Shown: positions 1 to 64,000 of the stretch, piece after piece | Numbering within the stretch: the stretch's first letter is position 1 | Layout: each line of letters starts with the position of its first letter | IMG/VR virus record: IMGVR_UViG_3300034160_000140 | DNA from: a virus | Taxonomy: Duplodnaviria; Heunggongvirae; Uroviricota; Caudoviricetes | DNA: 64,000 bases | Strand: one strand, 5' to 3' | Translations under genes and position numbers: made by a program | Notes under the pieces: generated by a model | Databases searched by the model: none | What the model was told of the DNA's origin: nothing | Seen by the model: the letters and a program-made list of their open reading frames with translations, nothing else

Positions 1-125
1 CATTTTTTTATTGACTTGCCTTATTGCTGTGTTACACTATTGAATACTTTTCTATCATTATGATAAAGAATACTAAACGAATATAGATTGCGTTTTTTGC
101 ATCTAGCTATTAGGAGAATTAAATA

Positions 126-437
126 ATGAAAAAGATAATGTTTGCCTGTTTACTGGTCGTCCCATTAACATCTATTGCGGTGATTGCTAATACCACTGAT
201 GTCATTAAATCCCGAAATGATCAGTTAGCCGAATTGGTTAAAGACTCATTTTACTCTGATGTGTCTCGTTTGAACTTGACGCCCGATCAATACACCACTA
301 TTGTTAGAAAAATCAGGACTACTAATGATGGGCTGACGACTGAAATTAAAGAAGTCCTTGATGATGACCAAAAAGATACATTTGAAACCATTATGGAAGA
401 GAAAAAAGCATCTATGGGTGATAAAATAGGCTTTTAA
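126..437 (+). CDS. small secreted protein (N-terminal signal peptide), unknown function
   Basis: ORF with hydrophobic N-terminus MKKIMFACLLVVPLTSIAVIA; AGGAGA Shine-Dalgarno site upstream. Confidence 0.5.
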   Translation: MKKIMFACLLVVPLTSIAVIANTTDVIKSRNDQLAELVKDSFYSDVSRLNLTPDQYTTIVRKIRTTNDGLTTEIKEVLDDDQKDTFETIMEEKKASMGDKIGF

Positions 438-624
438 AATTTCAATAAATTTACTTACCTTAAAAAAGAAGCCTGCAATGGTTTCTTTTTATTTTACTTT
501 TATATAATTAATTTTTATAATAATATCTTTTTTTAGATTAATCATATATTTAAGAATCTCTCTTGCCTTTTTACTTTAATACTATTTAATAAGAAATAAA
601 CAGTTCATTAATTCTGAGGTAAAA

Positions 625-1509
625 ATGACAAAGAAATATATTTTAGTGCTAATTGCTCTATCCAGTTTAGGCACTATATCGCAAGCTGATTATCAAATTA
701 GAATTCCAATTCAACAGGCAATCTCTTTCAAGGATGTTACTTCTGGGGGTGGATCAGGCGGTAGTGGCGGCAATGGTAATGGTGGCAGCAACGGTGGTGG
801 TGGATTAGTTTTTACTGACCCTACTATATTAGCTGCTTATGAGGAAAAGTGTGGAGCATTTCCTAACAAAATAAATCCGTTGGCTGATCCTATACGAGAC
901 TATGACATTAGTTGTGGTGATTATTCAAATAGAGATCTTTCTGGTTATGTGCTTGATAAAACAGGTATGCTTTTTACTAATTTTGCAAATTCAATATTAG
1001 ATGGAGCTATATTAGGTGATTCTAGCTTGGCTAACAGTAATCTATCAGGAGCATCCTTAATAGGTGCTCAGTTTACCGTAAATGGCGAAAGCACTACATT
1101 AACGAATGCTGATATTAGTAATGCTAACTTAACAAATGCTTATATGAACAAATCATATTTAGAAAAAACTAATTTTACTGACTCTAATTTAACAGGTGCT
1201 GTATTAACTAACACTAGTTTTGTTGGTGCAAACTTGAAAAATGCTAACTTAACGAATACTAATTTTGACACTTCCTATGTTATTGATACGAATTTTACTA
1301 GTTCAAATTTTACAGGAGCCACATTAACTAATACTGCATTTATTAATACTAATTTTACTAACGCAAATTTGATTGGAGCTGATCTCAGCACCAGTGCGTT
1401 CAGCAATGTTGATTTCACTAATATCTTGTATGATGCGACCACAAAATGGCCTTCATGGTACACACCACCACAATCTAGTAATGGATATCAGTTCACACCG
1501 CAATGGTAA
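625..1509 (+). CDS. secreted pentapeptide-repeat protein; Gly-rich linker; N-terminal module shared with the secreted modular family
   Basis: Signal peptide ...ISQA/DYQIRIP; GGGSGGSGGNGNGG linker; long run of A(D/N)LxN/SxxNLTGA pentapeptide repeats (seen directly); GAGG Shine-Dalgarno site. Confidence 0.6.
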   Translation: MTKKYILVLIALSSLGTISQADYQIRIPIQQAISFKDVTSGGGSGGSGGNGNGGSNGGGGLVFTDPTILAAYEEKCGAFPNKINPLADPIRDYDISCGDYSNRDLSGYVLDKTGMLFTNFANSILDGAILGDSSLANSNLSGASLIGAQFTVNGESTTLTNADISNANLTNAYMNKSYLEKTNFTDSNLTGAVLTNTSFVGANLKNANLTNTNFDTSYVIDTNFTSSNFTGATLTNTAFINTNFTNANLIGADLSTSAFSNVDFTNILYDATTKWPSWYTPPQSSNGYQFTPQW

Positions 1510-1688
1510 GAAAAAGATTGACAAATTTGAAAAAGTGTTGTCTAAAACAACAACCAAAATGATTGAGATCTTCAATTATCAACCATTTTGAATAAGGCAT
1601 TTTAACCAAATGTCTTATTTTTTTGTCTTAAGTTGCGTTGTTGAACCTTTTGGGCTAAAATATTTTTAAATTAACATGGGACTTTCTA

Positions 1689-2144
1689 ATGATTTTAACT
1701 ATCGAACTTGTACCTAAATCTTGCTGGTTTTCTAACTTGCGAGATCACCTCACGGAAGCACAATGGAAAGAAGTCAAGCTTAGCACATTTAAGGCTGCAG
1801 ATAATCGTTGTGAAATCTGTCATGGTGTTGGGGATAAGTGGCCGGTAGAATGCCATGAGGTTTGGGAATATGACGATATCAATAAGGTACAGCGTCTGGC
1901 AAGAACTGTTGCTCTTTGCCCATCATGTCATCAAGTTAAGCATATAGGTATGGCGATGGTTACTGGTCGTTACAATCATGCAAAATCACATTTCTCAGCT
2001 ATCAATAAAGTCCCTATGAGACAAGCAGAACGCTATATTGATAAAGCCTTCAACTTGTTTAATGACCGATCAAAGTTTGAATGGACACTAGACATTTCTT
2101 GGATTAACCAAAACTTCGGATTCACTATTAAAGAAAAACGTTAA
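1689..2144 (+). CDS. zinc-finger HNH-like nuclease (putative)
   Basis: CEICHGVGDKWPVECHEVWEYDD...ALCPSCHQVKH has two CxxC pairs bracketing an H-x-H HNH-like core; family assignment from memory of the motif. Confidence 0.4.
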   Translation: MILTIELVPKSCWFSNLRDHLTEAQWKEVKLSTFKAADNRCEICHGVGDKWPVECHEVWEYDDINKVQRLARTVALCPSCHQVKHIGMAMVTGRYNHAKSHFSAINKVPMRQAERYIDKAFNLFNDRSKFEWTLDISWINQNFGFTIKEKR

Positions 2145-2206
2145 TATATTGACTTTTTAAAGACTTTAAATAAACTATAGTAATAACATTTTGGAGTATT
2201 AGTATT

Positions 2207-2491
2207 ATGTTTTTTTCTTTATTTTTAATATCTTATTTGATAGCAAGTTTAACATTAAGTATCGTTTATTATGACTATTATGCTGCATTTTATTTGGTTG
2301 CTGTTAATCTTATCATGATGATATTAATTATGAAAGATAGAATCTTTGTTAATTTATACAAAAAATTAGAGAAAAAAGATCCTTCTATTTCAATAGGTCT
2401 AGGCATTTTTCAGTGTGTCTACATGATTTTAATTTTGCCTATTCTTTTCTTTAAAATCATGACAAGTATTGTTTCATATTTTGTTTCTTGA
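2207..2491 (+). CDS. small hydrophobic membrane protein
   Basis: GGAG Shine-Dalgarno site; several predicted TM segments. Confidence 0.4.
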   Translation: MFFSLFLISYLIASLTLSIVYYDYYAAFYLVAVNLIMMILIMKDRIFVNLYKKLEKKDPSISIGLGIFQCVYMILILPILFFKIMTSIVSYFVS

Positions 2492-2572
2492 TTAAAAAAA
2501 AATACGATATTGCTTGCCCCAAAATCATATTCTTGATAGAATAGTCTCATCAAAACCTAGAAGGTGATTGTT

Positions 2573-2806
2573 ATGACTATCCGTTCCCGTGAAGAAATGG
2601 CTCGAAAAGTTCAAATTGACCTCGGAGGTCAATCAGGAAATTCTTTTGCCCTTATGGCTATTGCCGAAAATATCGGTAAGCAACTGGGTGTTCCGAAAGA
2701 TGAGCGTGATTCTATTACCAAGGACATGATGTCAAGTGACTACGAACATCTGGTTGCCACACTGGAAAAGCATTACGGTGATTATATCGACATTTACGAG
2801 GTGTAA
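2573..2806 (+). CDS. hypothetical protein
   Basis: AGAAGGTGA Shine-Dalgarno site then ATG at 2573; terminator downstream. Confidence 0.5.
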   Translation: MTIRSREEMARKVQIDLGGQSGNSFALMAIAENIGKQLGVPKDERDSITKDMMSSDYEHLVATLEKHYGDYIDIYEV

Positions 2807-2905
2807 TCTATTTTTTAGTGTGGTTTTCACTTAAAAATGATAGCCACACTCATAAAACTCTGTTATAATACATCTACACAATCAGCAAGAGCAAGGATAT
2901 AAATC

Positions 2906-3229
2906 ATGTTCCCTCATTCAATCGTCACTGCCGATGTCATCAAGGTTGACTACGACTCAGCTAAGTTCGTGGTTGATGGGAAAAATGGAAAAGAAGAAGT
3001 GGCTACACGCTTTTTCTGCACCATCCTTGTTCGGGGTGGTTTCATCTTCCGCCATACCAGTCAACTGCTGGATGAGGTAACCGCCTCCAATGTCACCGAA
3101 AAGATTTACTCCCATGTCTTCAATGACAAGGGCACTGTAAATATGAAATTTTGGCAAGAATACCAATCGACATCCAGCACGCCACTGCTTGAAAAAATGC
3201 AGCTTGAAGCTCATCTCGAAACAGCGTAA
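2906..3229 (+). CDS. hypothetical protein
   Basis: AAGGATATAAATC-ATG; intergenic boundaries. Confidence 0.5.
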   Translation: MFPHSIVTADVIKVDYDSAKFVVDGKNGKEEVATRFFCTILVRGGFIFRHTSQLLDEVTASNVTEKIYSHVFNDKGTVNMKFWQEYQSTSSTPLLEKMQLEAHLETA

Positions 3230-3281
3230 ACTACTACTTCTTTGGGAGTGTTAAACTCCCACATCTCTTTTAAGGATTACC

Positions 3282-3680
3282 ATGACACAAGTTACTCAGC
3301 TAGAACGCGAAGTTATCTCCAGTATTGCAAAACTGGGCTATCGTTCAGTCAAGACCTCCGAAATTCACACCATTTCTGACATCATTAAAAAAGCACAAGT
3401 GAATGCCGTTCTGTTGAACTTGAAACGGAAAGGCATGGTTACTATTATGGTTGATGGCATTGCTTCGCTTACCGTCCAAGGGCTTAACTCTTTCAACACC
3501 AACTATGGTGAGCAAGCCATTTCTGATGTTCAAAGTGCTCATAATGCTAAAATGCTCTTTGGTCGCCCGATGAGCCGTAATGAATTGACATTTGTGAACA
3601 AGTGCATCGACATTCGTAATCAGGGTGTCAAAGTAGGTAAAACCATCAAAGGGATTAAGGTATGGCTCAACCGCCGTTAA
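3282..3680 (+). CDS. putative winged-helix DNA-binding protein (paralog of 59039..59551)
   Basis: N-terminus VTQLEREVISSIAKLG...QVNAVLLNLKRKGMV aligns with VTALETAVIVNIVALG...QVNAVLLNLKGKGLV at 59039; terminator 3700-3727. Confidence 0.5.
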   Translation: MTQVTQLEREVISSIAKLGYRSVKTSEIHTISDIIKKAQVNAVLLNLKRKGMVTIMVDGIASLTVQGLNSFNTNYGEQAISDVQSAHNAKMLFGRPMSRNELTFVNKCIDIRNQGVKVGKTIKGIKVWLNRR

Positions 3681-3699
3681 TTTGACGGTTACTGTAAAA

Positions 3700-3727
3700 A
3701 AAGAGAAGCTTAGGCTTCTTTTTTTTG
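3700..3727 (+). terminator. rho-independent terminator
   Basis: agaagcttaggcttct hairpin followed by a T8 run. Confidence 0.7.
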
Positions 3728-3815
3728 TACATTTTGTTTATACATTTTGTTAAGTCATATAATTGACACATATGAAATTACTTGTATTATAGTATTAACA
3801 ATAATAATAAAAATC

Positions 3816-4760
3816 ATGTACATTAAAAAATTGCTCTTAGTTCCTGCACTTTCATTGTTAGGAATGAATTCTTTCGCAGAATATCAAATACAATATCCAG
3901 ATGTTCCCGTTATCTTTAAAGATCTTGGTAAATGGGTTCCGGCTAATCCTATAATCTCTACTTGGGTTAATGTAGGCACTCCACATGATTGTCAAAGTGC
4001 TTCGCCACTTGAGAACACACAACAACTGGGTTTGTCATATGAAAAAACATTTTCAGGCTGCAAACAAGCACAAGAAAGAACTGTAACTACTTCTGAAAAA
4101 CAGACGTTTACAGGTGCTGTTCGTAATCAAGTGAGCACAAAAGAAACACAAGTGTTAACTAATGCTAGTTATAAAGTTAATTCTATTGGAACTACTGATT
4201 TTGGTCAATGGTTACAAACTGCTCCAGTTTATACAGGTTGGGTAAATCTTGAATCTCCACATGATTGTACAAGTGCTATACCACTTGAAAATACACAAAC
4301 ACTTAATTCAACTTATGTAAAAACATTTTCTGGTTGCACACAGTCACAGGAACGCACTGTCACAACTTCTGAAAAGAATACTGTTACAGGTGTTGTTCGT
4401 AACGTAGTTAATACTAAGGAAAATCAAGTTCTCACTAATGTAACTTATACTGCAAATGCAATAGGAACAAAGGTTGTTAAAGAATGTGGTTACTCAGCAG
4501 TCAGTGGACATGCTTACAGATGGTATGATATTGCCACTTATGATGGTTATACAACTACTTATGGAATGGGGTTACAATGGGATGGTTCTACTAAAATTGA
4601 TACCACAAACATTAGTAAGACTTACCCTAAAGCAGCAACTTTTGTGAATGGTGGTTATACTTATACTCGCGGTGCATTTAAAGAAAAAGGTTCACATTAT
4701 GACGGTCTACGTTCATACTATTATTACTATGAAGTGTGTAGAGAACCAATTGCACCATAA
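3816..4760 (+). CDS. secreted modular-family protein with two tandem Cys-pair repeat domains
   Basis: Signal peptide ...MNSFA/EYQIQYP; internal ~85-aa repeat WVN.G.PHDC.SA.PLENTQ...FSGC.Q.QERTVTTSEK..TG.VRN.V.TKE.QVLTN occurs twice; C-terminal YYYEVCREP tail shared by the family. Confidence 0.6.
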   Translation: MYIKKLLLVPALSLLGMNSFAEYQIQYPDVPVIFKDLGKWVPANPIISTWVNVGTPHDCQSASPLENTQQLGLSYEKTFSGCKQAQERTVTTSEKQTFTGAVRNQVSTKETQVLTNASYKVNSIGTTDFGQWLQTAPVYTGWVNLESPHDCTSAIPLENTQTLNSTYVKTFSGCTQSQERTVTTSEKNTVTGVVRNVVNTKENQVLTNVTYTANAIGTKVVKECGYSAVSGHAYRWYDIATYDGYTTTYGMGLQWDGSTKIDTTNISKTYPKAATFVNGGYTYTRGAFKEKGSHYDGLRSYYYYYEVCREPIAP

Positions 4761-4886
4761 TTGAAAAACAAAAAGAAGCTTCGGCTTCTTTTTTCTTGCT
4801 TAAAATAAGATTTTTAGGTATAATGACCTTATTGAAATCCACTATAAATATTGCCGAAAGGCATACTTTTAAAACGGAATATTAAC

Positions 4887-5387
4887 ATGACAGAAACTAC
4901 AGCAGAATATCAGAAAATCCGCAGTGATGTGCTCAGCCACCTTCGCCGGAAAGGTTACTACACCCAACCCAGTGTTCGGGCGTATCCTGTCACCATTCAA
5001 GTCCTTAAAGATTTGATTGCAGAACGATTGGTTACTGAGAATGAGCAATACACTGGTAGTCAACGGTTGTTTAATTCCACTGATCTGATGCCTTCGACGG
5101 TGGTGGTTCGTAAGCAGTTTGTTCAAAATCTCAAAGCTGGTAATTATTTTGGTCATTCTGGTGAGTTTGTTTCTGCTTTGAATGAACGCTTTGATGAAGT
5201 TAATAACAAAAGCTTTTTAAAAGTGGGTGTTGTTGCCGCTGTTGAAGTCAAATACATACCTAAGAACTTATGGGAAAAGCTGATTGGTCATAAGACTGAG
5301 CAGGCTGTTTTCATTACTTTGAATGATGGTAAAATCATCAAAACATTTTACAACAACATTTACCAAGTTGTTCGCACTCACCCCTAA
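4887..5387 (+). CDS. hypothetical protein
   Basis: ATG at 4887 (the track's 4851 is a TTG start); start uncertain. Confidence 0.45.
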   Translation: MTETTAEYQKIRSDVLSHLRRKGYYTQPSVRAYPVTIQVLKDLIAERLVTENEQYTGSQRLFNSTDLMPSTVVVRKQFVQNLKAGNYFGHSGEFVSALNERFDEVNNKSFLKVGVVAAVEVKYIPKNLWEKLIGHKTEQAVFITLNDGKIIKTFYNNIYQVVRTHP

Positions 5388-5454
5388 ATAAAAGACTTGC
5401 CTGAAAACAAGATTTTTGCTAATATAGCGTTATCAAAATCAAGGAGTTACAAAC

Positions 5455-5859
5455 ATGCATCCAGTAGACGCCCAACTCATTAAAGACCACGGCAATGTTT
5501 CCGATGACTATGAGACTTGGGTTTCCAGTAACGGTGTCGATGACTTCGTTAAAACCGAATTTACGTGCGGCAATTGCTTCATGCTTGCTTTGGCACTCCA
5601 TTACAAAACTCAGTGGCCTATCAAGGCTAAAATGATTGATGGTGATGTTGTTCACTGCTACGTTGTGAACCCAGACGGTAAAGCGGTTGATATTTACGGT
5701 GTCCGTCCTACTGAACAGGCTCCGACTCGTTATGACGCGGACTTGACAGAAGGCTTCACGGTTATCGACGCTCGCCCAGAAACGCCTTGGCCTTCGAACA
5801 AAGACTACCAGTGGGCAGAAGAACTGGTAAGCAAGTTCCCGGCTCACTTCGGTCTGTAA
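5455..5859 (+). CDS. hypothetical protein
   Basis: CAAGGAG Shine-Dalgarno site; terminator 5868-5895. Confidence 0.5.
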   Translation: MHPVDAQLIKDHGNVSDDYETWVSSNGVDDFVKTEFTCGNCFMLALALHYKTQWPIKAKMIDGDVVHCYVVNPDGKAVDIYGVRPTEQAPTRYDADLTEGFTVIDARPETPWPSNKDYQWAEELVSKFPAHFGL

Positions 5860-5988
5860 TTCAATTTGTCAAAAGACGCCTTTCGAGGCGTTTTTTTCCT
5901 CTAACTCATCAAAATATTTAAAATAAGTGTTGTTCATCAGATTGTTATTCGGTATAATTCACACATTAACTAGAACGGAATAAATACT

Positions 5989-6273
5989 ATGCAAACCACT
6001 ATCAAGTTCAAAGAAAACGCTGACCAAACCAAACTGAAATCTATCAAGGTTTCCAGCGACCAATTCCATGAAATGTCGGATACTCAGCAAATCATGGTAG
6101 ACATTCGCCAGTTGGTATTGAAAACCGTTGATCAGACTGTTCCTGACTATGCTGATAAGTTGGTCATCGAAGACCTTGAAACGGCTGCAAACAAAATTCG
6201 TCTGCACTTCGTTGATATGCGTCAATACATGCTTAAAGACGAAGATTTGGCTGACAATAGCGATTACCTGTAA
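5989..6273 (+). CDS. hypothetical acidic protein
   Basis: ORF with own promoter-like TATAAT at ~5953. Confidence 0.45.
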   Translation: MQTTIKFKENADQTKLKSIKVSSDQFHEMSDTQQIMVDIRQLVLKTVDQTVPDYADKLVIEDLETAANKIRLHFVDMRQYMLKDEDLADNSDYL

Positions 6274-6310
6274 TCGCTTTTAACCCTCTCATTTTCTGTA
6301 TAGGTGTACT

Positions 6311-6835
6311 ATGAATCAGCCAGATATTCAACTTGTCACATCCAAAATCACCATGCTCTTGAAGGTTGTTGAAAATATCCAAGGCGTTAGTCTGAAAGGG
6401 TGTTTCTTGGACATTGCTAAATTGCGTGGCTTTTTGGCTGACTCTGATTATTCCAGTGCGTTGTCTTATGTTATCCATACACAAGAAACCATCGCAAGTT
6501 TCAAACCGCATTTGGACATTGTTCAGATTTTTGAAAAAATTGAACGATATCTTTTGATTAACCTGCTTTATTTTGAACGTTATTATCAACAAGATATGGC
6601 TTATATTGTTATTGATACTTACGAAGCAGTTTCTCGTTACTCTCGAGAGTTCCAACTGGCAATGGAATATGAAGATACAGAGATTAAACGCAAAGCATTG
6701 AACGAAGTGATTGAAGGTCTTCAGGCCGATCCCTTCAAAGGCAGTGACATGATTATCACGTTGATTAATCTTCTTCTGGATTCCAACGAACGAGTAGGTC
6801 CACTGCTGAGCCGTGTTAATAAGGATTTAGCTTAA
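6311..6835 (+). CDS. hypothetical protein
   Basis: TAGGTG Shine-Dalgarno site. Confidence 0.5.
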   Translation: MNQPDIQLVTSKITMLLKVVENIQGVSLKGCFLDIAKLRGFLADSDYSSALSYVIHTQETIASFKPHLDIVQIFEKIERYLLINLLYFERYYQQDMAYIVIDTYEAVSRYSREFQLAMEYEDTEIKRKALNEVIEGLQADPFKGSDMIITLINLLLDSNERVGPLLSRVNKDLA

Positions 6836-6941
6836 TATCATTGTCGAATAGATTGATTTTTTTATTCTAAAAACTTGTTTATGATAGGTGACAGTGTTAT
6901 AATTGTCTCTCTTAAACGAAATCAACCAAGGATACAAGACC

Positions 6942-7169
6942 ATGAAAGAATTGACCTCCTTCGAATTCTACAAAGCCCGTCAAGAACTGCCAGTCGGTGC
7001 TTATCGCGTTATTGAAGAAGATGAAACTGTCAGTATTGCAGTGGTTGAATCTCACGATATTAAATGGTTTGACGAAGACGAATATCTTGAAATTGAACGC
7101 CGCGAATGTGAAGATCGCATGTGGGCTAATGATGGCATGGACTTGATTTACGGCTGCGAAGAAGACTAA
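6942..7169 (+). CDS. hypothetical acidic protein
   Basis: AAGGATAC Shine-Dalgarno site then ATG at 6942 (the track start at 6903 has no Shine-Dalgarno site). Confidence 0.45.
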   Translation: MKELTSFEFYKARQELPVGAYRVIEEDETVSIAVVESHDIKWFDEDEYLEIERRECEDRMWANDGMDLIYGCEED

Positions 7170-7265
7170 TTTAAGAAACAAATTGAAAAAGCTCAGAAAT
7201 GGGCTTTTTTTTCGTCTCTAATACTGCTATACTTGCGTTATCAAAACTTATTAAGGAAAACATTC

Positions 7266-7898
7266 ATGTCGCTTACTCAAATCATTGAAGCTGTTCAGGC
7301 ATCTCAGAAAACCCAACAAGAAATCCGTTCACAGTTGCTGCCAGTTTCTGATGCTCAAACGGTGTTCTTTGATGATCAAGACACTACCATCTCTTTGCTG
7401 GAAATAGCCGAATCCCTGAGTTGTTCGGATGATTCTGGTTTGTCTGATAAAGCTGTTGACATGCGTGATGAAATTGTCGCTTTGTTGAAAGCTTATAATG
7501 ATGAAGTGGAAGAATGTGTTAAAGAAAATAGCACTTACAATGCCGGTATTCATGGCAAAGAACGTCTTGAAGTGCTGAACATGGAAAAAATTGTAGCGAC
7601 TGCTCAAGAAAAAGCATTGACCATGAAAGTGCAAATCAACACCCTCAAATTTACAGATGAACACATGAAGGCGTTCCGCGAAATTTATTTCGAACTCGGT
7701 GTTACTCACTTCTTGAAAGAAGAACTCCGTGATGTGATCTACTTCGACCCAAAAGTAAGCCCTTATCTGCGAGATCTTATTGCAGAACGCTTCTTGGTGC
7801 GGTTTCCTGACTATGTAAATCCAAAAGGTTATATGAATGTGACTTCCGTTGACTTCATTAACCACCTTGAACGTATTCAGAAGGCTGCTGTTAATTAA
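7266..7898 (+). CDS. family-A protein (1 of 4 paralogs, ~210 aa, conserved C-terminal LG.TH...D(I/V)(I/V)Y(F/Y)(D/N)P motif)
   Basis: C-terminus IYFELGVTHFLKEELRDVIYFDPK aligns with the same region of 8825, 32475 and 33244; AAGGAAA Shine-Dalgarno site; terminator 7919-7945. Confidence 0.55.
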   Translation: MSLTQIIEAVQASQKTQQEIRSQLLPVSDAQTVFFDDQDTTISLLEIAESLSCSDDSGLSDKAVDMRDEIVALLKAYNDEVEECVKENSTYNAGIHGKERLEVLNMEKIVATAQEKALTMKVQINTLKFTDEHMKAFREIYFELGVTHFLKEELRDVIYFDPKVSPYLRDLIAERFLVRFPDYVNPKGYMNVTSVDFINHLERIQKAAVN

Positions 7899-7984
7899 AA
7901 GAATACATGTATCAATTAAAGGGCTTCGGCCCTTTTTTTTATTTCTAATTTATGGTATATTACACGTCTTAATGGGAGATTTTT

Positions 7985-8221
7985 ATGTCAAATAATGGTT
8001 GGACAGAGGTTGTTCCACAAGAAGTTGGTTCATATTACTTCTATGGTGATATTTCGTTTAAAAAAGATGATCCAAATTTTAAAGCAGAACTTTCAATTTT
8101 ACACATCCATAAAATTTCGAATGGCATCATGCATGTGATTGCGGGTCAGTTCTTTTTTCCTGATGACAACGGTGGTTATGGTTTGTTTAAAAAAGTTGAT
8201 TTGGATCTTCCAAAGTTGTAA
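7985..8221 (+). CDS. hypothetical protein
   Basis: GGGAG Shine-Dalgarno site. Confidence 0.45.
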   Translation: MSNNGWTEVVPQEVGSYYFYGDISFKKDDPNFKAELSILHIHKISNGIMHVIAGQFFFPDDNGGYGLFKKVDLDLPKL

Positions 8222-8248
8222 GACGCATTTAACTTAGGAGTTATTGTT

Positions 8249-8743
8249 ATGTTAGAAGTCATTAAAAATTCTATGATTACAAGTTATTCAAGCATGTTAA
8301 AAACTCCTGATATGTCTTTGGTTATTGGCGATTTATCCAATAATGAGTTTGATATTGTTACTCTTGAAGAACTTTCCACGTTATTTGAAGAAGATAATGG
8401 TCAAGACTTGATGTTAGGGCTATTTGATCACGCAGTTGCAACAGATGTATTTAAGTTGTTTACAAGTGAAACTTATTTGAACGCATTAGAAGGTTCGGGT
8501 GATTTGGTGTTTGTTGGTCGCTATCATTTGGGTGAGCAAGACCTTATTATTTGGTCTGAAACCAATGCTACTGGTCAGGAATTACTTTCAGAACAGTTTG
8601 AAGTTCTTCATGATTTTATCTATATTTCTAGTTTTTTTGTGAATAAAGCTATGTTGGATGATAAAACAAATGAATTCAATGATAATTTCATTGAATGCCC
8701 TCAAATTAAAGAAGCTTTGTATAAAGTCATTCTTGACGAATAA
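8249..8743 (+). CDS. hypothetical acidic protein
   Basis: TAGGAG Shine-Dalgarno site. Confidence 0.5.
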   Translation: MLEVIKNSMITSYSSMLKTPDMSLVIGDLSNNEFDIVTLEELSTLFEEDNGQDLMLGLFDHAVATDVFKLFTSETYLNALEGSGDLVFVGRYHLGEQDLIIWSETNATGQELLSEQFEVLHDFIYISSFFVNKAMLDDKTNEFNDNFIECPQIKEALYKVILDE

Positions 8744-8824
8744 TGGTAATTTGAAAAAAAGCTGTTTAAAAATCAATTTTTTGTGCTATAATAGCTTCAC
8801 TTAAATATAAACAGGATTTTCCAA

Positions 8825-9457
8825 ATGAACGCCCAAAAAGCTCAACAACTCGCCAAAGATACCGCAGTTAAAATTGATAACCTTCAAGACAATCGGCTTC
8901 CGGTTGTTGAAGTTTTGGATATTTATGCCGAAGATGGTTTTGTGATCGGGTCTGCAGAAATCCTTGAAGCTTTCACCAAGTTCAATACTCAAAACCTTCC
9001 GAAACGAGTTGAAGAACTGAAAAAGTCGATTATTGCTTCCATGAACGAGATGAACAAGCTTGTTGAGGCAGAAAAGGCCAAAGTGACCTTGCATAACCAA
9101 AAGATTGATTTGGAAGTGGGCAGCCTGACGGCCACTCTGTTGGACAACATCCGTGATGTGCCTGAAAGCCGATTGACTCGAAAACTTCGGATTGGTAAAA
9201 AAATCATTTCAGAAGCGGATCAGCCACTTTTGAAAGAAGCTTATCGAAACCTTGGATTCAAACATATCTCCATTGAACCAATCAGTGACTATATCTACTT
9301 TGATCCAGAAGCTGATGAAATCCGTCAACCGTTTCTGAGAGAGTTTCATCGTCTGACTGATAACAAATATCCTTCACTCAGTCAGTATGTTCAATATGAT
9401 AATTCTCGGATTGAAAATATGGATGTGCTGTTGCATGTGGTTGGACTGAACACCTAA
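8825..9457 (+). CDS. family-A protein (paralog 2 of 4)
   Basis: AYRNLGFKHISIEPISDYIYFDPEADEIRQPF motif. Confidence 0.55.
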   Translation: MNAQKAQQLAKDTAVKIDNLQDNRLPVVEVLDIYAEDGFVIGSAEILEAFTKFNTQNLPKRVEELKKSIIASMNEMNKLVEAEKAKVTLHNQKIDLEVGSLTATLLDNIRDVPESRLTRKLRIGKKIISEADQPLLKEAYRNLGFKHISIEPISDYIYFDPEADEIRQPFLREFHRLTDNKYPSLSQYVQYDNSRIENMDVLLHVVGLNT

Positions 9458-9593
9458 TCAGTCATTATGTAGTAAAAGGGGCTTCTGCTCCTTTTTGCAT
9501 TTTTCCGTAATATAATACAGTTTTTGTTGATAGTTTTTTGTGTTTGGTGTATAATCAGGTTTCTTTCTTAAAACATATTTTTTGGAGTTTCAC

Positions 9594-10118
9594 ATGGCTA
9601 ATAAAACAATCAAGGCAACATTGATTATCGAAGACAAAAACATTAGTGTTGACGAACTCAACGATCTGTTTTCCGGTGCGACCAACAAGATCAAAGGATT
9701 GAGCTTCTTGCTCAGGGATCAAGCCCACAAAGCAAATACGCTCTGTAAATATCTGTTGACGGCGATTAAGGATGATAAATCAGCCGCCATCGAAATTGAC
9801 GAAATCGACATGCCAAAGTCGCTGCCTGCCATTGTGAAGCTGGCCGCAAAAGTCGGTAACAAAATTGACCCTGCTGTTTACCGTGAACCCCACGATATTT
9901 TCTGCCGAGAGCTTGAAAAAGCAGATGTTGTTTATGTTTGCACTCATTTCTTGGGCATGAAACTGTTTGTCACTCGTATGGAAGATACGAAAGGCGAGCA
10001 AAAAGGGCGTCACAACAAAGAATGGCTCGAAAACTTTGTTGATATTAACTTCAACAAAGATCGTAAAGGCTTGTGCCTTGATGTAAGTGCGGTTTTCCTG
10101 AGTTCTCAACCCGAGTAA
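9594..10118 (+). CDS. hypothetical protein
   Basis: TTGGAG Shine-Dalgarno site then ATG at 9594; terminator 10155-10180. Confidence 0.5.
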   Translation: MANKTIKATLIIEDKNISVDELNDLFSGATNKIKGLSFLLRDQAHKANTLCKYLLTAIKDDKSAAIEIDEIDMPKSLPAIVKLAAKVGNKIDPAVYREPHDIFCRELEKADVVYVCTHFLGMKLFVTRMEDTKGEQKGRHNKEWLENFVDINFNKDRKGLCLDVSAVFLSSQPE

Positions 10119-10154
10119 TTGGTTGACGATTTTTTCAAAAAACTGTATAATCAA

Positions 10155-10180
10155 GGAGATCTTCGGATCTCCTTTTTTTT
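10155..10180 (+). terminator. rho-independent terminator (UUCG tetraloop)
   Basis: ggagatcttcggatctcc followed by T8. Confidence 0.75.
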
Positions 10181-10192
10181 GAGATTAAAATT

Positions 10193-10657
10193 ATGAACTT
10201 ACAACTTAGACACCGTTGTCTTCAGTTTGAAACGGAAGGGACTATTGTTTACGACCCCGACCGTGGAACCATGAAGAAAAACATTGAACATTGGGCTGTT
10301 ATCACGATAGAACCGGATATCGCGGCCTACTATCGCCATCAGTTTTATCAACGGTATGGTATCGAGTTGGATAAACCTAACTGGGATGTTCATTGCTCAG
10401 TGCTGAAAGGGTATACCAATACAGATACATCTAAGCCGTGGGGCTGGCTTGACCAACAACCTGTTGAACTGCATTACACCCATGAATTGTTCTGGAATGA
10501 TTCGCATGTGTGGATAAACTGTTATTCAGCCGAGTTTTTCAAAATTCGTGAATACTATAACGTGTTGGGCACAGACCAAGGCCATATCACTATTGGGAAG
10601 TTTAAGCATTATCAAAAAGACAGGCTAAAACCCTTCAAAAACTACGTTCCAGATTGA
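10193..10657 (+). CDS. hypothetical protein
   Basis: GAGA Shine-Dalgarno site; own promoter ctgTATAAT at ~10143. Confidence 0.5.
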   Translation: MNLQLRHRCLQFETEGTIVYDPDRGTMKKNIEHWAVITIEPDIAAYYRHQFYQRYGIELDKPNWDVHCSVLKGYTNTDTSKPWGWLDQQPVELHYTHELFWNDSHVWINCYSAEFFKIREYYNVLGTDQGHITIGKFKHYQKDRLKPFKNYVPD

Positions 10658-10705
10658 TTTATTTCTAAGTTTTTGCTATAATCAAAGCCTACTTGGAGTG
10701 TTCCC

Positions 10706-11077
10706 ATGATCAAACAAATTAAAGACAGCGTTCCTAATGAACTCTCGGAAGAATACCTGTCTCCAAAATCTATTTTTCTGGCGGTCGCTTTGTGGCGAAC
10801 GTTTGGCGGTGAAATCCAAATTCGCACGGAAGATGATTTGTCGATAAAAAATATCGAACATGCGTGGCTGTCTCTGGATGGTTGCCAAATCGACATTGAT
10901 GGAGCTTATCCACCTATCGTAGCACTTGATGAAAGTGATGAAGACCTTGTGTTAGGTTTAGACGAAACCACGGCCCTTGAGTTTGTGAGAACACTCGTTG
11001 AAATCAGTGATAAAGAATGGGAAAAAGAAGTTAAAAAAGCCATTAAAATTGTTAAACGTTGCTATATTGAGGAATAA
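10706..11077 (+). CDS. hypothetical acidic protein
   Basis: TTGGAG Shine-Dalgarno site; promoter tgcTATAAT at ~10673. Confidence 0.5.
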   Translation: MIKQIKDSVPNELSEEYLSPKSIFLAVALWRTFGGEIQIRTEDDLSIKNIEHAWLSLDGCQIDIDGAYPPIVALDESDEDLVLGLDETTALEFVRTLVEISDKEWEKEVKKAIKIVKRCYIEE

Positions 11078-11079
11078 AA

Positions 11080-11502
11080 ATGATCATTCTTTTGCAAATT
11101 ATGCTGTTGCGATTGTTCATTTTCATGAAGTTGAAAACAGAGGTCGAGTTTTCATACTTGAACACTGATTTTTTCAGGCGAGTAGGTTGTCGGATTAAAT
11201 TTAACAGAACAACCAGCCAACCTGTTATTCATCCTTCATCTGGCAAGGTGTTGTATTATAAATATGATCATAACTCCTTGACGATTACTCTTTTTAAAGG
11301 TGGCATGGTGGTTGACCACTGGAAAGGTGATAAATTGTATACTTATCACAGTGTTGACTTCCAGTCATTGAACTCATCAAGTGCTTTTGTTAAAATTAGA
11401 TACATGAGTTCGTTTTATGTAAAATTTGTGGAAACGATTTTACACACCATGCAAAAAAAAGATGAAAAAGTGCTTGAACTCGACGTAAAAAATTCTGTAT
11501 AA
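11080..11502 (+). CDS. hypothetical protein (weak call)
   Basis: Start abuts the previous stop; GAGG Shine-Dalgarno site; unusual hydrophobic N-terminus. Confidence 0.3.
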   Translation: MIILLQIMLLRLFIFMKLKTEVEFSYLNTDFFRRVGCRIKFNRTTSQPVIHPSSGKVLYYKYDHNSLTITLFKGGMVVDHWKGDKLYTYHSVDFQSLNSSSAFVKIRYMSSFYVKFVETILHTMQKKDEKVLELDVKNSV

Positions 11503-11637
11503 TAACCACTCACTTGGGCTGAAAAGCCCTTCGTATAAAGCTTCATCGCAAGTGCTAAGTAGCAGAGAACAATAACAAAACCTGCCTATTGAATACGACA
11601 AAACTGCCGATATTTATTCTCAGACAGGAGATTCACC

Positions 11638-11790
11638 ATGCTTAAAACCAAACGTATGCTTTTATTATTCCTTGCCTTGGGCTTTACTGGGGGTGGGGAT
11701 CACCATCAACACCATGACCGATCACCTTCGCAATCTAAGGTTCGTCGGTGGTCTTCACTGCACTACAAAAACAAACATTCGCAGCATTAA
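11638..11790 (+). CDS. small His-rich peptide with signal-like N-terminus (50 aa)
   Basis: Strong Shine-Dalgarno site cAGGAGattcaccATG; MLKTKRMLLLFLALGFTGGG then DHHQHHD; not in the >=60-aa ORF track. Confidence 0.3.
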   Translation: MLKTKRMLLLFLALGFTGGGDHHQHHDRSPSQSKVRRWSSLHYKNKHSQH

Positions 11791-11804
11791 ATCTAATTTT
11801 TCTG

Positions 11805-11833
11805 TTGTATCTAAGCCAAATACTTGGTATAAT
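11805..11833 (+). promoter_or_regulatory. sigma70-type promoter (TTGTAT-17-TATAAT with TG extension) for the lipoprotein gene
   Basis: ttgtat...cttgGTATAAT. Confidence 0.5.
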
Positions 11834-11842
11834 TAACCCATC

Positions 11843-11884
11843 GAAGCAGCAAGGGGCGAGCAACCCAATAAGCCTTTCCCCTTG
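11843..11884 (+). promoter_or_regulatory. conserved structured 5'-leader element (copy 1)
   Basis: gaagcagcaaggggcgagcaacccaataagcctttccccttg is ~85% identical to 41178-41219; inverted repeat caagggg/ccccttg. Confidence 0.5.
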
Positions 11885-11927
11885 CGATTGCTCATTCGAC
11901 CTTAATTGAAACGAGAAGGATACGACC

Positions 11928-12266
11928 ATGAAAGTAATGAAAATTGTTTTTGCTGCTCTTGCCCTTGTAATGATGACTGGCTGCATGTCAACCTCTCAGT
12001 ATGGCTCCTACAAAGAACGTCAAATTGAACGCAAGTGCATCGTGAATGCTGACAAACAAGCTCAAAATGCCTACATTCGCCGTCAAACTGATGTTCGGTT
12101 TGCAGACTCTCAGAAGGAAGCCATGCGAGCTAACCAAATGTTTCAGAAAAAGATTGCCAGCATTGAAACCAGCAAAGACCGTTGTTTGTCCAATGGTCAG
12201 CGTCGGGTGTTTGAAGAACAGCTTCGCCGCACGACTAACCGCATGTATAACCGTAGCTACTACTGA
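11928..12266 (+). CDS. lipoprotein, unknown function
   Basis: Lipobox LVMMTG/C; AAGGATAC Shine-Dalgarno site; terminator 12286-12308. Confidence 0.55.
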   Translation: MKVMKIVFAALALVMMTGCMSTSQYGSYKERQIERKCIVNADKQAQNAYIRRQTDVRFADSQKEAMRANQMFQKKIASIETSKDRCLSNGQRRVFEEQLRRTTNRMYNRSYY

Positions 12267-12285
12267 TAGTAGACAGCTTAAAAAA

Positions 12286-12308
12286 GCCCGCCAAGTGCGG
12301 GTTTTTTG
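12286..12308 (+). terminator. rho-independent terminator
   Basis: gcccgccaagtgcgggt followed by T6. Confidence 0.7.
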
Positions 12309-12360
12309 TTTATATTTTTTAAGTTTTATGGTATAATTTGACAAATTTTGGAGGTTAATC

Positions 12361-12660
12361 ATGCCTTATCATACTGCAGCACCTACCAAAGCCGTTATTC
12401 ATGAATCCTATAAACTGGTTTTTGAAGCTAATGGCTATACCGCTTATGAGTGGAGTGGTCGCCTATTCCTTTATCGTAAAGGTCTTTCGTTGGCTCAACT
12501 GGTTAATGGTTTTGAAAGCTTGAAGAAAAGTTATCGAAATAGCTTTGAAATCTGGATCGACAAAGTGAAAGAAAAGGATCTCGCCAAAATTGAAAGCATT
12601 AAGGCTGATATGGCGTTGATGATTAAAGATTGTGAAACCATTTTGGATGTTCATTCTTAA
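12361..12660 (+). CDS. hypothetical protein
   Basis: TTGGAGG Shine-Dalgarno site; promoter tgGTATAAT at ~12334. Confidence 0.5.
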   Translation: MPYHTAAPTKAVIHESYKLVFEANGYTAYEWSGRLFLYRKGLSLAQLVNGFESLKKSYRNSFEIWIDKVKEKDLAKIESIKADMALMIKDCETILDVHS

Positions 12661-12738
12661 TCATTTTTAAGGTTTTATTGTCTTTTAATCAGATAACGTG
12701 TATAATTCATTCATTAATTGATTTGAAGGCGATTAGAA

Positions 12739-13149
12739 ATGCTCACAGTTAAAGACATTCGTAGTATTTACCCAGCTAAAATAGCTTACACAGAACATAA
12801 TATGATTCGTGCAAACATTGCATTGGATTTTATGTGGGAAGAACGCTGTGCTGAGCGTGGAATCAATTATACAGGTGATCGGTCTGGTAGCTGCAAGTTT
12901 GCCGCTTTGCTTGCTCGTAGCCTGTTTGGTGGCCGTCTAGTGGGCAATCAAGAGCATGTTTTCACTGTCAGTGGTTGTGACATCATTGATCTTAATATTG
13001 TCCAGAAAGACGTGATTGACTTAAATCATATGGCCCATGTTCGTCTGGATACTGCTTTAATCCATAAAGATTATCGTGATGCCCTTTATTCCTGCTTACC
13101 CCGTGTTCAGAAATGGGAACAATGGGTTTTGGAGGAATTGAATAAATAA
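12739..13149 (+). CDS. hypothetical protein
   Basis: GAAGG Shine-Dalgarno site; promoter gtgTATAAT at ~12702. Confidence 0.5.
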   Translation: MLTVKDIRSIYPAKIAYTEHNMIRANIALDFMWEERCAERGINYTGDRSGSCKFAALLARSLFGGRLVGNQEHVFTVSGCDIIDLNIVQKDVIDLNHMAHVRLDTALIHKDYRDALYSCLPRVQKWEQWVLEELNK

Positions 13150-13213
13150 CTAGACTATAATTCAGTTTTTTGGTAAAATAACCCTATCATAACGACATAA
13201 AGGATACGCCACC

Positions 13214-13768
13214 ATGACGCAAGTTAAAATCAATTTGAATAATGCAAAAGATGCTCAGTCAGCCATTAATGCTGTGTTGTCTATTCAGTTGAAACTGGAA
13301 AAAATTGTAGCGGCACTGCAGCATACCAATGCTACTCCTGACTACAAATACCTGATCAATTATATGGTCGGCCCGGTTGGTATGGCTATCTCGGTTAGTT
13401 CAACTGAGTTGACAGAAGAAGGTTGCCATTTGGGCAATCGTTTGGCGGATGCTGGTGTTTTGGAACTCAAACATGAGAACCCTTACGCTGAAATTTCTAC
13501 GGCAACGCTTGATTACATGATTGATGAACACATGAAAAACAATACGCTGGTTATTAAAGGTTCTGATATTCGTTATTACCCAAAAGAACCTGTCAAAAAA
13601 CAACGTTGGGCCGCATTGACTGATGATGTTAAAATCATCGTGACCAAGCTGGAACTGACTAATGAAGACCATCAGGAATTCCGTGAACGTCAAATGAAAG
13701 AAGCTCTTGCTGCTGTTGCAAAGCTTGGCTACACCATTGATGAAACCGGGACACTGGTTGTTGTTTAA
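13214..13768 (+). CDS. family-B protein (paralog of 26811..27386)
   Basis: TLVIKGSDIRYYPKEP...DDVKIIVTKL aligns with VLTIKGSDVRFRAKHI...TDVVSIVVTRL; AAGGATAC Shine-Dalgarno site. Confidence 0.55.
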   Translation: MTQVKINLNNAKDAQSAINAVLSIQLKLEKIVAALQHTNATPDYKYLINYMVGPVGMAISVSSTELTEEGCHLGNRLADAGVLELKHENPYAEISTATLDYMIDEHMKNNTLVIKGSDIRYYPKEPVKKQRWAALTDDVKIIVTKLELTNEDHQEFRERQMKEALAAVAKLGYTIDETGTLVVV

Positions 13769-13937
13769 AACAGTTGAACGATACAAAAAGGCCGACTAGT
13801 TCGGTCTTTTTTTTTGTCTATAAAAAATCTATAATTACAGAATGTTATTTTAAAACGGAATTATGACCATCTTAAAAAACCATGTTGTTTATTTTCTGTA
13901 TTTGTTATATAATTTGGAAAATTGGAGACTTTAAAAT

Positions 13938-14504
13938 ATGTGTATATCCATTAGAAAAATTGGGCTTGGTTATGATGTTCAGGCAGTTTACAAAGAAAAG
14001 CTAGCTGACAATTATAATTATGAATCTTTGCCCAAAAACAAGATGTTTCATAATTTTTTTACGCTGGATCGTGAAAATGTTCGATTTGTTATTGGATCTG
14101 ACAGCAACAATGGCATTTCTATGATGGCTTATACGGAATCTGTTGACACCAATAAGATTAATGACATTTATGTGCGTTATCTGGAATTGTTCTTTAAGAA
14201 TCAATACGCCCCAATGCCGGAACATGCTAGAAAATCCATGTCCTCTGATAAAGAGATTACTATTTTAAATGGGGCCAGTGATTCATCAGGTGATATGGTC
14301 ATTTTGGGCACGATGATTGATCCAAAAGATCCTGAAAAAACGGTTTGGATGGCTATTTTACTTTCTCCAACAAGATTAGGATATAGAGTCCCTACCAGAA
14401 CGCAATACAGTCGTACATCTTCTGGTGATAGGGCAAGCTCGATAGACCTTTGGGATGTAATCGGTACAGCAGGGACGGTTGCAGGGCTTTTTAGCCTGTT
14501 CTAA
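13938..14504 (+). CDS. hypothetical protein
   Basis: TTGGAG Shine-Dalgarno site. Confidence 0.5.
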   Translation: MCISIRKIGLGYDVQAVYKEKLADNYNYESLPKNKMFHNFFTLDRENVRFVIGSDSNNGISMMAYTESVDTNKINDIYVRYLELFFKNQYAPMPEHARKSMSSDKEITILNGASDSSGDMVILGTMIDPKDPEKTVWMAILLSPTRLGYRVPTRTQYSRTSSGDRASSIDLWDVIGTAGTVAGLFSLF

Positions 14505-14522
14505 TGATTAAAATGCAAGCAC

Positions 14523-14556
14523 AAAAAAAGGTGTCCGTAGACACCTTTTCTTTTTC
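14523..14556. terminator. bidirectional rho-independent terminator
   Basis: A-run, aggtgtccgtagacacct, T-run; serves the convergent genes 13938 (+) and 14571..14693 (-). Confidence 0.7.
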
Positions 14557-14570
14557 AACTTACCGGAGAA

Positions 14571-14693
14571 TTACATCTCCTTGAGGTAAGCACGCTTATC
14601 GCGTTTGTTTTTGTCTTTACGTTTTTTGTCTACATGAGTAGCCGCCTTATTGACGGTGTTCATGTGTTTCGCTACGAAGTTTTGAATTTGCAT
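14571..14693 (-). CDS. small basic protein (40 aa) on the minus strand
   Basis: GAGGTGATACC-ATG on the minus strand; MQIQNFVAKHMNTVNKAATHVDKKRKDKNKRDKRAYLKEM; ends at the bidirectional terminator; not in the ORF track. Confidence 0.4.
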   Translation of the reverse strand: MQIQNFVAKHMNTVNKAATHVDKKRKDKNKRDKRAYLKEM

Positions 14694-14862
14694 GGTATCA
14701 CCTCAATAAGTTTTGTTTGGTTGTTTTGTTTCAGTGGGATTATTATACCAACATTTTATGGGTTTGAAAAGTGTTTTTTGATTTATTTTTAAGAAAAAGC
14801 TCCTTTTTATCTTGGCAGTTATTTGCTATAATAGCTGAAATCATTCAGTGAAGGTCGTTATC

Positions 14863-15033
14863 ATGGCTAGTTGCAAATGTGTTAAATGTGGTGGCACTGA
14901 CAAAAAGGCTATCTGTGAAAACACCATGTTCGCCCTGAAAGGTGCTGTTTACATTCAAGAAAAATTTGGTGTTTGGTTGTTTGTCATTGCCCTTTTAATT
15001 GCTTCTTGTGGCATGTTTGGTCTTTTTAATTAA
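14863..15033 (+). CDS. small Cys-rich (CxxC..C) protein with C-terminal TM helix
   Basis: GAAGG Shine-Dalgarno site then ATG 14863; promoter tgcTATAAT at ~14825. Confidence 0.4.
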   Translation: MASCKCVKCGGTDKKAICENTMFALKGAVYIQEKFGVWLFVIALLIASCGMFGLFN

Positions 15034-15097
15034 CGATTTATATTGACTTAAACATGATTTTTAGTTAAAATAGCCATTCAAATTTTGGAGTTCTACC

Positions 15098-15604
15098 ATG
15101 CTGACTGCTATCAAAGAAAAAGTATTCCTGACCTTTCAAACACTGTTTCCTGCGGAAATGTATCAGATGTCGCAAGCTGCAGTGAAAGCCGCTGAGCAAG
15201 AACGGCGTGAACGTGAAAACGCCTTTGAACATGTTGTCTTTCAAGAATTGGTTAACAAACCCGTTATTGCTGTGGGCAATGACTGGTCTAATCCGGTTAT
15301 CGGCATCGGGCTTGAAGTTCAAGGCGTTTCCAAGGCTAACCGGCCCCACCTTGTCATCAAAGACTATGTGTCTGGTGAAGAAGTCATGCCATACGGTGCT
15401 GTGATGGAATACAACGAAACTCGTTTTGACGCCATCATGAAACTGACCCCGGCTGAAATAACCAGTCTGGTTTATCGTTATTCTACCCCGCAAACTGTGC
15501 GTGAGGATCAGAAAGATAAACGCGATTCGCGGGAAGTCATTCTTCAAAAACTGACTACCAATGGTTTCTTTGAGGCTATCGCCGCTGTCAAGACCGATGA
15601 ATAA
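15098..15604 (+). CDS. hypothetical protein
   Basis: TTGGAG Shine-Dalgarno site; terminator 15603-15628. Confidence 0.5.
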   Translation: MLTAIKEKVFLTFQTLFPAEMYQMSQAAVKAAEQERRERENAFEHVVFQELVNKPVIAVGNDWSNPVIGIGLEVQGVSKANRPHLVIKDYVSGEEVMPYGAVMEYNETRFDAIMKLTPAEITSLVYRYSTPQTVREDQKDKRDSREVILQKLTTNGFFEAIAAVKTDE

Positions 15605-15707
15605 GACCGCTTAGGCGGTTTTTTCATTTTAATGAAAAATGTTGTTGTCAAAAATGATATTTTCCATTATAATCTGTTCATCAAAACACATCACCAAGGA
15701 TTAAAAA

Positions 15708-16025
15708 ATGCCTTTCAAATTTGAGAAAAAAGCATTGGTCTACGTTTCTGACACCCTGACCAGCACCAAGCGTGTTTGGGTCAATTGCACGACTGATATG
15801 CTTTATGCTCAGGGTGAAGCTTCTGCAATGCTGAAATCTCAGTTCTACGCACTGGACTGCATTTCTTGCTGGGGTGGTCGTGATAAGGTTGATGAGCAAT
15901 GTTCTGATGGTTCGCTGACTTCTTCGTGGGAAGTCCCCGCCGAGTTCGTTCCAGCCATGCAGCACATGATCATGAAGTTCAAATGGGAAGAAGAAAATTT
16001 CTTCTTGAAAGCTGCGAAAAGCTGA
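15708..16025 (+). CDS. hypothetical protein
   Basis: AAGGAT Shine-Dalgarno site; promoter ccatTATAAT at ~15665. Confidence 0.5.
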   Translation: MPFKFEKKALVYVSDTLTSTKRVWVNCTTDMLYAQGEASAMLKSQFYALDCISCWGGRDKVDEQCSDGSLTSSWEVPAEFVPAMQHMIMKFKWEEENFFLKAAKS

Positions 16026-16085
16026 AAATTAGCCATATCAACCCTCTTCGGAGGGTTTTTTGATTATTATACAGGAGAACTTGCT

Positions 16086-16277
16086 ATGAATGTATGGACA
16101 GATGAACATCCAACAGAACCCGGTTATTACTGGATTAAACGGGCTGTGACTGGTAGTAAAGATATTATTTATCTGACGAAAGAAATGTTGGTTCTTGAAG
16201 TCGGCAGTCGCAAACCTATCTCATCTTATTACGACATTCAAGCATGGGGATCTAAAGTCGATGAGCCGGATGAATAA
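16086..16277 (+). CDS. hypothetical small protein
   Basis: CAGGAG Shine-Dalgarno site. Confidence 0.45.
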   Translation: MNVWTDEHPTEPGYYWIKRAVTGSKDIIYLTKEMLVLEVGSRKPISSYYDIQAWGSKVDEPDE

Positions 16278-16398
16278 TCATCCATTTTTTTTGAAAATAA
16301 GAAAAAATACGGTGCTTTTTCATTTGAAAATGAGTTTTTTGTTGTAATTTTCCTCGTTCTTTGTTAAAATAAACAAACGAAATTAGGAATTACCGACA

Positions 16399-16797
16399 AT
16401 GTTTACTAACGAATTTTTAAATAGCCCGATGGGACAAGCTGCAATGGATTACGCCGAACAGGTGTATGCGTCCAGCTATAAGGCCGAAGAATTCACCCTC
16501 GCCCAAAACCCAGAAATGCTTGATGAGCTGGTTTCTTATCACATGGAACCAGTTTACAAGCATCAACCGGCTGACCCCTTGTTCCTTGATGATGATGAGT
16601 TTTTTGACTCGCCTGACAGCCCAGATTTGGAAATCATCCATGAAGGTATGAGCCGTGAGCAAGCCGAAGCAATGGCAAAGGTTTCGACCTATGTTTGGCT
16701 CGTTAACTACAAGGGTGAAGGTGAAGGTTTCATTCTCAAAGAACTGGCCTCAAAACTGAGCCGCTTCAATGGTAAATGGAACTACTCCGAAGATTGA
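16399..16797 (+). CDS. hypothetical acidic protein
   Basis: AGGAAT Shine-Dalgarno site. Confidence 0.5.
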   Translation: MFTNEFLNSPMGQAAMDYAEQVYASSYKAEEFTLAQNPEMLDELVSYHMEPVYKHQPADPLFLDDDEFFDSPDSPDLEIIHEGMSREQAEAMAKVSTYVWLVNYKGEGEGFILKELASKLSRFNGKWNYSED

Positions 16798-16908
16798 AAT
16801 CAGATTTAAAGACAGCAATCTAGCAATAGGTTGCTTTTTTTTGCAAAAAATATATTCCTAAAAAAGCTTTGTTATGTTATAATCGACAAAATTTAAAGGA
16901 TATCAACC

Positions 16909-17487
16909 ATGAACGAACATTCAGTTTTGAATACGAAAGATGAACAGTTGGCTCAAGAAGTCGGTATTGCGGTAGCTCGCACTATGTTCAAAGACCACCA
17001 GAACACTAAATATCAGTCATTCTTGTTCTCTTGGAAGACGCATGGCAGTATCGTGGCTGAAATGGCATCGGGCAAACTGTTTGTTTATTTCCGCTCTATT
17101 CCAGCGAACTATGCAGCTTTGCAAGCTATCACGGCAGACGCCGCACTTAATGAATGGAATAAATTGGTCAGTAATTCACCCGACTCGTTGCCTGTTGCTG
17201 TTTTCACCGTTGACGATATTGTGGAGCAATCAAAACAGTATTTCCATCGTTTCTACGAAACACTTGAAATTGAATTCGCACGGAAATACACGCAAGAACA
17301 TACAAAAGCTAATGACCTTGACTGGAAGGTTGTTTTCAATCATTTGCACACGCCGCTTTATGTGTATAACAAAGGCATTGAAAAACTGGAAGAGATTGTG
17401 CGAGATAAAGGTTTTTCAGTAGAAGAATCTGACATTATTTTCAAAAATGTTCGGCCTTACTTGAAACGTCTTTACATCGAAGATTAA
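16909..17487 (+). CDS. hypothetical protein
   Basis: AAGGATATC Shine-Dalgarno site; terminator 17493-17517. Confidence 0.5.
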   Translation: MNEHSVLNTKDEQLAQEVGIAVARTMFKDHQNTKYQSFLFSWKTHGSIVAEMASGKLFVYFRSIPANYAALQAITADAALNEWNKLVSNSPDSLPVAVFTVDDIVEQSKQYFHRFYETLEIEFARKYTQEHTKANDLDWKVVFNHLHTPLYVYNKGIEKLEEIVRDKGFSVEESDIIFKNVRPYLKRLYIED

Positions 17488-17492
17488 AAAAA

Positions 17493-17517
17493 GACCTAGC
17501 TTCGGCTAGGTTTTTTG
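17493..17517 (+). terminator. rho-independent terminator (duplicated at 18043-18068)
   Basis: acctagcttcggctaggt followed by T6. Confidence 0.75.
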
Positions 17518-17581
17518 TTTTAATGTTTGCGTATTTTTCAGTTTTTTGATATCATTGCTCTCTACATTACAGAGGATACAC

Positions 17582-18022
17582 ATGATGGGCGTAGGTAAAT
17601 ATTCTCCAACTGTCAGCACTTCCTATCGTAAAGATCAAGGTTGGTATGAAAAGAATGGCGGCGGTTTTGGCAATGGTAAAAACCCTGATTCCGATTACGA
17701 TGATGATGGATACGATTCGTATGGCTATAATGCCGATGGTCGTGACCGTGCTGGTCATCATGAAAATGATTATTCTTCTAGTTTTGAATGGAATGGTAAT
17801 TCAGAATGTTACCCACTGAATGAGGATGTGCAATCGGAATGGGGTGGTCGCTGTATTCTTGCCATGCGTAAAGCCCGTGAAGAAGCTGCTGCTAATCCAG
17901 AAATGCAAGAAGCCTTCCGTCAACTTGCAGAAGTTCAAGACATTCTCCGAAAAGCTGCTGAGCTTGAACGTGGGCTGAAAGCCGATATTACAAAGGCTTA
18001 TCCTGACCTTTTGCTAGATTGA
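17582..18022 (+). CDS. MGVGKYSPTVS-family protein (tandem paralog 1)
   Basis: MMGVGKYSPTVSTSYRKDQGWYEKNGGGFGNG...YDSYGY aligns with 18133; AGAGGATACACAC Shine-Dalgarno site. Confidence 0.55.
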   Translation: MMGVGKYSPTVSTSYRKDQGWYEKNGGGFGNGKNPDSDYDDDGYDSYGYNADGRDRAGHHENDYSSSFEWNGNSECYPLNEDVQSEWGGRCILAMRKAREEAAANPEMQEAFRQLAEVQDILRKAAELERGLKADITKAYPDLLLD

Positions 18023-18042
18023 TTTTGTCAATACGATTAAAG

Positions 18043-18068
18043 ACCTAGCTTCGGCTAGGTTTTTTTGT
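18043..18068 (+). terminator. rho-independent terminator (copy of 17493-17517)
   Basis: Identical agacctagcttcggctaggt followed by T7. Confidence 0.75.
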
Positions 18069-18132
18069 TTTAATGGTTGCTTATTTTTCAGTTTTTTGAT
18101 AGTATAGACTTCTAATTAAAGAGGATACACAC

Positions 18133-18705
18133 ATGGGCGTTGGAAAATATTCCCCAACTGTTAGCCGCTCTTACAGTCAAGACCAAGAATGGTTTGAGAA
18201 AAACGGCGGTGGCTTTGGTAATGGGCTGATGCCAGAATCTCAATTTGATAATCAGGGTTATGATTCGTATGGCTATTCCGGTTATACTGAACTTGACCGG
18301 GCGGGTTACAGTGAGAATGATTACCTGAATGATTCTTATGGTGATGAACAACGCGGTATCTATGACCGTGTTCGTGATTTGTGGGATCATTACAATGTGC
18401 CCACCATCCTCGATATGGCGATGATTGTTGCTACAAAAGTTGAAAATGACAAGCTGTTCGCCTTTAACCATGCGAAAATGGTGACGGTCATCAATATCTA
18501 CGAAGCTGCCAGCACAGCCAAGAACCAGCTAGATCAAACCTTCAAAATGGGGGCTGGTGCCGAAGGCAATGACATGTATCAAAAAGAGTTCAACGAATTT
18601 TTCAAGGAAGTCGCCAAAAACATTGCTGAACATAGTGTTTTCTTGGAAGAATTTTACGACAAATTTCTGACTGATTTCGTTCAACTTCAAAAAGCTTTTA
18701 AATAA
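18133..18705 (+). CDS. MGVGKYSPTVS-family protein (tandem paralog 2)
   Basis: MGVGKYSPTVSRSYSQDQEWFEKNGGGFGNG...YDSYGY; the upstream ~90 nt (terminator plus promoter) are near-identical to the region upstream of 17582. Confidence 0.55.
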   Translation: MGVGKYSPTVSRSYSQDQEWFEKNGGGFGNGLMPESQFDNQGYDSYGYSGYTELDRAGYSENDYLNDSYGDEQRGIYDRVRDLWDHYNVPTILDMAMIVATKVENDKLFAFNHAKMVTVINIYEAASTAKNQLDQTFKMGAGAEGNDMYQKEFNEFFKEVAKNIAEHSVFLEEFYDKFLTDFVQLQKAFK

Positions 18706-18778
18706 CAAAAATGTTGAAAATGTTTGTTATGTTTCGCAAACAATGCTATAATCAATTTTCAATTTAAGAGGTGTCACC

Positions 18779-19012
18779 ATGAAAAGCCAACTTCAAGAAG
18801 ACCAAGCAGAATCTCAATCGAACAACACTGTCGAAGCCAAAGCGGTTGCCATGCTGATGGCTCGTAATGAACGTCTCATTTCGCTGTTGGGTTGCCTTGT
18901 TGAAAGTGTGACTGCTGACACGGCAGGTAAAGAAATCAGTGAACAACTGAAAGCTGACCTTGATCTGGCTAACCTGACGCTTGATGAGTATGAAAAAACC
19001 CCGCTTTATTAA
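18779..19012 (+). CDS. hypothetical protein
   Basis: GAGGTG Shine-Dalgarno site; promoter tgcTATAAT at ~18745. Confidence 0.45.
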   Translation: MKSQLQEDQAESQSNNTVEAKAVAMLMARNERLISLLGCLVESVTADTAGKEISEQLKADLDLANLTLDEYEKTPLY

Positions 19013-19090
19013 TAGATAAAGCTTGTTTTAAAAGGTAATATTTGCTACACTTGCTTTTCACTAATCTAAACTAAATAAGGATACACATCA

Positions 19091-19945
19091 ATGCTTAAAA
19101 AGATTTTTGCTTCTCTTGTTCTTCTGGCATCAGTTGCCCTCAGTGGGTGTTCTGAAACCGTAGACGCTGGTTTTGTTGGTGTTGTTGAAAAACATCCCTA
19201 CGTTGGTCCGGGTGGTGTAGAGAAAGAATTTTACAAAGGTGGTGATCGCTACTATATCTCGCCAACCTCCATCATGCACCGCTATGACATTAAACCTATT
19301 CAGAAAGAAGAAGCGTTTAATGACTTGCCATCCAGTAGTTCAACTCCGGTAGACTTTAAAGCGGTGGTTCGTTATGAACTTATCCCTGAACAGGCTTACA
19401 TTTACCATGAAAAATTTGGTAATGCGATGTATGATAACAACTTGAAGAAAGACTTTCAAAATATGCTACGTGACTTTGCTCGACAGCATACAGTGAAACA
19501 ACTTACTACGGATCAGACTGTCACTGACGCTGGTGAAGATGCTGTCTACAAAAAGATGGTCGATATTGTGGTCACAAAAGGTATTCCAGTGCGAATTATG
19601 GCAGTGACCATCGGGGCGATTATGCCACCCGATGAAGTGCTTGCAGAGACGGCTCGGACAGAAGCACAAGTTCAACGAGCTTTGACAGAAGACTCCCGTG
19701 CAGACGCCGAAAAGAAACGTAAGCAGGCTGAAACAAACAAAGCTGACGCTGACAATGAATACATGACCAAGATGAAAATGACACCTGAGCAATACTTGCG
19801 AGGTCGTGAAATTGACAACCAGCGTGAGATTGTTGAAACGGTCAAAAAGAAAGATAACGTCAACATGTTGATTGTCTTGGGTGGTGGTGGTTCCCTTCCA
19901 CAAGGGGTAACAGTTCCACAGCCAATCGTTCAACCAAAGCAGTAA
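19091..19945 (+). CDS. lipoprotein with SPFH/band-7 (HflK/C-prohibitin-like) domain (tentative)
   Basis: Lipobox LSG/C; central region and Ala/Glu/Gln-rich coiled C-terminus (AETARTEAQVQRALTEDSRADAEKKRKQAETNKADADNEY) resemble SPFH proteins from memory; AAGGATAC Shine-Dalgarno site. Confidence 0.45.
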   Translation: MLKKIFASLVLLASVALSGCSETVDAGFVGVVEKHPYVGPGGVEKEFYKGGDRYYISPTSIMHRYDIKPIQKEEAFNDLPSSSSTPVDFKAVVRYELIPEQAYIYHEKFGNAMYDNNLKKDFQNMLRDFARQHTVKQLTTDQTVTDAGEDAVYKKMVDIVVTKGIPVRIMAVTIGAIMPPDEVLAETARTEAQVQRALTEDSRADAEKKRKQAETNKADADNEYMTKMKMTPEQYLRGREIDNQREIVETVKKKDNVNMLIVLGGGGSLPQGVTVPQPIVQPKQ

Positions 19946-20002
19946 ATAAGCAATAAGAAAAAAGGCCACTAGTTGGCCTTTTTTGTTGTCTTTAATTAAG
20001 TA

Positions 20003-20470
20003 TTAAAGGTTAGGATAGCGGCATATTTTATAGTAGTTATACTTGGTATCAGCTCTATTAAATGATCCTAATACATAAGTGTATTGACCAGAAACAAATG
20101 GAAAATACTTATTTTGTGTGTATACGCTATCAATCAATATGGCATTAGACCATTTGATATATCTAATCATTCCTGTTGGATAAGGTTTTGATGTATTAAA
20201 TGTCATTGCATAGTTAGAACTTTCTGAATAGTTTTGGCATGTATAACCTGCCCTATCTTCGTCCTTTGGTGGCACTGGTGGTTCAGGAATTACAGGGACT
20301 TCTGGCTCAGGCGGTATTGGTGGTGTTTCTGGATTTGTAGGCGGTTTGATCTTTGAAAATACGATGTCACCTTCATTTAAGTGAGCTTTTGGATGAATGA
20401 CCACTTGATAACTTGCATTCGCTATTGTTGTTACAGCCAATAAAGAGGCTATCATTATTATTTTTTTCAT
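20003..20470 (-). CDS. secreted modular-family protein (Pro-rich linker variant)
   Basis: Signal peptide ...TIANA/SYQVVIHP; PETPPIPPEPEVPVIPEPPVPP linker; C-terminal ...YNYYKICRYPNL family tail. Confidence 0.55.
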   Translation of the reverse strand: MKKIIMIASLLAVTTIANASYQVVIHPKAHLNEGDIVFSKIKPPTNPETPPIPPEPEVPVIPEPPVPPKDEDRAGYTCQNYSESSNYAMTFNTSKPYPTGMIRYIKWSNAILIDSVYTQNKYFPFVSGQYTYVLGSFNRADTKYNYYKICRYPNL

Positions 20471-20620
20471 ATTTTATTTTTATTGTTCTTAATATTATAA
20501 TACATCTGTTTAATAAAAAAACAACATAGCCAGTAATTACGGAAGTTTTTCTAAAAAAATATTGTCATTTTTCAGTTTTTGTTGTATAATTATTCCACAC
20601 TTATGTTGAGAGGATTTACC

Positions 20621-20875
20621 ATGACTACCGTTCAAACTCCAAAAGAAAGCGTGATTGAAGAAGCTACTGACATGATCGACCGTGTTCTGGCTGACGCTCG
20701 GGCTAAACTGCTGAAAGCGGTTGAATGTGGTGCCCTGAACATCACCGAAGATACATCGACACACATTGCTCTTGGTAAAGTTGTTGCCAAAGCTGTTTTG
20801 CTGGATGCTATCGACAATCAGTTGACTTTGGGTAGCCGTGATAAAGAAGTGAAGAACCTTCGCAGCCAGATTTAA
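20621..20875 (+). CDS. hypothetical protein
   Basis: GAGAGGATTTACC-ATG; promoter ttgTATAAT at ~20583; terminator 20895-20925. Confidence 0.5.
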   Translation: MTTVQTPKESVIEEATDMIDRVLADARAKLLKAVECGALNITEDTSTHIALGKVVAKAVLLDAIDNQLTLGSRDKEVKNLRSQI

Positions 20876-21002
20876 GCAGTAGCGACGTTCAAAAAAGCAG
20901 GCTTTCGGGGCTGCTTTTTTTTGACTTAAAATAAGATAAATGTTGTTTTTGTTTTTCATCCTTGTTATAATTGCTCCATCAAAACCAAAGGGGTTTACCA
21001 TC

Positions 21003-21281
21003 ATGTCTATCACTACTGTAACCGTCACTTTTAAAGTCGATACTGTTCTTCGTGACGATACCACTGACTTCTTTCATTTGGACGCTGAAATCCATCATAA
21101 GAATGTTTATGAGTTTCAGGTGCTGAGCTATGACAAAGACCGTAAACTGTGTGTGGCGGAACTCTACTTGCACAGTGCAGTAGACGAAAGCAAACTGCCA
21201 ACCCTTTTCGATGGTTCCCGACTGTCGGTTAGCGTGGATTGCCGCGAAGTTGAATACTCAGGTTTGACGATTGCTGCATAA
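21003..21281 (+). CDS. hypothetical protein
   Basis: AAAGGGG Shine-Dalgarno site; promoter ttgTTATAAT at ~20963. Confidence 0.5.
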   Translation: MSITTVTVTFKVDTVLRDDTTDFFHLDAEIHHKNVYEFQVLSYDKDRKLCVAELYLHSAVDESKLPTLFDGSRLSVSVDCREVEYSGLTIAA

Positions 21282-21346
21282 GGTCAACAAGGTTATTAAT
21301 CAGCAGTCCTTCTGGGCTGCTTTTTCTTTTTTTAAGGAGTTCACAG

Positions 21347-21529
21347 ATGTTAAAAGAAGATCTTTATCACTGGCAAGACACCCCAGAAGAAATGCAAAAA
21401 TGCGACGAAGTATTCGAAAAATTTAACGCGGCTGGTTTGCTGGATGATTTGAAATACATCATTGATAAACGCATGGCAGACGCCCGTTCAGAAGAAGCGT
21501 ATAATAATGCGAATTTTTCCGAAACGTAA
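21347..21529 (+). CDS. hypothetical small protein
   Basis: AAGGAG Shine-Dalgarno site. Confidence 0.4.
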   Translation: MLKEDLYHWQDTPEEMQKCDEVFEKFNAAGLLDDLKYIIDKRMADARSEEAYNNANFSET

Positions 21530-21579
21530 CAAGCAATCATCTTCAAGAAATTTGTAGATATTTTTCAATAATCTGTTTT

Positions 21580-21613
21580 TTGACTTGCCTTCACTGCTGT
21601 ATTTCGATATAAT
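21580..21613 (+). promoter_or_regulatory. promoter region of RNA ligase gene 1
   Basis: ttgact ... cgaTATAAT. Confidence 0.4.
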
Positions 21614-21644
21614 AGCCCAACTCAAACCAGTAGAGATTTGAACC

Positions 21645-22766
21645 ATGTCCAGCATCTTCCCGCGTATTGAAACCCTTGATGATATGCTTCCTCACATCAA
21701 AGACCGTGCCTATATTTCTGTTAATAAACAGGATAACGGTGCCAACATCGTTTGCTATAACATCAGCAACGGCGACTCTTTCAACACTCCGGTTGAAAAG
21801 GAAGCTCGCGGTATTACCTTTGACGACAACGGTAAAATCCTGTCGCGTCCATTGCACAAATTCTTCAACTTGGCAGAGCGTGCAGAAGTCCAACCAGCCG
21901 TTTTGGATTGGAACACGATGGTCGCCGGGTTTGATAAAATGGATGGCTCCATGATTACCACAGGGCTGTTCAACGGCGAATTTTTTGCTAAGTCCAAGAA
22001 GTCTTTCAAATCGGATGTGGCTGTTTCTGCAGAAAGTTTTGTGTCTCGTAACCAGAAATACTACGAGTTCACCAAATATTGCTCTCAGGCCCAACTGACC
22101 CCTATTTTTGAATTCACTTCGCCAAAACATCGTATCGTTTTGCGTTATGACGAAGACAACATGACACTTCTTCATGTTCGTCACAACATCACAGGCGATT
22201 ACTTAATGCCTGCTGACAAAGACCAACTGGCGTTGTTGTTTGATATTCCTGTTAACAAGCCACTGTTTGGTGAAGAATTTGATTTGGCTGCTTTATTGAA
22301 GTCGCTGAACACTGTTGAAGGGATTGAAGGCTACGTTATTCAGTTCGTTAACGGTAACATGATCAAAATCAAAACCAAATGGTATATGAACCTCCATCAT
22401 GCGGTTAGCTTTGTTCGTGAACGTGATATTGCTCGGTTGGTGGTTGAAGAAAAACTTGATGATTATATCGCTTATTTGTCGCTGAACTCGCCAACGGCTG
22501 ATTTGAGTGAGATTTATCGAATCAATGACGCTATCAAAGCTTCGATTGAAGCGTTGTCGAAAGAAGTTGATGATATTGCTGCTGAATTCCAAGGTGTTGA
22601 TGTGAAAACTGCAGCAATTCAGCTTAAAGGCCATAAACACTTTGGTTTTGTTATGGGTGCAATTCGTGGTCACAAAAACGACTACCTGTATCACTACTCT
22701 AAAAACCATCTGGTGGATTGGTCGTTGGAACAAATTGAGCTTGGCGACTTGTCAGCTCCGGTTTAA
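21645..22766 (+). CDS. rnlA: RNA ligase, T4 Rnl1 (gp63) family, paralog 1
   Basis: Nucleotidyltransferase motifs in T4 Rnl1 order: FDKMDGSM (motif I Lys), HKFFNLAE, EFTSPKHRIVLRY, GIEGYVIQF (motif IV), MIKIKTKWY (motif V); similar length (373 aa) to T4 Rnl1. Confidence 0.75.
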   Translation: MSSIFPRIETLDDMLPHIKDRAYISVNKQDNGANIVCYNISNGDSFNTPVEKEARGITFDDNGKILSRPLHKFFNLAERAEVQPAVLDWNTMVAGFDKMDGSMITTGLFNGEFFAKSKKSFKSDVAVSAESFVSRNQKYYEFTKYCSQAQLTPIFEFTSPKHRIVLRYDEDNMTLLHVRHNITGDYLMPADKDQLALLFDIPVNKPLFGEEFDLAALLKSLNTVEGIEGYVIQFVNGNMIKIKTKWYMNLHHAVSFVRERDIARLVVEEKLDDYIAYLSLNSPTADLSEIYRINDAIKASIEALSKEVDDIAAEFQGVDVKTAAIQLKGHKHFGFVMGAIRGHKNDYLYHYSKNHLVDWSLEQIELGDLSAPV

Positions 22767-22883
22767 ATCAGTATGAAGAAAGAAGCCCTGCACTTGCGGG
22801 GCTTTTTAATAATAATCTATTTTTTGGTTGTTAATATTTAGTGTTTGATGTATAATCAATCCATCAAAACAGAGGTTTATCTC

Positions 22884-23267
22884 ATGACAACCATCCGCGA
22901 TAAAGCAGCTAACGTAGACATCACCAGCAAAGGCTTTCTTGATTTTACTGCCCCATTCCGAAAAGGTCAGCATTCTGTTATTTGCTGGTCTTTGGTCGAA
23001 GATGGTTCTTGTGGCATAGAGGAAACCATTGCTTGTCCACCTAATTTTCAACTGGTGGCTATGATGTTTCCAGACGTTTCGGCTGTTGTTATGATGGATC
23101 TGGCTCAAAAACTGCGTAGCTTGTTCAACTCTTGGTGGATAACCGAAGAACCCGAAGCGTATGCAGAGCCGCCACGGAATTATTCGCGTTTTTCTGCCAC
23201 CATTGAATACACTCGTCTTTATGCTTTCTATCTTGAACAGAAAAAAGCGATGGACGCAAAAGCGTAA
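22884..23267 (+). CDS. hypothetical protein
   Basis: CAGAGG Shine-Dalgarno site; promoter gaTGTATAAT at ~22848. Confidence 0.5.
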   Translation: MTTIRDKAANVDITSKGFLDFTAPFRKGQHSVICWSLVEDGSCGIEETIACPPNFQLVAMMFPDVSAVVMMDLAQKLRSLFNSWWITEEPEAYAEPPRNYSRFSATIEYTRLYAFYLEQKKAMDAKA

Positions 23268-23358
23268 ATATCACAAGAAAAGGCAGTCTTTGACTGTCTT
23301 TTTCGTTGTTTGAAAACAATATTTCATGTATAATCCACTGATTAACCCAGAGGTTTCT

Positions 23359-23676
23359 ATGACTAAATTTCGAATTTCCTATGACCTAACGAATGGTGTT
23401 GCAACCCCAGATGGATTATGTGTCAGTCTGGTGGATGAACTGATTTCTTTGCGTCATCTTGGCGATGTGAGCTACACGACTTCGACGGTCAGTGTCATCA
23501 CGGCATTCCGGTTGGCTGCGGCTGAAAAGAAAATCAGCGTTGACGATATTGTCTTTGTTTTTGATGGGGCTGATGTCACAATGGACAACAAATTTGAACT
23601 GTCGGCTTGGCCTAAACAGGGCGACATTCAAGGCAACATGCTTGGAAAAATCATGCAAGCACGAAAAAAAGTTTGA
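23359..23676 (+). CDS. hypothetical protein
   Basis: CAGAGG Shine-Dalgarno site; promoter catGTATAAT at ~23328. Confidence 0.5.
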   Translation: MTKFRISYDLTNGVATPDGLCVSLVDELISLRHLGDVSYTTSTVSVITAFRLAAAEKKISVDDIVFVFDGADVTMDNKFELSAWPKQGDIQGNMLGKIMQARKKV

Positions 23677-23732
23677 ATTAAAAATCAGTTTTTGATATAA
23701 TCAATTCAGACAATTTAATCGTGGAGATTCAC

Positions 23733-24854
23733 ATGACTTATCAACAAGAACTGTATGCCCAACTGATGAACCTGTTGGTGACGAATCCGGGGTCGTTCAA
23801 ATACCGTGATGAAACCTCGGCAGTAGACGGCGGGACTTACCGTGTCTTCAACTATGACATTCCAAAGCACTCCGAATTCAAACTTCCGGGTGCTAAGGAT
23901 TGCCGTGGGGTCATGTTCTACATGGGCGGTGATGATCCAGTGCTGGTTGCATTGCCTATGCAGAAATTTTTCTCGCTCGGTGAAACCCCAGAGACTCAAA
24001 AGATCAAGCCAGAAGAAGCGGATCATGCTTACTTGAAGCCGGACGGTTCCTTGCTGACCAGCTATATCTCGCCGGTTAACAATACGCTTTACTACAAGAG
24101 CAAAAAGAAGCCAACTTTTGCCGATTATGACCTTGTTGAGAAGTCTATCAGCCCTGAGTTGCACGCTGACATTGAGCGTCTGACCCGCACAGGTATTTCT
24201 GTTGACTTGGAATTGACCACGCCCAAAAACCGCGTGTTCATTGAATACACTGATTACGCTGTTCATATCCTAAAAGCCCGTGATATGAGCACTGGTGCTT
24301 ATGTTGATATTCGTTCGGCTGAATTCGCTGCCAAATACCCGGTTATTGCGGCCCATTTGGTGAAACGTATCCCTATCAATGAACTCAACGTCAATGACCC
24401 TGAGATTGAGGGTTATGTGGTTGAATTTGGCACTGACATGTATAAGGTGAAGACAATTCCTTACCTGAAAATGTCGGCAGTTGTCAACATTCAGGATCGG
24501 TCGAAGGAACGTCAGGTTATTTATGAAGCAACCCTTCACGAAATTCTGGATGAAATCCGTTCGTTGTATCACTACCGGACGCACAGCGACAACTTCCCAC
24601 TGGCTGAAATTCTGGCTCGCTTGGATGAAGTAGAAGACTATGCACGTAAAAGCTACCATTACCTTGTTCGCACGGTCGATAGCTTCCACAATGAGCATAA
24701 AGGTCTGGAACGTGGCGATTACGCTCGTAAAGCCAAAGAAGTGGCTCCATTGCTTCTGTCGGTGTTGATGAGCAAGTTTTCGGGTGATGAGATTGATTAC
24801 AAACAAGCTGCTATCATGGTATTTGCTCGTAAACAAGTGCCTATTCCCGAGTAA
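23733..24854 (+). CDS. rnlA: RNA ligase, T4 Rnl1 (gp63) family, paralog 2
   Basis: DCRGVMF, MQKFFSLGE, YLKPDGSL (KxDG motif I), DLELTTPKNRVFIEY, EIEGYVVEF, MYKVKTIPY. These line up with T4 Rnl1 ECRGIMF / MEKFFNL / KEDGSL / NFEFVAPTNRIVLAY / NIEGYVAV / HFKIKSDWY. Confidence 0.85.
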   Translation: MTYQQELYAQLMNLLVTNPGSFKYRDETSAVDGGTYRVFNYDIPKHSEFKLPGAKDCRGVMFYMGGDDPVLVALPMQKFFSLGETPETQKIKPEEADHAYLKPDGSLLTSYISPVNNTLYYKSKKKPTFADYDLVEKSISPELHADIERLTRTGISVDLELTTPKNRVFIEYTDYAVHILKARDMSTGAYVDIRSAEFAAKYPVIAAHLVKRIPINELNVNDPEIEGYVVEFGTDMYKVKTIPYLKMSAVVNIQDRSKERQVIYEATLHEILDEIRSLYHYRTHSDNFPLAEILARLDEVEDYARKSYHYLVRTVDSFHNEHKGLERGDYARKAKEVAPLLLSVLMSKFSGDEIDYKQAAIMVFARKQVPIPE

Positions 24855-24873
24855 GTGACTGTTTAATAAAACG

Positions 24874-24897
24874 GCCCTAGTCTTCTAGGGCTTTTTT
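24874..24897 (+). terminator. rho-independent terminator
   Basis: gccctagtcttctagggc followed by T6. Confidence 0.7.
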
Positions 24898-24983
24898 ATT
24901 TCTATTCAAAAATAGCTTTACGAAAATTATGTTTTTTGCTATAATTCAACTGTTGAAACATACATACTACTCAGGAGCTGAAA

Positions 24984-25271
24984 ATGCCATTCACTGCAAG
25001 CATTGTTAACCGTCATGGTTACGCCCATGCTTTCTGCAAATCCAGCCACGGCCATTACTACATGGGTGGCCCGAAAACTGCAGAAGTGGTTTTTCAAACG
25101 GTAAAAGAGTTCAATGATTTTGTTGAACATCTGGAACATTTGACGGTTGAAGACCCGCGTGTTTCTCAGTATGACCTTGATGTGTTTGGTTTTGTTAAAG
25201 GTCGTGTTCAATTTGATTTGATTACACCGAAAACCGCTAGACCACCAGCACCCATTCATAAACTTAAATAA
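24984..25271 (+). CDS. hypothetical protein
   Basis: CAGGAG Shine-Dalgarno site. Confidence 0.45.
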   Translation: MPFTASIVNRHGYAHAFCKSSHGHYYMGGPKTAEVVFQTVKEFNDFVEHLEHLTVEDPRVSQYDLDVFGFVKGRVQFDLITPKTARPPAPIHKLK

Positions 25272-25284
25272 TATTGGAGTTGTC

Positions 25285-25596
25285 ATGAAAAAATTACTGT
25301 GCTTTTTGGCTGTACCCTTTTTGCTAACAGGTTGTTTGGATGAATTAAAAACGTCCGAAGCTTCACAGGTAAGCACTGCGAATACAATCAAGTATCAAAA
25401 GGAAATTGATATTGCTCGGGATAACGGCCCGCAAGATATTGTTTGTAGCTCAGGTGGTGTTGTTACCTATAAGCACGAAAATGTTATCTTGTATCGTAGC
25501 ATTTATTCAGATACTAGAAACATTGATGTCTATGAACAAGACACTACTGAGAAAGTTGTTGTTTCTGGGGACTGCACCATTCGCCCACATAAGTAA
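25285..25596 (+). CDS. small lipoprotein, family of 3 (with 25638 and 59650)
   Basis: Lipobox LLTG/C; DIVCSSGGVVTYKHENVILYRSI...DVYEQDT.EK...C.IRPHK. Confidence 0.55.
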   Translation: MKKLLCFLAVPFLLTGCLDELKTSEASQVSTANTIKYQKEIDIARDNGPQDIVCSSGGVVTYKHENVILYRSIYSDTRNIDVYEQDTTEKVVVSGDCTIRPHK

Positions 25597-25637
25597 CACA
25601 TATTTTCGTTTATTTAGAACAAATTATTGGAGACTTT

Positions 25638-25931
25638 ATGAAAAAAATATTAGTTGGATTAGCTCTTTCATTGGCACTGTCAGGTTGTGATCGTGTACAA
25701 CCCGCTGCTGTAGATCCTCAAAACAGGGTTATCAGTTATGAACGCGAATATGGCCCGAAAGATATCATTTGCCATTCTGGTTCAGTGGTGACTTATGATC
25801 ACAAAAATGTCATTATTTATCAAAATATTCAGCATAATTCTACCATTCTCGATGTTTATGAGAATGATACTCATGAAAAGATTGGTTTGCCAGTGGCTCA
25901 ATGTATTTGGCGACCTCACAAGCAAAGTTAA
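25638..25931 (+). CDS. small lipoprotein, family of 3
   Basis: Lipobox ALSG/C; DIICHSGSVVTYDHKNVIIYQNI...DVYENDTHEK...C.WRPHK. Confidence 0.55.
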   Translation: MKKILVGLALSLALSGCDRVQPAAVDPQNRVISYEREYGPKDIICHSGSVVTYDHKNVIIYQNIQHNSTILDVYENDTHEKIGLPVAQCIWRPHKQS

Positions 25932-26025
25932 CTGTTGAAAAAGCCGCTTTCGAGCGGTTTTTTGTTGTCTAATTGTTGATAAATCTGTATAATAACGATA
26001 TAGATAAATCCATGAGGCTACGCGA

Positions 26026-26703
26026 ATGAAACTGACTCACGCTGAAATCATTGTTAAACGCATCATGTTGACTAGTCCGCTTACGTCAAAAAGTCGTTTG
26101 TCCGTATTGTCTCATATTCTTTTGCGTGAGCCTTTCGCACAGTGGGGTGCTGATGGGTGTGTTCATATTCACAAAGTAAAAGACACCAATCCTCGAAAAG
26201 CAGTCATGTCCATGCCGGATCATTTGGTGAAACCGCTTGACATTGACAAGGAAATTCAGAAAATGATGCCTGATTACTATGAGGCTCGATTGGTAGAGCG
26301 TGAACTTGAAATCATGCAATATGCCTTCATGGAAAAGAACATTGATATTTATGCCAAAAAGAACCTGTCGCATCAACCCGGATTGAAAGCAGAAGTATTG
26401 ACTGCCAATGCCAGCAATGCTCTCATTTTTAGTATCCCTGACAATGTTGAAGCCAGTTGGAAAAAAGCTGCTCTGGAAGTGGTTGACGCTATTATCTTGG
26501 CGTTGCGGGAAGAAAAATTTATTACTCGCAACCTTAAAGGTGAAAAAAATGACCCGTTGAAAGCTGAAAACTGGCGAATGGGGTATTGGGCTAGCATGTA
26601 TGAAAAATTTCACAACGTTCGTGAAAAACTTTCTCTACCTGTGTCTAATCGTGCAGTTCTCGATATATCGGCAATGTGGGATTCGGTTGTGAATCCGAAA
26701 TAA
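26026..26703 (+). CDS. hypothetical protein
   Basis: GAGG Shine-Dalgarno site; promoter ctGTATAAT at ~25985. Confidence 0.5.
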   Translation: MKLTHAEIIVKRIMLTSPLTSKSRLSVLSHILLREPFAQWGADGCVHIHKVKDTNPRKAVMSMPDHLVKPLDIDKEIQKMMPDYYEARLVERELEIMQYAFMEKNIDIYAKKNLSHQPGLKAEVLTANASNALIFSIPDNVEASWKKAALEVVDAIILALREEKFITRNLKGEKNDPLKAENWRMGYWASMYEKFHNVREKLSLPVSNRAVLDISAMWDSVVNPK

Positions 26704-26810
26704 AAACAGTTCAAACCATTAAAAGACCGCTTTCGAGTGGTTTTTTTATTGTGAAAAACTCATATTTGTTGTATAATAGCCTCATCTTAACTCGAACAGG
26801 TAAATGAAAA

Positions 26811-27386
26811 ATGTCTACTATTAATGTTGGTAAACTCTCTGAAATCAAATCCAGCTCCGAATTGAAACGCAAGCTTGAACAAATCAAGTCTGGCATCAAA
26901 ATGGCCGTGAGCCAGTTGGAAAAGACTGCAGTGGTTATTCCACAAGAATTCCTGTTTACTTTCCGTATGGGTCACAAGATTTTCACCGTTGTTCCCAACA
27001 CGGAAGAACTTTCCAAAGGCACCTTCGACTTGGGCCAACAGCTTAAAAAACTGGATCTGGCTGACTTCCAAAAGGTCAACCTGCTGGTGGAGCTGGAATC
27101 TGTTTCGTTGGCCGACCGACTGAACAGCATGAAATCGGATGTGTTGACCATTAAAGGTAGCGATGTTCGTTTTCGTGCAAAACACATCATCAAGCCAGCA
27201 CAACCCGGCCAAGAACACCTGAACGCATGGTCGAATTTGACTGATGTTGTTTCGATTGTCGTCACCCGCCTTCCAGAAAATCCAGACGTGCGTGTTCAAG
27301 CCGAATTGGCACACTTGAAAGACGTTATCGAAAATTCGAGTTTTTTCGCAGTAGACAAAGATGAAAATCTTTTGATTAAACTGTAA
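26811..27386 (+). CDS. family-B protein (paralog of 13214..13768)
   Basis: Aligned blocks (see 13214). Confidence 0.55.
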   Translation: MSTINVGKLSEIKSSSELKRKLEQIKSGIKMAVSQLEKTAVVIPQEFLFTFRMGHKIFTVVPNTEELSKGTFDLGQQLKKLDLADFQKVNLLVELESVSLADRLNSMKSDVLTIKGSDVRFRAKHIIKPAQPGQEHLNAWSNLTDVVSIVVTRLPENPDVRVQAELAHLKDVIENSSFFAVDKDENLLIKL

Positions 27387-27458
27387 AAAAAGCTTGTCCA
27401 AATAAGAGTTTTTCGGTATACTACACCCATCAAATCAACGAAGTGAAGGAAATCAAAA

Positions 27459-28079
27459 ATGACTAAGACTACTGTTCTCAACCACTCCGCAATGTCCGCT
27501 AAACTGCGTAGCATCTTCACCGCCAACAAAGACATGAAGGCTGTTTCGAAAATGCTGACCCAAGAATTCACCCTGTCGAAAACCGACGTTCCAAACGTCA
27601 TGACGCTCACCATGAAAAACGGTGAAGCTCAATCGGTTACCATCATCGACAACCGTTTTGCAGTCATCAGCTACGCCAAGCCGAAGGGTGCGAAGGCCAG
27701 CACGATTTTCCTAAACAAATCAACGCCTATCACTTCGATGAAAGCCAGCAAAGTGGTTGTGGTTGACCTCGAAGAACGCACTGTCGAAAACGGCGACTCG
27801 TTCGTAGGCTTCTCGCTGAAAAACGGTGGTAATGTGCCGGTTGACTTCTTGCTGGGTAGCTCGCTGGAACTGGTCGCTGTTCGTAACTACATCAACCACA
27901 CTCAGCTCTATGTTGCCACCCTTGACAACAAAGTGCTGGTAGCCGACAACATCAAAGCAGTTCGTTCCTTCATCAACGCCGAAGTGAAAGTAGTTTCTGA
28001 CGCTTTCGCACCACGCGAAATGGAAGCCTTCGAAGCAGACATGACCACCGCTCTGGAAGGTTCGGTAGCGACTGCTTAA
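27459..28079 (+). CDS. hypothetical protein
   Basis: GAAGGAAA Shine-Dalgarno site; terminator 28098-28126. Confidence 0.5.
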   Translation: MTKTTVLNHSAMSAKLRSIFTANKDMKAVSKMLTQEFTLSKTDVPNVMTLTMKNGEAQSVTIIDNRFAVISYAKPKGAKASTIFLNKSTPITSMKASKVVVVDLEERTVENGDSFVGFSLKNGGNVPVDFLLGSSLELVAVRNYINHTQLYVATLDNKVLVADNIKAVRSFINAEVKVVSDAFAPREMEAFEADMTTALEGSVATA

Positions 28080-28207
28080 CCTTTCGAAGTAATCAAAAGC
28101 CCTTGACCAGTTCAGGGGCTTTTTTCATTCAAAAATAAGTTTTTTGTTGCCTTTAACGGCTATTTTTGATATACTTATCGCAACTTAAAATGAATGAGGA
28201 TTTTACA

Positions 28208-29080
28208 ATGTTCCATACCAACGGAAACCGTCGCCCAAACCCTGTTCTGTCCATTGTGATCAATCATCATGGTAAAAGCTTCAATGAAGTGGTTCGTTTT
28301 GTAAATGGCTATTTCAGTGAGGTTAAAAACAGTCGCGTTTCCATGCTGTTGGATAAAAAGGTTTTTGCACAGGCACTGTATCCGCTGAAAACAGTGAACC
28401 GTATTGAGTGGAAATCGGTTGAAGACACTTACAAAAGTGAAGGTAACTACACTTTGTTCAACATCACCAAAACAGCCACTAAACATGAGGCTCTGTTGAA
28501 TATCTACATCATCCCACAAGAAATGTTGCTGGAAATGCCAAAGCAAAAGGACACTAACTTTGAAGCTACGATGAATCCTGATTTTGTCGTGGAAGAAAAA
28601 CGTCTTAGCCAAGGCCCGGTCATTACCGTTTTCACGACCGAAGACATTGATGGTGTTCATTACTTCAAAAGTCAAACGGAAGCTCTGTATTACGTCAAAG
28701 GCAATCAGTCTGCACTGTCTACTGTTGATGTTATTTGTGTCGGTGATGAATACTTTGAAGTGAAGGCTAAATTGCCCGCTTTCAAAGCCGTCAATGTCAA
28801 TGAACATAAACTGTTTGCTTTCCTGCCACACAAGGCACCAAAAGACCAGACAATGTTTTCGGCCAGTGTTGACCGTGCTGATCGAAATGTCTTCACTCAT
28901 GACGTGGATAGCTTCGAAGATGGCCTTTACAAAGTTCAAGGTAGCTTGACTGGGGCGGTTCTGGTTGAGACTTTGACCAGCAAAATCAAATCCAGCACTC
29001 GCAAAGCTTACTTCTTGAAATATGGTTCGGATGAATACAAAAAAGTAGTGGCTGAAATGCCAATGGTTACGACTGTTTAA
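28208..29080 (+). CDS. hypothetical protein
   Basis: ATGAGGA Shine-Dalgarno site then ATG 28208. Confidence 0.5.
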   Translation: MFHTNGNRRPNPVLSIVINHHGKSFNEVVRFVNGYFSEVKNSRVSMLLDKKVFAQALYPLKTVNRIEWKSVEDTYKSEGNYTLFNITKTATKHEALLNIYIIPQEMLLEMPKQKDTNFEATMNPDFVVEEKRLSQGPVITVFTTEDIDGVHYFKSQTEALYYVKGNQSALSTVDVICVGDEYFEVKAKLPAFKAVNVNEHKLFAFLPHKAPKDQTMFSASVDRADRNVFTHDVDSFEDGLYKVQGSLTGAVLVETLTSKIKSSTRKAYFLKYGSDEYKKVVAEMPMVTTV

Positions 29081-29221
29081 CCATTCAAGACTATTATAAA
29101 AGACCTAGTGATAGGTCTTTTTTTATTACAAAAAATGCAAAAAACATATTTTTCAAAGTAATAATCGACAATTCTTCATTTCTTTGATATAATTCCACCA
29201 ACTTAAAAACGAGATAATATT

Positions 29222-29641
29222 ATGTCAAATCCAGAACCAGCGACTAGCCTAATGCCAGAAAGTGGACAACAATGGAAATATGTTGAAGAATTTGATTTTT
29301 TAAATAATTCAATTCCGTTCACTGTTCTTGATGTCACTGAGAATGTGGTTTATTTCACACCTGACAAAATGCACTTTAAAGACGGTGCCTTTCACAATGA
29401 ACTCACTATTCATAATGCTTATGGCACAACTTGTTTTTCAATGGAACCTTTTACTTACAGAAAGGGCATTCCAAGTAAAATTTTGCACAAGCCGTTGAAT
29501 TACCGTAAACTTCGGCTGGATTTGTTCTTGAATGAGTTTCAGCTTGCTCCCGAGACAATCACTGTTGTAGAAAATCGCAAATCTTCAGGTTTTCTATCCA
29601 CATTGTTTGGTAAACTAAAATCCAAAGTGTCTGCTATTTGA
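29222..29641 (+). CDS. hypothetical protein
   Basis: Promoter ttgaTATAAT at ~29185. Confidence 0.5.
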   Translation: MSNPEPATSLMPESGQQWKYVEEFDFLNNSIPFTVLDVTENVVYFTPDKMHFKDGAFHNELTIHNAYGTTCFSMEPFTYRKGIPSKILHKPLNYRKLRLDLFLNEFQLAPETITVVENRKSSGFLSTLFGKLKSKVSAI

Positions 29642-29719
29642 TAATTAAATAGCAACATCATCGTGTATCTTTTTATCGACACTTAGATATTTTTTTGGTA
29701 TAATTCAGGTTATCCAATA

Positions 29720-30514
29720 ATGTCTAGGTGTCTTCACATGTCTATCAATCCCAAAGGTGTTTACGATACGTTTTATAAGGACACCTATATTCCTTTGAGT
29801 GAAACGATTGTTCGGCTGAATATGCTGGCTGCCTTCATTGAAAGAAAATCATGTTTTCTTGATGCAAAAAAAGCACACATGACGGCTGATGATCAGACTG
29901 GTCGCAAGGAAAACACTGATCAGTGCAGTATCATGGAGTGGGCTGCACAAGATCCGGTTTTTAATGCCAAGGGATTGTGGTTGACTGACAAACAAAGCAC
30001 TGACAGTAAAGATTTTGTGCCGTCGCCCTACCCCCATTTTAAAACTTTTTACAATCTCTCTTTTGCACCTTCTGCGAAGACGAAAGAAGACGCCACTGAA
30101 TTTCATGGTAACTTTATTCCTTTGCCTGTTTTCTTTGGATTGCATCCAGCCGTGTATAAATACCTGATGTCAGCTCTTAACTACGAGTATGATTTTGGTA
30201 TTTTCAGACACTCTATCATTTTCTGGCTACAACAACTTCAAATTCCAGAAAGTTACTGGTCGAAACTTGACCTTTCAGAAACACATAAGTTTTTTAGATT
30301 CGGCCCTAATGATATGGTAAAACGTATTCGTTTTTTTATCAGCCTACTTGAACAATCTCCATTGACCAGCAGCTATGAAGCTACTTATGAGTTGTTAGGC
30401 TATCAAGAATGGGATCTTGAGAGACAATCCAAAAGCATGTCCACCAAAATCAAAAACTTCATAAAAAAAAGACCCGCACTTAATTTTTTGACATCTTTTT
30501 CTAAATCATCTTGA
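29720..30514 (+). CDS. hypothetical protein (start uncertain: 29720 or 29738)
   Basis: Promoter tgGTATAAT at ~29697; no clear Shine-Dalgarno site. Confidence 0.45.
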   Translation: MSRCLHMSINPKGVYDTFYKDTYIPLSETIVRLNMLAAFIERKSCFLDAKKAHMTADDQTGRKENTDQCSIMEWAAQDPVFNAKGLWLTDKQSTDSKDFVPSPYPHFKTFYNLSFAPSAKTKEDATEFHGNFIPLPVFFGLHPAVYKYLMSALNYEYDFGIFRHSIIFWLQQLQIPESYWSKLDLSETHKFFRFGPNDMVKRIRFFISLLEQSPLTSSYEATYELLGYQEWDLERQSKSMSTKIKNFIKKRPALNFLTSFSKSS

Positions 30515-30565
30515 TTAAAAACTAGTTTTGGGTGTATAATCAGCTATCTTAATGAGGGATTACCT

Positions 30566-30979
30566 ATGTACATTGAAAAATCAAATGTTGCTAACATTCC
30601 TAATCCAGTTGCAATTGCCGCTGAATTCTTTAATCGTTTGGATCAACTCAATTGTCAAGAATTTTTTAATTTTGATGATTTGTTTGATGTTAAAGAAGTT
30701 GTTGATAATATGTTGGCGTTGGAGCGTGATCTGGTTGATCCTTGCGAAACAGGTTACTCTCAACTTCCACGTAAAGGATTCCGTTTTGCTTATTACGGCA
30801 TGTTGGCCGATGATGCTCAGCTTTTTGATATGAATGGTTATCATGAAATTGAAAAACAAGCAAAAGAACTTGGGTACCATTTCTTCTCTGATGAAGCCTA
30901 TATTTATGTAGGTATTCCAGAAAATCAATTTTTGACACCTTATGTTGGAAAACTTAAAACGGCCTTTGAAGACGCTTAA
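30566..30979 (+). CDS. hypothetical acidic protein
   Basis: GAGGGA Shine-Dalgarno site; promoter gtGTATAAT at ~30530. Confidence 0.5.
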   Translation: MYIEKSNVANIPNPVAIAAEFFNRLDQLNCQEFFNFDDLFDVKEVVDNMLALERDLVDPCETGYSQLPRKGFRFAYYGMLADDAQLFDMNGYHEIEKQAKELGYHFFSDEAYIYVGIPENQFLTPYVGKLKTAFEDA

Positions 30980-31059
30980 AATCAGTTTTTTCTAAAAAAA
31001 ATATGACTTCTTTCTAAGAATGGGGTATAACAGCCCCATTAACTCAACAGGTGATTATC

Positions 31060-31326
31060 ATGGTTGATCGACATATTGTACCAAAAGATGCTTTGGAACT
31101 GATCACTACACAGAAGACCGTGCCCTCTGGATCTACTATTGTCATTCTCGCCAGTGACGTTCTGGCATTGCGTGAAAAACTGGGTTTTTTTGAAATCATT
31201 GCAAAAGAACACCGTGACCTGTTGCAACGCCTTCGCTATTCGGATAATGATGAAGGTGATCGTGATGCGGATCGTGCCCGCGAAACCATTCGTGTAATCA
31301 ATGTAAAATTAGCTCAAAAAGTTTAA
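31060..31326 (+). CDS. hypothetical protein
   Basis: CAGGTGA Shine-Dalgarno site then ATG 31060. Confidence 0.45.
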   Translation: MVDRHIVPKDALELITTQKTVPSGSTIVILASDVLALREKLGFFEIIAKEHRDLLQRLRYSDNDEGDRDADRARETIRVINVKLAQKV

Positions 31327-31398
31327 AATTCCCTTGTAAATGTGGTTTTTGATTGATATAATTACCCCACACAAACAGATACCTAAGAGGTTATCAAC

Positions 31399-31758
31399 AT
31401 GGCTACTCTTCAACAGTTGAAGAACAAAGAAATGTCCTACAACGAAACCAACAAAGACCAATTTCACCGTGCCGGTAAAAAAGCACTGAAAGAACTGGCT
31501 GTGAAGCTGAATCTTCCAGCAGGTGGTTTTGAAGTTCGTAGCAATAAAGGTGGCATTGCAGTCTCGGGTGAAGTCACCCTGCACAGCGAAAGCCTGTATG
31601 TTCAAATCTCCGACTCTTCTTCGGGTCGTGGCCTGCAGGTTCTGTTCCGCACTTGCAAAGGTATGAAAGACTACTCTGGTGGTCAAAACAACTTTGCTGA
31701 CATCGACCGCTTCGAATCGGAAGCTTTTGTTGAGCAACTGAAAAAAATGGCCGCATAA
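31399..31758 (+). CDS. hypothetical protein
   Basis: AGAGG Shine-Dalgarno site; promoter tgaTATAAT at ~31352; terminator 31775-31800. Confidence 0.5.
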   Translation: MATLQQLKNKEMSYNETNKDQFHRAGKKALKELAVKLNLPAGGFEVRSNKGGIAVSGEVTLHSESLYVQISDSSSGRGLQVLFRTCKGMKDYSGGQNNFADIDRFESEAFVEQLKKMAA

Positions 31759-31933
31759 CCAAACGGTCTACCAAAGACCCGGACTTAGTTCCGGGTTTTT
31801 TATTTCTTAAATTTGTCTCAATTGTCAAGCCTTAAATCTAGAATAAATGTCATTTTTATTTGATAAATTGCTTGTCGATTTATCCATACGCTGTTATAAT
31901 AATCCCACTTAACCCAATCAAGGAAACAAAAAC

Positions 31934-32338
31934 ATGAAAGCATCTACTCTCTCCATTCTCATCGGTGCCTTGATCGCAGCCGTTCACCAGCTCGATAAAA
32001 ACATGGCGTTGTTGGACAGCGTTACCGGCTTCGACACTGTTGACCAAGAAGCCAATGGCCGTTTGGCTAACAAGCACAAGTCCACAATCACCCGTCTTGA
32101 CGGCCTCGTTTGCGACATGCGTGCCGCTGACCTTGATGGTGAACGTTCGGTTCGTCTTGACCCAATGCAACTGCATAGCGTTAACCGGGCAGTGGCTGAA
32201 CACATTGCCGAACTGGAAAAAGCAATGTCCTACTTCTGCCAAATGAAAGAAGCTGAATTTACGGTTCGCTCTTTCCAAGACAAAATCGAAGACCTGCATA
32301 TGGCTGTGTTCCAAGCCAATAGCTGGGGCATTCGCTAA
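31934..32338 (+). CDS. hypothetical protein
   Basis: AAGGAAA Shine-Dalgarno site; promoter ctGTTATAAT at ~31893. Confidence 0.5.
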   Translation: MKASTLSILIGALIAAVHQLDKNMALLDSVTGFDTVDQEANGRLANKHKSTITRLDGLVCDMRAADLDGERSVRLDPMQLHSVNRAVAEHIAELEKAMSYFCQMKEAEFTVRSFQDKIEDLHMAVFQANSWGIR

Positions 32339-32361
32339 CCCATAGCGATAAGTCATTGAAA

Positions 32362-32391
32362 AGGCATTCCAGCGATGGGGTGCCTTTTTTG
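32362..32391 (+). terminator. rho-independent terminator; near-copies at ~33125-33160 and ~33915-33945
   Basis: ggcattccagcgatggggtgcc followed by T6; the related hairpins ggcattccagcattggagtgcc and gggcagtccagcgatggagtgcc follow the next two genes. Confidence 0.7.
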
Positions 32392-32474
32392 CTTTCAATA
32401 AATGTTGTTTTTGTCTTCGGATAATGTTACAATGTCGGCACGATTAAAGAATCTTTCAACTTATGGTGAACTTG

Positions 32475-33119
32475 ATGAATCTGACTTATGAAGAACTTCA
32501 AACTTTGACCACTGCCTACAAATCAGCGAAAGAAGAGTTGGGTAAAAAATTGGTGAGCTTGCCTGCAAGCACAAAAGTCTATAACCCAGCTACTCAGACA
32601 GAATCGAGCCTCTTTGACATTCTTCGTGCTATGAATGACGATGTTATGCCAGAAGAAGTAAAACCCGCTCACGAAGCCGCTCTACAAGCTTTGTTGACCT
32701 TTCAAAACCTCATGAATGAAAAGATTTATGAAGCCAAGGCCAACAACTACACGGTAAGCATGGCTATTAGAAACTTGCATTCGGAATACCTTAAAGCTAC
32801 TGACATTCCAGAACGTTTGCTTTCAGCCGTCTTGTTGGTTAACAAGAAAAATATTGCAGAAGCCGACCACTCTATTCTGGTGGATATTTATAAATCATTG
32901 GGACTGACGCATTACTCCACCCATACTGCCCGTGACATCGTATATTACAATCCAGCCCAGCTTGATTTGGACGGTTTGAAAAATATGGTTGTCATGAATT
33001 CACCTTCACTGTTTCAACACAATTACCCCAACTTTTGGGATAACATGACGGGTGAATACGTTGATGCGGACCCTTTGACGGCTTGTATGTTGATGGTTTT
33101 TAATGCACGAAAAGCTTAA
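32475..33119 (+). CDS. family-A protein (paralog 3 of 4)
   Basis: IYKSLGLTHYSTHTARDIVYYNPAQL; N-terminus MNLTYEELQTLTTAYKSAKEEL parallels 33244 MTLTVEDVKKLTADFQAAKQEL. Confidence 0.55.
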   Translation: MNLTYEELQTLTTAYKSAKEELGKKLVSLPASTKVYNPATQTESSLFDILRAMNDDVMPEEVKPAHEAALQALLTFQNLMNEKIYEAKANNYTVSMAIRNLHSEYLKATDIPERLLSAVLLVNKKNIAEADHSILVDIYKSLGLTHYSTHTARDIVYYNPAQLDLDGLKNMVVMNSPSLFQHNYPNFWDNMTGEYVDADPLTACMLMVFNARKA

Positions 33120-33243
33120 CGTCCACAATATAGGCATTCCAGCATTGGAGTGCCTTTTTCTTTTTTATAATGTTGTTTTTGTAGTGTTTCAATGCTATAA
33201 TAGCTCATTAGTTTAATCATCAAACCTACTTAGGGTGACAAAA

Positions 33244-33891
33244 ATGACATTGACTGTTGAAGACGTAAAAAAACTGACGGCTGATTTTCAAGCAGCAAAG
33301 CAAGAACTTCAAGCAAAAATTCAACGTGCCCCTGACTCTCCTGATATTTGGGATGAAGATCATGAAGAAAGTTCCTCATTGGCTGATCTTATTCGTGGTT
33401 TGAATACCGACACCATGCCGCCTGCTGCATTGGCAATGCAAGAACAGCTTATTGCTGACCTTGAAGTTTTCGGTAACGCTATCAATAGCAAAATTTCCGA
33501 AGTTTCAATTCATAACACCCGTATTCAGCTTGAAATTGAAAAGCTGACCAAAGACTTCTTGGCCGCTATTCGCGTTCCTGAGAGCGATTTGGGAGCCGCA
33601 TTGCTCATCAACAAGAAAATCATCGACCCTCTTGATTATGAGGCTCTGGTGTCGGTGTATCGTGAGCTGGGCTTTACCAACTTTGAAATCAAAGCTCAAA
33701 AAGACATTGTGTATTACAACCCAGACATTAAGCATTTCAACACCTTGAAGGACGAAATCTTCGAGGCTTTCCCGAAAGACTTTCGTAAAAAATATCCAAC
33801 ATTCTTGAACTTTATTCAAAACAGTATTGTCCGCACCAATCCTGTTTATGGGCATGGACTCATTCAAGTAATGGAAGCACGCCAAGTATAA
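33244..33891 (+). CDS. family-A protein (paralog 4 of 4)
   Basis: VYRELGFTNFEIKAQKDIVYYNPDIK. Confidence 0.55.
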   Translation: MTLTVEDVKKLTADFQAAKQELQAKIQRAPDSPDIWDEDHEESSSLADLIRGLNTDTMPPAALAMQEQLIADLEVFGNAINSKISEVSIHNTRIQLEIEKLTKDFLAAIRVPESDLGAALLINKKIIDPLDYEALVSVYRELGFTNFEIKAQKDIVYYNPDIKHFNTLKDEIFEAFPKDFRKKYPTFLNFIQNSIVRTNPVYGHGLIQVMEARQV

Positions 33892-34027
33892 AAAAACCCA
33901 GTTGATGAAAGGGCAGTCCAGCGATGGAGTGCCTTTTTTGTTTATACAGCATTTAAAAATCAGCTTCTATTCTTTATTTACAGGCACAAAAAAACCGGAG
34001 TCACCCGGCTTTTCATTTCTGATGTAT

Positions 34028-34285
34028 TTAGCTTTTTACTTCGAAAAATGGTTCACGTTCGACCAGATCAGTCATTTGGCGTTTCAGTGTTTTGCCATAA
34101 TGCTTCCATGCTTCTAGTTCGCGATTAGCTATACGGTAAGCGTTATACGTGTTAACACCATACCATTCACCGTTTTCATACCGATACCAGCTTTCACAAT
34201 ATTGAAAGTCTGCACTTTCAGGAGCGTAGTGTGTGGTACCAGAAGGAGCTTCATGCCAAGGAATTTCTTTTATGGGTGCGTTCAT
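34028..34285 (-). CDS. hypothetical Trp/Tyr-rich protein on the minus strand
   Basis: Non-repetitive 85-aa ORF, convergent with the + genes, ending at hairpin ~33968-33992; weak Shine-Dalgarno site. Confidence 0.35.
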   Translation of the reverse strand: MNAPIKEIPWHEAPSGTTHYAPESADFQYCESWYRYENGEWYGVNTYNAYRIANRELEAWKHYGKTLKRQMTDLVEREPFFEVKS

Positions 34286-34428
34286 TTTTAAGATTCCATT
34301 ATGTAGTTTTGGATATCTATTATAATACTATTGATACAAAATAACAAGCCTTCATAACCTTGACAAAATCTTGATTTTGAACATTTTCAATGGTATAATT
34401 ACGCCATATCTTACAGAGAGCAATCATC

Positions 34429-34860
34429 ATGTCGAACCCAACCATTTCAATGTCCAAAGTTGAAGATGATATTTCTAAAATTGTCGCATCAATCCGTGAA
34501 CGCATCAATGTTCCGGGTTACGCTTACCCAGCGATCACTGAAAAGCTCAATCTCAAAGCTTACTCTGTTGATTTGGCGTTTCTTTCTGAAATCTTGAAAC
34601 ATTCAGAAGTTTATTTTAACCGCGATTCTGAACTGTTTTACATGGCAGTTGCTCGCCCAAGTTGGGAAAAAGCCCCTGAATGGGCCAACTTCTTGACGGG
34701 TAGTAAAGATGGCTTTTGGTGCTGGCATGAGAAGAAACCGACGTTTCAGGCGTTTGATATGTTCAACCCTGTTGCTCGTATGCAGTCGATTGACACTGGC
34801 TTGAGCAATCCAATGTGGGGACGTGAAATTTTCGAACGACCTACAAAGGTTGACGCATGA
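34429..34860 (+). CDS. hypothetical protein
   Basis: GAGAG Shine-Dalgarno site; promoter tgGTATAAT at ~34388. Confidence 0.5.
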   Translation: MSNPTISMSKVEDDISKIVASIRERINVPGYAYPAITEKLNLKAYSVDLAFLSEILKHSEVYFNRDSELFYMAVARPSWEKAPEWANFLTGSKDGFWCWHEKKPTFQAFDMFNPVARMQSIDTGLSNPMWGREIFERPTKVDA

Positions 34861-35282
34861 CGGCTTTGAATGTGGGTGATATTTTCGAGTATCACCAATT
34901 TAGCGATTCTTATATTGCGTTTGTCGCTAAGGATGAACGCATTGTTCTTTTTAAACCGGCTACAACTTATAGTAAGTATTACTTGAAGTATTGTGCAGCA
35001 TTAACAGAAGCAAGCCATGCCGAAGTTATTAAAGATCCTAAGTTTAAAAAATGTCACTTGGACAATATGCCGGATGATTTTAAAGCCTGCTATGCACAAG
35101 AGTTCTCGACATTGAAAAAAGGCTCGAAAGTTGACTTCAATTATCGTGGAACCATTATTTCTGGTGTTGTTGTTCAGCGTCATACATTAGTGATGGCGAA
35201 ATTTTCTCTTAATTCAACCATCATTCATATCACGGCAGAACCTTATCTTTTCACTCAGAAAACTGATTTATGTGTATCATGA
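34857..35282 (+). CDS. hypothetical protein (translationally coupled, ATGA overlap)
   Basis: 4-nt overlap with the upstream gene. Confidence 0.5.
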   Translation: MTALNVGDIFEYHQFSDSYIAFVAKDERIVLFKPATTYSKYYLKYCAALTEASHAEVIKDPKFKKCHLDNMPDDFKACYAQEFSTLKKGSKVDFNYRGTIISGVVVQRHTLVMAKFSLNSTIIHITAEPYLFTQKTDLCVS

Positions 35283-35337
35283 AACTTCGGTTTCTGTTAC
35301 AATAGATTTAACATCAATAGAACAAGGCAACACCATC

Positions 35338-35832
35338 ATGAAATCATTCAAAAAAGATGAAAAAATTCCCGGTTGTGGTTATTTCTTTGTGCGTGAACGT
35401 GGTGTTGATGGTATTCATGCTTTCGAAAAGCACCGTCGCCTTCGTGTCTTTTTTCATAAAGGTTTATCTTGTGTAACGCCTAATTGCCAGAATGTGGGTA
35501 ATCGGTTGATTTTTTCCCGTGATAGCCAAGGTGGTGGACATTGGGACTTGTTTACTGACGATATGGTTTTGATGACTATTGACCATATTACTGCCAAGAA
35601 AAATGGCGGTAGCAATGAACTTGAAAACCTTCAGCCTATGTGCTGCCACTGTAATACTACGAAAGGCCATCAGGTTATCACGTTGGATGAACTGGCTGTC
35701 CAAATGATTGATTTTGAGGCAAGGATGGAAGCTAAAAAGCAAAAAAAACGTGAACGTCGAGATCCTGTTGTTATTGCAAGAAAAAGGGAAGAACGGAAGA
35801 AAAAACGCGAAATGGTTGCCGAAGCAGCTTAA
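35338..35832 (+). CDS. HNH endonuclease (free-standing, homing-endonuclease-like)
   Basis: MTIDHITAKKNGGSNELENLQPMCCHCNTTKG carries the canonical DH..K..GG.....N...C..CN motif, with an upstream Cys pair; own promoter ctgTTACAAT and terminator 35843-35870. Confidence 0.7.
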   Translation: MKSFKKDEKIPGCGYFFVRERGVDGIHAFEKHRRLRVFFHKGLSCVTPNCQNVGNRLIFSRDSQGGGHWDLFTDDMVLMTIDHITAKKNGGSNELENLQPMCCHCNTTKGHQVITLDELAVQMIDFEARMEAKKQKKRERRDPVVIARKREERKKKREMVAEAA

Positions 35833-35921
35833 AAAAACACTATTAAAAGCCGCCTTCTTGGCGGTTTTTTGTTTCATTAAACTTAATTTTGTGCTATAAT
35901 TACGCCAAATTAGGAGGATTT

Positions 35922-36728
35922 ATGGCTATCAGCAATCCCATTACCGTAACGAAAAAATACTTTTCAGACAAGATTGATAGTTTCTATATCAATGCTCTCT
36001 GTCCTGTCAATAATCGTTTGGCTTGGTTTATGCGGGATATGATGAGAGCCACACCTGACCGAAAAACGTGGAATCGTTTCTTTGTCGATAGCGATTATGA
36101 TTTACTTCGTCATGCTGGTGAGGATATTGGCATTCTGGCCGAAGATTACAATGCTGTAATGGTGTTTAACGAAAACTATGTTAAATCCCTTAAAATCAGT
36201 TATCCTGAACAATTCTTGGATTTGAGCAATCAAGTGCTGCAAGTCGCTTACATGGCTGCTTATTTCTATCCCGCCAGTAAAAATGAAGCCGTTATGATGC
36301 ATAATTCAATCGGCCTTATTCAAAGTAAAAAAGGCACTTTGCAATACGATTACGAATTTCAACATAATAGTAACTATAAAAATAATAATTTTGAACAACG
36401 CACCCAAATTTTAAAACGAAAAGGCCATGATGATATTTTCATTTGCCGTTTTGAAGTCGGTTCGATTTACGAACATGAAAAAGTCAGTGTGTTTGTGGGT
36501 TATGATAATGAAAACTTGTATTATAATTATCACCCAAGTGAGTCTGGCTCTGTTTTTACAATAACGCCTATGAAAACTGATGAATTGATGACTAAATTTA
36601 AAGTTGTCAGTCGGGATGAACTTTTTAAAAATCTGACTGTCGATTTGATTGGTTTTATGACTGGCGTGAAACCTGCGACCATTCCAACTCAGCGTGACAA
36701 GCTTCTTTTAGACATGATTGAAATATAA
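35922..36728 (+). CDS. hypothetical protein
   Basis: TAGGAGG Shine-Dalgarno site then ATG 35922; promoter gtgcTATAAT at ~35893. Confidence 0.5.
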   Translation: MAISNPITVTKKYFSDKIDSFYINALCPVNNRLAWFMRDMMRATPDRKTWNRFFVDSDYDLLRHAGEDIGILAEDYNAVMVFNENYVKSLKISYPEQFLDLSNQVLQVAYMAAYFYPASKNEAVMMHNSIGLIQSKKGTLQYDYEFQHNSNYKNNNFEQRTQILKRKGHDDIFICRFEVGSIYEHEKVSVFVGYDNENLYYNYHPSESGSVFTITPMKTDELMTKFKVVSRDELFKNLTVDLIGFMTGVKPATIPTQRDKLLLDMIEI

Positions 36729-36798
36729 ATCATAGAAAATTATTGCCAAAACATGGTTTTTTGGTGTATAATAGCTTATCAATCAGGAGTTATATCGT

Positions 36799-37002
36799 AT
36801 GACCAACAAAACAGTTAAACGCGAAGGTATTGTCCATATCACCCCAGATGGCAAAATTGCTCCTGTTAAGTTTTCTGTTTCCAGTGATCTTCATTTTGAT
36901 TTTCCGCGTGGTGGTTTTGGTGGGCATGTTGATGATGAACCCTTTGTGATTCCCGTTCAACGAGAATTTAAAGAAGAACGAAGAGTCTTCCTTTCCCAGT
37001 AA
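36799..37002 (+). CDS. hypothetical small protein
   Basis: CAGGAG Shine-Dalgarno site. Confidence 0.4.
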   Translation: MTNKTVKREGIVHITPDGKIAPVKFSVSSDLHFDFPRGGFGGHVDDEPFVIPVQREFKEERRVFLSQ

Positions 37003-37060
37003 AATTCAGTTATAATACCGCTATTCGCAAGACATTAAATGACCAAGGAGTTCCACCTTT

Positions 37061-37663
37061 ATGACCATTCCAGTATTCAATATCAAAGAAATCATTTCTC
37101 ATGTTAAGCGTTCCTTTATGCAAGTGGAACAGGTGAAAGGCTCCTATGAGAGTATTTTTGGCGGCACCAAAGAAATCGATCATTATGTGCTCACTAAACC
37201 GTCAGCCATCTGCCTGACCCTGTATGACAAGGCGACTGATGAATTCGTTTTCGTGAAGCAATTCCGCATGGGTGCCTTCAAACATCCTGACGAAACTGAT
37301 GCTTGGGTTATCGAGCCTGTGGCCGGTCATATCGACCCGAAAGAAGACCCCCTGCTGGCCGCTCAGCGTGAAGGTGAAGAAGAAACCAATATGCTGATCA
37401 AGTTGGAAGACATTCGTTACCTGTGCAAAGGCTACACCAGTGCTGGTATTTCCAACGAAATGCACCACACCTACTTTGCCTATGTGGACTCTTCGAGCTT
37501 CGACCTGAACCGTTCGCATGGTATTGATGATGAAGACATTCAAATCATCAAAATCAGTCGTGAAGATACCATGAAGATGATTGAAAGTGGCGAAATTCGC
37601 ACTTGCAGTGCTATCATCGGTGTTTCACTGGCAATTGCAAAAGGTTTGGTGCCAGCACAATAA
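37061..37663 (+). CDS. Nudix hydrolase (ADP-ribose/NDP-sugar pyrophosphatase-like)
   Basis: Nudix box GHIDPKEDPLLAAQREGEEETNM fits Gx5Ex7REUxEExGU; AAGGAG Shine-Dalgarno site. Confidence 0.7.
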   Translation: MTIPVFNIKEIISHVKRSFMQVEQVKGSYESIFGGTKEIDHYVLTKPSAICLTLYDKATDEFVFVKQFRMGAFKHPDETDAWVIEPVAGHIDPKEDPLLAAQREGEEETNMLIKLEDIRYLCKGYTSAGISNEMHHTYFAYVDSSSFDLNRSHGIDDEDIQIIKISREDTMKMIESGEIRTCSAIIGVSLAIAKGLVPAQ

Positions 37664-37728
37664 AAGCTTTCAATATCAAGGTCTTTGTTGTATAATGAAG
37701 ACCTTCCCACCTTGTAGGAGTTTACACC

Positions 37729-37953
37729 ATGAGCCAGCCTGTTCACGCTAACGTTCCTGACAAAATGAGCATCCCACAAATCCTGCGTATGCATCAAGCC
37801 GGTGGTGTTTTGCACAGTGAACCTGCTTTTCCAACCAAAGACCTGTTGGTGGATACGCCAGAAGCTCAACTTCTTGCCAGCTTGTGGGACGACTTCAATA
37901 AAGCTAAAAAAGCTCTTGAAGCAAAAATTGCAGAGCTTTCTGCCACCGTTTAA
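37729..37953 (+). CDS. hypothetical protein
   Basis: TAGGAG Shine-Dalgarno site; terminator 37962-37996. Confidence 0.45.
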   Translation: MSQPVHANVPDKMSIPQILRMHQAGGVLHSEPAFPTKDLLVDTPEAQLLASLWDDFNKAKKALEAKIAELSATV

Positions 37954-38053
37954 AACTAACATTTTTTCATGGCCTATCGCTTGATAGGCTTTTTTTTGTT
38001 TTTAATTCGTGTTATAATGATTGCCTAATTTGATAAACCATTTGGAGTTTGAT

Positions 38054-38497
38054 ATGAGTAAGATTCTTGTTGTAGGTGCTGACGCCGATATCGTTGAACT
38101 GCTGAAAGCAAAACTTCCAGAACACGAATTCGTTACCGAAAATTCTGGGTCGATGGCTATGCTTATGGTTAATCTCAATGATAAAAAGATTTCAGTTACT
38201 GAGGTTGAGCATGTTCTTGTTCACGAAATCCATGAAGCTCACGAACGCATCAAACAAGAAACAGCCCGTGTTAACAAAATCCTTATTGTTGATGATGGTG
38301 TTGTAAACTTTGCTCCACTCATGTTGAGTCTTTGTGAACAACCTATGAATTCGGGAGATGTTGAGCGAATTCTGATTCATGAAATGCACGAGGCTTTTAA
38401 CATGCCAATTATCGCTCATGTCAACGATCCATCAGCTCGTTATTACCATGCTTACACCAAACCTTATGGAAAGCATCACCGTAACAAACCTTTTTGA
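38054..38497 (+). CDS. hypothetical protein
   Basis: TTGGAG Shine-Dalgarno site then ATG 38054. Confidence 0.5.
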   Translation: MSKILVVGADADIVELLKAKLPEHEFVTENSGSMAMLMVNLNDKKISVTEVEHVLVHEIHEAHERIKQETARVNKILIVDDGVVNFAPLMLSLCEQPMNSGDVERILIHEMHEAFNMPIIAHVNDPSARYYHAYTKPYGKHHRNKPF

Positions 38498-38551
38498 CTT
38501 TCAATCAGGTAGCTGTTATACTGCACACCACACAAATACAGGGGACATCCT

Positions 38552-38836
38552 ATGATTATTACGATGGCAGGCGATGTGAAACATGCAATCAAAGTTACTC
38601 GCTTGCATGATTGCTGGGGTGTCCGTTGCTTTACGAATGGCACGTTGAACCAAGAAATTCGTGTCCACTGTAAAGAAGACATCGGCGTGGCTGCAGCAGA
38701 AATGCTTCGTTTTGAAGACAAGTGCGGTAATATTTCTGAACATGCGGCCTGTGCTCGGGAACGCTTTTTTAAAGCCGATGGTGCCAACTATCGCACTTAC
38801 AAGAAGCCTCATCGAGAAATCACGATTACAAAATAA
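38552..38836 (+). CDS. hypothetical Cys-containing protein
   Basis: CAGGGG Shine-Dalgarno site; terminator 38855-38876. Confidence 0.45.
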   Translation: MIITMAGDVKHAIKVTRLHDCWGVRCFTNGTLNQEIRVHCKEDIGVAAAEMLRFEDKCGNISEHAACARERFFKADGANYRTYKKPHREITITK

Positions 38837-38854
38837 TAAAACATCTATCAAAAG

Positions 38855-38876
38855 ACCCGCTTCGGCGGGTTTTTTG
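38855..38876 (+). terminator. rho-independent terminator
   Basis: acccgcttcggcgggt followed by T6. Confidence 0.75.
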
Positions 38877-38941
38877 TTGTCTATTATTTGACTTATTATG
38901 CTTTTGTGCGAGGATATATGAAATTTATTTAGGAGTTTTAT

Positions 38942-39712
38942 ATGTCTGAGCATAAACCTGACCTTACGGGGCAAGAAAATGTTGAATCTACACTTGTTCA
39001 AAAATTAATTGCAGTGCTAGTGTCCATTGTTTTAGTGCCATTGGCACTCTATTATATAACACTGACTGTAATGAACATGATTAATCATAAAATAGCCATT
39101 AGTGCTGGTTACACGTATGCTGATTTGTTTCAACCGGGGGATTATTCATTCAACATGATAGCATTAATGTTTTTCTTTACTTATTTTACGTTCGTAGTCG
39201 CAACTGTTTTATCTTGGATTAAACGTGATAATTTAAAAAAATCAATAATCATGACTATTCTTTCCTTGATACCTGCAGTTTTCTTTGTTTATAATTATCA
39301 GAATACAGATGAATACATGTATCAACCTATTAGTGAACTTTATGAAAAATTAGTGTTGGCTAATCCAACTTTTGCAAAATCAGATATTGGATTACAGTTT
39401 TCAAAGGCTTTAACTACTCATGATTATGCATCATTGAAGAAGATCACTAATAATATGGATTCTTTAAAACCTATGGACTTTAAATTTAACAAAATATCAG
39501 AAGTTGTTCATTTACTCCCATTAAATAAATCAGTTGATTCTTTTAATAATATGACAAAAAATACAAATGCTTTTATTTCTGTTGCTGATTATAAGAACTT
39601 CTATAATGATCTGTTAGTTGAATTTAAAGCCAGTGATATTGCAAGTAAAAAAGAGTTTATTTACTTGATTGATTCGATTAATCCTGATAGGTTTTATTTT
39701 ACATTACCATAA
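38942..39712 (+). CDS. polytopic membrane protein
   Basis: TAGGAG Shine-Dalgarno site; several hydrophobic segments; terminator 39720-39742. Confidence 0.5.
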   Translation: MSEHKPDLTGQENVESTLVQKLIAVLVSIVLVPLALYYITLTVMNMINHKIAISAGYTYADLFQPGDYSFNMIALMFFFTYFTFVVATVLSWIKRDNLKKSIIMTILSLIPAVFFVYNYQNTDEYMYQPISELYEKLVLANPTFAKSDIGLQFSKALTTHDYASLKKITNNMDSLKPMDFKFNKISEVVHLLPLNKSVDSFNNMTKNTNAFISVADYKNFYNDLLVEFKASDIASKKEFIYLIDSINPDRFYFTLP

Positions 39713-39764
39713 GACAAAAGGCCACATATGTGGCTTTTTTTATGCTTATTAGTTTTTTATAGAC

Positions 39765-39790
39765 GAAAAAAAAGAGGCATTCAGCCTCTC
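39765..39790 (-). terminator. rho-independent terminator for the minus-strand islet
   Basis: gaggcattcagcctc hairpin preceded on the + strand by an A-run (a T-run on the minus strand). Confidence 0.6.
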
Positions 39791-39885
39791 CCAAAAAGAA
39801 GATAGGACTCCTTTTGTGCGGTAAGTGTTCCCTCGTAGCTTACCAGACTACGAAGATCTACCATGTCGGCAGAGGCTCTGAAAAA

Positions 39886-40152
39886 CTACTTAGCTACTCG
39901 GGCGTGCTTCAAAAAGAGCCATTTTGGTTCTTCTTTTACATTGCCCACATGATCAGCAAATACAGCTTTCCCATCTTTAACCCATATGAAGGTCAGGTTT
40001 ACAAAAAATCCAAAACGAGCAATCGGATGGCCGATGTTAAAATTGTCTAACATTTCTTCAGTTATCGAATGTTCGTTTACTTTATTCTTTGCCATGATAA
40101 AAACCTCTTTGGTTTGTGAGGCTATTATACCTAATACTTGAAGCAAAAACAA
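39886..40152 (-). CDS. hypothetical protein on the minus strand
   Basis: AAGAGG Shine-Dalgarno site on the minus strand; minus-strand promoter TAGGTATAAT (revcomp of ~40120-40135); preferred over the overlapping + ORF 39814..40050, which has no Shine-Dalgarno site. Confidence 0.45.
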   Translation of the reverse strand: MFLLQVLGIIASQTKEVFIMAKNKVNEHSITEEMLDNFNIGHPIARFGFFVNLTFIWVKDGKAVFADHVGNVKEEPKWLFLKHARVAK

Positions 40153-40162
40153 GATTTTTCTA

Positions 40163-40324
40163 TTACTTTTGAAGCTTTTTAGAATCTATCTGGGTGGTCG
40201 CTTCGCTTTTTATATCACTTGTTTTTGAGCTGTCTTCAGCCATAACACCAGTGCCAAACAATCCCATAAACACGCTTAAAACCAATCCAGTCATTTCTTT
40301 TTTCACGTTTTCTTTCTTCATCAT
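40163..40324 (-). CDS. small secreted/membrane peptide (53 aa) on the minus strand
   Basis: ATGATG start after AAAGGTAA; MMKKENVKKEMTGLVLSVFMGLFGTGVMA/EDSSK signal-like; competes with the + GTG-start ORF 40194..40394. Confidence 0.3.
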   Translation of the reverse strand: MMKKENVKKEMTGLVLSVFMGLFGTGVMAEDSSKTSDIKSEATTQIDSKKLQK

Positions 40325-40473
40325 ATTACCTTTTATATTGTTAGCTTGCTATCTAATTTATAAGTATACTCCTGTTATTTTTGATTGCAAGTGATTGATT
40401 TGTGAATGTTTTCGTTGAAAAATTGAGAAAAAAGTGCTATAATTGACACTTCAAACAACGGAGAATCATCATT

Positions 40474-40665
40474 ATGCCACTCGCCCCGAACCCTAATCCA
40501 GTTGAAGAAGTATTTGGTATCTGCCCCGGCTGTAACACTCAGATCGAGGCTCATGAAGTGATTCATTGCATTTGCCGTTGTGGTGACCAAGATGCGGATG
40601 TTTATGATCGCATGGCCGAAGAGATGGATGCAAAAGAAGCTCTCGACAAACAAAAACCCGAATAA
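40474..40665 (+). CDS. small zinc-ribbon protein (CxxC...CxC..C)
   Basis: AACGGAGAA Shine-Dalgarno site; promoter tgcTATAAT at ~40436. Confidence 0.45.
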   Translation: MPLAPNPNPVEEVFGICPGCNTQIEAHEVIHCICRCGDQDADVYDRMAEEMDAKEALDKQKPE

Positions 40666-40796
40666 TAGGAAATTGATATAGCAAGGAATTGAAAGAGCTT
40701 GACGTTTTTTCAGTTCTTTGCTAATATCACTCCCGTTAACGTTCTGTAGTCGAATACCTCAAGCTTTCGTTTAGATTGTCAACTGAGGATACTATT

Positions 40797-41063
40797 ATGA
40801 CCAAAACAGAACTGATTCACCTGCTGCAAACTGATGTTGATGTACGTTCGGCTGTTACCGAACTGTTGAAAGAATCCATTGTTGATATGATGGAGGCTGA
40901 TGTTGAGTTAAGGGCGGCTGTTGTGTCCATTGTCAAAGAAGATGTGTCGTTTGAGCTTAGTTGCTCGGATTACTATGATTACGATTACTCTGGTTATCGA
41001 ATCGCACTTTCTCTTGATGGTTCAGAAGTGTCATCAGACTCTTTCACTGTAAAAAGTTCGTAA
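40797..41063 (+). CDS. hypothetical acidic protein
   Basis: GAGGATAC Shine-Dalgarno site then ATG 40797; terminator 41072-41095. Confidence 0.45.
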   Translation: MTKTELIHLLQTDVDVRSAVTELLKESIVDMMEADVELRAAVVSIVKEDVSFELSCSDYYDYDYSGYRIALSLDGSEVSSDSFTVKSS

Positions 41064-41138
41064 TATTAAGCCCCAGCGATGGGGCTTTTTTGTTTCTAAA
41101 TTTTATTTTTTTATAGAATTGGTTTTTGATAGAAAAAG

Positions 41139-41167
41139 CTTGTTTTTGATTTCTGCTTTTGATATAC
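41139..41167 (+). promoter_or_regulatory. sigma70-type promoter (TTGTTT-17-TATACT with TG extension)
   Basis: cttgtttttgatttctgcttttgaTATACT. Confidence 0.45.
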
Positions 41168-41177
41168 TAACCACGTT

Positions 41178-41219
41178 GAAGCAGCAAGAGGCGAGCAAAC
41201 CAGTAAGTCTTTCCCCTTG
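41178..41219 (+). promoter_or_regulatory. conserved structured 5'-leader element (copy 2)
   Basis: gaagcagcaagaggcgagcaaaccagtaagtctttccccttg; similarity to the locus at 11843 continues up to the AAGGATAC Shine-Dalgarno site. Confidence 0.5.
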
Positions 41220-41261
41220 TTAATGCTTACTCATCATAATCAGTTAAAAAGGATACAAAAC

Positions 41262-41396
41262 ATGCAAGGTTCTTTCGGTGACGCAGTAGAACGTTTTCGC
41301 GGCGGCAAGAAAAAAGACAATGAACAAGCAAAGTTCCACAAAAAAGATAACGAGTTTCGGAATAAACGCCGGAATCGTCATCAAGACGCAGAGTAA
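41262..41396 (+). CDS. small Lys/Arg-rich protein (44 aa), copy 1 of 4
   Basis: MQGSFGDAVERFRGGKKKDNEQAKFHKKDNEFRNKRRNRHQDAE; AAGGATAC Shine-Dalgarno site; ~93% nucleotide identity to 48141..48275. Confidence 0.5.
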   Translation: MQGSFGDAVERFRGGKKKDNEQAKFHKKDNEFRNKRRNRHQDAE

Positions 41397-41465
41397 TCAA
41401 CCAGCAAAGCAGTAGCCAGTCTACTGCTTTCTTGCTAAAGTCTTTCTTTAACGAGGTTTGTCATC

Positions 41466-41714
41466 ATGAAAAATCAATCAGAAAGTGGGCTTGGTAATCA
41501 GAAATATCTTAAAATTGCCTTGACCTTTTTGGCAAGTATCTTGATTTTATCCACTGCGGCTGGTGTTGTTTATCACATTTGGTTGGGCACTCACCTTGTG
41601 GCCGTTGCTTTGAGTATTGTTTTGGTGGTAGAAGCTTTGGCCGTGTGCTACTGTAATGCCATTGTTCAATTGTTTAAGACGTTGGATAACGTTAACGACC
41701 TTATCAGCGATTAA
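41466..41714 (+). CDS. small membrane protein
   Basis: CGAGG Shine-Dalgarno site; 2 TM helices. Confidence 0.45.
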   Translation: MKNQSESGLGNQKYLKIALTFLASILILSTAAGVVYHIWLGTHLVAVALSIVLVVEALAVCYCNAIVQLFKTLDNVNDLISD

Positions 41715-41735
41715 GCCTATTATTTGAGGAAATTT

Positions 41736-42050
41736 ATGTTGAAAATTCCACCCGGAACACGAATCCTTCTGGTCTATGATCCAGTTCATGGTGTTCCGAC
41801 ATCTGATGGTCTAGCTGCTGAATTTGTGGCGGATATTGTTGAAAGTAATGATGATCAGTTGATTTACACATCCAGTTCGCTGGTTATTGATTATTTCCGA
41901 TTGGCTGTCTTCAAGAAAGAGTTGTCGCCAAACGATATTGTCATTCGTTTTAATGATAAGGAAATTCTTCTTACGAAGGAAGGCCGATTTTCTGAGTGTC
42001 CAGTTGGTTTTTGCGACTATATGGAAAACATTCTTATGCAGTTGATTTAA
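41736..42050 (+). CDS. hypothetical protein
   Basis: GAGGAAA Shine-Dalgarno site then ATG 41736. Confidence 0.5.
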   Translation: MLKIPPGTRILLVYDPVHGVPTSDGLAAEFVADIVESNDDQLIYTSSSLVIDYFRLAVFKKELSPNDIVIRFNDKEILLTKEGRFSECPVGFCDYMENILMQLI

Positions 42051-42133
42051 TTCATCAAAAATGAGTTTTTACTTTACTCAACAAGGCGATTTTGATATAA
42101 TACAGACAAATCAGTTAGCCTTGGTATCTCATC

Positions 42134-42523
42134 ATGAAGACCAACAATCAGACAATCCTTAATGCCATTGTAGAACGCTGTAAAGAGCGTAAGGCTTCTG
42201 CCTATACAGAACGCTTGACTGTGAATGGCGTCGAGTATGCCTACATGTCTGAGGTCGATCCACATTGTGATGAGCCTATGGGCGATGAGCGTGTTTGGAC
42301 AATTACGTTTGTTGCAGTGAAACCCGGTTATTTTTTCATTTATCATTTGGATGGCGAGCGGTTTTGTGTTGAGCCTGAACTCGACAAACCTTACCAATTC
42401 AATTTTACTGAGCTTCACGCTTTGTTGAAAAAGAAAAATGTTAAACATTTTGATAATGAAAGTATTTGGGATAATGAGATTGAACCAGATAAAAAACTGG
42501 CTTGCATTTTCACTATTGGTTAA
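42134..42523 (+). CDS. hypothetical protein
   Basis: Promoter ttgaTATAAT at ~42093. Confidence 0.5.
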   Translation: MKTNNQTILNAIVERCKERKASAYTERLTVNGVEYAYMSEVDPHCDEPMGDERVWTITFVAVKPGYFFIYHLDGERFCVEPELDKPYQFNFTELHALLKKKNVKHFDNESIWDNEIEPDKKLACIFTIG

Positions 42524-42554
42524 TTATTAAGAAAAATAATCGGAGTTTGAACTA

Positions 42555-42887
42555 ATGAAAACTAATGCACCATTTAATTTAACTATTAAATTCATGCAAT
42601 ATGGAGTTAATCCAGAAGCTGATCAATATGTTCATCAATGTTATTTTAATGCTGATGGCTCTATTGTAAAGCTTTCCCCTGACATGTCTGATCGGCCTGA
42701 TGAAATCTTCTTTGCAGTCGAAACAAAACATGGTTGGAAAAAGATTGAAAATCGTGATTTGGTTGTATTAGAAAATGGTAAACCTTATGTATATCCGCTG
42801 GCTCTTTTTTTGTCAAATCCACCTGTGGTATATGAAACACCTAAATCTAAAAGTTACGGCCTTTTTGGTTTGGTTATCGTGGATTAG
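42555..42887 (+). CDS. hypothetical protein (paralog of 42957..43238)
   Basis: FMQYGVNPEADQYVHQCYF...GWKKIENRDLVVLENGK aligns with FQYGTDPEAAEHVHQCYM...GWQRIEDGDFVVLKNGE. Confidence 0.5.
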   Translation: MKTNAPFNLTIKFMQYGVNPEADQYVHQCYFNADGSIVKLSPDMSDRPDEIFFAVETKHGWKKIENRDLVVLENGKPYVYPLALFLSNPPVVYETPKSKSYGLFGLVIVD

Positions 42888-42956
42888 TCGATCAATATTT
42901 TTACAAAAAATAAAGTTTATGTTATAATCGTTATCACAATTTATATGAGAGACATT

Positions 42957-43238
42957 ATGAAGAATTATAAAAGTAAAGAAATTGTTGAATGTCAAGCCTT
43001 TCAGTATGGCACTGACCCAGAAGCTGCAGAACATGTTCATCAATGCTATATGGGCTATGAAAACAAAGTTGTCAAGGTTCCCGGTGATATGATGGGAACA
43101 CCTAAAAATGCATTTTTCGGTGTGAAAACTAATGATGGCTGGCAACGCATTGAAGACGGTGACTTTGTTGTCCTGAAAAATGGCGAAAAACTGGTGGTGC
43201 CTTACTCGGTATTCAAACTCACTTTCTCGGAAGTTTAA
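42957..43238 (+). CDS. hypothetical protein (paralog of 42555..42887)
   Basis: See 42555; GAGAGA Shine-Dalgarno site; promoter tgTTATAAT at ~42918. Confidence 0.5.
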   Translation: MKNYKSKEIVECQAFQYGTDPEAAEHVHQCYMGYENKVVKVPGDMMGTPKNAFFGVKTNDGWQRIEDGDFVVLKNGEKLVVPYSVFKLTFSEV

Positions 43239-43263
43239 AAAATCCTTTTTTGGAGTTGAAATT

Positions 43264-43434
43264 ATGCAAGGTTATATGGTTTATGCGTGGGATCAGTATT
43301 ATCCGACAACCGCTGACAAGCAAGTGAAAGGTGTTTTTCTTGACGAAGTAAAGGCAGAAGCCTTGAAAAAGGAACTTGAGTCATCAGGTCATTACAACTA
43401 CGTTGAATGCGAGCCTATTCCTATCATTGAATAA
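43264..43434 (+). CDS. hypothetical small protein (56 aa)
   Basis: TTGGAG Shine-Dalgarno site then ATG 43264; terminator 43470-43500. Confidence 0.4.
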   Translation: MQGYMVYAWDQYYPTTADKQVKGVFLDEVKAEALKKELESSGHYNYVECEPIPIIE

Positions 43435-43513
43435 GATCTCAGCTAACTTCGATCATATTAGGATATGAATAACAAAACCCCATTCTTGGGGTTTTGTTTG
43501 TGTGTTATATAGT

Positions 43514-44380
43514 TTAGTTAACTTGGCAAACTTGATATCCGCCTGATTGATATGGCCCACGTCTGTATAGTTTACCATCAGTTCCTCTTACATCTGGATA
43601 GTTAGTTAAGTAGTCTGGATTGACATAATTTCTATATACAACATTACCTTGCCATAAAACAGTTAATTCTGTAATGTAACCTTCATCTTCTTGATAACCC
43701 CATTCATAAGAACTCCATGCGAAGTTACATACTGTCGCTGGTTTTGTTCCAATACTTGTTCTGGTTGATGTGGTTGTAATGGATTGATTTTCAATAGTCG
43801 ATGATCCTACATTTCTTATCACATTTGTGGTTGTTTCTTGTTCACGATTTTGTTTGCTACGAGTTTGAGGTTGCTTACAATCCGTTGCAGTTTGTGTGAA
43901 TGATTGACCAGATGTGACCGTTGATGTGGCTGGACTCCAGTTCGTGCAGCTTGTTACAGCCCCACTATTAACCCATGTTGTGACATCAGCAGCAATCGCC
44001 ACCCATGTTTCTAATGTGCCTACAGCACTCCGTGTTTGAGTTGTGTTAATACTTTGGGATTCATTGTAAGGATTTCCAATGTTACGAATACTGCCTGAAA
44101 CATTATCAACTTCTCGATCTTGCACTGTTCTGGTTTGATCTTGCTTACAGTCGTTTGCTGTTTGTGTAAACGTATTTCCGATGGTTATTGCAGATACTGC
44201 AGGACTCCAATTTAAACATGAATGCACACTTCCTGTGTTTTCCCAATCGCCATACAATGGAGAATTTGCAGTCCAACTGGCAAATCTTACTGGTTCATCT
44301 AAGTTAAATTTAACAATATATTCAGCTTGTATTATGCCACCAGCTAATGCCAGCGTTAATGATAGTAATGTTTTTTTCAT
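43514..44380 (-). CDS. secreted modular-family protein with two Cys-pair repeat domains
   Basis: Signal peptide ...GGIIQA/EYIVKF; two copies of W.N(T/S)G.V.SC.NWSP..S....G..FTQTA.DCKQ.QTR..Q.RE; C-terminal ...GGYQVCQVN tail. Confidence 0.6.
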   Translation of the reverse strand: MKKTLLSLTLALAGGIIQAEYIVKFNLDEPVRFASWTANSPLYGDWENTGSVHSCLNWSPAVSAITIGNTFTQTANDCKQDQTRTVQDREVDNVSGSIRNIGNPYNESQSINTTQTRSAVGTLETWVAIAADVTTWVNSGAVTSCTNWSPATSTVTSGQSFTQTATDCKQPQTRSKQNREQETTTNVIRNVGSSTIENQSITTTSTRTSIGTKPATVCNFAWSSYEWGYQEDEGYITELTVLWQGNVVYRNYVNPDYLTNYPDVRGTDGKLYRRGPYQSGGYQVCQVN

Positions 44381-44643
44381 AAATATTTTATTATTTTTTT
44401 ATATTTTAACATACAATAATATAAATGGAAGATATTAAACTAAAAAAAACTTTTAATTTTGCTTAATTAACAATATAATTATGTGTATTTTACATATATT
44501 TATTTTGTAATATTGAGTTGAATGTTGTAATTTTATTGTTACCTATTTTAATGGGATGCTGTCAGCAATATCCTTAGATGATATTTTTGCTTTTGTCAAT
44601 TTATAATTCATATAACTATTTGAAAAATAAGCTAAAAAAGTTC

Positions 44644-44672
44644 TTGACCTTAACAGTGATTTTCTCTATAAT
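44644..44672 (+). promoter_or_regulatory. strong sigma70 promoter (TTGACC-17-TATAAT) driving the tRNA cluster
   Basis: cTTGACCttaacagtgattttctcTATAAT; downstream leader ccccatcaagacgaaac resembles the CA-rich leaders of the small basic-protein genes. Confidence 0.6.
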
Positions 44673-44835
44673 TACCCCATCAAGACGAAACGGAGAAACA
44701 AACATCTTGCCAGAATAAACCAGCACTTCTTATAAGCAGCTTGTTTTGGAATAATAACTTCGGTTACCAATATAGCTTGTAAGTATGGAACACTACTCGG
44801 TGCAGATATAAATAGAGTAGTCCATATCATATTAA

Positions 44836-44921
44836 GCCCGAGTGGTGAAATGGTAGACACGGGAGACTTAAAATCTCCTTCTCGTGAGGGAGTGCCGGTT
44901 CGAGTCCGGCCTCGGGCACCA
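44836..44921 (+). tRNA. tRNA-Leu (anticodon UAA), 86 nt with long variable arm and encoded CCA
   Basis: Manual fold: acceptor GCCCGAG/CTCGGGC, 3-bp D stem, anticodon stem GGAGA/TCTCC with loop CTTAAAA, 15-nt variable arm, T arm GCCGG-TTCGAGT-CCGGC. Confidence 0.85.
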
Positions 44922-45187
44922 AATTAAAAGTTGCACAATGTTCTTGAATGGCTTAAAATAGCCTAACTTTAATCAGATGGAGATAAACAGAGATTTTCGT
45001 AGGTTGGCATCCTGCGAATTCAAGCAGAACCAAAGACCTTTGGTAGACAAATAAATCCAAAGTAGGGGCTTCGATAAAGAGATTAGAAGTCGCTTGGAAT
45101 AGATTGCTAGGTATTTATATTTTAAAATAGAGAATATATAATTGAGGATACTGGGTGGTTTAGACATGTTTCTAAGCCACCAACCAC

Positions 45188-45264
45188 GGGACTTTAGCTC
45201 AGTTGGTTAGAGCAACCGACTCATAATCGGCAGGTCACAGGTTCAAGTCCTGTAAGTCCCACCA
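45188..45264 (+). tRNA. tRNA with CAU anticodon (Met, or Ile2 if C34 is modified), 77 nt with encoded CCA
   Basis: Manual fold: acceptor GGGACTT/AAGTCCC, D arm GCTC-AGTTGGTTA-GAGC, anticodon loop CTCATAA, T arm ACAGG-TTCAAGT-CCTGT. Confidence 0.85.
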
Positions 45265-45383
45265 GATTGAAAGATTGAAAATAATATTAACCACTAGATA
45301 ATCTAATCGAGTGCCCGAGGTGAACTACCGATGCAGCCATGACCTTAAACTAAATCAGAGAATTTAATTAAGATGATATAAAA

Positions 45384-45407
45384 ACCCCGTTGATACGGGG
45401 TTTTTTG
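45384..45407 (+). terminator. rho-independent terminator closing the tRNA transcription unit
   Basis: ccccgttgatacgggg followed by T6. Confidence 0.75.
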
Positions 45408-45481
45408 TTTATAAAATATAATAGCTTTACATTAATTGCTTTTTTTGTTATCATAACACCATTCAAAAAAGGAATCTTTCT

Positions 45482-45811
45482 ATGACTAATAATGTTGAAT
45501 TGTCGTCTCGGTATCAAACATTTGTAGACCGTGCAGTAGGCAATTTTTCAGATTATGAGAAAAATTTGAAAGGTGATGGTTCTTTTCAATATTCTGACCA
45601 AGTAGTTGAACTTCTTCAACTGTCTAATAAAATGAATGGAAACTTGTTGGTTTATTTGTTTGGTGAACAACTTGGACATCATTTGGCTGAGAAGTTTGTG
45701 ATTGAGTGCCGTCGCAACTTGCTTGAATTCTTCAATTGTATTGACAGTCAGTATCGTTTTTTTATCTTGCACGAACTTAAAAACAACAAACATTTGTTTG
45801 CTTATTGCTAG
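45482..45811 (+). CDS. hypothetical protein
   Basis: AAAAGGAA Shine-Dalgarno site. Confidence 0.5.
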   Translation: MTNNVELSSRYQTFVDRAVGNFSDYEKNLKGDGSFQYSDQVVELLQLSNKMNGNLLVYLFGEQLGHHLAEKFVIECRRNLLEFFNCIDSQYRFFILHELKNNKHLFAYC

Positions 45812-45838
45812 TCTATCATTTAAAGAGGATATATTTCC

Positions 45839-46015
45839 ATGCACGAAGAAATTCGAAAGACCTATTACCGTAAGCGTGCTGATGGTAGTATGGGTTATGC
45901 CGAAATCAGCAGTTATAGTTATCCCGATCAGGATCGTTTCCTTCAAGCCTGCTATTTTTTTGAGGCTGATGGCTATTACGAATCCTTCGAAGACGCTCAA
46001 GACGCCAATGATTAA
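45839..46015 (+). CDS. hypothetical small acidic protein (58 aa)
   Basis: AAAGAGGA Shine-Dalgarno site; terminator 46030-46060; not in the ORF track. Confidence 0.4.
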   Translation: MHEEIRKTYYRKRADGSMGYAEISSYSYPDQDRFLQACYFFEADGYYESFEDAQDAND

Positions 46016-46115
46016 TCTGTTTTTTGTTGTTATTAAGCCGCCATTTTGGCGGTTTTTTATTGCCCATTCTTTTGTTTTTTGCTATAATAAGTCATCAACC
46101 AAAGACAGGTTTATC

Positions 46116-46586
46116 ATGATTTCTATCGAACTGTATCCTAATCCAGCCGAAAACCCAGAGATTGTAAAACTGGTGTTTCAATCCATGCGGAATAAATACA
46201 CTGCAGATTCAGACCCTGCTGGATTGACCTTTAAAGAGGTTCGTTCGATTATCACCACTCACCCTGTCACTGTCATCAAAGATGGTGATAAAATTGTGGG
46301 TATTGTTAACGTCAATGAAGTTCACTTTTCGCTCAAAAATAGATTGGGTTTAGAACATCAGTATTTCAACCTTGGCATGATTTATATTGCGAAAAAAGAA
46401 CGTGGTAATGGCTATGCCAGTCAGGTAGTTGAACATTTCCTTAAAATTCACAAAAACCTTATTTACATTGTTCATGAAAGCAATAAAGCAAGCAATAAAA
46501 TTGCCGTAAAATATTTCAAATTCTTTAAACAGCAAGGATCTTTCAGATCATTTGAACCCTATAACATTTATAAGATAGAACAATAA
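46116..46586 (+). CDS. GNAT-family N-acetyltransferase (putative)
   Basis: VGIVNV...FNLGMIYIAKKERGNGYASQVVEHF resembles the acetyl-CoA-binding motif A (R/Q-x-x-G-x-G/A); start at the ATG after promoter tgcTATAAT, since the track ORF at 45702 runs through the promoter. Confidence 0.5.
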   Translation: MISIELYPNPAENPEIVKLVFQSMRNKYTADSDPAGLTFKEVRSIITTHPVTVIKDGDKIVGIVNVNEVHFSLKNRLGLEHQYFNLGMIYIAKKERGNGYASQVVEHFLKIHKNLIYIVHESNKASNKIAVKYFKFFKQQGSFRSFEPYNIYKIEQ

Positions 46587-46689
46587 TCTGTAAAAAAATA
46601 GTGAACAATAATCCGGCTTAGTTGTCGGATTTTTTGCTTCAGTTTGAATAAATGTGCTATAATCTAAGAATAATTTTAGAGGTGTTATC

Positions 46690-47298
46690 ATGACCGATCT
46701 CATTATTCCTGACCATGTGTTGGCGTCAGCAAAAGATTTTTTAGAACAAGAAACCTTTTTCTTTCAGAGTCGTGTGAGTGCTGTTTTTAAGCCGATGAAA
46801 ATGGTTTATGATGATGTTGGCTGTTATTGTGTCATTGCCATGACTAATGGTGATGAGCGATTTTTTGATAGTTATCCATCCCTTAACCAAGTTGTTCGAC
46901 ATAGAGTTCCTATTTCCATAAAAGAAGGCAAAAAAAGAATTCCTTATGCTATTGATTTGAATGCTATCAATAGTTCAATCAAACTGAATCATAGAAATCT
47001 TTATCGCAATAATTTGTGGTTTGAGTTTACGGGTAATGATTTAAATAAGGTCATACTTAATCAATCTATTACACCAGATGGTTCAGAGGATGTTAGGTAC
47101 TTGTTATATTCTGATGAGTTGAGCAGTCAGTTTAAGTTAAATGAAAGCAACAGTGCTGCTTTTTATGTTTTCAATCATTTAATGACGCATACTCAGTTGA
47201 AAGAGATTTTGCCAGAAGATAACTACTTTTCACAGTTTAAACATTTTGTAAAAACAGATAGTTCTCATATTGAACTTTTAAAGATGTATGCAATTTAA
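46690..47298 (+). CDS. hypothetical protein
   Basis: AGAGGTG Shine-Dalgarno site; promoter gtgcTATAAT at ~46655. Confidence 0.5.
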   Translation: MTDLIIPDHVLASAKDFLEQETFFFQSRVSAVFKPMKMVYDDVGCYCVIAMTNGDERFFDSYPSLNQVVRHRVPISIKEGKKRIPYAIDLNAINSSIKLNHRNLYRNNLWFEFTGNDLNKVILNQSITPDGSEDVRYLLYSDELSSQFKLNESNSAAFYVFNHLMTHTQLKEILPEDNYFSQFKHFVKTDSSHIELLKMYAI

Positions 47299-47342
47299 CA
47301 ATAACACGTTACAAAAAATCATAAATTATATAGGAGAACTTT

Positions 47343-47600
47343 ATGAGTAAACCGCTTTATATTTTAGTCACTGATGGTGGTGATGGCAGTTATAGCACTT
47401 CGTTTACGTTGGATTCAGAACTCATTCAACGGCTTGAAGCTGCGGCGGATAAGGGTTTGATGGATCATCCACATGCTGGTTATGATGGTGATGGCTTCCA
47501 TTATGATACTATTCAGGTGCCTGATGATGCAACATATGAATCATTAGATATTTCATTTGTTTTGAGTGATGATGCCGCTGATAAATTTGATAATCTTTGA
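47343..47600 (+). CDS. hypothetical acidic protein
   Basis: TAGGAGAA Shine-Dalgarno site; terminator 47625-47650. Confidence 0.45.
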   Translation: MSKPLYILVTDGGDGSYSTSFTLDSELIQRLEAAADKGLMDHPHAGYDGDGFHYDTIQVPDDATYESLDISFVLSDDAADKFDNL

Positions 47601-47702
47601 TATTTATACATTTTCACCAATTAACCGTCCTAGTGGCGGTTTTTTATTGCTTCTAAATTCAGTTTTATGGTATAATCAATTTCCAACATCGGAGGTTTAA
47701 AC

Positions 47703-47891
47703 ATGATTTTTACACCACATGCTCAGATTTACGTTAATGGACTTGGTGCATGGTTTCGCATTATTGATCAAACTGATGATAAGGTGCGGTTGGTTAACTC
47801 GGATGGTTACGCCAAGTGGGAAAGTAAAGCTGAAATCGAATCGTTGATGGAAAAGGATGAACCTTCTCTTTGCACTGATGGTGATCTATAA
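47703..47891 (+). CDS. hypothetical small protein
   Basis: CGGAGG Shine-Dalgarno site; promoter tgGTATAAT at ~47667. Confidence 0.4.
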   Translation: MIFTPHAQIYVNGLGAWFRIIDQTDDKVRLVNSDGYAKWESKAEIESLMEKDEPSLCTDGDL

Positions 47892-48028
47892 TGTGCAAGC
47901 CTTTTGAGTGGTTCTCAGTGGAAGCTTTTCCATTGTGGTTTGTGGGCACGATGGGCTTTTGTATGCTGCTTTTCATGGTAGCTTCGATGGTTGAACATCA
48001 TGTTAAATATGAACGAGTAGTGGGTTAA
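47891..48028 (+). CDS. small membrane peptide (45 aa), TAATG-coupled to the upstream gene
   Basis: 1-nt stop/start overlap; hydrophobic WFVGTMGFCMLLFMVASMV. Confidence 0.3.
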   Translation: MCKPFEWFSVEAFPLWFVGTMGFCMLLFMVASMVEHHVKYERVVG

Positions 48029-48058
48029 ATTGTTTTGAAGATTTTTGAAAAAAAATGA

Positions 48059-48087
48059 TTGACCGATAAACCGCTTCTTGATATACT
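48059..48087 (+). promoter_or_regulatory. sigma70 promoter (TTGACC-17-TATACT with TG extension) for small basic protein copy 2
   Basis: TTGACCgataaaccgcttcttgaTATACT. Confidence 0.55.
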
Positions 48088-48140
48088 TATCCCATCAAAA
48101 CGAAACAACACAAACAAACTAATAGGTTAGGAGATACAAA

Positions 48141-48275
48141 ATGCAAGGCTCTTTCGGTGACGCAGTAGAACGTTTTCGCGGTGGCAAGAAAAAAGACAAT
48201 GAACAAGCGAAGTATCACAAAAAAGATAACGAGTTTCGGAAGCGTCGCCGTAATCGTCATCAAGACGCAGAGTAA
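48141..48275 (+). CDS. small Lys/Arg-rich protein (44 aa), copy 2 of 4
   Basis: MQGSFGDAVERFRGGKKKDNEQAKYHKKDNEFRKRRRNRHQDAE; leader cccatcaaaacgaaacaacacaaac; GGAGATACA Shine-Dalgarno site. Confidence 0.5.
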   Translation: MQGSFGDAVERFRGGKKKDNEQAKYHKKDNEFRKRRRNRHQDAE

Positions 48276-48388
48276 AATCCTGTAAAAAAGGCATCCGAAA
48301 GGGTGCCTTTTTTGTTTCCGTTATAAAAATAGATTGCTTTAAAATCTGTTTTTTGTTATACTGTCACATCAATCAAAAAAGGTGACTT

Positions 48389-48769
48389 ATGAAAAATGTT
48401 ATTGTTTTTCAACCAAGCTTTGGAAAAGAAGAACGTAAAATTTACGAACTGAACGCCGAAGGCAAGTTTTATGGTTCGCTTCTTGATCCGGGAACTGGTT
48501 TTTCGTGGCAGAAAGTCGCTGATAATATCAATGGTTTTCATTTTTTTGATTCGGTTGATGAAGCTCAACTGTATATCAAAGAAAAACACGCGGGGGTTGT
48601 TGAAAAGTCAGAAGCTGATGTGTTTTGCCCTAAATGTAATCGCGGTTATATGGCGTGTGACCATTCGGATTTAGAAGTTTTTTGGTCGTATAAAAAAACA
48701 TGTGCCTGTGACCATACATTCAAAATTGAAGGTCGCCAAATCATCTTGTATAACGTAGTGTCAGATTAG
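48389..48769 (+). CDS. hypothetical protein with zinc-ribbon (CPKC...CAC)
   Basis: AAAAGGTGA Shine-Dalgarno site; promoter ttgTTATACT at ~48352. Confidence 0.5.
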   Translation: MKNVIVFQPSFGKEERKIYELNAEGKFYGSLLDPGTGFSWQKVADNINGFHFFDSVDEAQLYIKEKHAGVVEKSEADVFCPKCNRGYMACDHSDLEVFWSYKKTCACDHTFKIEGRQIILYNVVSD

Positions 48770-48794
48770 TTTCATTAAAATAGGAGAAAAGATC

Positions 48795-49148
48795 ATGACG
48801 AAGAAAAAAGTAAAAGAACCCGACATTGACCAAAAATCACCAGATTTTATTGCCTTTGTGAAGCAGTTTAACTACCGCATGAGCAAGGATAAGAAATCTT
48901 TCTACATGGAAGCCACCAGTTCTTGCATTGCTGATGAGGCTGTTGCGAAACCTCCACATTATGAAATCACGTTGGTGTTGTTTCCTGATAGTTCGTTGAC
49001 AACTTTTTTGGCAATTGCGGAAGAAATTTACAACAAGGGCCAGTCTTGCATGGATGAAATTCACGACTACTACGACACTCACTATCCAGAATATTCTTTC
49101 CAAATCACCTTTGTTGATTTGTATCGAATTTATTTAAAACATAAATAA
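48795..49148 (+). CDS. hypothetical protein
   Basis: TAGGAGAA Shine-Dalgarno site. Confidence 0.5.
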   Translation: MTKKKVKEPDIDQKSPDFIAFVKQFNYRMSKDKKSFYMEATSSCIADEAVAKPPHYEITLVLFPDSSLTTFLAIAEEIYNKGQSCMDEIHDYYDTHYPEYSFQITFVDLYRIYLKHK

Positions 49149-49238
49149 AAACAAGTTTTTCCATTTTTCCATAAATCATTGGTAAGTGGCTTAGTATTTT
49201 GCTATACTGCAGTCACTTAACCAAATCGAGTAATCATC

Positions 49239-49496
49239 ATGAATAACGTTCAGCAGCCAGCCTTTGAAACGACTGTAACCAACAAAGAACAGTTGGTCAA
49301 TCTTCTTGAACGAAACCGTGTTACATGCGTTGACCAGATGGGTGCTCTGTTCGATTTTATCGAATCAAGCAAATGGTCTACCTCTTTTCATATAAAAGCC
49401 TTCTGGGTTTATTCTACTATTCATGTCCATATGACCAATGCTGATGGCTTGATTATAGGTTTTGTAGAACGTAAACCTGCCCAACAAAATCTTTAA
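49239..49496 (+). CDS. hypothetical protein
   Basis: Promoter tgcTATACT at ~49203. Confidence 0.45.
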   Translation: MNNVQQPAFETTVTNKEQLVNLLERNRVTCVDQMGALFDFIESSKWSTSFHIKAFWVYSTIHVHMTNADGLIIGFVERKPAQQNL

Positions 49497-49670
49497 TTGA
49501 TTACTTATTGACTTATTTAATTTACTTGTTATATTGTTAATAACTGTTCCTCGACAGGTAATTGAGTAAAACAAAAAGAGATCTTCGGATCTCTTTTTTG
49601 TTGCCTAAAATTCTTATTTTTGATATAATAGACACTTATCTTATTATCTTAATGACCTATCTGGTGATTT

Positions 49671-49877
49671 ATGAAAATTGTTCAAACAATCAAAAAATTC
49701 TTCATTGAACTTCATCATGTTGCCACCTACAACATCGCTAACGAAGCTTTGGAGCGTATCAGGAAGCATAAAGAAATCATGGCTAACGGCACACCAGAAG
49801 AAAAGAAAGCAGCTCGCTTGAAAAAGCGAGTTGAAACCAAGGCACGACTCAAATGTTATCGCAATATGAGTGCTTAA
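49671..49877 (+). CDS. hypothetical small basic protein
   Basis: Promoter tgaTATAAT at ~49622. Confidence 0.4.
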   Translation: MKIVQTIKKFFIELHHVATYNIANEALERIRKHKEIMANGTPEEKKAARLKKRVETKARLKCYRNMSA

Positions 49878-49952
49878 ATTTAAAAAACATTGATAATGTG
49901 TTCATTTTTTGATATAATGGACACCTTCCCAAACAGAATAAGGTAACAGAAA

Positions 49953-50120
49953 ATGAAAGAAGTATGCAAAGAAGATGGTGTAATGTCCCCAGACTTCATG
50001 GCGGCAGTGGCTGCTGGTGCAGAAGTTCAAATCAATACTGAAACAGTTGTGGGTTGGATTACTGTTTCCGGTTCTGATCTGGAATTCCGTAATAGCCTCG
50101 AATATCGCATTAAACCATAA
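49953..50120 (+). CDS. hypothetical small protein (55 aa)
   Basis: AAGGTAACAGAAA-ATG; promoter tgaTATAAT at ~49905; not in the ORF track. Confidence 0.35.
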   Translation: MKEVCKEDGVMSPDFMAAVAAGAEVQINTETVVGWITVSGSDLEFRNSLEYRIKP

Positions 50121-50145
50121 TCAATAACGGTTGAGGCAAAAAAAA

Positions 50146-50355
50146 ATGATCTCAGTAAATGACAAAGTGGCAATAGGAAAAAATTCATCTTGCCTTGTTA
50201 TTGGTCAAATTTGTAAAATCATTCGTGTAACGGATATCCATAGTGGATCTTTGCTTTATACCGTTGAAGGTATATGTGTTGATGATGACAATCCACCACA
50301 TTACACCCGCACCTATGTATCTAGGAGCGAAATAACCAAAATAATTGGTGACTAG
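50146..50355 (+). CDS. hypothetical small protein
   Basis: GAGG Shine-Dalgarno site then ATG 50146; terminator 50405-50435. Confidence 0.45.
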   Translation: MISVNDKVAIGKNSSCLVIGQICKIIRVTDIHSGSLLYTVEGICVDDDNPPHYTRTYVSRSEITKIIGD

Positions 50356-50503
50356 TTATTTAGTCCGCAATTTGTGATTGCATGTTTTCATTCATGCAAT
50401 CCAACACCAAACCTGCAGAGATGCGGGTTTTTTATTGTCAAAACATAGCTTTTCGATCACCGATGTGGTATAATCAACTTTCAAAACCAATCGAGACATT
50501 CTC

Positions 50504-50947
50504 ATGAAAAAAGTACCAGCATCTACCCTCCTGACAGCTCTCAACAATACGAGTGAATATTCTTACCCGGATATCATTCCCATTATTCAAGAAATTAAGA
50601 ATGCACGGAGTCAAATTGGTGAGAAGCAACTGATTATTGAGATTAATACTGATGACGATTTTTTTGTCAATGGTGAATACTCTTACAGAGGCGTTTTTCC
50701 TATTGGCAATAGTTTTGTTTGTCAGGTTTACCTTAACGCCATCAATGGACTTACTTTCAGCCCGTTGAAAGGTAAAGAATATAAGTTGGAGCGTTTTCTT
50801 GAATTTATCCGTCAACTTTCGGTTATTTCAGACCTTGAGCAATCAAGCCGTGCTGAAACGGGTGGTAATCAAACACTTGAAGCCTACGTTCATACTCCTT
50901 CCAAAGTAATCCACTTTGGTTCTGTTGTCATTGACTTGGAAGCATAA
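50504..50947 (+). CDS. hypothetical protein
   Basis: Promoter tgGTATAAT at ~50468. Confidence 0.5.
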   Translation: MKKVPASTLLTALNNTSEYSYPDIIPIIQEIKNARSQIGEKQLIIEINTDDDFFVNGEYSYRGVFPIGNSFVCQVYLNAINGLTFSPLKGKEYKLERFLEFIRQLSVISDLEQSSRAETGGNQTLEAYVHTPSKVIHFGSVVIDLEA

Positions 50948-50972
50948 CGTCAATAATTAATAGGTGATTTTA

Positions 50973-51185
50973 ATGACTATTCCACTTTTTTCATACTTTC
51001 ATGCCGAAACGGGTATTCTAACCACTCAGCAAGCCCCTTACATTGAGGATGGCTGGTATATTGAATCGCATCCTGACGGTAAGTTCAAGGTGTTTGAAAT
51101 TCCACAGTATGGCGGTGGAAGCTGCGAACAAGGGGAATTCACTTCGTTTCAACTGGCTTATGAATTTGCCTTGGCGTTGACTTAA
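50973..51185 (+). CDS. hypothetical small protein
   Basis: TAGGTGA Shine-Dalgarno site then ATG 50973. Confidence 0.4.
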   Translation: MTIPLFSYFHAETGILTTQQAPYIEDGWYIESHPDGKFKVFEIPQYGGGSCEQGEFTSFQLAYEFALALT

Positions 51186-51430
51186 ATTTAATTGAAAGGT
51201 CTTGCTTTTTTCATGACCTTTTGTTATAGTTATTAAGTCGGCCTTTGAGCCATGTTCCACGGTGTAGGCGTTCTCCTATGACTCAACATTGACGAGTGTT
51301 GTTTAGTTTCCCTTTGAGGCAGTTAGAAGACGGTTTTGACTACACAGAAAGAGATCTTCGGATCTCTTTTTTTGTTGGTCATTTTTAATTTTTATGGTAT
51401 AATCATGACCTATCTTAAAGGATTAGAACC

Positions 51431-51823
51431 ATGTCCAGTATTGCTAATTTTGTCGATTTCGGTTGTGACAAACTGAATGCACTGGCGTTGGATATTTTGA
51501 CTAGTCTTGAAACTAAATACGGTCAACCTTCTTGTGGGCGTAACCGTGCAGCCTTCACCAGCAGGCATTGCGTAATCAAATTCCCGCTTAATTTTGATGG
51601 CCTTCGTGACAATTCGATTGAAGCCAAAGGTTATTCCGATGACTATGCAGCCTATGCCAAAGGCCGTAAAATCATGCTGGGTGATTTTAATTGTGTGGTT
51701 CAAGAAAAACTCACCATGCCAGAAAAACTGCAAGGATTGCCAACTTGGGTGTTGTCGATTGATTGCTGTCAGGTAGGTTACGATAGCAAAGGCCGATTGA
51801 AAGCTTATGATTTTGGTGGTTGA
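51431..51823 (+). CDS. hypothetical protein
   Basis: AAGGAT Shine-Dalgarno site; promoter tgGTATAAT at ~51398. Confidence 0.5.
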   Translation: MSSIANFVDFGCDKLNALALDILTSLETKYGQPSCGRNRAAFTSRHCVIKFPLNFDGLRDNSIEAKGYSDDYAAYAKGRKIMLGDFNCVVQEKLTMPEKLQGLPTWVLSIDCCQVGYDSKGRLKAYDFGG

Positions 51824-51873
51824 TTAAAATGTTATTTTTTGGTATAATAAGCCATTGAAAAGAGGATTTATTA

Positions 51874-52248
51874 ATGCCAATTGTTGATCTGAAGGTGCTT
51901 GAAGTAAGCCCTAGTCCTTATGCCAATCAGTATGTGGTTGAAATTACATTTCTTCATCCTTATGATGAGATCACGGCAACCGAAACAGCCGTGTTTTCAG
52001 TTGGTCAAAAAGCTGACGTGATTGAATTTGTAAACTTCTTGAACGAAGCCGGTGACTATGTTCGAGAACATGGCCTAGAACCTGATGAAGTTAAAGGTTA
52101 TGAGAAATGGTGCGAATACAGTGAACCCGGCTTGCAAGTTTGGCCTTCTGATGCGAACGGTAATTACTTTGCTAACTTGGAAGACGTTGATGTCTCCTAC
52201 TTCGATGTTTTTGGTAATTGCTTTGATGTAGAGTTGGTCGAGGGCTGA
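51874..52248 (+). CDS. hypothetical acidic protein
   Basis: AGAGGA Shine-Dalgarno site; promoter tgGTATAAT at ~51840. Confidence 0.5.
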   Translation: MPIVDLKVLEVSPSPYANQYVVEITFLHPYDEITATETAVFSVGQKADVIEFVNFLNEAGDYVREHGLEPDEVKGYEKWCEYSEPGLQVWPSDANGNYFANLEDVDVSYFDVFGNCFDVELVEG

Positions 52249-52285
52249 TTTTAGTCCTATCTTAAATCTTGAAAGGATATTGATT

Positions 52286-52753
52286 ATGCGTATCAACAAA
52301 AACTTGAAATCGATCACCGCCGCTTCTGCGAAATTCGCCAAGCATCAATATCCTTTTGGCTCGATTTATGATTTTAACAAAGCCATCGTCAAAATGGATC
52401 TTGAAAAGAATCTATTTTCCGTGACCTATCTTGAATCGTCCAGCTATGACAGTGACGATGACAGTCTTTTTTATCAGGCTTCGGATACTGAGTATTTTGG
52501 TCTTGATAACTCTACACTTCTGTCTATCGTCCGTTTCCATGTTGGGCTGGTATTTCCAAAGGAAAAGAGCCGTGTTGTTCGTCAGGTAGCCCGTGATGTA
52601 GTCAAATCCATGCGAAACAAGCACGCTTACACCCAAGTTGGTTGGTATGGTCATTCGAAAGATTATTCGCAGTATATTATGCCAATTGATGAGTTCGTTA
52701 ATTTAGTGGCTGCTGCTGTTATTCCAGTCAATCAGGAAATGGAGGTAGCATGA
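52286..52753 (+). CDS. hypothetical protein
   Basis: GAAAGGA Shine-Dalgarno site then ATG 52286. Confidence 0.5.
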   Translation: MRINKNLKSITAASAKFAKHQYPFGSIYDFNKAIVKMDLEKNLFSVTYLESSSYDSDDDSLFYQASDTEYFGLDNSTLLSIVRFHVGLVFPKEKSRVVRQVARDVVKSMRNKHAYTQVGWYGHSKDYSQYIMPIDEFVNLVAAAVIPVNQEMEVA

Positions 52754-53025
52754 GTATTCTTGGATATATCGGCCTTGGTCTTTTTCTGTTGTTTTGTATC
52801 GGTATGATCTGGCAAATCCACTCTGATATGCAAGATACCAGTAGTGCGATTTCTCGCGGTTATGGTTTTGCTAATATTACGCACTCAGCACAGGTTTTTG
52901 AAGCTACTGGCGTTGATTTGTTGGGTGATATTGACTACTTGGCCCATGACCATAAACCAGCAAAGCAGAAAAAAACGAAACCTCGAAAATCAAACCCAAA
53001 CAGCGGTTTCGAATTTGAAATTTAA
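52750..53025 (+). CDS. small membrane protein (ATGA-coupled to 52286)
   Basis: 4-nt overlap; N-terminal TM helix. Confidence 0.45.
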   Translation: MSILGYIGLGLFLLFCIGMIWQIHSDMQDTSSAISRGYGFANITHSAQVFEATGVDLLGDIDYLAHDHKPAKQKKTKPRKSNPNSGFEFEI

Positions 53026-53133
53026 AAAGCTTGTGTAAAAACTGCTTTTTATGTATAATAGCCCTAAGAAAGATGAATTGAACAAAAGACAAAGTTTTCA
53101 GAAATGATTTACTCACTTATTAGAGGATCTAAA

Positions 53134-53430
53134 ATGAACACTTCAACAGCTTCTAGCGGTCATTTGTTGTTTGTTAATGGTTCTATTATGGATGGTACGT
53201 TTGAGTGCGATCCTGTTCAATTGCCTGTTCTTAACGAGGCAATCACTACCTATTCATCGTTGGTCAATAAGCACTCTCTTGCAACGGATCAGAAGCCTTT
53301 CACGGGTGAAGTCTCCTTGGTTGAGTTGTTGGCCTACATCCATGCTTATTATGACATCACAAACCCTTTGCTTAAAGACATGGCTGAATGTTTGTTGATC
53401 ATTCATCGCAAGAGCATCACTATCCATTAA
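53134..53430 (+). CDS. hypothetical protein
   Basis: GAGGAT Shine-Dalgarno site then ATG 53134; promoter atGTATAAT at ~53053. Confidence 0.45.
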   Translation: MNTSTASSGHLLFVNGSIMDGTFECDPVQLPVLNEAITTYSSLVNKHSLATDQKPFTGEVSLVELLAYIHAYYDITNPLLKDMAECLLIIHRKSITIH

Positions 53431-53495
53431 TTGTTGTGGACAAAAAAACTCATTTTTGCTATAATCATTTTCTAAATTTGAAGTGGAGTGGCGTC

Positions 53496-53846
53496 ATGGT
53501 TGGTTACGAGCGTAAATTTGAAATCAGTAAAAGTTCCATTATGCAGCCAGACCGCCAATGGATCGTAATCACGTTTAAACCGAATGGTTACTGGTCTGAG
53601 GAAGCGATCAAGGTTCGGGCCGTTGTTATTAATAAACAAGGTATTGAAGTCTCCATCAATAACTCAATGGGTGGTGAAGCTGAATATGACTCGATTGCTC
53701 GGGCTGAATCTTTTCATTCGGCCTATGGTCAAGCCATTCTGGATATGAAACGTATTCACGAAGCGTTCGCGTCTGGACAGCGGGATATTGATGACATCAT
53801 GAACCATGTCAATGACCAATATGCCATTGACAAAGCCAGTCGTTAA
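53496..53846 (+). CDS. hypothetical protein
   Basis: GAAGTGGAG Shine-Dalgarno site then ATG 53496; promoter tgcTATAAT at ~53457; terminator 53855-53885. Confidence 0.5.
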   Translation: MVGYERKFEISKSSIMQPDRQWIVITFKPNGYWSEEAIKVRAVVINKQGIEVSINNSMGGEAEYDSIARAESFHSAYGQAILDMKRIHEAFASGQRDIDDIMNHVNDQYAIDKASR

Positions 53847-53955
53847 TCGACACTGCTAAAAGACCTTCTTCGGAAGGTTTTTTTATTTCCAAAAAAAGAT
53901 TGTATGAAAACTTATTTTTGTGTATAATCAATCTACTTTCTTAGGAGATACACCC

Positions 53956-54699
53956 TTGAAAAACATGACTCCGATGGCAATGTTGAAACCAGAATTGGCT
54001 CAGTTTAAAGAACTGGCGTTCATTTCTTACTTTGAACTCAATCGCAAAGAAGAACGTCATACGTTTGCCAACGAGCAAATGTATGTGTCGGCGGCTGTAA
54101 CGTTTGACTTCATGGGTATTTTTAACATTCGTGGTGGTATTCACTACAATGAGAAAGGCCATCAGCGATTTGATCGCAGCTTCTCGTTTTGTTTCAATTT
54201 CAAAGATGGTGAACCTACCGTTCGGGCATCTATTAAGCCATCGAAAGACCTGTCGGCTGAATACTCGCGTGAATTCTCGGTTGCTGAAATCAAACCCAAG
54301 ATGAATGCTTTGCTGACCTTGGGTATCACTGACAAAGAAGAATTCCTGAAAGCGTTTGTTCAAGAATTTGACATTATTATCAGCTCGGCTTTGACAATTT
54401 CAGCTCTGAACGCCATCAAGGCCGAACGTGTCAAAGAAGTTGAAGATGTCATGGCTCGCTTCAAAGCCGCTAATCAGGCCGTTGACGCTGCTCGGGAACT
54501 GTTATGGGCTACCGAAATTGCAAACCGTGGCGATGCTCAATTGCCAAAACAACGTGCTCAAATGGGCGAAGCAATGGACAAGGCACGGGAATTACTGACT
54601 CAGCGAACGTTTCTGTTGACCAACAACACAAAAAACATTCCAGCGTATGCCCGTGACCTGTTCTACAAAGAGTTGAAGCAAAAAAATATCATTTCTTGA
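53956..54699 (+). CDS. hypothetical protein (TTG start at 53956, or ATG at 53965)
   Basis: GGAGATACACCC-TTG reproduces the GGAGATACA-N3-start spacing seen at 48141, 55860, 59039 and 60840. Confidence 0.45.
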   Translation: MKNMTPMAMLKPELAQFKELAFISYFELNRKEERHTFANEQMYVSAAVTFDFMGIFNIRGGIHYNEKGHQRFDRSFSFCFNFKDGEPTVRASIKPSKDLSAEYSREFSVAEIKPKMNALLTLGITDKEEFLKAFVQEFDIIISSALTISALNAIKAERVKEVEDVMARFKAANQAVDAARELLWATEIANRGDAQLPKQRAQMGEAMDKARELLTQRTFLLTNNTKNIPAYARDLFYKELKQKNIIS

Positions 54700-54799
54700 T
54701 AGTCGCTTGTTAAGAACCATTAAAAGCCCTGAATAATCTTGTTTTTGTTCGGGGCTTTTGCTATAATAGCCTTACTCAAACACAAATGGATTAAATATC

Positions 54800-55555
54800 A
54801 TGAATCGAGTCACCATCAAGAACTCCCCGATTGAAGGTCAGTGGATGTTGGTTGACACTCCAGAAAATTTGATGACTTTCATGGAACATACTTCCAGCCA
54901 AGTGGTTGCACAAGTTAGCCATTTGATCCGTGAGAAAGCCGAAATTGAAAGCTGGGGTGATGTTCCACGCACTACACCGGCTGCTGGCATCCTTGCAGCA
55001 ACTGTTGCTCACTGCAAACTTCATGGTAAAAACCCAATTTATGAATTGGATGGCATTATCAACAAACGTTTCTCCAATATGCTGGCAGAAATTCTTGATG
55101 GTAAACGAGTGCTGATTAACTCAGCAGGTGGCTATTGCTTCATGCTTCCAGAATGGGAAGTGGAGACAGAGGAACCTGTTGATATGGGGTGGAAACCTAC
55201 TCACGTCATCAATGCAAACACCCAATACATCAACCTTGAAAATGACCCGTATCTGGAAGAACACACACGTCAGTATTTGGGACAACGAGATGCGAATTTT
55301 TCCTACATCTTGAATTTGGGCGGTTATACAAAAGAAGCTTTGGTGTCGGTGTTTACCGAATTCAAAGCAAACGGTGGCAAAATCGTTTATGTTTACACCA
55401 CAGGTATGAACGTGCCTCAGATGTATGAATACTTTGATGCTGCACAGAAGGCAGGTTTGAAGGACTTTGAGTTCCATTTTAATGCCTTCATCACTGATGG
55501 TATCCAAGGCTTTATTGAGCATATCAAAGATCGGGCCAATGTGACTATCCTGTAA
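54800..55555 (+). CDS. hypothetical protein
   Basis: Promoter ttgcTATAAT at ~54761; terminator 55575-55600. Confidence 0.5.
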   Translation: MNRVTIKNSPIEGQWMLVDTPENLMTFMEHTSSQVVAQVSHLIREKAEIESWGDVPRTTPAAGILAATVAHCKLHGKNPIYELDGIINKRFSNMLAEILDGKRVLINSAGGYCFMLPEWEVETEEPVDMGWKPTHVINANTQYINLENDPYLEEHTRQYLGQRDANFSYILNLGGYTKEALVSVFTEFKANGGKIVYVYTTGMNVPQMYEYFDAAQKAGLKDFEFHFNAFITDGIQGFIEHIKDRANVTIL

Positions 55556-55656
55556 TACGAAGACATCAAAACAAAGGCACCTTCTGGTGTCCTTTTTTGT
55601 TGAGATAACTAATCAATTTTGGTATAATCAACATTCCATAACAGCGGTGAAAAATC

Positions 55657-55770
55657 ATGAAAGAAATGGTTGAAGGAATGAACAGTATCGTCATTATCGG
55701 TTTTTTGGCTATTGGTGTTTTTGCAGTTATTGAATTCTATTACCGGCATCAATTCAAAAAACACCTTTAA
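55657..55770 (+). CDS. small membrane peptide (37 aa)
   Basis: AGCGGTGAAAAATC-ATG; promoter tgGTATAAT at ~55620; single TM segment IVIIGFLAIGVFAVI. Confidence 0.3.
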   Translation: MKEMVEGMNSIVIIGFLAIGVFAVIEFYYRHQFKKHL

Positions 55771-55859
55771 TTGAACAAAAATATCTTTACATAAAATCTG
55801 ATTTTCGCTATACTTGTCTCATCAAAACGAAACACCACAAACCAGTCGGAGATACACAA

Positions 55860-55991
55860 ATGCAAGGTTCTTTCGGTGAAGCAACAGAACGTTTTCGCGG
55901 CAAGCAACAAGACGCTTCCAAGACCAAAGAAAATCGCAAAGAACGTCAGTTCCGTGATGCTCGCCGCAACCGTCATCAAGACTCCGAATAA
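55860..55991 (+). CDS. small Lys/Arg-rich protein (43 aa), copy 3 of 4
   Basis: MQGSFGEATERFRGKQQDASKTKENRKERQFRDARRNRHQDSE; leader ctcatcaaaacgaaacaccacaaac. Confidence 0.5.
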   Translation: MQGSFGEATERFRGKQQDASKTKENRKERQFRDARRNRHQDSE

Positions 55992-56002
55992 GGAAATCCA
56001 TC

Positions 56003-56311
56003 ATGTATTTAATTGCCGTTAAAGACCTCGATCCGAAAAATGCTCTTGGCTACATGTTCTGGTCTGGATTCAAAGCTGACGCACAAGGCGATGGCTCTCT
56101 GCCTACCTTCAACAAACCAATGGTCAGTGCTGACAAAGGCTTTCAAGAAAACGAAAAAAGCCTGCAGGCTACTCTGTTCACCACCAAAGAGTATGCTGAA
56201 AAAGAAGTTATTCGACTCAAAGAACTTATCCATAAACATACAGGTAAGTATTACGAGATGGAAACAATCAGTGCCGACTTGGCTGGTAGTATGTTGAAGC
56301 TCTGGAAGTAA
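56003..56311 (+). CDS. hypothetical protein
   Basis: AAGGAAATCCATC-ATG; terminator 56325-56350. Confidence 0.5.
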   Translation: MYLIAVKDLDPKNALGYMFWSGFKADAQGDGSLPTFNKPMVSADKGFQENEKSLQATLFTTKEYAEKEVIRLKELIHKHTGKYYEMETISADLAGSMLKLWK

Positions 56312-56403
56312 CCAGACTTTAAAGAAAAGGGAGCTTAGGCTCCTTTTTTGTTGCCTATTATTCTGTTTTTTGTTATCATCATAATCTAAATTAAGGAGGC
56401 TTC

Positions 56404-56646
56404 ATGAAAACGCTTACGACAAAAAATGTTGCTGGTTCAGTTGCTGAAATGATCGGTGTTGAAGATATGATTGCCGCCTTGAAAGAGCTTCCAGCCGGTT
56501 CAAAGCTATGTGTTCGTCAAGAAGGTTTTTACGCTCTTGGTAAATTTGCTGACATCAATTTGCCGGAAGCCATCACTGTAACCGATGAGGTTACAAAAGA
56601 ACAAGTTGTCGTCTACTCCATCGGAGACAGTGATCAAAACTACTAA
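56404..56646 (+). CDS. hypothetical protein
   Basis: AAGGAGG Shine-Dalgarno site. Confidence 0.45.
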   Translation: MKTLTTKNVAGSVAEMIGVEDMIAALKELPAGSKLCVRQEGFYALGKFADINLPEAITVTDEVTKEQVVVYSIGDSDQNY

Positions 56647-56838
56647 TCGACAGGTTTCAAAAGAAGACAGCTACGGCTGTTTTCTTTGTTTATATATTTA
56701 TTTTTATATGAATGTGATAGCATTTTGATATTTAAATTTATATAAAAAATAATTGACATCATTGTACTCCGAGGTAAATTATTAATTAAGAGTTGGGTTT
56801 AGACTAACTTGGAAGTTAATATTAATAACGGAGAATAC

Positions 56839-57321
56839 ATGTTTTCACTTATTATCTCGATCATTTCTATTGCTCTTATGGCTGCGTTATCTGTTGCAAC
56901 AATTGCTTATGGATTTTATGCCTATAACAACAATTCTATTTATACAAAAGCAACTTACTTATTAAATACTGCAAACACTATTGCTACTGCTGCTATTTTT
57001 GCGAAAAATGAAGGCGTTTCCATGACTGGCATGAGCGTTGACAATGTGAGTAAACTTAAAGATGCTGCCTATTTAACACACGTTCCTAACTATGAAAGTG
57101 TTGACTTTGTAATTGATGCGGATGAGTCCTTAGTTAAAATACAAGACTCAGCATTACTTTCACTTGATGTTTGTAAACAGATTATTGCTAATTATGACAC
57201 CCTTAAATTTGACACTGTTTCAACTATTCCTGATGACCCTATTGATGGTCGTAAATATGGTTGTCATGTTGGTTCAAGTGGTGCTGGTTATTACACGTTT
57301 TATTATCGTATTGATAAATAA
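56839..57321 (+). CDS. hypothetical protein with N-terminal TM helix
   Basis: AACGGAGAA Shine-Dalgarno site then ATG 56839; preceded by a 190-nt AT-rich spacer. Confidence 0.45.
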   Translation: MFSLIISIISIALMAALSVATIAYGFYAYNNNSIYTKATYLLNTANTIATAAIFAKNEGVSMTGMSVDNVSKLKDAAYLTHVPNYESVDFVIDADESLVKIQDSALLSLDVCKQIIANYDTLKFDTVSTIPDDPIDGRKYGCHVGSSGAGYYTFYYRIDK

Positions 57322-57329
57322 TCAAGTCG

Positions 57330-57362
57330 AAAAAAAAGACTGTTTCAACAGTCTTCTTTTGT
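57330..57362. terminator. bidirectional rho-independent terminator
   Basis: A-run, agactgtttcaacagtct, T-run between convergent genes. Confidence 0.7.
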
Positions 57363-57773
57363 TTATTCGTCCATCTTGTCTTGGGCCATTGAAAGGCGTC
57401 TTCTAAACTCAAGTGGGTCAGCAATATACTTGATAGGGGCATTGCCATGACCAGTCCCTGATACGATAATTGTTCCAAAATTAAACATTCGGCCCATCAA
57501 CCCTTGATTAACTTGAATACTTTCAACTTTTTTCAAGTTTATTTCAACAGTGTCTCTCTGGATAAATCCTTTTTTAGCAATCAATCGTTTATTGGTGACA
57601 GCGAGTTCTGTACACTTTTTCTGAATGTAGACAACCACTAAAATTACAATACCTACAATAACAGGAATAAGTAGTACACCGAAAAAGATCTGCCAAAAGA
57701 AACCCCAGTTACTTAAACTTGCTTCATATTCAATTTTCTCACCGTCCATCAAGTTGTCACTTACATAACTCAT
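57363..57773 (-). CDS. membrane protein with bacterial PH (YdbS/YdbT, DUF304-like) domain
   Basis: N-terminal TM helices then ...AVTNKRLIAKKGFIQRDTVEINLKKVESIQVNQGLMGRMFNFGTIIV, typical of bPH_2; GGAGGAATGCT-ATG on the minus strand. Confidence 0.5.
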   Translation of the reverse strand: MSYVSDNLMDGEKIEYEASLSNWGFFWQIFFGVLLIPVIVGIVILVVVYIQKKCTELAVTNKRLIAKKGFIQRDTVEINLKKVESIQVNQGLMGRMFNFGTIIVSGTGHGNAPIKYIADPLEFRRRLSMAQDKMDE

Positions 57774-57924
57774 AGCATTCCTCCATTGTTCCACATAATA
57801 TATCAAATATTGATATTTTTTCAAGACATATTTTAGATTATTATGTAAGTTTCCATTACAACTTAAAATGCTTGATTAAAAAGCTTGAATTTGATATAAT
57901 TAACCAACATTTAGAGGGCTTTAT

Positions 57925-58194
57925 ATGAAACATATCACTCGCTTTAATTCTGGCTTGATTGCAATTATTTTTGCGTTGCTGGCGATTGTCTTTTTTCAAA
58001 GTGTTCGGTATTCCGCTCATATGGAATATCATGTATCCAAAGATCTTCCGATTTGGTTTCATATCGGGCTTGTGCTGATGTTGGTTTCGATTGTTTTTTC
58101 ATCTCTATTTTGTTTGATCGCTTGGGCATATACACCACACAATAACTTTCAGCCGAAGGCCGAAGAAACAACAGAACTTGACACTGTTGTTTGA
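57925..58194 (+). CDS. small membrane protein
   Basis: TAGAGGG Shine-Dalgarno site; promoter ttgaTATAAT at ~57890; 2 TM helices. Confidence 0.4.
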   Translation: MKHITRFNSGLIAIIFALLAIVFFQSVRYSAHMEYHVSKDLPIWFHIGLVLMLVSIVFSSLFCLIAWAYTPHNNFQPKAEETTELDTVV

Positions 58195-58257
58195 TAAATC
58201 ACTTTACTAAAAATGTGTTTTTTGATAGAATAGCTCATCAACTTAAAATGGAATGAC

Positions 58258-58473
58258 ATGATGAAACTCATTATAAAAATGTTGGCTTTGTTTTTGCTGG
58301 CCTGCTTTTTCATTTTTGCTGGTGTTATGATGTGTGTTCGTGGTCAATTTTCATCCGATATTACATTTTTGATGTTTCTTTTTGGAGCGTTTTCTTTTTT
58401 CATTATGTTTGTTCATTATGATTTGGATAAGCATAGCAAGCCTTATGAAGCAGCCATCAAAAAAAATTATTAA
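58258..58473 (+). CDS. small membrane protein
   Basis: Promoter tgaTAGAAT at ~58225; 2 TM helices. Confidence 0.4.
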   Translation: MMKLIIKMLALFLLACFFIFAGVMMCVRGQFSSDITFLMFLFGAFSFFIMFVHYDLDKHSKPYEAAIKKNY

Positions 58474-58506
58474 TTTAATCGTTCATCACTTCAAAGGATA
58501 AACACA

Positions 58507-58974
58507 ATGAAACGGTTTATTTTCTCTAAAATCACAATTGTTTTTGTTGTCCACATACTGCTTTTAGTTGGCCTTTATTATGGAACCAAATCAATTGCAA
58601 TGGTTCATGATCGGGCAGTAGTTCCTGTTTATCTGGTTGCTGTTAAACCTGATTCTGCAAAAACTTATGATGAAAATGGTTTTTTTATCGGTCAATTTGT
58701 TGGTGAATTTGACTATGAAGGTCACCGATTTGAACAAAATATTTCAATAAGCCAACGATTTGAGTTGATTCAATCGAAAAAGCCTGTTAGACACATGAAA
58801 CTTCTTTCAGCGGCTGAAATAGGTCTTGACACTCCTTTCAATGGGCCGGGAACATATCTTTTTTATATACTTTCGATGGCTACATTCTTCTTAATGTTTT
58901 TGTTTACTGACCTTCCAAAATTTTACAGGGCTAATCAAAAAACTGTTTTTGATGAAAATAAAGCTTGCTCGTAA
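58507..58974 (+). CDS. membrane protein
   Basis: AAAGGATAAACACA-ATG; N- and C-terminal TM helices. Confidence 0.45.
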   Translation: MKRFIFSKITIVFVVHILLLVGLYYGTKSIAMVHDRAVVPVYLVAVKPDSAKTYDENGFFIGQFVGEFDYEGHRFEQNISISQRFELIQSKKPVRHMKLLSAAEIGLDTPFNGPGTYLFYILSMATFFLMFLFTDLPKFYRANQKTVFDENKACS

Positions 58975-59038
58975 ATGTGTTTTTTGATATGATAGACACA
59001 TCAAAACGAGATACCCAATCAAATATCGGAGATACACC

Positions 59039-59551
59039 ATGACCAAAGTTACCGCTCTCGAAACCGCAGTAATCGTGAACATCGTTGCTCTCGGCACTTC
59101 GTCGGTAAATGTTCAAACTATCACTACCGGCCCAGAAGCTGTAAAGCTCTCTCAGGTGAATGCAGTTCTCTTGAACCTGAAAGGCAAAGGTCTGGTTTCC
59201 CGTGATGGCGAAGGTGTTTCGCTGACTGAGGCTGGTGTTGCTCTCCACGCCGAACTGTTCCCGGCTCAGAAAGACCTCGACACCCTGCGTCACGAAAGCA
59301 ACTTGGAACTGAATCGCCCAGCCAAGCCATCTTCGGCCCATGAACTGAAACTCATCAATGAACTGATTGAGCTTCGCACCAAGGCCCGCCGTCTGGCAGC
59401 CGATTTGACTGAACTCGAAACAGAAGTCATGCCACGTAGCTTCTCGGAAGTCATTTTTAGCATGTTCCCAAATGCTGTGAATGTCAAAATGGCTCATATC
59501 GAACCGATTGACCTGACTGGCTACCCAATTGCCGCCGTAGTTGTCGAATAA
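59039..59551 (+). CDS. putative winged-helix DNA-binding protein (paralog of 3282..3680)
   Basis: See 3282; CGGAGATACACC-ATG; terminator 59565-59595. Confidence 0.5.
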   Translation: MTKVTALETAVIVNIVALGTSSVNVQTITTGPEAVKLSQVNAVLLNLKGKGLVSRDGEGVSLTEAGVALHAELFPAQKDLDTLRHESNLELNRPAKPSSAHELKLINELIELRTKARRLAADLTELETEVMPRSFSEVIFSMFPNAVNVKMAHIEPIDLTGYPIAAVVVE

Positions 59552-59649
59552 TAAAAAGAACTTCACTAGAAAGGGGCTTCGGCCCTTTTTGTTTTTATAA
59601 TTAAATCTTTTTTGATACAATGAGTAACTTATATTAATTAGGAGCATTC

Positions 59650-59928
59650 ATGAAAAAGACATTTATTCTTGCACTTGCACTCGCTCTTTCTGTGTCGGCA
59701 GGTTGTAATGCGGAAGAAAAAAGTAACACTAACACACAAAGTAATATTTCAGGAAAAAAGACTAGATCTGTCACTTGTTATTCAGGAAATGCAGTAACTT
59801 ACCAACATGACAATGTTATTTTGGTCGCTGGCATTACTGATACTGACATTTCTGCAAGAATTCAAGAAGCTGATACGGGAATTAACATCCGGGTTCCTGT
59901 TTCGCAATGTTATTTTAAAGATAATTGA
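59650..59928 (+). CDS. small lipoprotein, family of 3
   Basis: Lipobox SVSAG/C; VTCYSGNAVTYQHDNVILVAGI...CYFKDN aligns with 25285 and 25638. Confidence 0.5.
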   Translation: MKKTFILALALALSVSAGCNAEEKSNTNTQSNISGKKTRSVTCYSGNAVTYQHDNVILVAGITDTDISARIQEADTGINIRVPVSQCYFKDN

Positions 59929-60013
59929 GTAAGAGGCTTCGGCCTCTTTTCTTGTTGTCATTAGAACCATTTTTTGATATAATTATCATCCAATCAATGA
60001 GATAGAGTACATC

Positions 60014-60190
60014 ATGAGCTACTTTGAAGAAGACTCCCATCCAGTCACTCGTTTTGCACTTTTTCCACGGATTATTGAAGGCCAATGGATTTGGATGAAA
60101 TCCTTTGTATCTGATCGTGTGCTTGTTCATGGCCGTATGGATGGGTGCAGCACTGACATCTATGAATATCAGAACCATCGCTTGGCCTAA
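60014..60190 (+). CDS. hypothetical small protein (58 aa)
   Basis: GAGATAGAGTACATC-ATG; promoter tgaTATAAT at ~59976; not in the ORF track. Confidence 0.35.
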   Translation: MSYFEEDSHPVTRFALFPRIIEGQWIWMKSFVSDRVLVHGRMDGCSTDIYEYQNHRLA

Positions 60191-60253
60191 ACCAGTTGTG
60201 AAATATCATTTTTAATGATATAATAACCCCATAAAACATTCCGAGGATTTAAA

Positions 60254-60679
60254 ATGAAAGGTTTTGATTTTCACAAAAAAATGCAATTTCTTGAACTGGT
60301 TGTTCGTGATCACTGCAAGTCCATGCATATCTCTTTGGTTTGCTATGTCATGAACCCAAATAAAGACAAAAAAAGCATGGCCGAATTTCATAAGCTTTCG
60401 GCTCTCAATGATGGTTTTGAGCACAGTCTTAAAACTATCTTCCGTAAATATTTCCGTAACCTCGAAGGGAAAACGGGAGTGGATGTTGTTGTCTCGAATG
60501 AAGAATTGAATGCTTTTACCAAAGCCTATAATCTTCAAAAAGACTTAATGAAAAAGGAATTTGAAAACTTGACATTGTTGGGTGCATCCGAAGATGCTCT
60601 TGATCGCCTTGAAGTTGATATTGCTGATTTTGCTGCATTCTATCGTGATTTCATTGAAGAAGTTCAAGATTTCAAGTAA
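60254..60679 (+). CDS. hypothetical protein
   Basis: CGAGGA Shine-Dalgarno site; promoter tgaTATAAT at ~60217; terminator 60695-60722. Confidence 0.5.
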   Translation: MKGFDFHKKMQFLELVVRDHCKSMHISLVCYVMNPNKDKKSMAEFHKLSALNDGFEHSLKTIFRKYFRNLEGKTGVDVVVSNEELNAFTKAYNLQKDLMKKEFENLTLLGASEDALDRLEVDIADFAAFYRDFIEEVQDFK

Positions 60680-60839
60680 CAAATTTTGACTTCACAAAAA
60701 AGAGGCTTCGGCCTCTTTTTTATTATCAATTATCAATAAACTATAAAATGATAAAAAACTGCTTTACATGATGGATCAATTTCGTTATAATTATCCCATC
60801 AAAACGAAACACCACAATCAAACAGTTAGGAGATACACC

Positions 60840-60971
60840 ATGCAAGGTTCTTTCGGTGAAGCCACAGAGCGTTTTCGCGGCAAGCAACAAGACACTTCGA
60901 AATCCAAAGAAAATCGGAAAGAACGTAACTTCCGCGACAAACGTCGCAATCGTCATCAAGACGCCGAATAA
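60840..60971 (+). CDS. small Lys/Arg-rich protein (43 aa), copy 4 of 4
   Basis: MQGSFGEATERFRGKQQDTSKSKENRKERNFRDKRRNRHQDAE; leader cccatcaaaacgaaacaccacaatc; GGAGATACACC Shine-Dalgarno site. Confidence 0.5.
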   Translation: MQGSFGEATERFRGKQQDTSKSKENRKERNFRDKRRNRHQDAE

Positions 60972-60984
60972 CAGATAACAAAAA

Positions 60985-61009
60985 AGCCCTAGCGATAGGG
61001 CTTTTTTTA
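60985..61009. terminator. rho-independent terminator between convergent genes
   Basis: A-run, gccctagcgatagggc, T-run. Confidence 0.7.
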
Positions 61010-61021
61010 TTTCTATTATTT

Positions 61022-61633
61022 TTACATTGGCACTCTACATACAGTCCATATTGACGAGTATCCAGAGTTACTAGTAATAGTTCCTTTTTTATAGGTATAG
61101 GTTCCAACAACTTTTTCAGTTGCTGCATATTCGCCACCACTATACACTAAGGTACCAGCCCATTTTATATTAAGAAGTGCATATGCTGGAGAACCTGCTG
61201 TCCAACTAGAATCAGCAACATTACATTCCTCAACAGTCTTTGTTCCAATAGCTGTTCGGGTAGTTGTTTGATTTTTTAATGTTTGACTCTCATTTTTTAT
61301 AGACCCAACATTTCTATATTCATGACTGACATTGTTTTGCTCTCTTTCCTGCACTGTTCTGGTTTGCTCTTGATTACACCCACTACCAGTTTGAGGAAAG
61401 GATACTCCCATATTTACTGTGTTGGTGTCTGGTGTCCATGCTGTGCATCCTGTTGGAGAACCCACATTGACCCATGAACTCAATAATGGGGCGGAACTTA
61501 ACCATTTACTTACAAAACTAATATTTTCACCATTAATTTGTTTTTCACCGTATATAACTTGGTAATTTGCGTTTGCACTAGCCATTATACCTAATAAAGC
61601 AAATGGCAATATCATTAAACTTGTTTTTTTCAT
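61022..61633 (-). CDS. secreted modular-family protein (one Cys-pair domain), tandem-array member 1
   Basis: Signal peptide ...MASANA/NYQVIYGEKQINGENISFVSKWLSS; WVNVGSPTGCTAWTPD...FPQTGSGCNQEQTRTVQEREQNN; C-terminal ...YKKGTITSNSGYSSIWTVCRVPM. Confidence 0.6.
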   Translation of the reverse strand: MKKTSLMILPFALLGIMASANANYQVIYGEKQINGENISFVSKWLSSAPLLSSWVNVGSPTGCTAWTPDTNTVNMGVSFPQTGSGCNQEQTRTVQEREQNNVSHEYRNVGSIKNESQTLKNQTTTRTAIGTKTVEECNVADSSWTAGSPAYALLNIKWAGTLVYSGGEYAATEKVVGTYTYKKGTITSNSGYSSIWTVCRVPM

Positions 61634-61667
61634 ATCTTACTCATTATTATTATTATTGATTTAAAAT

Positions 61668-62075
61668 TTATATTTTTTCTCTACATATTGTATAGGTATA
61701 ACTACTACCAGAACCACCTACTAGATCACTTCCTCTAGTATATTTGTAACCATCAATAACTTTTTCGGTTGCTAAATAGTCACCATCTACACTTATTTGA
61801 ACACCACCCCATGATAAAGCAAGCACAGCATATGAAGGAGAACCAGCCGTCCAAGACGCAAAATTGGATGGTGTTTCTCTTACACTGCATTCTTTTCCTG
61901 AGCCACTTGGTGGAACAGATGGCCCAGATCCAGAATTAGAATCATTTGTAACAAACTTTATGTTATCACCATTTATTTGTTTTTCACCATAAACAACCAT
62001 GTATGACGCATTCGCCATTGTTGTAATACTTAATAAACCCAATACTGTTATTATTTTTTTTATATTTGCTATCAT
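61668..62075 (-). CDS. secreted modular-family protein (short; Ser/Gly/Pro linker, no Cys-pair domain), array member 2
   Basis: Signal peptide ...TTMANA/SYMVVYGEKQINGDNIKFVTN; C-terminal ...YKYTRGSDLVGGSGSSYTYTICREKI. Confidence 0.55.
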   Translation of the reverse strand: MIANIKKIITVLGLLSITTMANASYMVVYGEKQINGDNIKFVTNDSNSGSGPSVPPSGSGKECSVRETPSNFASWTAGSPSYAVLALSWGGVQISVDGDYLATEKVIDGYKYTRGSDLVGGSGSSYTYTICREKI

Positions 62076-62140
62076 TTTAATCTTCTTTATTTATTGTTAT
62101 TTATATATCGCATTACATTTAGTTAAAATTAGTATACTTT

Positions 62141-62185
62141 TTATTATATTGGAACTCTACAAACGCTATGGAATGTGTAATAACC
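62141..62185. repeat. 45-nt exact repeat (3' end plus 3' flank of a secreted gene), copy A
   Basis: ttattatattggaactctacaaacgctatggaatgtgtaataacc is identical at 62863..62907. Confidence 0.8.
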
Positions 62186-62770
62186 TGCGTTAGCAGTTTG
62201 AGCACCTTTGGTATATTTATATCCATTATACGTGTATTCTGTTAAGTAGATATTGCCACTGTCAGGGAATACTTTTACACCTTCCCACATAACATACATA
62301 ACACCGAATGATGGTGTGCCATTAACCCAGCGTGTATTTTGATCTTTTGAACATTCTTCAATGACCTTTGTTCCGTTTGCAGAACGGGTTAGTGTTTGAT
62401 TAGTTAGCGTTTGATTCTCATTTTTAACAGAACCTAAATTTCTGGACTCTCCACTGACATTATTTTTCTCTCTTTCCTGAACTGTTCTTGTTTGATTTTG
62501 ACTGCATCCAGTAGCTGTTTGATCAAAGGTCACTCCAATATTTTTTGTGCTTACGTCTGGTGTCCATGCTGAACAACCTGTTGGAGAACCTACATTTGTC
62601 CAGTTACCTAACAATGGATCAGAACTTAACCATTTGCTTACAAAACTAATATTGTCACCATTAATTTGTTTTTCACCATAAACTACAGTGTAGGATGGTT
62701 CTTTTGCTTGTGCATTAACTGCCAAACCTAGCAAAGCTAACGATAGTATTTTTATCATTGATTTTTTCAT
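62144..62770 (-). CDS. secreted modular-family protein (one Cys-pair domain), array member 3
   Basis: Signal peptide ...AVNAQA/KEPSYTVVYGEKQINGDNISFVSKWLSS; WTNVGSPTGCSAWTPD...FDQTATGCSQNQTRTVQEREKNN; C-terminal ...YKYTKGAQTANAGYYTFHSVCRVPI. Confidence 0.6.
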   Translation of the reverse strand: MKKSMIKILSLALLGLAVNAQAKEPSYTVVYGEKQINGDNISFVSKWLSSDPLLGNWTNVGSPTGCSAWTPDVSTKNIGVTFDQTATGCSQNQTRTVQEREKNNVSGESRNLGSVKNENQTLTNQTLTRSANGTKVIEECSKDQNTRWVNGTPSFGVMYVMWEGVKVFPDSGNIYLTEYTYNGYKYTKGAQTANAGYYTFHSVCRVPI

Positions 62771-62862
62771 TTAATCTCTCATATCTTATTATTATTGTTA
62801 TTTATATATTATCATGTGTTTTCCTAATTGAAATACTTTAATGCTAATATATTTATTATCAT

Positions 62863-62907
62863 TTATTATATTGGAACTCTACAAACGCTATGGAATGTGT
62901 AATAACC
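62863..62907. repeat. 45-nt exact repeat, copy B
   Basis: Identical to 62141..62185; similarity (~88%) continues through the C-terminal coding half. Confidence 0.8.
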
Positions 62908-63489
62908 ATAGTTAGCAGTTAATGCACCTTTAGTGTATTTATATCCATTATAGGTATATTCTGTTAAGTTAATATTACCAATATCAGGGAATACTTTTAC
63001 ACCTTCCCACATGATATACATCATACTCATTGATGGTGTGCCATTAACCCAACGTGTGTTCATATCTTTTGAACATTCATCCACAACCTTTGTTCCATTT
63101 GCCGAACGGGTTATTGTCTGATTAGTGAGTGTTTGTGATTCATTTATTGGATTGCCAATAGGTCGAAATGCTAACGTATAATTGTTTTGTTCTCTGTTCT
63201 GGACTGTTCTCGATTGTTCTTGTTCGCAGTCACTGGCTGTTTGGTCAAAAGTTATTCCAATTGCCATTGTGCTCGGGTCAGGTGTCCAACCAGAACAACC
63301 AGATGGAGAGCCTACATCAGCCCATGCTGATATTTCTGGTGATGCTTTTATCCACTTGCCTTTTTTGACAAACGTGATGTTGTCTCCATTGATTTGTTTC
63401 TCTCCATATATAGCAGTATATGAAGCATTTGCTGTTAATGCAGTGCTCGCTAAAAGGGCACTTGTTAACATAAGTATTGTCTTTTTCAT
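62866..63489 (-). CDS. secreted modular-family protein (one Cys-pair domain), array member 4
   Basis: Signal peptide ...ALTANA/SYTAIYGEKQINGDNITFVKKGKW; WADVGSPSGCSGWTPD...FDQTASDCEQEQSRTVQNREQNN; C-terminal half (from ECSKD..NTRWVNGTPS to YTFHSVCRVPI) nearly identical to 62144..62770. Confidence 0.6.
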   Translation of the reverse strand: MKKTILMLTSALLASTALTANASYTAIYGEKQINGDNITFVKKGKWIKASPEISAWADVGSPSGCSGWTPDPSTMAIGITFDQTASDCEQEQSRTVQNREQNNYTLAFRPIGNPINESQTLTNQTITRSANGTKVVDECSKDMNTRWVNGTPSMSMMYIMWEGVKVFPDIGNINLTEYTYNGYKYTKGALTANYGYYTFHSVCRVPI

Positions 63490-63781
63490 ACTAATATTAT
63501 TATTATTATCTTACTACAAATTTAACACATTTTAGATAAAATCAAATATAAAAACGCACAATTATAGCTTAATATATAAGGTTTTATATTAAAAACACTT
63601 ATTATGGTTTGATATTGTTTTTTATAAAGTTTTTTATTTAATCAACATTAAAACTATAAAAAATAAAACAACAACACCTCTAAAAATATTTATCAAATTC
63701 TTATAAATTTCATAAAAAGCTTCCATTTCAGAGGTTTTCTTGCTATAATTTGGTTACTTTAGTGAGGTTGGAGCTTTCATC

Positions 63782-63886
63782 ATGTGCGATAAATGCAAAG
63801 TCTGCAAAAAAGACAATAAAGATGACACTAAACAGGTTACTGAAACACCTTCTGGTGATGTGTCTGTTATCGTTAAGTCGAAATAA
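63782..63886 (+). CDS. small Cys-rich peptide (34 aa)
   Basis: GAGGTTGGAGCTTTCATC-ATG; promoter ttgcTATAAT at ~63742; MCDKCKVCKKDNKDD... Confidence 0.3.
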   Translation: MCDKCKVCKKDNKDDTKQVTETPSGDVSVIVKSK

Positions 63887-63897
63887 GGAACTATTCC

Positions 63898-64000
63898 ATG
63901 AACCAGTTAATGCCAGAAGAACCTTCGATTGATTACGCAATGGATCGAATGTCTATTGATGAAGCGATTGCTTATCTGCAGTCCCTGAAAGAACGGTTCA
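63898..64000 (+). CDS. hypothetical protein, 5' fragment (continues beyond the window)
   Basis: AAGGAACTATTCC-ATG; open to the end of the window. Confidence 0.35.
   Translation, partial: MNQLMPEEPSIDYAMDRMSIDEAIAYLQSLKERF

Follow-up and report, generated by a model that had tools for sequence, protein, structure and literature searches.

Why would a phage keep two divergent RNA ligases of the T4 Rnl1 type almost side by side? The question is raised by a stretch of 64,000 nucleotides (hereafter the window) from the Caudoviricetes virus record IMGVR_UViG_3300034160_000140, where an earlier note, made from the letters alone, had recognized two Rnl1-type ligases in tandem with two small genes between them. 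Specialization of the two copies on different broken tRNAs had been proposed, or else a role of one copy in tail-fibre attachment. The four genes are as follows.

21645..22766, + strand: ligase A, predicted Rnl1-family RNA ligase of the jumbo-phage subclade, subtype A1; 373 aa, catalytic Lys98
22884..23267, + strand: orfX, 127 aa, mostly helical, confined to this lineage; dN/dS 0.07-0.18
23359..23676, + strand: orfY, 105 aa, alpha/beta, PHROG 12026
23733..24854, + strand: ligase B, predicted Rnl1-family RNA ligase of the T4-related subclade; 373 aa, catalytic Lys102

At the level of sequence and profile comparison, ORFs A and B are confirmed as full-length Rnl1-family RNA ligases. The comparison with T4 gp63 and Rnl1-family HMMs that the earlier note had recommended returned both copies: Pfam PF09511 (RNA_lig_T4_1) is matched with 97.4 bits by A and 34.2 bits by B, both above the gathering score of 28.3, PHROG 562 is matched at 6e-73 and 1.9e-46, and the sequences of the T4 Rnl1 crystal structures at 2e-27 by A and 2e-34 to 4e-34 by B, with identities to T4 Rnl1 of 27-30%. 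Neither copy belongs to another ligase family such as Rnl2, as PF09414 and TIGR02307 (the Rnl2-type nucleotidyltransferase domain) had no match in A or B, and the motif I lysine is present in each (K98 in A, K102 in B). Both score under the 242-bit cut-off of the NCBIfam equivalog for T4 RnlA, TIGR02308 (A 152, B 147), so that they need not be functional equivalents of T4 Rnl1.

Twelve residues that we take to be essential in T4 Rnl1 (R54, K75, F77, K99, D101, G102, K119, E159, E227, G228, K240 and K242) are all kept in both A and B, including the equivalents of the glutamates E159 and E227, which the earlier note had singled out for checking. This list was drawn in part from the literature (PMC6379707). 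The motif residues K99, D101, G102, E159, E227, G228, K240 and K242 are found in A, B and 20 family members, and the only exceptions to the catalytic set are single K119 or F77 substitutions in three distant B-family proteins. The residues R, K, F and F, which further characterize the Rnl1 family, are likewise kept in both. The motif set read from the letters is therefore present in both proteins, although two of its spellings had to be corrected for B, which has FFSL and NRVF and not FFNL and NRIV. Both enzymes would be competent for ATP-dependent sealing of RNA ends with a 3'-OH and a 5'-PO4.

RNA ligase families are set apart by the domain appended to the nucleotidyltransferase core, and the tRNA specificity of T4 Rnl1 is conferred by its C-domain (PMC6379707). 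This domain is also the fastest-evolving part of Rnl1 generally. B aligns with T4 Rnl1 residues 2-348 and the A-family profile with residues 30-350 (99.9% probability), and Pfam T4_Rnl1_C has a weak match in B (E 0.0019, under gathering); a helical C-terminal domain of the Rnl1 type is accordingly predicted in both A and B. Identity between the two is ~19% in the C-domain against 24-32% in the catalytic domain, and 9 C-domain positions are fixed within each family but different between the families, with 3 common to both. Divergence in the part presumed to recognize the substrate fits different RNA substrates, without proving it.

Over the whole proteins, A and B are 26% identical by BLASTP (311 aa) and 22% in the multiple alignment; the deep divergence noticed earlier is real, while the figure then given, about 30%, was too high. 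In the tree, A groups with Rnl1s of jumbo phages and B with T4-type Rnl1s, a split with 100% bootstrap; the A type is that of jumbo and other large myoviruses, and the B type is related to T4/Tevenvirinae. Since they come from two separate Rnl1 subclades, A and B are not the product of a local duplication. For A, dN/dS is 0.04-0.10, and for B, the copy that evolves more slowly, it is 0.03-0.07, with synonymous sites saturated; such values indicate that both ligases are functional and probably non-redundant. From the long retention of both genes under strong purifying selection and the diverged C-domain only, we infer that A and B may be specialized on different substrates, which would agree in part with the earlier proposal.

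The A-orfX-orfY-B block is not peculiar to the window. It recurs on more than 8 independent contigs (carriers L001, L002, L012-L014 and L044-L049, from JGI, ENA and Logan assemblies), where the 3.2 kb form one uninterrupted stretch; these contigs measure between 9 kb and 1.9 Mb, belong to three data sources and were built by several assemblers. The recurrence of the block in JGI, ENA and Logan data shows that A and B were not brought together by faulty assembly. Its carriers span sequence divergence down to 79% for A and 88% for B. In the nearest outgroup (L003/L051), orfX-orfY-B is missing beside A at the same place, and the related L017 genome has B at a different locus. The same contigs, which are very large (1.5-1.9 Mb), have further Rnl1 copies at other places, with other A-type loci ~300 kb away, and an OB-fold plus PF09414 ligase is also found on these block-carrying contigs. 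A length of 1.5-1.9 Mb is about twice that of the largest phage genome reported.

Outside this group, megablast of positions 21000-26000 against deposited phages found no match, nor did an IMG/VR single-sequence search with B or a GTDB genome scan with A, and an IMG/VR profile search with the B family found one good relative only. The protein at the right end of the window matched no record either. When 50,697 deposited phage records were searched by tblastn, matching places equalled matching records (1687/1687 and 1565/1565), thus no deposited phage has two Rnl1 loci. Three apparent parallels were set aside: the two 'RNA ligase' genes 2.7 kb apart in Caulobacter phage Cr30, the second of which is of Rnl2 type; a pair of adjacent B-type matches in a fern assembly, with one ligase only within +-10 kb; and relatives on 150-437 kb IMG/VR viral contigs that looked as if they had A only, at least two of which are excerpts of contigs of 1.54 and 1.86 Mb, so that the missing B holds for the excerpt and the +-10 kb neighbourhood only.

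The four genes of the block are accompanied by the following predicted signals.

21585..21613, + strand: ligase A promoter, sigma70-type, TTGCCT-N17-TATAAT, 32 nt upstream of the ATG
22783..22807, + strand: intrinsic terminator after ligase A, a hairpin with an ACTT loop followed by a T run
22828..22856, + strand: orfX promoter, sigma70-type, TTGTTA-N17-TATAAT, overlapping the longer alternative start at 22848
23277..23303, + strand: intrinsic terminator after orfX
23306..23334, + strand: orfY promoter, sigma70-type, TTGTTT-N17-TATAAT
23673..23701, + strand: ligase B promoter, sigma70-type, TTGAAT-N17-TATAAT, with extended -10 TG
24873..24897, + strand: intrinsic terminator after ligase B

RNA folding of the 64-nt intergenic stretch after ligase A gave -20.3 kcal/mol; the orfY-B interval has no terminator. 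An operon of A, orfX, orfY and B was rejected on account of the own promoter of each gene and the terminators after A and orfX, and on these predictions the four genes are separate promoter units. The same promoters would give A and B an early type of expression. Across the window, 44 TTGnnn-N16-18-TATAAT sites were counted, of which ~37 fall between genes, 25-45 nt before a start codon, and a hairpin with a T run stands directly 5' of many predicted promoters. These promoter and terminator calls are consensus matches, whose total in a 4.5-kb scan is not above shuffled controls; despite this unremarkable total, their positional pattern across the window is striking. Moreover, the gene content of close relatives differs exactly at the terminator-promoter junctions, and the region is an accessory one, with no structural genes around A and B.

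It had also been suggested that one of the two small ORFs between the ligases encodes an unusual end-healing partner. The shorter starts given for them, 22884 and 23359, are preferred, as the longer ATG starts overlap promoters and have no ribosome-binding site. Yet no kinase or phosphatase features were found in orfX or orfY by sequence, profile or fold: neither has a Walker A motif, DxDxT, HxT/S pairs, another catalytic signature or a matching fold, and P-loop kinases and HAD, 2H, calcineurin or cRec phosphoesterases were rejected as candidates by all three kinds of test. Paralogues of both ORFs occur at other places of the window that are remote from the ligases, and where another genome has a solitary A- or B-type ligase, neither ORF is regularly found with it, so the suggestion is not upheld. 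In related genomes the orfY slot is occupied by three deeply divergent allelic types. Rather than healing enzymes, orfX and orfY would be passengers or else small, unrelated early proteins.

The lack of a recognizable polynucleotide kinase (Pnk) in the window, already remarked on, was borne out in three ways: Walker A occurs in no real ORF of the 64 kb, none of the window's 117 ORFs belongs to the kinase or HAD Pfam families, and T4 Pnk had no tblastn match in the window at E<=10. Within 10 kb of ~100 loci of the A and B families no Pnk was found, apart from one weak case in 80, and the same approach did find a Pnk adjoining Rnl1 in the positive controls T4, S16, L010, L031 and L043. This absence covers the 64-kb window and +-10 kb around the ligases of a much larger genome, and a Pnk, phosphoesterase or RtcB may be encoded elsewhere in it. 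End-healing would thus be either provided from far away in the genome or not needed. In fact, T4 Rnl1 seals the nick of a Toprim nuclease without healing (PMC12445682), and breaks made by metal-dependent nucleases would already carry 5'-phosphate and 3'-OH ends, making healing unnecessary.

Taken as a whole, the locus is best explained by two Rnl1 ligases that together widen the range of RNA breaks that can be resealed, a reading to which we give a probability of roughly 0.55. According to it, A and B would be two catalytically competent ATP-dependent ligases from two deep Rnl1 branches, separated by 1 kb in an early, hyperplastic region that is built from shuffling cassettes and belongs to a very large phage-like genome, and both would be made early in infection from promoters read by the host polymerase. 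Each would seal RNA breaks with 3'-OH and 5'-phosphate ends, most likely nicked tRNA anticodon loops, and their divergent C-domains would give them different substrate ranges, so that more than one host RNA-cutting defence could be countered. The further Rnl1 copies and the OB-fold ligase on the same contigs suggest that A and B are part of a larger ligase arsenal. A bolder form of this reading, in which a 1.5-1.9 Mb genome deploys a Pnk-free Rnl1 arsenal, made up of an OB-fold ligase and at least three Rnl1 paralogues that differ in subtype, each with a C-domain that suits it to its own class of host-inflicted break, is put forward very tentatively, and it is with the same reserve that we would count the 5'-P/3'-OH nicks made by Toprim- or PIN-type defence nucleases among those classes.

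It is possible, though unlikely, that A and B serve the same function on one set of RNAs, one of them being a back-up or decoy, a divergent isozyme by which the phage escapes hosts that inhibit or sense one type of Rnl1. The identical catalytic set of A and B and the early-type promoters before both would agree with this, an identity of 22-26% would defeat a protein-specific inhibitor, and related genomes have only A or only B locally. However, we found no report, in a literature search, that Rnl1 is inhibited or sensed by any factor of the host, and the many C-domain positions fixed differently in each family are more typical of a changed specificity.

Nor do we see much likelihood, and no more than for a back-up, in a division of labour by which one copy repairs tRNAs and the other is engaged in mRNA or rRNA repair, RNA circularization or processing of phage transcripts. 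In vitro, T4 Rnl1 accepts many single-stranded RNAs for joining, which speaks for such a division, as do the scores of both A and B under the T4 RnlA equivalog cut-off, the near-complete lack of Pnk beside the ~100 related loci and the homologues of the T4 RegB-type endoribonuclease found close to further ligase loci on the same contigs. Nothing positive was found for any of these substrates, however, and tRNA repair is the sole established physiological role of the family (PMC6379707).

Less probable still is the alternative raised in the earlier note, that one of the two now fulfils the second, non-catalytic role of T4 gp63 and promotes the attachment of long tail fibres to the baseplate. 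This activity is not known outside T4, which counts against it here. Even though T4 gp63 is credited with this second activity (T4 annotation; name of PHROG 562) and B falls in the T4-related subclade, a copy used for attachment only would be free to lose catalytic residues; A, B and the other A-family sequences have lost none, and three other sampled B-family members have only isolated F77 or K119 substitutions. The very low dN/dS of both ligases and their position behind early-type promoters, away from structural genes, disfavour it as well. Finally, a chimeric assembly of two related one-ligase phages, for which the A-type loci ~300 kb away might be cited since chained related genomes are one possible cause of them, is effectively refuted by the contiguous block on many independent contigs.

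Returning to two ligases with a widened range of targets, many recently described bacterial defences cut tRNAs, and phage counter-measures are known in detail for T4 only, where they consist of one Rnl1 plus Pnk. Two divergent Rnl1s side by side under strong selection, with more elsewhere, are a natural experiment: comparison of A with B and swaps of their C-domains could reveal how Rnl1 recognizes its RNA targets, and could show if ligase-only repair counters nucleases that leave ligatable ends. If A and B are interchangeable, they are merely another pair of paralogues in a paralogue-rich genome.

Among known systems, T4 gp63/RnlA with PseT, the tRNA repair that counters PrrC, is of the same family and domain layout as A and B, namely an N-terminal subdomain, motifs I, III, IV and V and a helical C-domain. 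T4 Rnl1 is early, and so apparently are A and B, judging from their promoters. In T4 a single Rnl1 gene lies 1.4 kb from pseT, and S16 is arranged likewise, whereas here there are two Rnl1s of different subclades and no Pnk in the window. The setting recalls the PeSL (promoter-early stem-loop) cassettes of the hyperplastic regions of T4-type phages, in which a terminator and an early promoter are known to shuffle genes (PMC2839356, PMC4122927). As in PeSLs, almost every interval between small genes has a TTG-N17-TATAAT promoter with a terminator hairpin directly against it, the loop of which is often TTCG; the likeness is one of architecture. Putative composite cassettes of the PeSL type would thus flank the variable genes, in a genome far larger than that of any T4-type phage. 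In jumbo phages, RtcB, Rnl1 and Rnl2 occur in combinations, with three Rnl2 paralogues in Xanthomonas phage XacN1, and their several ligases were proposed to be non-redundant and directed against different host RNases (Iyer et al. 2021, PMC7824862). The present case resembles these arsenals in that a single, very large phage genome encodes several RNA ligases, and differs from them in that here it is the Rnl1 family itself that is multiplied, with the two copies adjacent. The locus is no new mechanism; it extends the known multi-ligase pattern of jumbo phages.

The small ORFs orfX and orfY lie between two genes whose products both look like catalytically active Rnl1-type RNA ligases:

21645-22766, plus strand, ligase A (373 aa)
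22884-23267, orfX
23359-23676, orfY
23733-24854, plus strand, ligase B (373 aa)

Pfam family RNA_lig_T4_1 was matched by A at 97.4 bits and by B at 34.2 bits, both exceeding the gathering score of 28.3 bits; B also gave a weak match to T4_Rnl1_C, and PHROG 562 was matched almost end to end by both proteins. Against T4 Rnl1 crystal-structure sequences, A aligned over residues 33-277 (2e-27) and B over residues 3-351 (2e-34 to 4e-34). Since the A-family profile aligns with T4 Rnl1 residues 30-350 (99.9% probability), A also carries the Rnl1 C-domain. In an alignment of A and B with T4 Rnl1 and 20 relatives, R54, K75, F77, K99, D101, G102, K119, E159, E227, G228, K240 and K242 (T4 Rnl1 numbering) were all kept in both; all of these are essential in T4 Rnl1. 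R54, K75 and F76 are covered by PMC6379707. The earlier note described two tandem Rnl1 ligases, ~30% identical; family membership stands for both, with small corrections to the motifs as spelled there and to their percent identity, which is 26% by BLASTP and 22% in the multiple alignment.

The tree argues that the pair is not a duplication and that its members belong to different Rnl1 subclades. In a neighbour-joining tree (30 sequences, 338 columns, 200 bootstraps), the A and B sides were split at 100% bootstrap; A and its family cluster with Rnl1s of Ralstonia phage RsoM2USA, BcepSauron, Cr30, phiM19 and Moby, and B and its family with T4 and S16. The closest deposited relative of A is RsoM2USA (42% identity), and those of B are T4-like phages (31-32%); B's own metagenomic family comprises 46 proteins, from 95% down to 32% identity. 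When 50,697 deposited phage records were searched by tblastn, matching places equalled matching records for A (1687/1687) and B (1565/1565), and thus none of these phages has two Rnl1 loci. Cr30 was rejected as a two-ligase precedent, its second "RNA ligase" being Rnl2-type. Of 80 A-type loci from metagenomes, only those of the window's own clade have a pair of ligases within 10 kb, and every B-family locus outside this clade has B alone.

The A-orfX-orfY-B block was found again on contigs of JGI, ENA and Logan origin (L001, L002, L012-L014, L044-L049).

Conservation of the block across genomes (synonymous sites saturated, dS > 1)
A: amino-acid identity 79-85%, dN/dS 0.04-0.10
B: amino-acid identity 88-91%, dN/dS 0.03-0.07
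orfX: amino-acid identity 70-81%, dN/dS 0.07-0.18
orfY: amino-acid identity 33-61% between types, dN/dS about 0.09 within type

The low dN/dS of A and B indicates that selection maintains both ligases, B being under the tighter constraint. The orfY slot (23359-23676, and the corresponding position in L001, L012-L014, L044 and L047) holds three deeply divergent versions, 33-61% identical, flanked by ligases that are 79-91% identical; this slot either evolves fast or was replaced repeatedly. Even in the otherwise nearly identical L001, orfY differs by 13%.

Divergence between the ligases is also seen by domain. Compared pairwise, A, B and T4 are about 19% identical over the C-domain and 24-32% over the catalytic domain; 9 C-domain positions are family-conserved but different between the A and B families and 3 are common to both, versus 22 and 32, respectively, in the N-domain. 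The T4 Rnl1 C-domain confers tRNA specificity (PMC6379707), and the C-domain divergence would fit different substrate ranges.

The absence of a recognisable polynucleotide kinase (Pnk) from the window, as the earlier note had it, was confirmed by Walker A motif, Pfam and tblastn. The 10-kb surroundings of the examined A- and B-family ligases have no Pnk, and only 1/80 of the distant A-type loci has one; in the positive controls (T4, S16, L010, L031, L043) Pnk adjoins Rnl1. The proposal that the neighbouring ORFs hide an end-healing partner was not supported: orfX and orfY matched nothing among families, PDB entries or the defence library, each has a paralogue at a distance in the window (48795-49148 and 41736-42050), and they do not consistently accompany solitary ligases. 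T4 Rnl1 seals the nick of a Toprim nuclease (5'-P/3'-OH ends) without healing (PMC12445682), so repair by ligase alone would be mechanistically possible. Near a solitary B-type ligase (72% identical, L015), a HAD_SAK_2 "Swiss-army-knife" phosphatase and tyrosyl- and glutamyl/glutaminyl-tRNA synthetase genes lie within 10 kb, with a NUDIX gene immediately upstream (features reported at L015:19486-19911, L015:12403-13659 and 20033-21215); there, end-healing could be the task of such a stand-alone 3'-phosphatase.

Nearly each small gene of the window is predicted to form its own early transcription unit. The window has 44 TTGnnn-N16-18-TATAAT sites (for example 4796-4824, 25965-25993, 49601-49629 and 51375-51403), ~37 of them intergenic, typically with N17 and 25-45 nt 5' of the start codon, for nearly every gene; a hairpin and T run terminator, many with a TTCG loop, often lies directly 5' of the promoter. 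A, orfX, orfY and B have one predicted promoter each, and terminators are predicted 3' of A, orfX and B; none was found 3' of orfY. The short starts of orfX (22884) and orfY (23359) are backed by ribosome-binding sites. Gene content differs between relatives at cassette junctions: in the nearest outgroup (L003/L051, A at 74%), A is followed by a 122-aa ORF and a homologue of the gene 3' of B, orfX-orfY-B being absent there, and in L017, with 23 window ORFs in common, B stands alone at a different locus. The gene at 19091-19945, 1.7 kb upstream of A, encodes an SPFH/Band_7 protein that starts with a lipoprotein signal sequence; it is present in L001, L013 and L046-L048 and missing from L012, L014 and L044, another indel at a cassette junction.

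Block-bearing contigs reach 1.92, 1.86, 1.85, 1.28 and 0.68 Mb, and related or near-identical copies of the window region occur on 1.3-1.9 Mb contigs from several samples and assemblers; relatives also sit on additional contigs > 1 Mb.

Large contigs carrying near-identical or related copies
Ga0370506_000001 (L001/L026): 1,917,244 bp
Ga0308158_10000001 (L047/L049/L057): 1,859,102 bp
Ga0247725_1000001 (L051/L052): 1,539,155 bp
L046: 1,281,823 bp

Two IMG/VR "viral contigs", L003 and L009, reproduce stretches of these contigs at 100% identity (L003 = L051, L009 = L057; also L004 = L053); excerpts of 179 and 290 kb were traced in this way to the 1.86 and 1.54 Mb contigs. IMG/VR lacks the ligase tandem of the 1.86 Mb contig and its surroundings, so viral calls cover parts only. 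At the sampled loci, phage genes were found (for RegB, tail collar fibre, endonuclease VII and DNA polymerase), whereas cellular markers were not. Reported phage genomes reach 841 kb at most (bioRxiv 10.1101/2025.01.14.633092); either the large contigs are phage-like genomes > 1.5 Mb or related ~300 kb jumbo phages were chained during assembly, and the 3.2-kb tandem is solid under either reading. The 1.86 Mb contig has a further A-type ligase (62% identity to A) at a distance of 312 kb, and on the 1.54 Mb contig 298 kb separate two A-type loci; on both contigs examined the paired loci share orientation at ~300 kb. A third kind of RNA ligase, with an N-terminal PHA02142 OB-fold and PF09414 (L052:3054-4139, L053:2370-3464), lies ~7 kb upstream of the A3-type Rnl1, one A-type subtype, both on the 1.54 Mb contig, where it accompanies one of the two A-type loci, and on a contig of 437 kb; its architecture resembles DraRnl/Rnl5.

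Multi-copy families abound in the window, with ~20 paralogue pairs at 25-67% identity, and the A/B pair is one among them. These include a five-member family (3816-4760; minus strand, 43514-44380, 61022-61633, 62144-62770, 62866-63489), whose relatives have B-type ligases as neighbours in L017 and L029, and the groups 25285-25596/25638-25931/59650-59928 and 32463-33119/33244-33891/8825-9457/7266-7898; a trio of small lipobox proteins is among the families. Genes for tRNA-Leu(TAA) (44836-44921) and tRNA-Met(CAT) (45188-45264) lie downstream of a promoter-like site (44644-44672), phage-encoded tRNAs being a further known route past tRNA-targeting defences. The assembly of the fern Adiantum nelumboides (L028; JAKNSL020003210.1, 1.16 Mb contig, 540802-561977) lists among its genes a B-type Rnl1 with 44% identity to B; with a GC content of 37% locally, this probably represents contamination or transferred phage-like sequence.

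Taken together, A and B, which separate predicted early promoters would drive, are probably non-redundant and most likely belong to an RNA-repair arsenal of several ligases. In architecture only, the window resembles the PeSL cassettes of T4-type phages, which mediate gene shuffling in hyperplastic regions (PMC2839356, PMC4122927). Multi-ligase jumbo phages, and the proposal that their ligases are specialised, have already been published (PMC7824862), and the A/B locus therefore extends a known pattern.

Follow-up and report, generated by a model that had tools for sequence, protein, structure and literature searches.

T4-type phages carry promoter-early stem-loop (PeSL) cassettes in their hyperplastic regions (Arbiol et al. 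2010, PMC2839356; Comeau et al. 2014, PMC4122927). The cassettes described here resemble them in combining sigma-70-consensus early promoters, an AT-rich upstream tract, and stem-loop terminators, in carrying the Shine-Dalgarno (SD) sequence and start codon at the 3′ end, in being densely repeated before small ORFan genes, and in that indels between relatives end within them. They lie in a 64,000-nucleotide stretch of DNA from a virus of the Caudoviricetes (IMG/VR record IMGVR_UViG_3300034160_000140), referred to as the window. In contrast to PeSL, they carry as cargo one conserved gene in several copies instead of unrelated ORFans, and a subset of the cassettes has an additional box at +1 that is restricted to three gene classes. 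A kinship to T4 is suggested by T4-type early or accessory genes: the context comprises two Rnl1-like ligases, NUDIX, tk, and HNH genes, and a Srd-like sigma-70 decoy, whereas most ORFs have no family.

The cargo itself, a basic mini-protein, has a parallel in the tyrT operon of Escherichia coli, where tpr, a small protamine-like ORF of obscure function, is co-transcribed with a tRNA. In both cases a tiny Arg-rich ORF shares a transcript with a tRNA, but the order is opposite, with the mini-ORF standing upstream of the tRNA, and there is no homology. Our best explanation for the whole locus, to which we assign a probability of roughly 40%, is that an early cassette expresses the basic protein, that the box defines a small regulon, and that the protein acts as an RNA binder in translation takeover.

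The mini-gene family and its coding status

The four mini-genes (Table 1) have the coordinates and translations given in a preliminary description of this DNA. Over the coding sequence, copies 1 and 2 are 92.6% identical and copies 3 and 4 87.1%, in line with the ∼93 and ∼88% reported there, and the spacing, put at 5–7 kb, measures 5.0–7.7 kb. Pairwise differences among the four range from 7 to 40%, and one in-frame codon is the sole difference in length. A tblastn search of the window links the copies to each other (E = 1e-14 to 1e-28) and yields no fifth copy inside it; a fifth paralog is located ∼160 nt before the window start, on a contig 99.95% identical to the window.

Table 1. Positions of the mini-genes, their control elements, and other genes associated with the box
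Feature	Position	Strand	Remarks
Copy 1 promoter, TTGTTT, 17 nt, TG-extended TATACT	41140..41168	+	read from sequence
Mini-gene copy 1	41262..41396	+	44 aa, type A; leader ∼90 nt, without box
Copy 1 terminator, hairpin and U-run	41403..41436	+	-14.7 kcal/mol, z = -3.9
tRNA-operon promoter, TTGACC, 17 nt, TATAAT, and box variant CATCAAGACGAAAC	44644..44691	+	conserved in L015, L018
tRNA-Leu(UAA) and tRNA-Met(CAU)	44836..45264	+	266-nt structured spacer between them
Copy 2 promoter, TTGACC, 17 nt, TATACT (48059-48087), and box (48093-48106)	48059..48106	+	
Mini-gene copy 2	48141..48275	+	44 aa, type A; positional orthologs L015:10001, L026:527
Copy 2 terminator	48283..48314	+	-19.4 kcal/mol, z = -5.3
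Copy 3 promoter, TTTACA, 17 nt, TATACT (55786-55814), and box (55820-55833)	55786..55833	+	
Mini-gene copy 3	55860..55991	+	43 aa, type B; presence/absence varies between related genomes
Winged-helix gene promoter, TTGCTC, 17 nt, TATGAT, and box (58999-59012)	58965..59012	+	
Gene for 170-aa winged-helix protein (MarR-like fold)	59039..59551	+	box and SD GGAGATACACC in common with copy 4
Copy 4 promoter, TTTACA, 17 nt, TATAAT (60763-60791), and box (60797-60810)	60763..60810	+	
Mini-gene copy 4	60840..60971	+	43 aa, type B; positional ortholog L030:10001
Copy 4 terminator	60980..61007	.	-17.4 kcal/mol, z = -5.5; between convergent + and - strand genes

The BLAST/HMM search proposed in the preliminary description retrieved only relatives of 41–46 amino acids, both by a word-indexed search (32 clusters) and by an HMM scan that exhaustively covered 1.84 billion representatives (32 family representatives). 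The few longer family entries have start codons called too far upstream and read through the leader. Pfam, PHROG, NCBIfam, PDB sequence, and Foldseek searches with the mini-protein gave no match, and the family occurs in a single uncultured lineage only, whose very large genomes are T4-like phages or phage-like.

In the alignment of the 32–33 closer members, residues M1, Q2, G3, S4 (an N-terminal MQGS throughout), E10, F12, R33, R36, R39, and H40 are invariant, although a few more distant homologs differ at some of these positions. The C terminus carries a conserved basic stripe, F/W-R-x-K-R-R-N-R-H, and conservative substitutions (K/R, D/E, and F/W/Y) occur across the family. AlphaFold predicts a two-helix hairpin (helices 5–13 and 20–37, mean pLDDT 74). 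With 12–14 Lys and Arg against 8 Asp and Glu, the copies have a pI of 10.1–10.5 and a net charge of only +4 to +6; the protein is thus basic, but its earlier designation as highly basic was overstated.

The pattern of substitution shows that the mini-ORFs are genuine, translated protein genes and not RNA elements. Entropies at codon positions 1, 2, and 3 are 0.70, 0.57, and 1.27, respectively, with third positions about twice as variable as first and second ones. The ratio dN/dS is 0.17 between copies 1 and 2, 0.16 between copies 3 and 4, and 0.18–0.37 between types A and B (median 0.24 for 249 pairs), and synonymous codons vary at nearly all positions. The preliminary description had left room for the copies being conserved RNA elements or assembly artefacts of one locus, in favor of which there are only the small size and a 5′ end strongly conserved in nucleotide sequence. 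The coding signatures contradict the former, the mini-gene regions have no Rfam match, and the 5′ regions of the mRNAs are less folded than shuffled sequences (z = +0.8 to +1.4). Mis-assembly of a single locus is ruled out because each copy has unique flanks, dS between copies is 0.26–1.4, and the same loci, including positional orthologs of copies 2 and 4, are present in several independent assemblies. We therefore regard this alternative as effectively refuted.

Promoter cassettes and the conserved box

A mini-gene cassette generally consists of an A-tract, the -35 and -10 hexamers, the box, and a CA-rich, unstructured leader, followed by a strong SD and, in most cases, a terminator. As first described, three of the four copies share a leader behind a sigma-70-type promoter: CATCAAAACGAAACA is found exactly at positions 48093, 55820, and 60797, and GGAGATACA precedes the ATG of copies 2–4 (5 sites in the window versus 0.34 expected). 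The promoter and leader of copy 1 are unlike those of the other copies. A terminator had been assigned to each copy, which is correct for three of them (copies 1, 2, and 4); copy 3 lacks a hairpin with a U-run, the next gene begins 11 nt past its stop codon, and it is probably co-transcribed with this 102-aa gene (56003–56311). The minus-strand ORFs that follow the terminator of copy 4 begin at 61022. The promoters of the box cassettes are near-consensus, from which we infer early timing, and the cassette design should let the host RNA polymerase express these genes massively directly upon infection. A T4-type late motif, while enriched in the window as such, is absent upstream of all copies.

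The box, CATCAARACGARRY, begins at a fixed distance of 6 nt past the -10 hexamer and occurs at 6 sites in the window (0.8 expected). In ∼618 kb of related loci we found it in 30 unique contexts, always 6 nt after a -10 hexamer, that comprise 17 mini-genes, 9 genes of the winged-helix family, 3 tRNA operons, and 1 other. The related leader noted ahead of the tRNA cluster is indeed present, at 44678, whereas a fifth occurrence of the mini-gene leader and SD (58999–59036), upstream of the gene for a 170-aa protein, had been missed. Given its constant spacing from the -10 hexamer and its position at the head of an untranslated tRNA operon, the conserved element is real but better understood as a promoter-proximal box than as an untranslated leader. 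Because it also heads the winged-helix gene at 59039, the box probably serves a small regulon as promoter or operator element.

The 170-aa protein has a winged-helix topology, and its predicted order of elements (α1-β-α2-α3-wing followed by a long helix) is that of the MarR family. The top Foldseek matches are all MarR-family regulators, together with Sso10a, but the E-values are marginal (4e-4 to 1e-2), and Pfam gives no MarR match for the protein. In contrast to typical MarR operators, the box is not palindromic, and no palindromic operator was identified. The box probably marks a small co-regulated set of mini-genes, the phage tRNA operon, and the winged-helix protein gene, and may act at the level of the DNA or the 5′ end, where it would be either an operator or part of the initially transcribed sequence. 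We infer that the winged-helix protein is the candidate binder of the box; alternatively, the box could be a simple promoter-strength or promoter-escape element without a dedicated regulator.

Linkage to tRNA genes and turnover of the copies

Among 33 unique related mini-genes, 9 are followed by a tRNA or tRNA-like gene 7–32 nt past the stop codon, compared with ∼0.07 expected from tRNA density. The commonest is tRNA-Arg(UCU) at +8/+9, and the most divergent relatives show the order promoter, box, mini-ORF, 8–9 nt, tRNA-Arg(UCU), and tRNA-Leu(UAA), which is possibly the original arrangement. In the window, no tRNA gene directly follows any of the four copies. The adjacency in relatives hints at a role of the mini-protein in translation and lends circumstantial support to the nucleic-acid or ribosome binder suggested in the preliminary description.

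The preliminary description had viewed the cassettes as sites of recombination. In favor of this idea, copy 3 is a cassette indel relative to related genomes, with its left junction (CATCAA) at the conserved box, and in one relative its promoter drives the 102-aa gene directly. Likewise, copy 1 carries the promoter and leader of another gene: the segment 41139–41243 shares homology with the leader that precedes an unrelated 182-aa gene in related loci L003 and L016. On the other hand, the longest exact runs common to cassettes are only 15–32 bp, and no inversion or deletion between mini-gene copies was seen. The copies sort into three or more ancient, diverged paralog lineages, which are kept at conserved positions, along with recent duplicates. 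The suggestion that the gene is kept purely for dosage is weakened by the age and divergence of these lineages.

Possible functions of the mini-protein

We tentatively favor the mini-protein being an abundant early binder of RNA, tRNA, or the ribosome, a reading that is possible rather than probable and that draws on the tRNA coupling, on a helix rich in arginine, and on protein size and charge. Arginine-rich-motif RNA-binding peptides such as lambda/P22 N and HIV Rev/Tat have a comparably short, Arg-rich helical stretch with interspersed Asn or Gln, and KRRNRH of the mini-protein compares with RRNRRRR of Rev. Unlike these peptides, the mini-protein is a stand-alone 44-aa product with a conserved N-terminal helix, for which a cognate RNA hairpin was not identified and homology not found. 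Small ribosome-associated proteins (bS21, including phage-encoded forms, Sra/bS22, bL34, bL36, and RMF) are similar in size, charge, and expected abundance, as well as in their genetic linkage to translation genes, here tRNAs. Alignment with E. coli S21 gave a probability of 0.3% (hhalign), with nothing in Pfam or NCBIfam either, and no homology in Pfam, PHROGs, NCBIfam, PDB, or Foldseek connects the mini-protein to RNA, tRNA, or ribosomes. The modest net charge, the many acidic residues, and the window copies without a downstream tRNA also count against RNA binding.

A basic helical hairpin bearing a conserved stripe of Arg would also suit a protein that binds DNA or the nucleoid, coating or compacting the DNA of host or phage; such an abundant early protein would serve host shut-off or genome protection and be unrelated to translation. 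Strong promoters of early type, together with the multiple copies, point to a stoichiometric target, and host-takeover genes such as the Srd-like sigma decoy are nearby. We nevertheless consider this unlikely, given that 8 of 44 residues are acidic and the net charge is modest, that no similarity to HU, H-NS, histone-like, or other DNA-binding folds was found, and that the repeated physical linkage to tRNA genes would be left unexplained. That linkage is the starting point for an improbable variant in which the mini-protein counters a tRNA-directed host defense by shielding phage or host tRNAs or inhibiting an anticodon nuclease; this variant would still fall under RNA or tRNA binding, with the mini-protein working alongside the nearby tRNA genes and Rnl1-type ligases. 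T4 repairs nuclease-cut tRNA with Rnl1 and Pnk, and co-transcription of mini-genes with tRNA-Arg(UCU) and tRNA-Leu(UAA) in relatives, two T4 Rnl1-like ligases in the window, and Rnl1/Rnl2 matches in related loci fit such a role, but no polynucleotide kinase was seen and the linkage could reflect shared regulation only. The same arrangement could make the mini-ORF a cis-acting leader or arrest peptide, itself functionless, whose translation, or stalling at its basic C terminus, controls transcription or processing of the downstream tRNA. The ORF ends 8–9 nt before tRNA-Arg in several lineages, its length is tightly held at 41–46 aa, and a polybasic stretch lies close to the stop codon. This is very improbable, however: in the window, copies 1, 2, and 4 each form a monocistronic unit with a terminator and are under purifying selection over the full length including the N terminus, the mini-genes encode Arg by CGN codons while the linked tRNA decodes AGA, and the conservative replacements (K/R, D/E, and F/W/Y) indicate selection on a folded product.

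The N terminus raises the further idea of a packaged internal peptide, with residues 1–10 (MQGSFGDAxE) as a capsid-targeting propeptide; a prohead protease would cut after Glu-10 and release a 33–34-aa peptide, of net charge +6 to +8, to accompany the DNA. The T4 internal proteins (IPs) IPI, IPII, and IPIII have a 10-residue capsid-targeting sequence ending in Glu, with Leu or Ile at -2, that is common to unrelated cargo proteins, their genes lie near nudE and the tRNA cluster, and the phiKZ-type cleavage motif is S/A/G-x-E. Like the IPs, the mini-proteins are small, basic, encoded by several genes in a plastic region near a NUDIX gene and tRNAs, and begin with a conserved stretch of matching length that ends in a Glu (invariant in the aligned closer members, with A8 nearly so), and A-x-E fits the phiKZ-type motif. 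The IPs are larger (roughly 95–190 aa versus 43–44 aa) and share no sequence similarity with the mini-proteins. Position 8 is Ala, Met, or Thr instead of the Leu or Ile of T4 sites, E10 is missing in the most distant homologs, residues 5–13 are predicted to be helical ahead of the long helix (AF2), and the mini-genes have no T4-type late promoter motif upstream. Furthermore, the N-terminal motif is found in no other window protein, and the whole-profile search of the 1.84 billion representatives returned only full-length relatives. We consider packaging quite improbable.

RNA binding thus remains our preferred reading, in which the mini-protein would act in trans on tRNA or the ribosome as an abundant factor in early translation takeover. 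Its gene copies may spread and turn over through recombination at their promoter cassettes, as PeSL do in T4-type phages.

Coding status and protein family of the mini-genes

The window contains four 43–44-amino acid mini-genes, located and translated as in the preliminary description. The products of copies 1 and 2 (type A, 44 residues) differ at three residues and those of copies 3 and 4 (type B, 43 residues) at five; the high nucleotide identity described for both pairs holds for the coding sequences (92.6 and 87.1%, respectively). A single in-frame codon is the sole length difference among the window copies. In tblastn searches of the window, each peptide recovered the other three (E = 1e-14 to 1e-28), with no further match below E = 0.07. 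The products had been called highly basic. They are indeed basic (12–14 lysines and arginines, pI 10.1–10.5) but also contain eight aspartates and glutamates, so that "highly" overstates their character.

We analyzed 32 non-identical coding sequences from the window and related metagenomic loci. The entropy at codon positions 1, 2, and 3 is 0.70, 0.57, and 1.27 bits, and the median dN/dS is 0.24 (249 pairs), with values of 0.17 for copies 1 and 2 (dS 0.26), 0.16 for copies 3 and 4 (dS 0.49), and 0.18–0.37 between types A and B (dS 0.8–1.4). Synonymous variation occurs at nearly all codons, including codons 3–9, indicating that the strong conservation of the 5′ end acts at the protein level and ruling out that the first codons are constrained as RNA. 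The 5′ mRNA of the mini-genes is less structured than shuffled sequences. Rfam searches, run with the gathering threshold on the whole window and with an E-value threshold on 40–62 kb, returned only the two tRNAs and sub-threshold noise. The copies have distinct flanks and were found again in several independent assemblies. Taken together with the codon statistics, these results reject the earlier alternatives that the copies are conserved RNA elements or assembly artifacts of a single locus.

Database searches uncovered a family of small proteins. Word-indexed searching of 5.8 billion proteins yielded 32 clusters, as did an exhaustive HMM scan against 1.84 billion representatives; all are of 41–46 amino acids. 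In the few longer entries the start was called too far upstream, and the leader is read through (the residues YPIKTK represent TATCCCATCAAAACGAAA). The family consensus is MQGS[FYH]x[DE]AxE[RK]F..G.K.KD...K......[FW]Rx[KR]RRNRH, with conservative substitutions (K/R, D/E, F/W/Y). AF2 predicts a helix (residues 5–13), a GGKKKD loop, and a second helix (residues 20–37; mean pLDDT 74) that ends in the Arg-rich stretch. This stretch features the conserved F/W-R-x-K-R-R-N-R-H motif, in which Arg-33, Arg-36, Arg-39, and His-40 are invariant among the aligned closer members.

Scans of the four peptides against Pfam, PHROGs, and NCBIfam gave nothing but a meaningless TatA match (E = 0.13), and Foldseek of the AF2 model against the PDB gave 0 hits. 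No real match was obtained with tblastn of two family members and a 170-amino acid protein from the window against 50,697 GenBank phages, and a literature search on peptide motifs and megabase phages found nothing relevant. The one match among GTDB species representatives is a 46-kb contig of a Flavobacteriaceae metagenome-assembled genome, which is probably mis-binned, since the mini-genes use TTGACA/TATAAT promoters and strong GGAG Shine–Dalgarno sequences. A resemblance to bS21 (ALRRF versus AVERF) was rejected by hhalign against S21 (probability 0.3%). Unlike bS21 and other small ribosomal proteins, the mini-protein has no ribosomal match in Pfam or NCBIfam, and a profile search of the PDB with the family gave 0 hits. 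Like arginine-rich-motif RNA-binding peptides, it possesses a short Arg-rich stretch that is predicted to be helical. No cognate RNA emerged, and the leader that the copies share is unstructured.

Positions of the mini-genes and other features (window coordinates, unless a related locus, L, or an offset in nucleotides past the mini-gene stop is given)
Feature	Position	Strand	Remarks
Copy 1, type A	41262-41396	+	MQGSFGDAVERFRGGKKKDNEQAKFHKKDNEFRNKRRNRHQDAE
Copy 2, type A	48141-48275	+	
Copy 3, type B	55860-55991	+	MQGSFGEATERFRGKQQDASKTKENRKERQFRDARRNRHQDSE
Copy 4, type B	60840-60971	+	
Fifth paralog, type C (MQGSFGDATERFRGGKKRDTEKAKTHEQDKNWRKKRRDRHVNE)	160-291 nt before window position 1		in 99.95%-identical contig (L035:9086-9306, including the tRNA-like gene below)
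tRNA-like gene, abnormal anticodon loop	71-141 nt before window position 1		18 nt past fifth paralog
Winged-helix gene, 170 amino acids	59039-59551	+	
Second winged-helix paralog	3282-3683		34% identity; box-less; terminator-like hairpin ahead
Copy 1 leader, with conserved hairpin CAAG(A/G)GG...CCCCTTG	41176-41243		homologous leader at L003:8108-8209; hairpin perfect in L003, one mismatch in window
Box to tRNA-Leu	44679-44835		158 nt, non-coding; conserved in L015, L018
TATAAATA site	44807-44814		29 nt ahead of tRNA-Leu
tRNA-Leu/tRNA-Met spacer	44922-45187		266 nt
TATAAATA sites, several	62098-62936	−	20–30 nt ahead of 61668-62075 and 62144-62770 (−)
Tandem paralogous genes	62144-62770, 62866-63489	−	adjoining
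Repeat	62140-62413 / 62862-63135		274 bp, 86.5% identity
T4 Rnl1-type RNA ligase	21645-22766		PF09511 E = 1.5e-27; phrog_562 E = 6e-73
T4 Rnl1-type RNA ligase	23721-24854		PF09511 E = 3e-8; phrog_562 E = 2e-46
Pentapeptide-repeat protein	625-1509		
SPFH/Band 7 protein	19091-19945		
Csm6-type HEPN, weak match	28166-29080		E = 0.006, below Pfam cut-off
tRNA-Arg(UCU), mostly then tRNA-Leu(UAA)	+8/+9		L013, L048, L022, L028, L029
tRNA-Leu	+32		L013
Odd tRNA-like genes	+7 to +18		L048, L017, L035
CUA-anticodon tRNAs (ARAGORN "tRNA-Pyl")	L013:234-308, L013:1243-1317		

Promoter cassettes, the conserved box, and a winged-helix gene

The mini-gene promoters comprise an A-tract (−43 to −39), a TTGAC/TTTACA element, a 17-nt spacer, and a TATAAT/TATACT hexamer. 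The leader 15-mer CATCAAAACGAAACA is found exactly ahead of copies 2–4, and GGAGATACA occurs five times in the window (0.34 expected), three times directly before a mini-gene ATG. What had been described as an untranslated leader is conserved as claimed, but we reread it as a promoter-proximal box, which also heads the tRNA operon. We scanned ~618 kb of related loci with the pattern CATCAA[AG]ACG[ACT][AG][AGT][CT]. All 30 unique contexts place the box exactly 6 nt past the −10 hexamer of a near-consensus A-tract promoter, upstream of mini-genes (17 contexts), a family of 134–170 amino acids (MTQVTALERAVIRNI...) or its 87-amino acid relative (9 contexts), the tRNA operon (3 contexts), and one other gene. 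For copies 2 and 4, transcription is predicted to start at the A of cATCAA. Numerous further strong promoters of the window have no box. The roughly 120 matches that IMG/VR gave for the 15-mer CCATCAAAACGAAAC were chance occurrences and carried no information.

The box also stands in front of the tRNA operon, which is not translated, so that enhanced translation alone does not account for its conserved part; it more likely serves as operator, initially transcribed element, or 5′-end element. The rest of the leader, which is variable and CA-rich, forms an unstructured initiation region together with AGGAG. The stretch between the box and tRNA-Leu in the window contains the Shine–Dalgarno-like GGAGAAACAAAC, followed by ATC in place of ATG.

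The gene for the 170-amino acid protein is preceded by the leader and Shine–Dalgarno sequence of the mini-genes. The protein belongs to a lineage-restricted family. Its AF2 model exhibits a winged-helix topology with an additional long helix, and the top Foldseek matches are uniformly MarR-family regulators and Sso10a (E = 4e-4 to 1e-2); there is no Pfam or PHROG match and hence no match to a MarR family HMM. From the predicted fold, it is plausible that this protein acts as an autoregulator binding the box, although the box is non-palindromic.

Copies 1, 2, and 4 are followed by a hairpin and U-run (z = −3.9 to −5.5), which we take as predicted terminators. The claim that each copy has its own terminator fails for copy 3, where the next gene (56003) begins 11 nt past the stop.

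The window is collinear with a ~75–80%-identical relative, Ga0308158_10000001. Copy 2 has the same flanks in this relative (genes of 62 and 126 amino acids), and a positional ortholog of copy 4 exists as well. Copy 3 is missing there, and its promoter leads directly into a gene of 102 amino acids; the left junction of the indel lies at CATCAA, just past the −10 hexamer. In relatives, homologs of the promoter and ~100-nt leader of copy 1 belong to an unrelated gene of 182 amino acids, indicating that copy 1 moved under a different promoter. The copy 3 indel and the copy 1 swap partly support the proposal that the cassettes serve as recombination sites, but the exact runs shared between cassettes are only 15–32 bp long.

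Within each pair (copies 1 and 2, copies 3 and 4), the copies resemble one another more than they resemble their positional orthologs, which points to lineage-specific duplication or gene conversion superimposed on the older lineages of types A, B, and C. The family comprises at least three old paralog lineages and recent duplicates. The fifth paralog has a different promoter and leader, and its arrangement with a tRNA-like gene is repeated at its positional ortholog in L017.

The mini-gene cassettes resemble promoter-early stem-loop (PeSL) cassettes (PMC2839356, PMC4122927) in their sigma-70-consensus promoter with an AT-rich upstream tract, in their stem-loops (the predicted terminators of copies 1, 2, and 4, with copy 3 lacking one), and in that indels or replacements between relatives end inside cassettes (copies 3 and 1). 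Their architecture is a variant of the known cassettes of T4-type hyperplastic regions; new are the protein family itself, the coupling of its members to tRNA genes, and the box shared with the winged-helix gene. We consider the identity of the mini-genes and this description of their cassettes very probably correct.

Genomic setting

By its gene content, the window appears to be an accessory, early-type region of a putatively T4-like element. It contains two tRNAs, mostly ORFans, and dense promoter and terminator signals (32 terminator-like sites versus 13 expected). Two of its genes encode Rnl1-type RNA ligases, near which no polynucleotide kinase was noticed; the best cultured match of the ligase is in the Ralstonia jumbo phage RsoM2USA (41.7% amino acid identity). 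GNAT acetyltransferase and NUDIX matches are found in the window region; Pfam and PHROG scans of 10 neighboring genes gave no function except one GNAT match, and megablast with 8 kb of the window matched tRNA genes only. The related loci carry thymidine kinase, HNH endonucleases, Rnl2, an RNase T-like exonuclease, an Srd-like sigma-70 decoy, and T4 Y00F. On contigs of 0.25–1.9 Mb, T4-type accessory genes were found, with no core replication or virion gene seen.

The T4 late-promoter motif TATAAATA occurs at 12 sites in the window (3.7 expected), clustered before minus-strand genes at 61–63.5 kb. The several sites that lie 20–30 nt ahead of such genes suggest a late-transcribed block converging on the terminator of copy 4.

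The window is 99–100% identical to JGI contigs, including Ga0370506_000001 (1,917,244 bp; L002 and L035) at ~1.39–1.45 Mb. Relatives from other samples lie on contigs of 1.84, 1.85, 1.86, and 1.54 Mb, and also on contigs of 0.25–1.07 Mb. Ga0308158_10000001 (1,859,102 bp) contributes L015–L017, L024, and L030, and a contig of 1,539,155 bp contributes L008 and L032. The mini-genes of the 1.86-Mb contig extend over ~294 kb (707–1002 kb); all are distinct and non-periodic, which makes concatemers unlikely. The 1.54-Mb contig and a 290-kb IMG/VR piece have a region of 20 kb in common. The large contigs could be megabase phage genomes, chimeric assemblies, or bacterial chromosomes that carry a huge T4-like island or prophage.

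Coupling to tRNA genes and possible function

Nine of the 33 unique family members have a tRNA or tRNA-like gene that starts 7–32 nt past their stop codon, compared with about 0.07 such adjacencies expected from 73 tRNAs in 618 kb of related loci. The coupled order recurs in the most divergent lineages, which suggests that promoter, box, mini-ORF, tRNA-Arg, and tRNA-Leu may represent the original unit. In L013 (the 1.54-Mb contig and 290-kb UViG), 12 tRNA genes lie within 20 kb, among them several copies of tRNA-Leu(UAA); its two CUA-anticodon tRNAs could act as amber suppressors, a hint of TAG recoding in this lineage. L015 possesses two tandem tRNA-Leu genes versus one in the window. The spacer between tRNA-Leu and tRNA-Met in the window folds better than each of 200 shuffled sequences (z = −3.2), and a small structured RNA may reside there.

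The cassette design (strong host-type promoter, open leader, strong Shine–Dalgarno sequence, terminator, multiple copies) argues for high early expression of the mini-genes. Because the mini-gene is fused to tRNA genes and has its box in common with the tRNA operon, and because the product has an Arg-rich helix and a size like that of ribosomal proteins, we tentatively favor an abundant trans-acting RNA binder that targets tRNA or the ribosome (probability of about 0.3). Rival trans-acting roles are those of a DNA or nucleoid binder and of an anti-tRNA-defense factor. The tRNA genes shortly past the stop in some relatives would also suit a cis-acting leader or arrest peptide of an attenuated operon. 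However, predicted terminators follow window copies 1, 2, and 4, and the arginine codons counted in the mini-ORFs are CGT, CGC, CGA, and CGG, apart from one AGG; AGA, the codon of the linked tRNA(UCU), is not among them. These CGN codons and the purifying selection that persists on the monocistronic window copies argue against such a role.

The product might instead be an internal peptide that is packaged and cleaved after Glu-10, a residue invariant among the aligned closer members. The capsid-targeting sequence of T4 comprises the N-terminal ~10 residues, the final Glu lying in a protease site (L/I)-x-E. The A-x-E at positions 8–10 of the mini-protein, where position 8 is Ala, Met, or Thr, presumably fits only the S/A/G-x-E motif of phiKZ-type phages. 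Against packaging, TATAAATA is found upstream of none of the four copies. In T4, unrelated packaged proteins have the targeting sequence in common, whereas the N-terminal motif of the mini-protein occurs in no other ORF of the window; the HMM search with the whole profile retrieved full-length relatives of 41–46 amino acids only. An extension of the RNA-binder reading, which we regard as distinctly improbable as a whole, would have a new class of phage-encoded, ~5-kDa translation factors made together with phage tRNAs, often on one transcript, and binding tRNA or the ribosome to reprogram or protect translation; a +1 operator box would place them under the winged-helix regulator, in genomes of perhaps 1.5–1.9 Mb.

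Tiny proteins fall under most annotation cut-offs. The design of this mini-gene suggests very high early expression, and few genes are better conserved in a region composed almost entirely of ORFans. The box and the winged-helix gene form a small candidate regulon open to test, and the indel junctions extend cassette shuffling on the PeSL model to a lineage far removed from T4. Repeated fusion to tRNA-Arg(UCU), together with the promoter box in common with the tRNA operon, points to an unrecognized player in translation in very large phages. At present the mini-protein is a well-defined candidate, whose interest would rise sharply if it binds the ribosome or tRNA, or if the 1.5–1.9-Mb contigs are single phage genomes.
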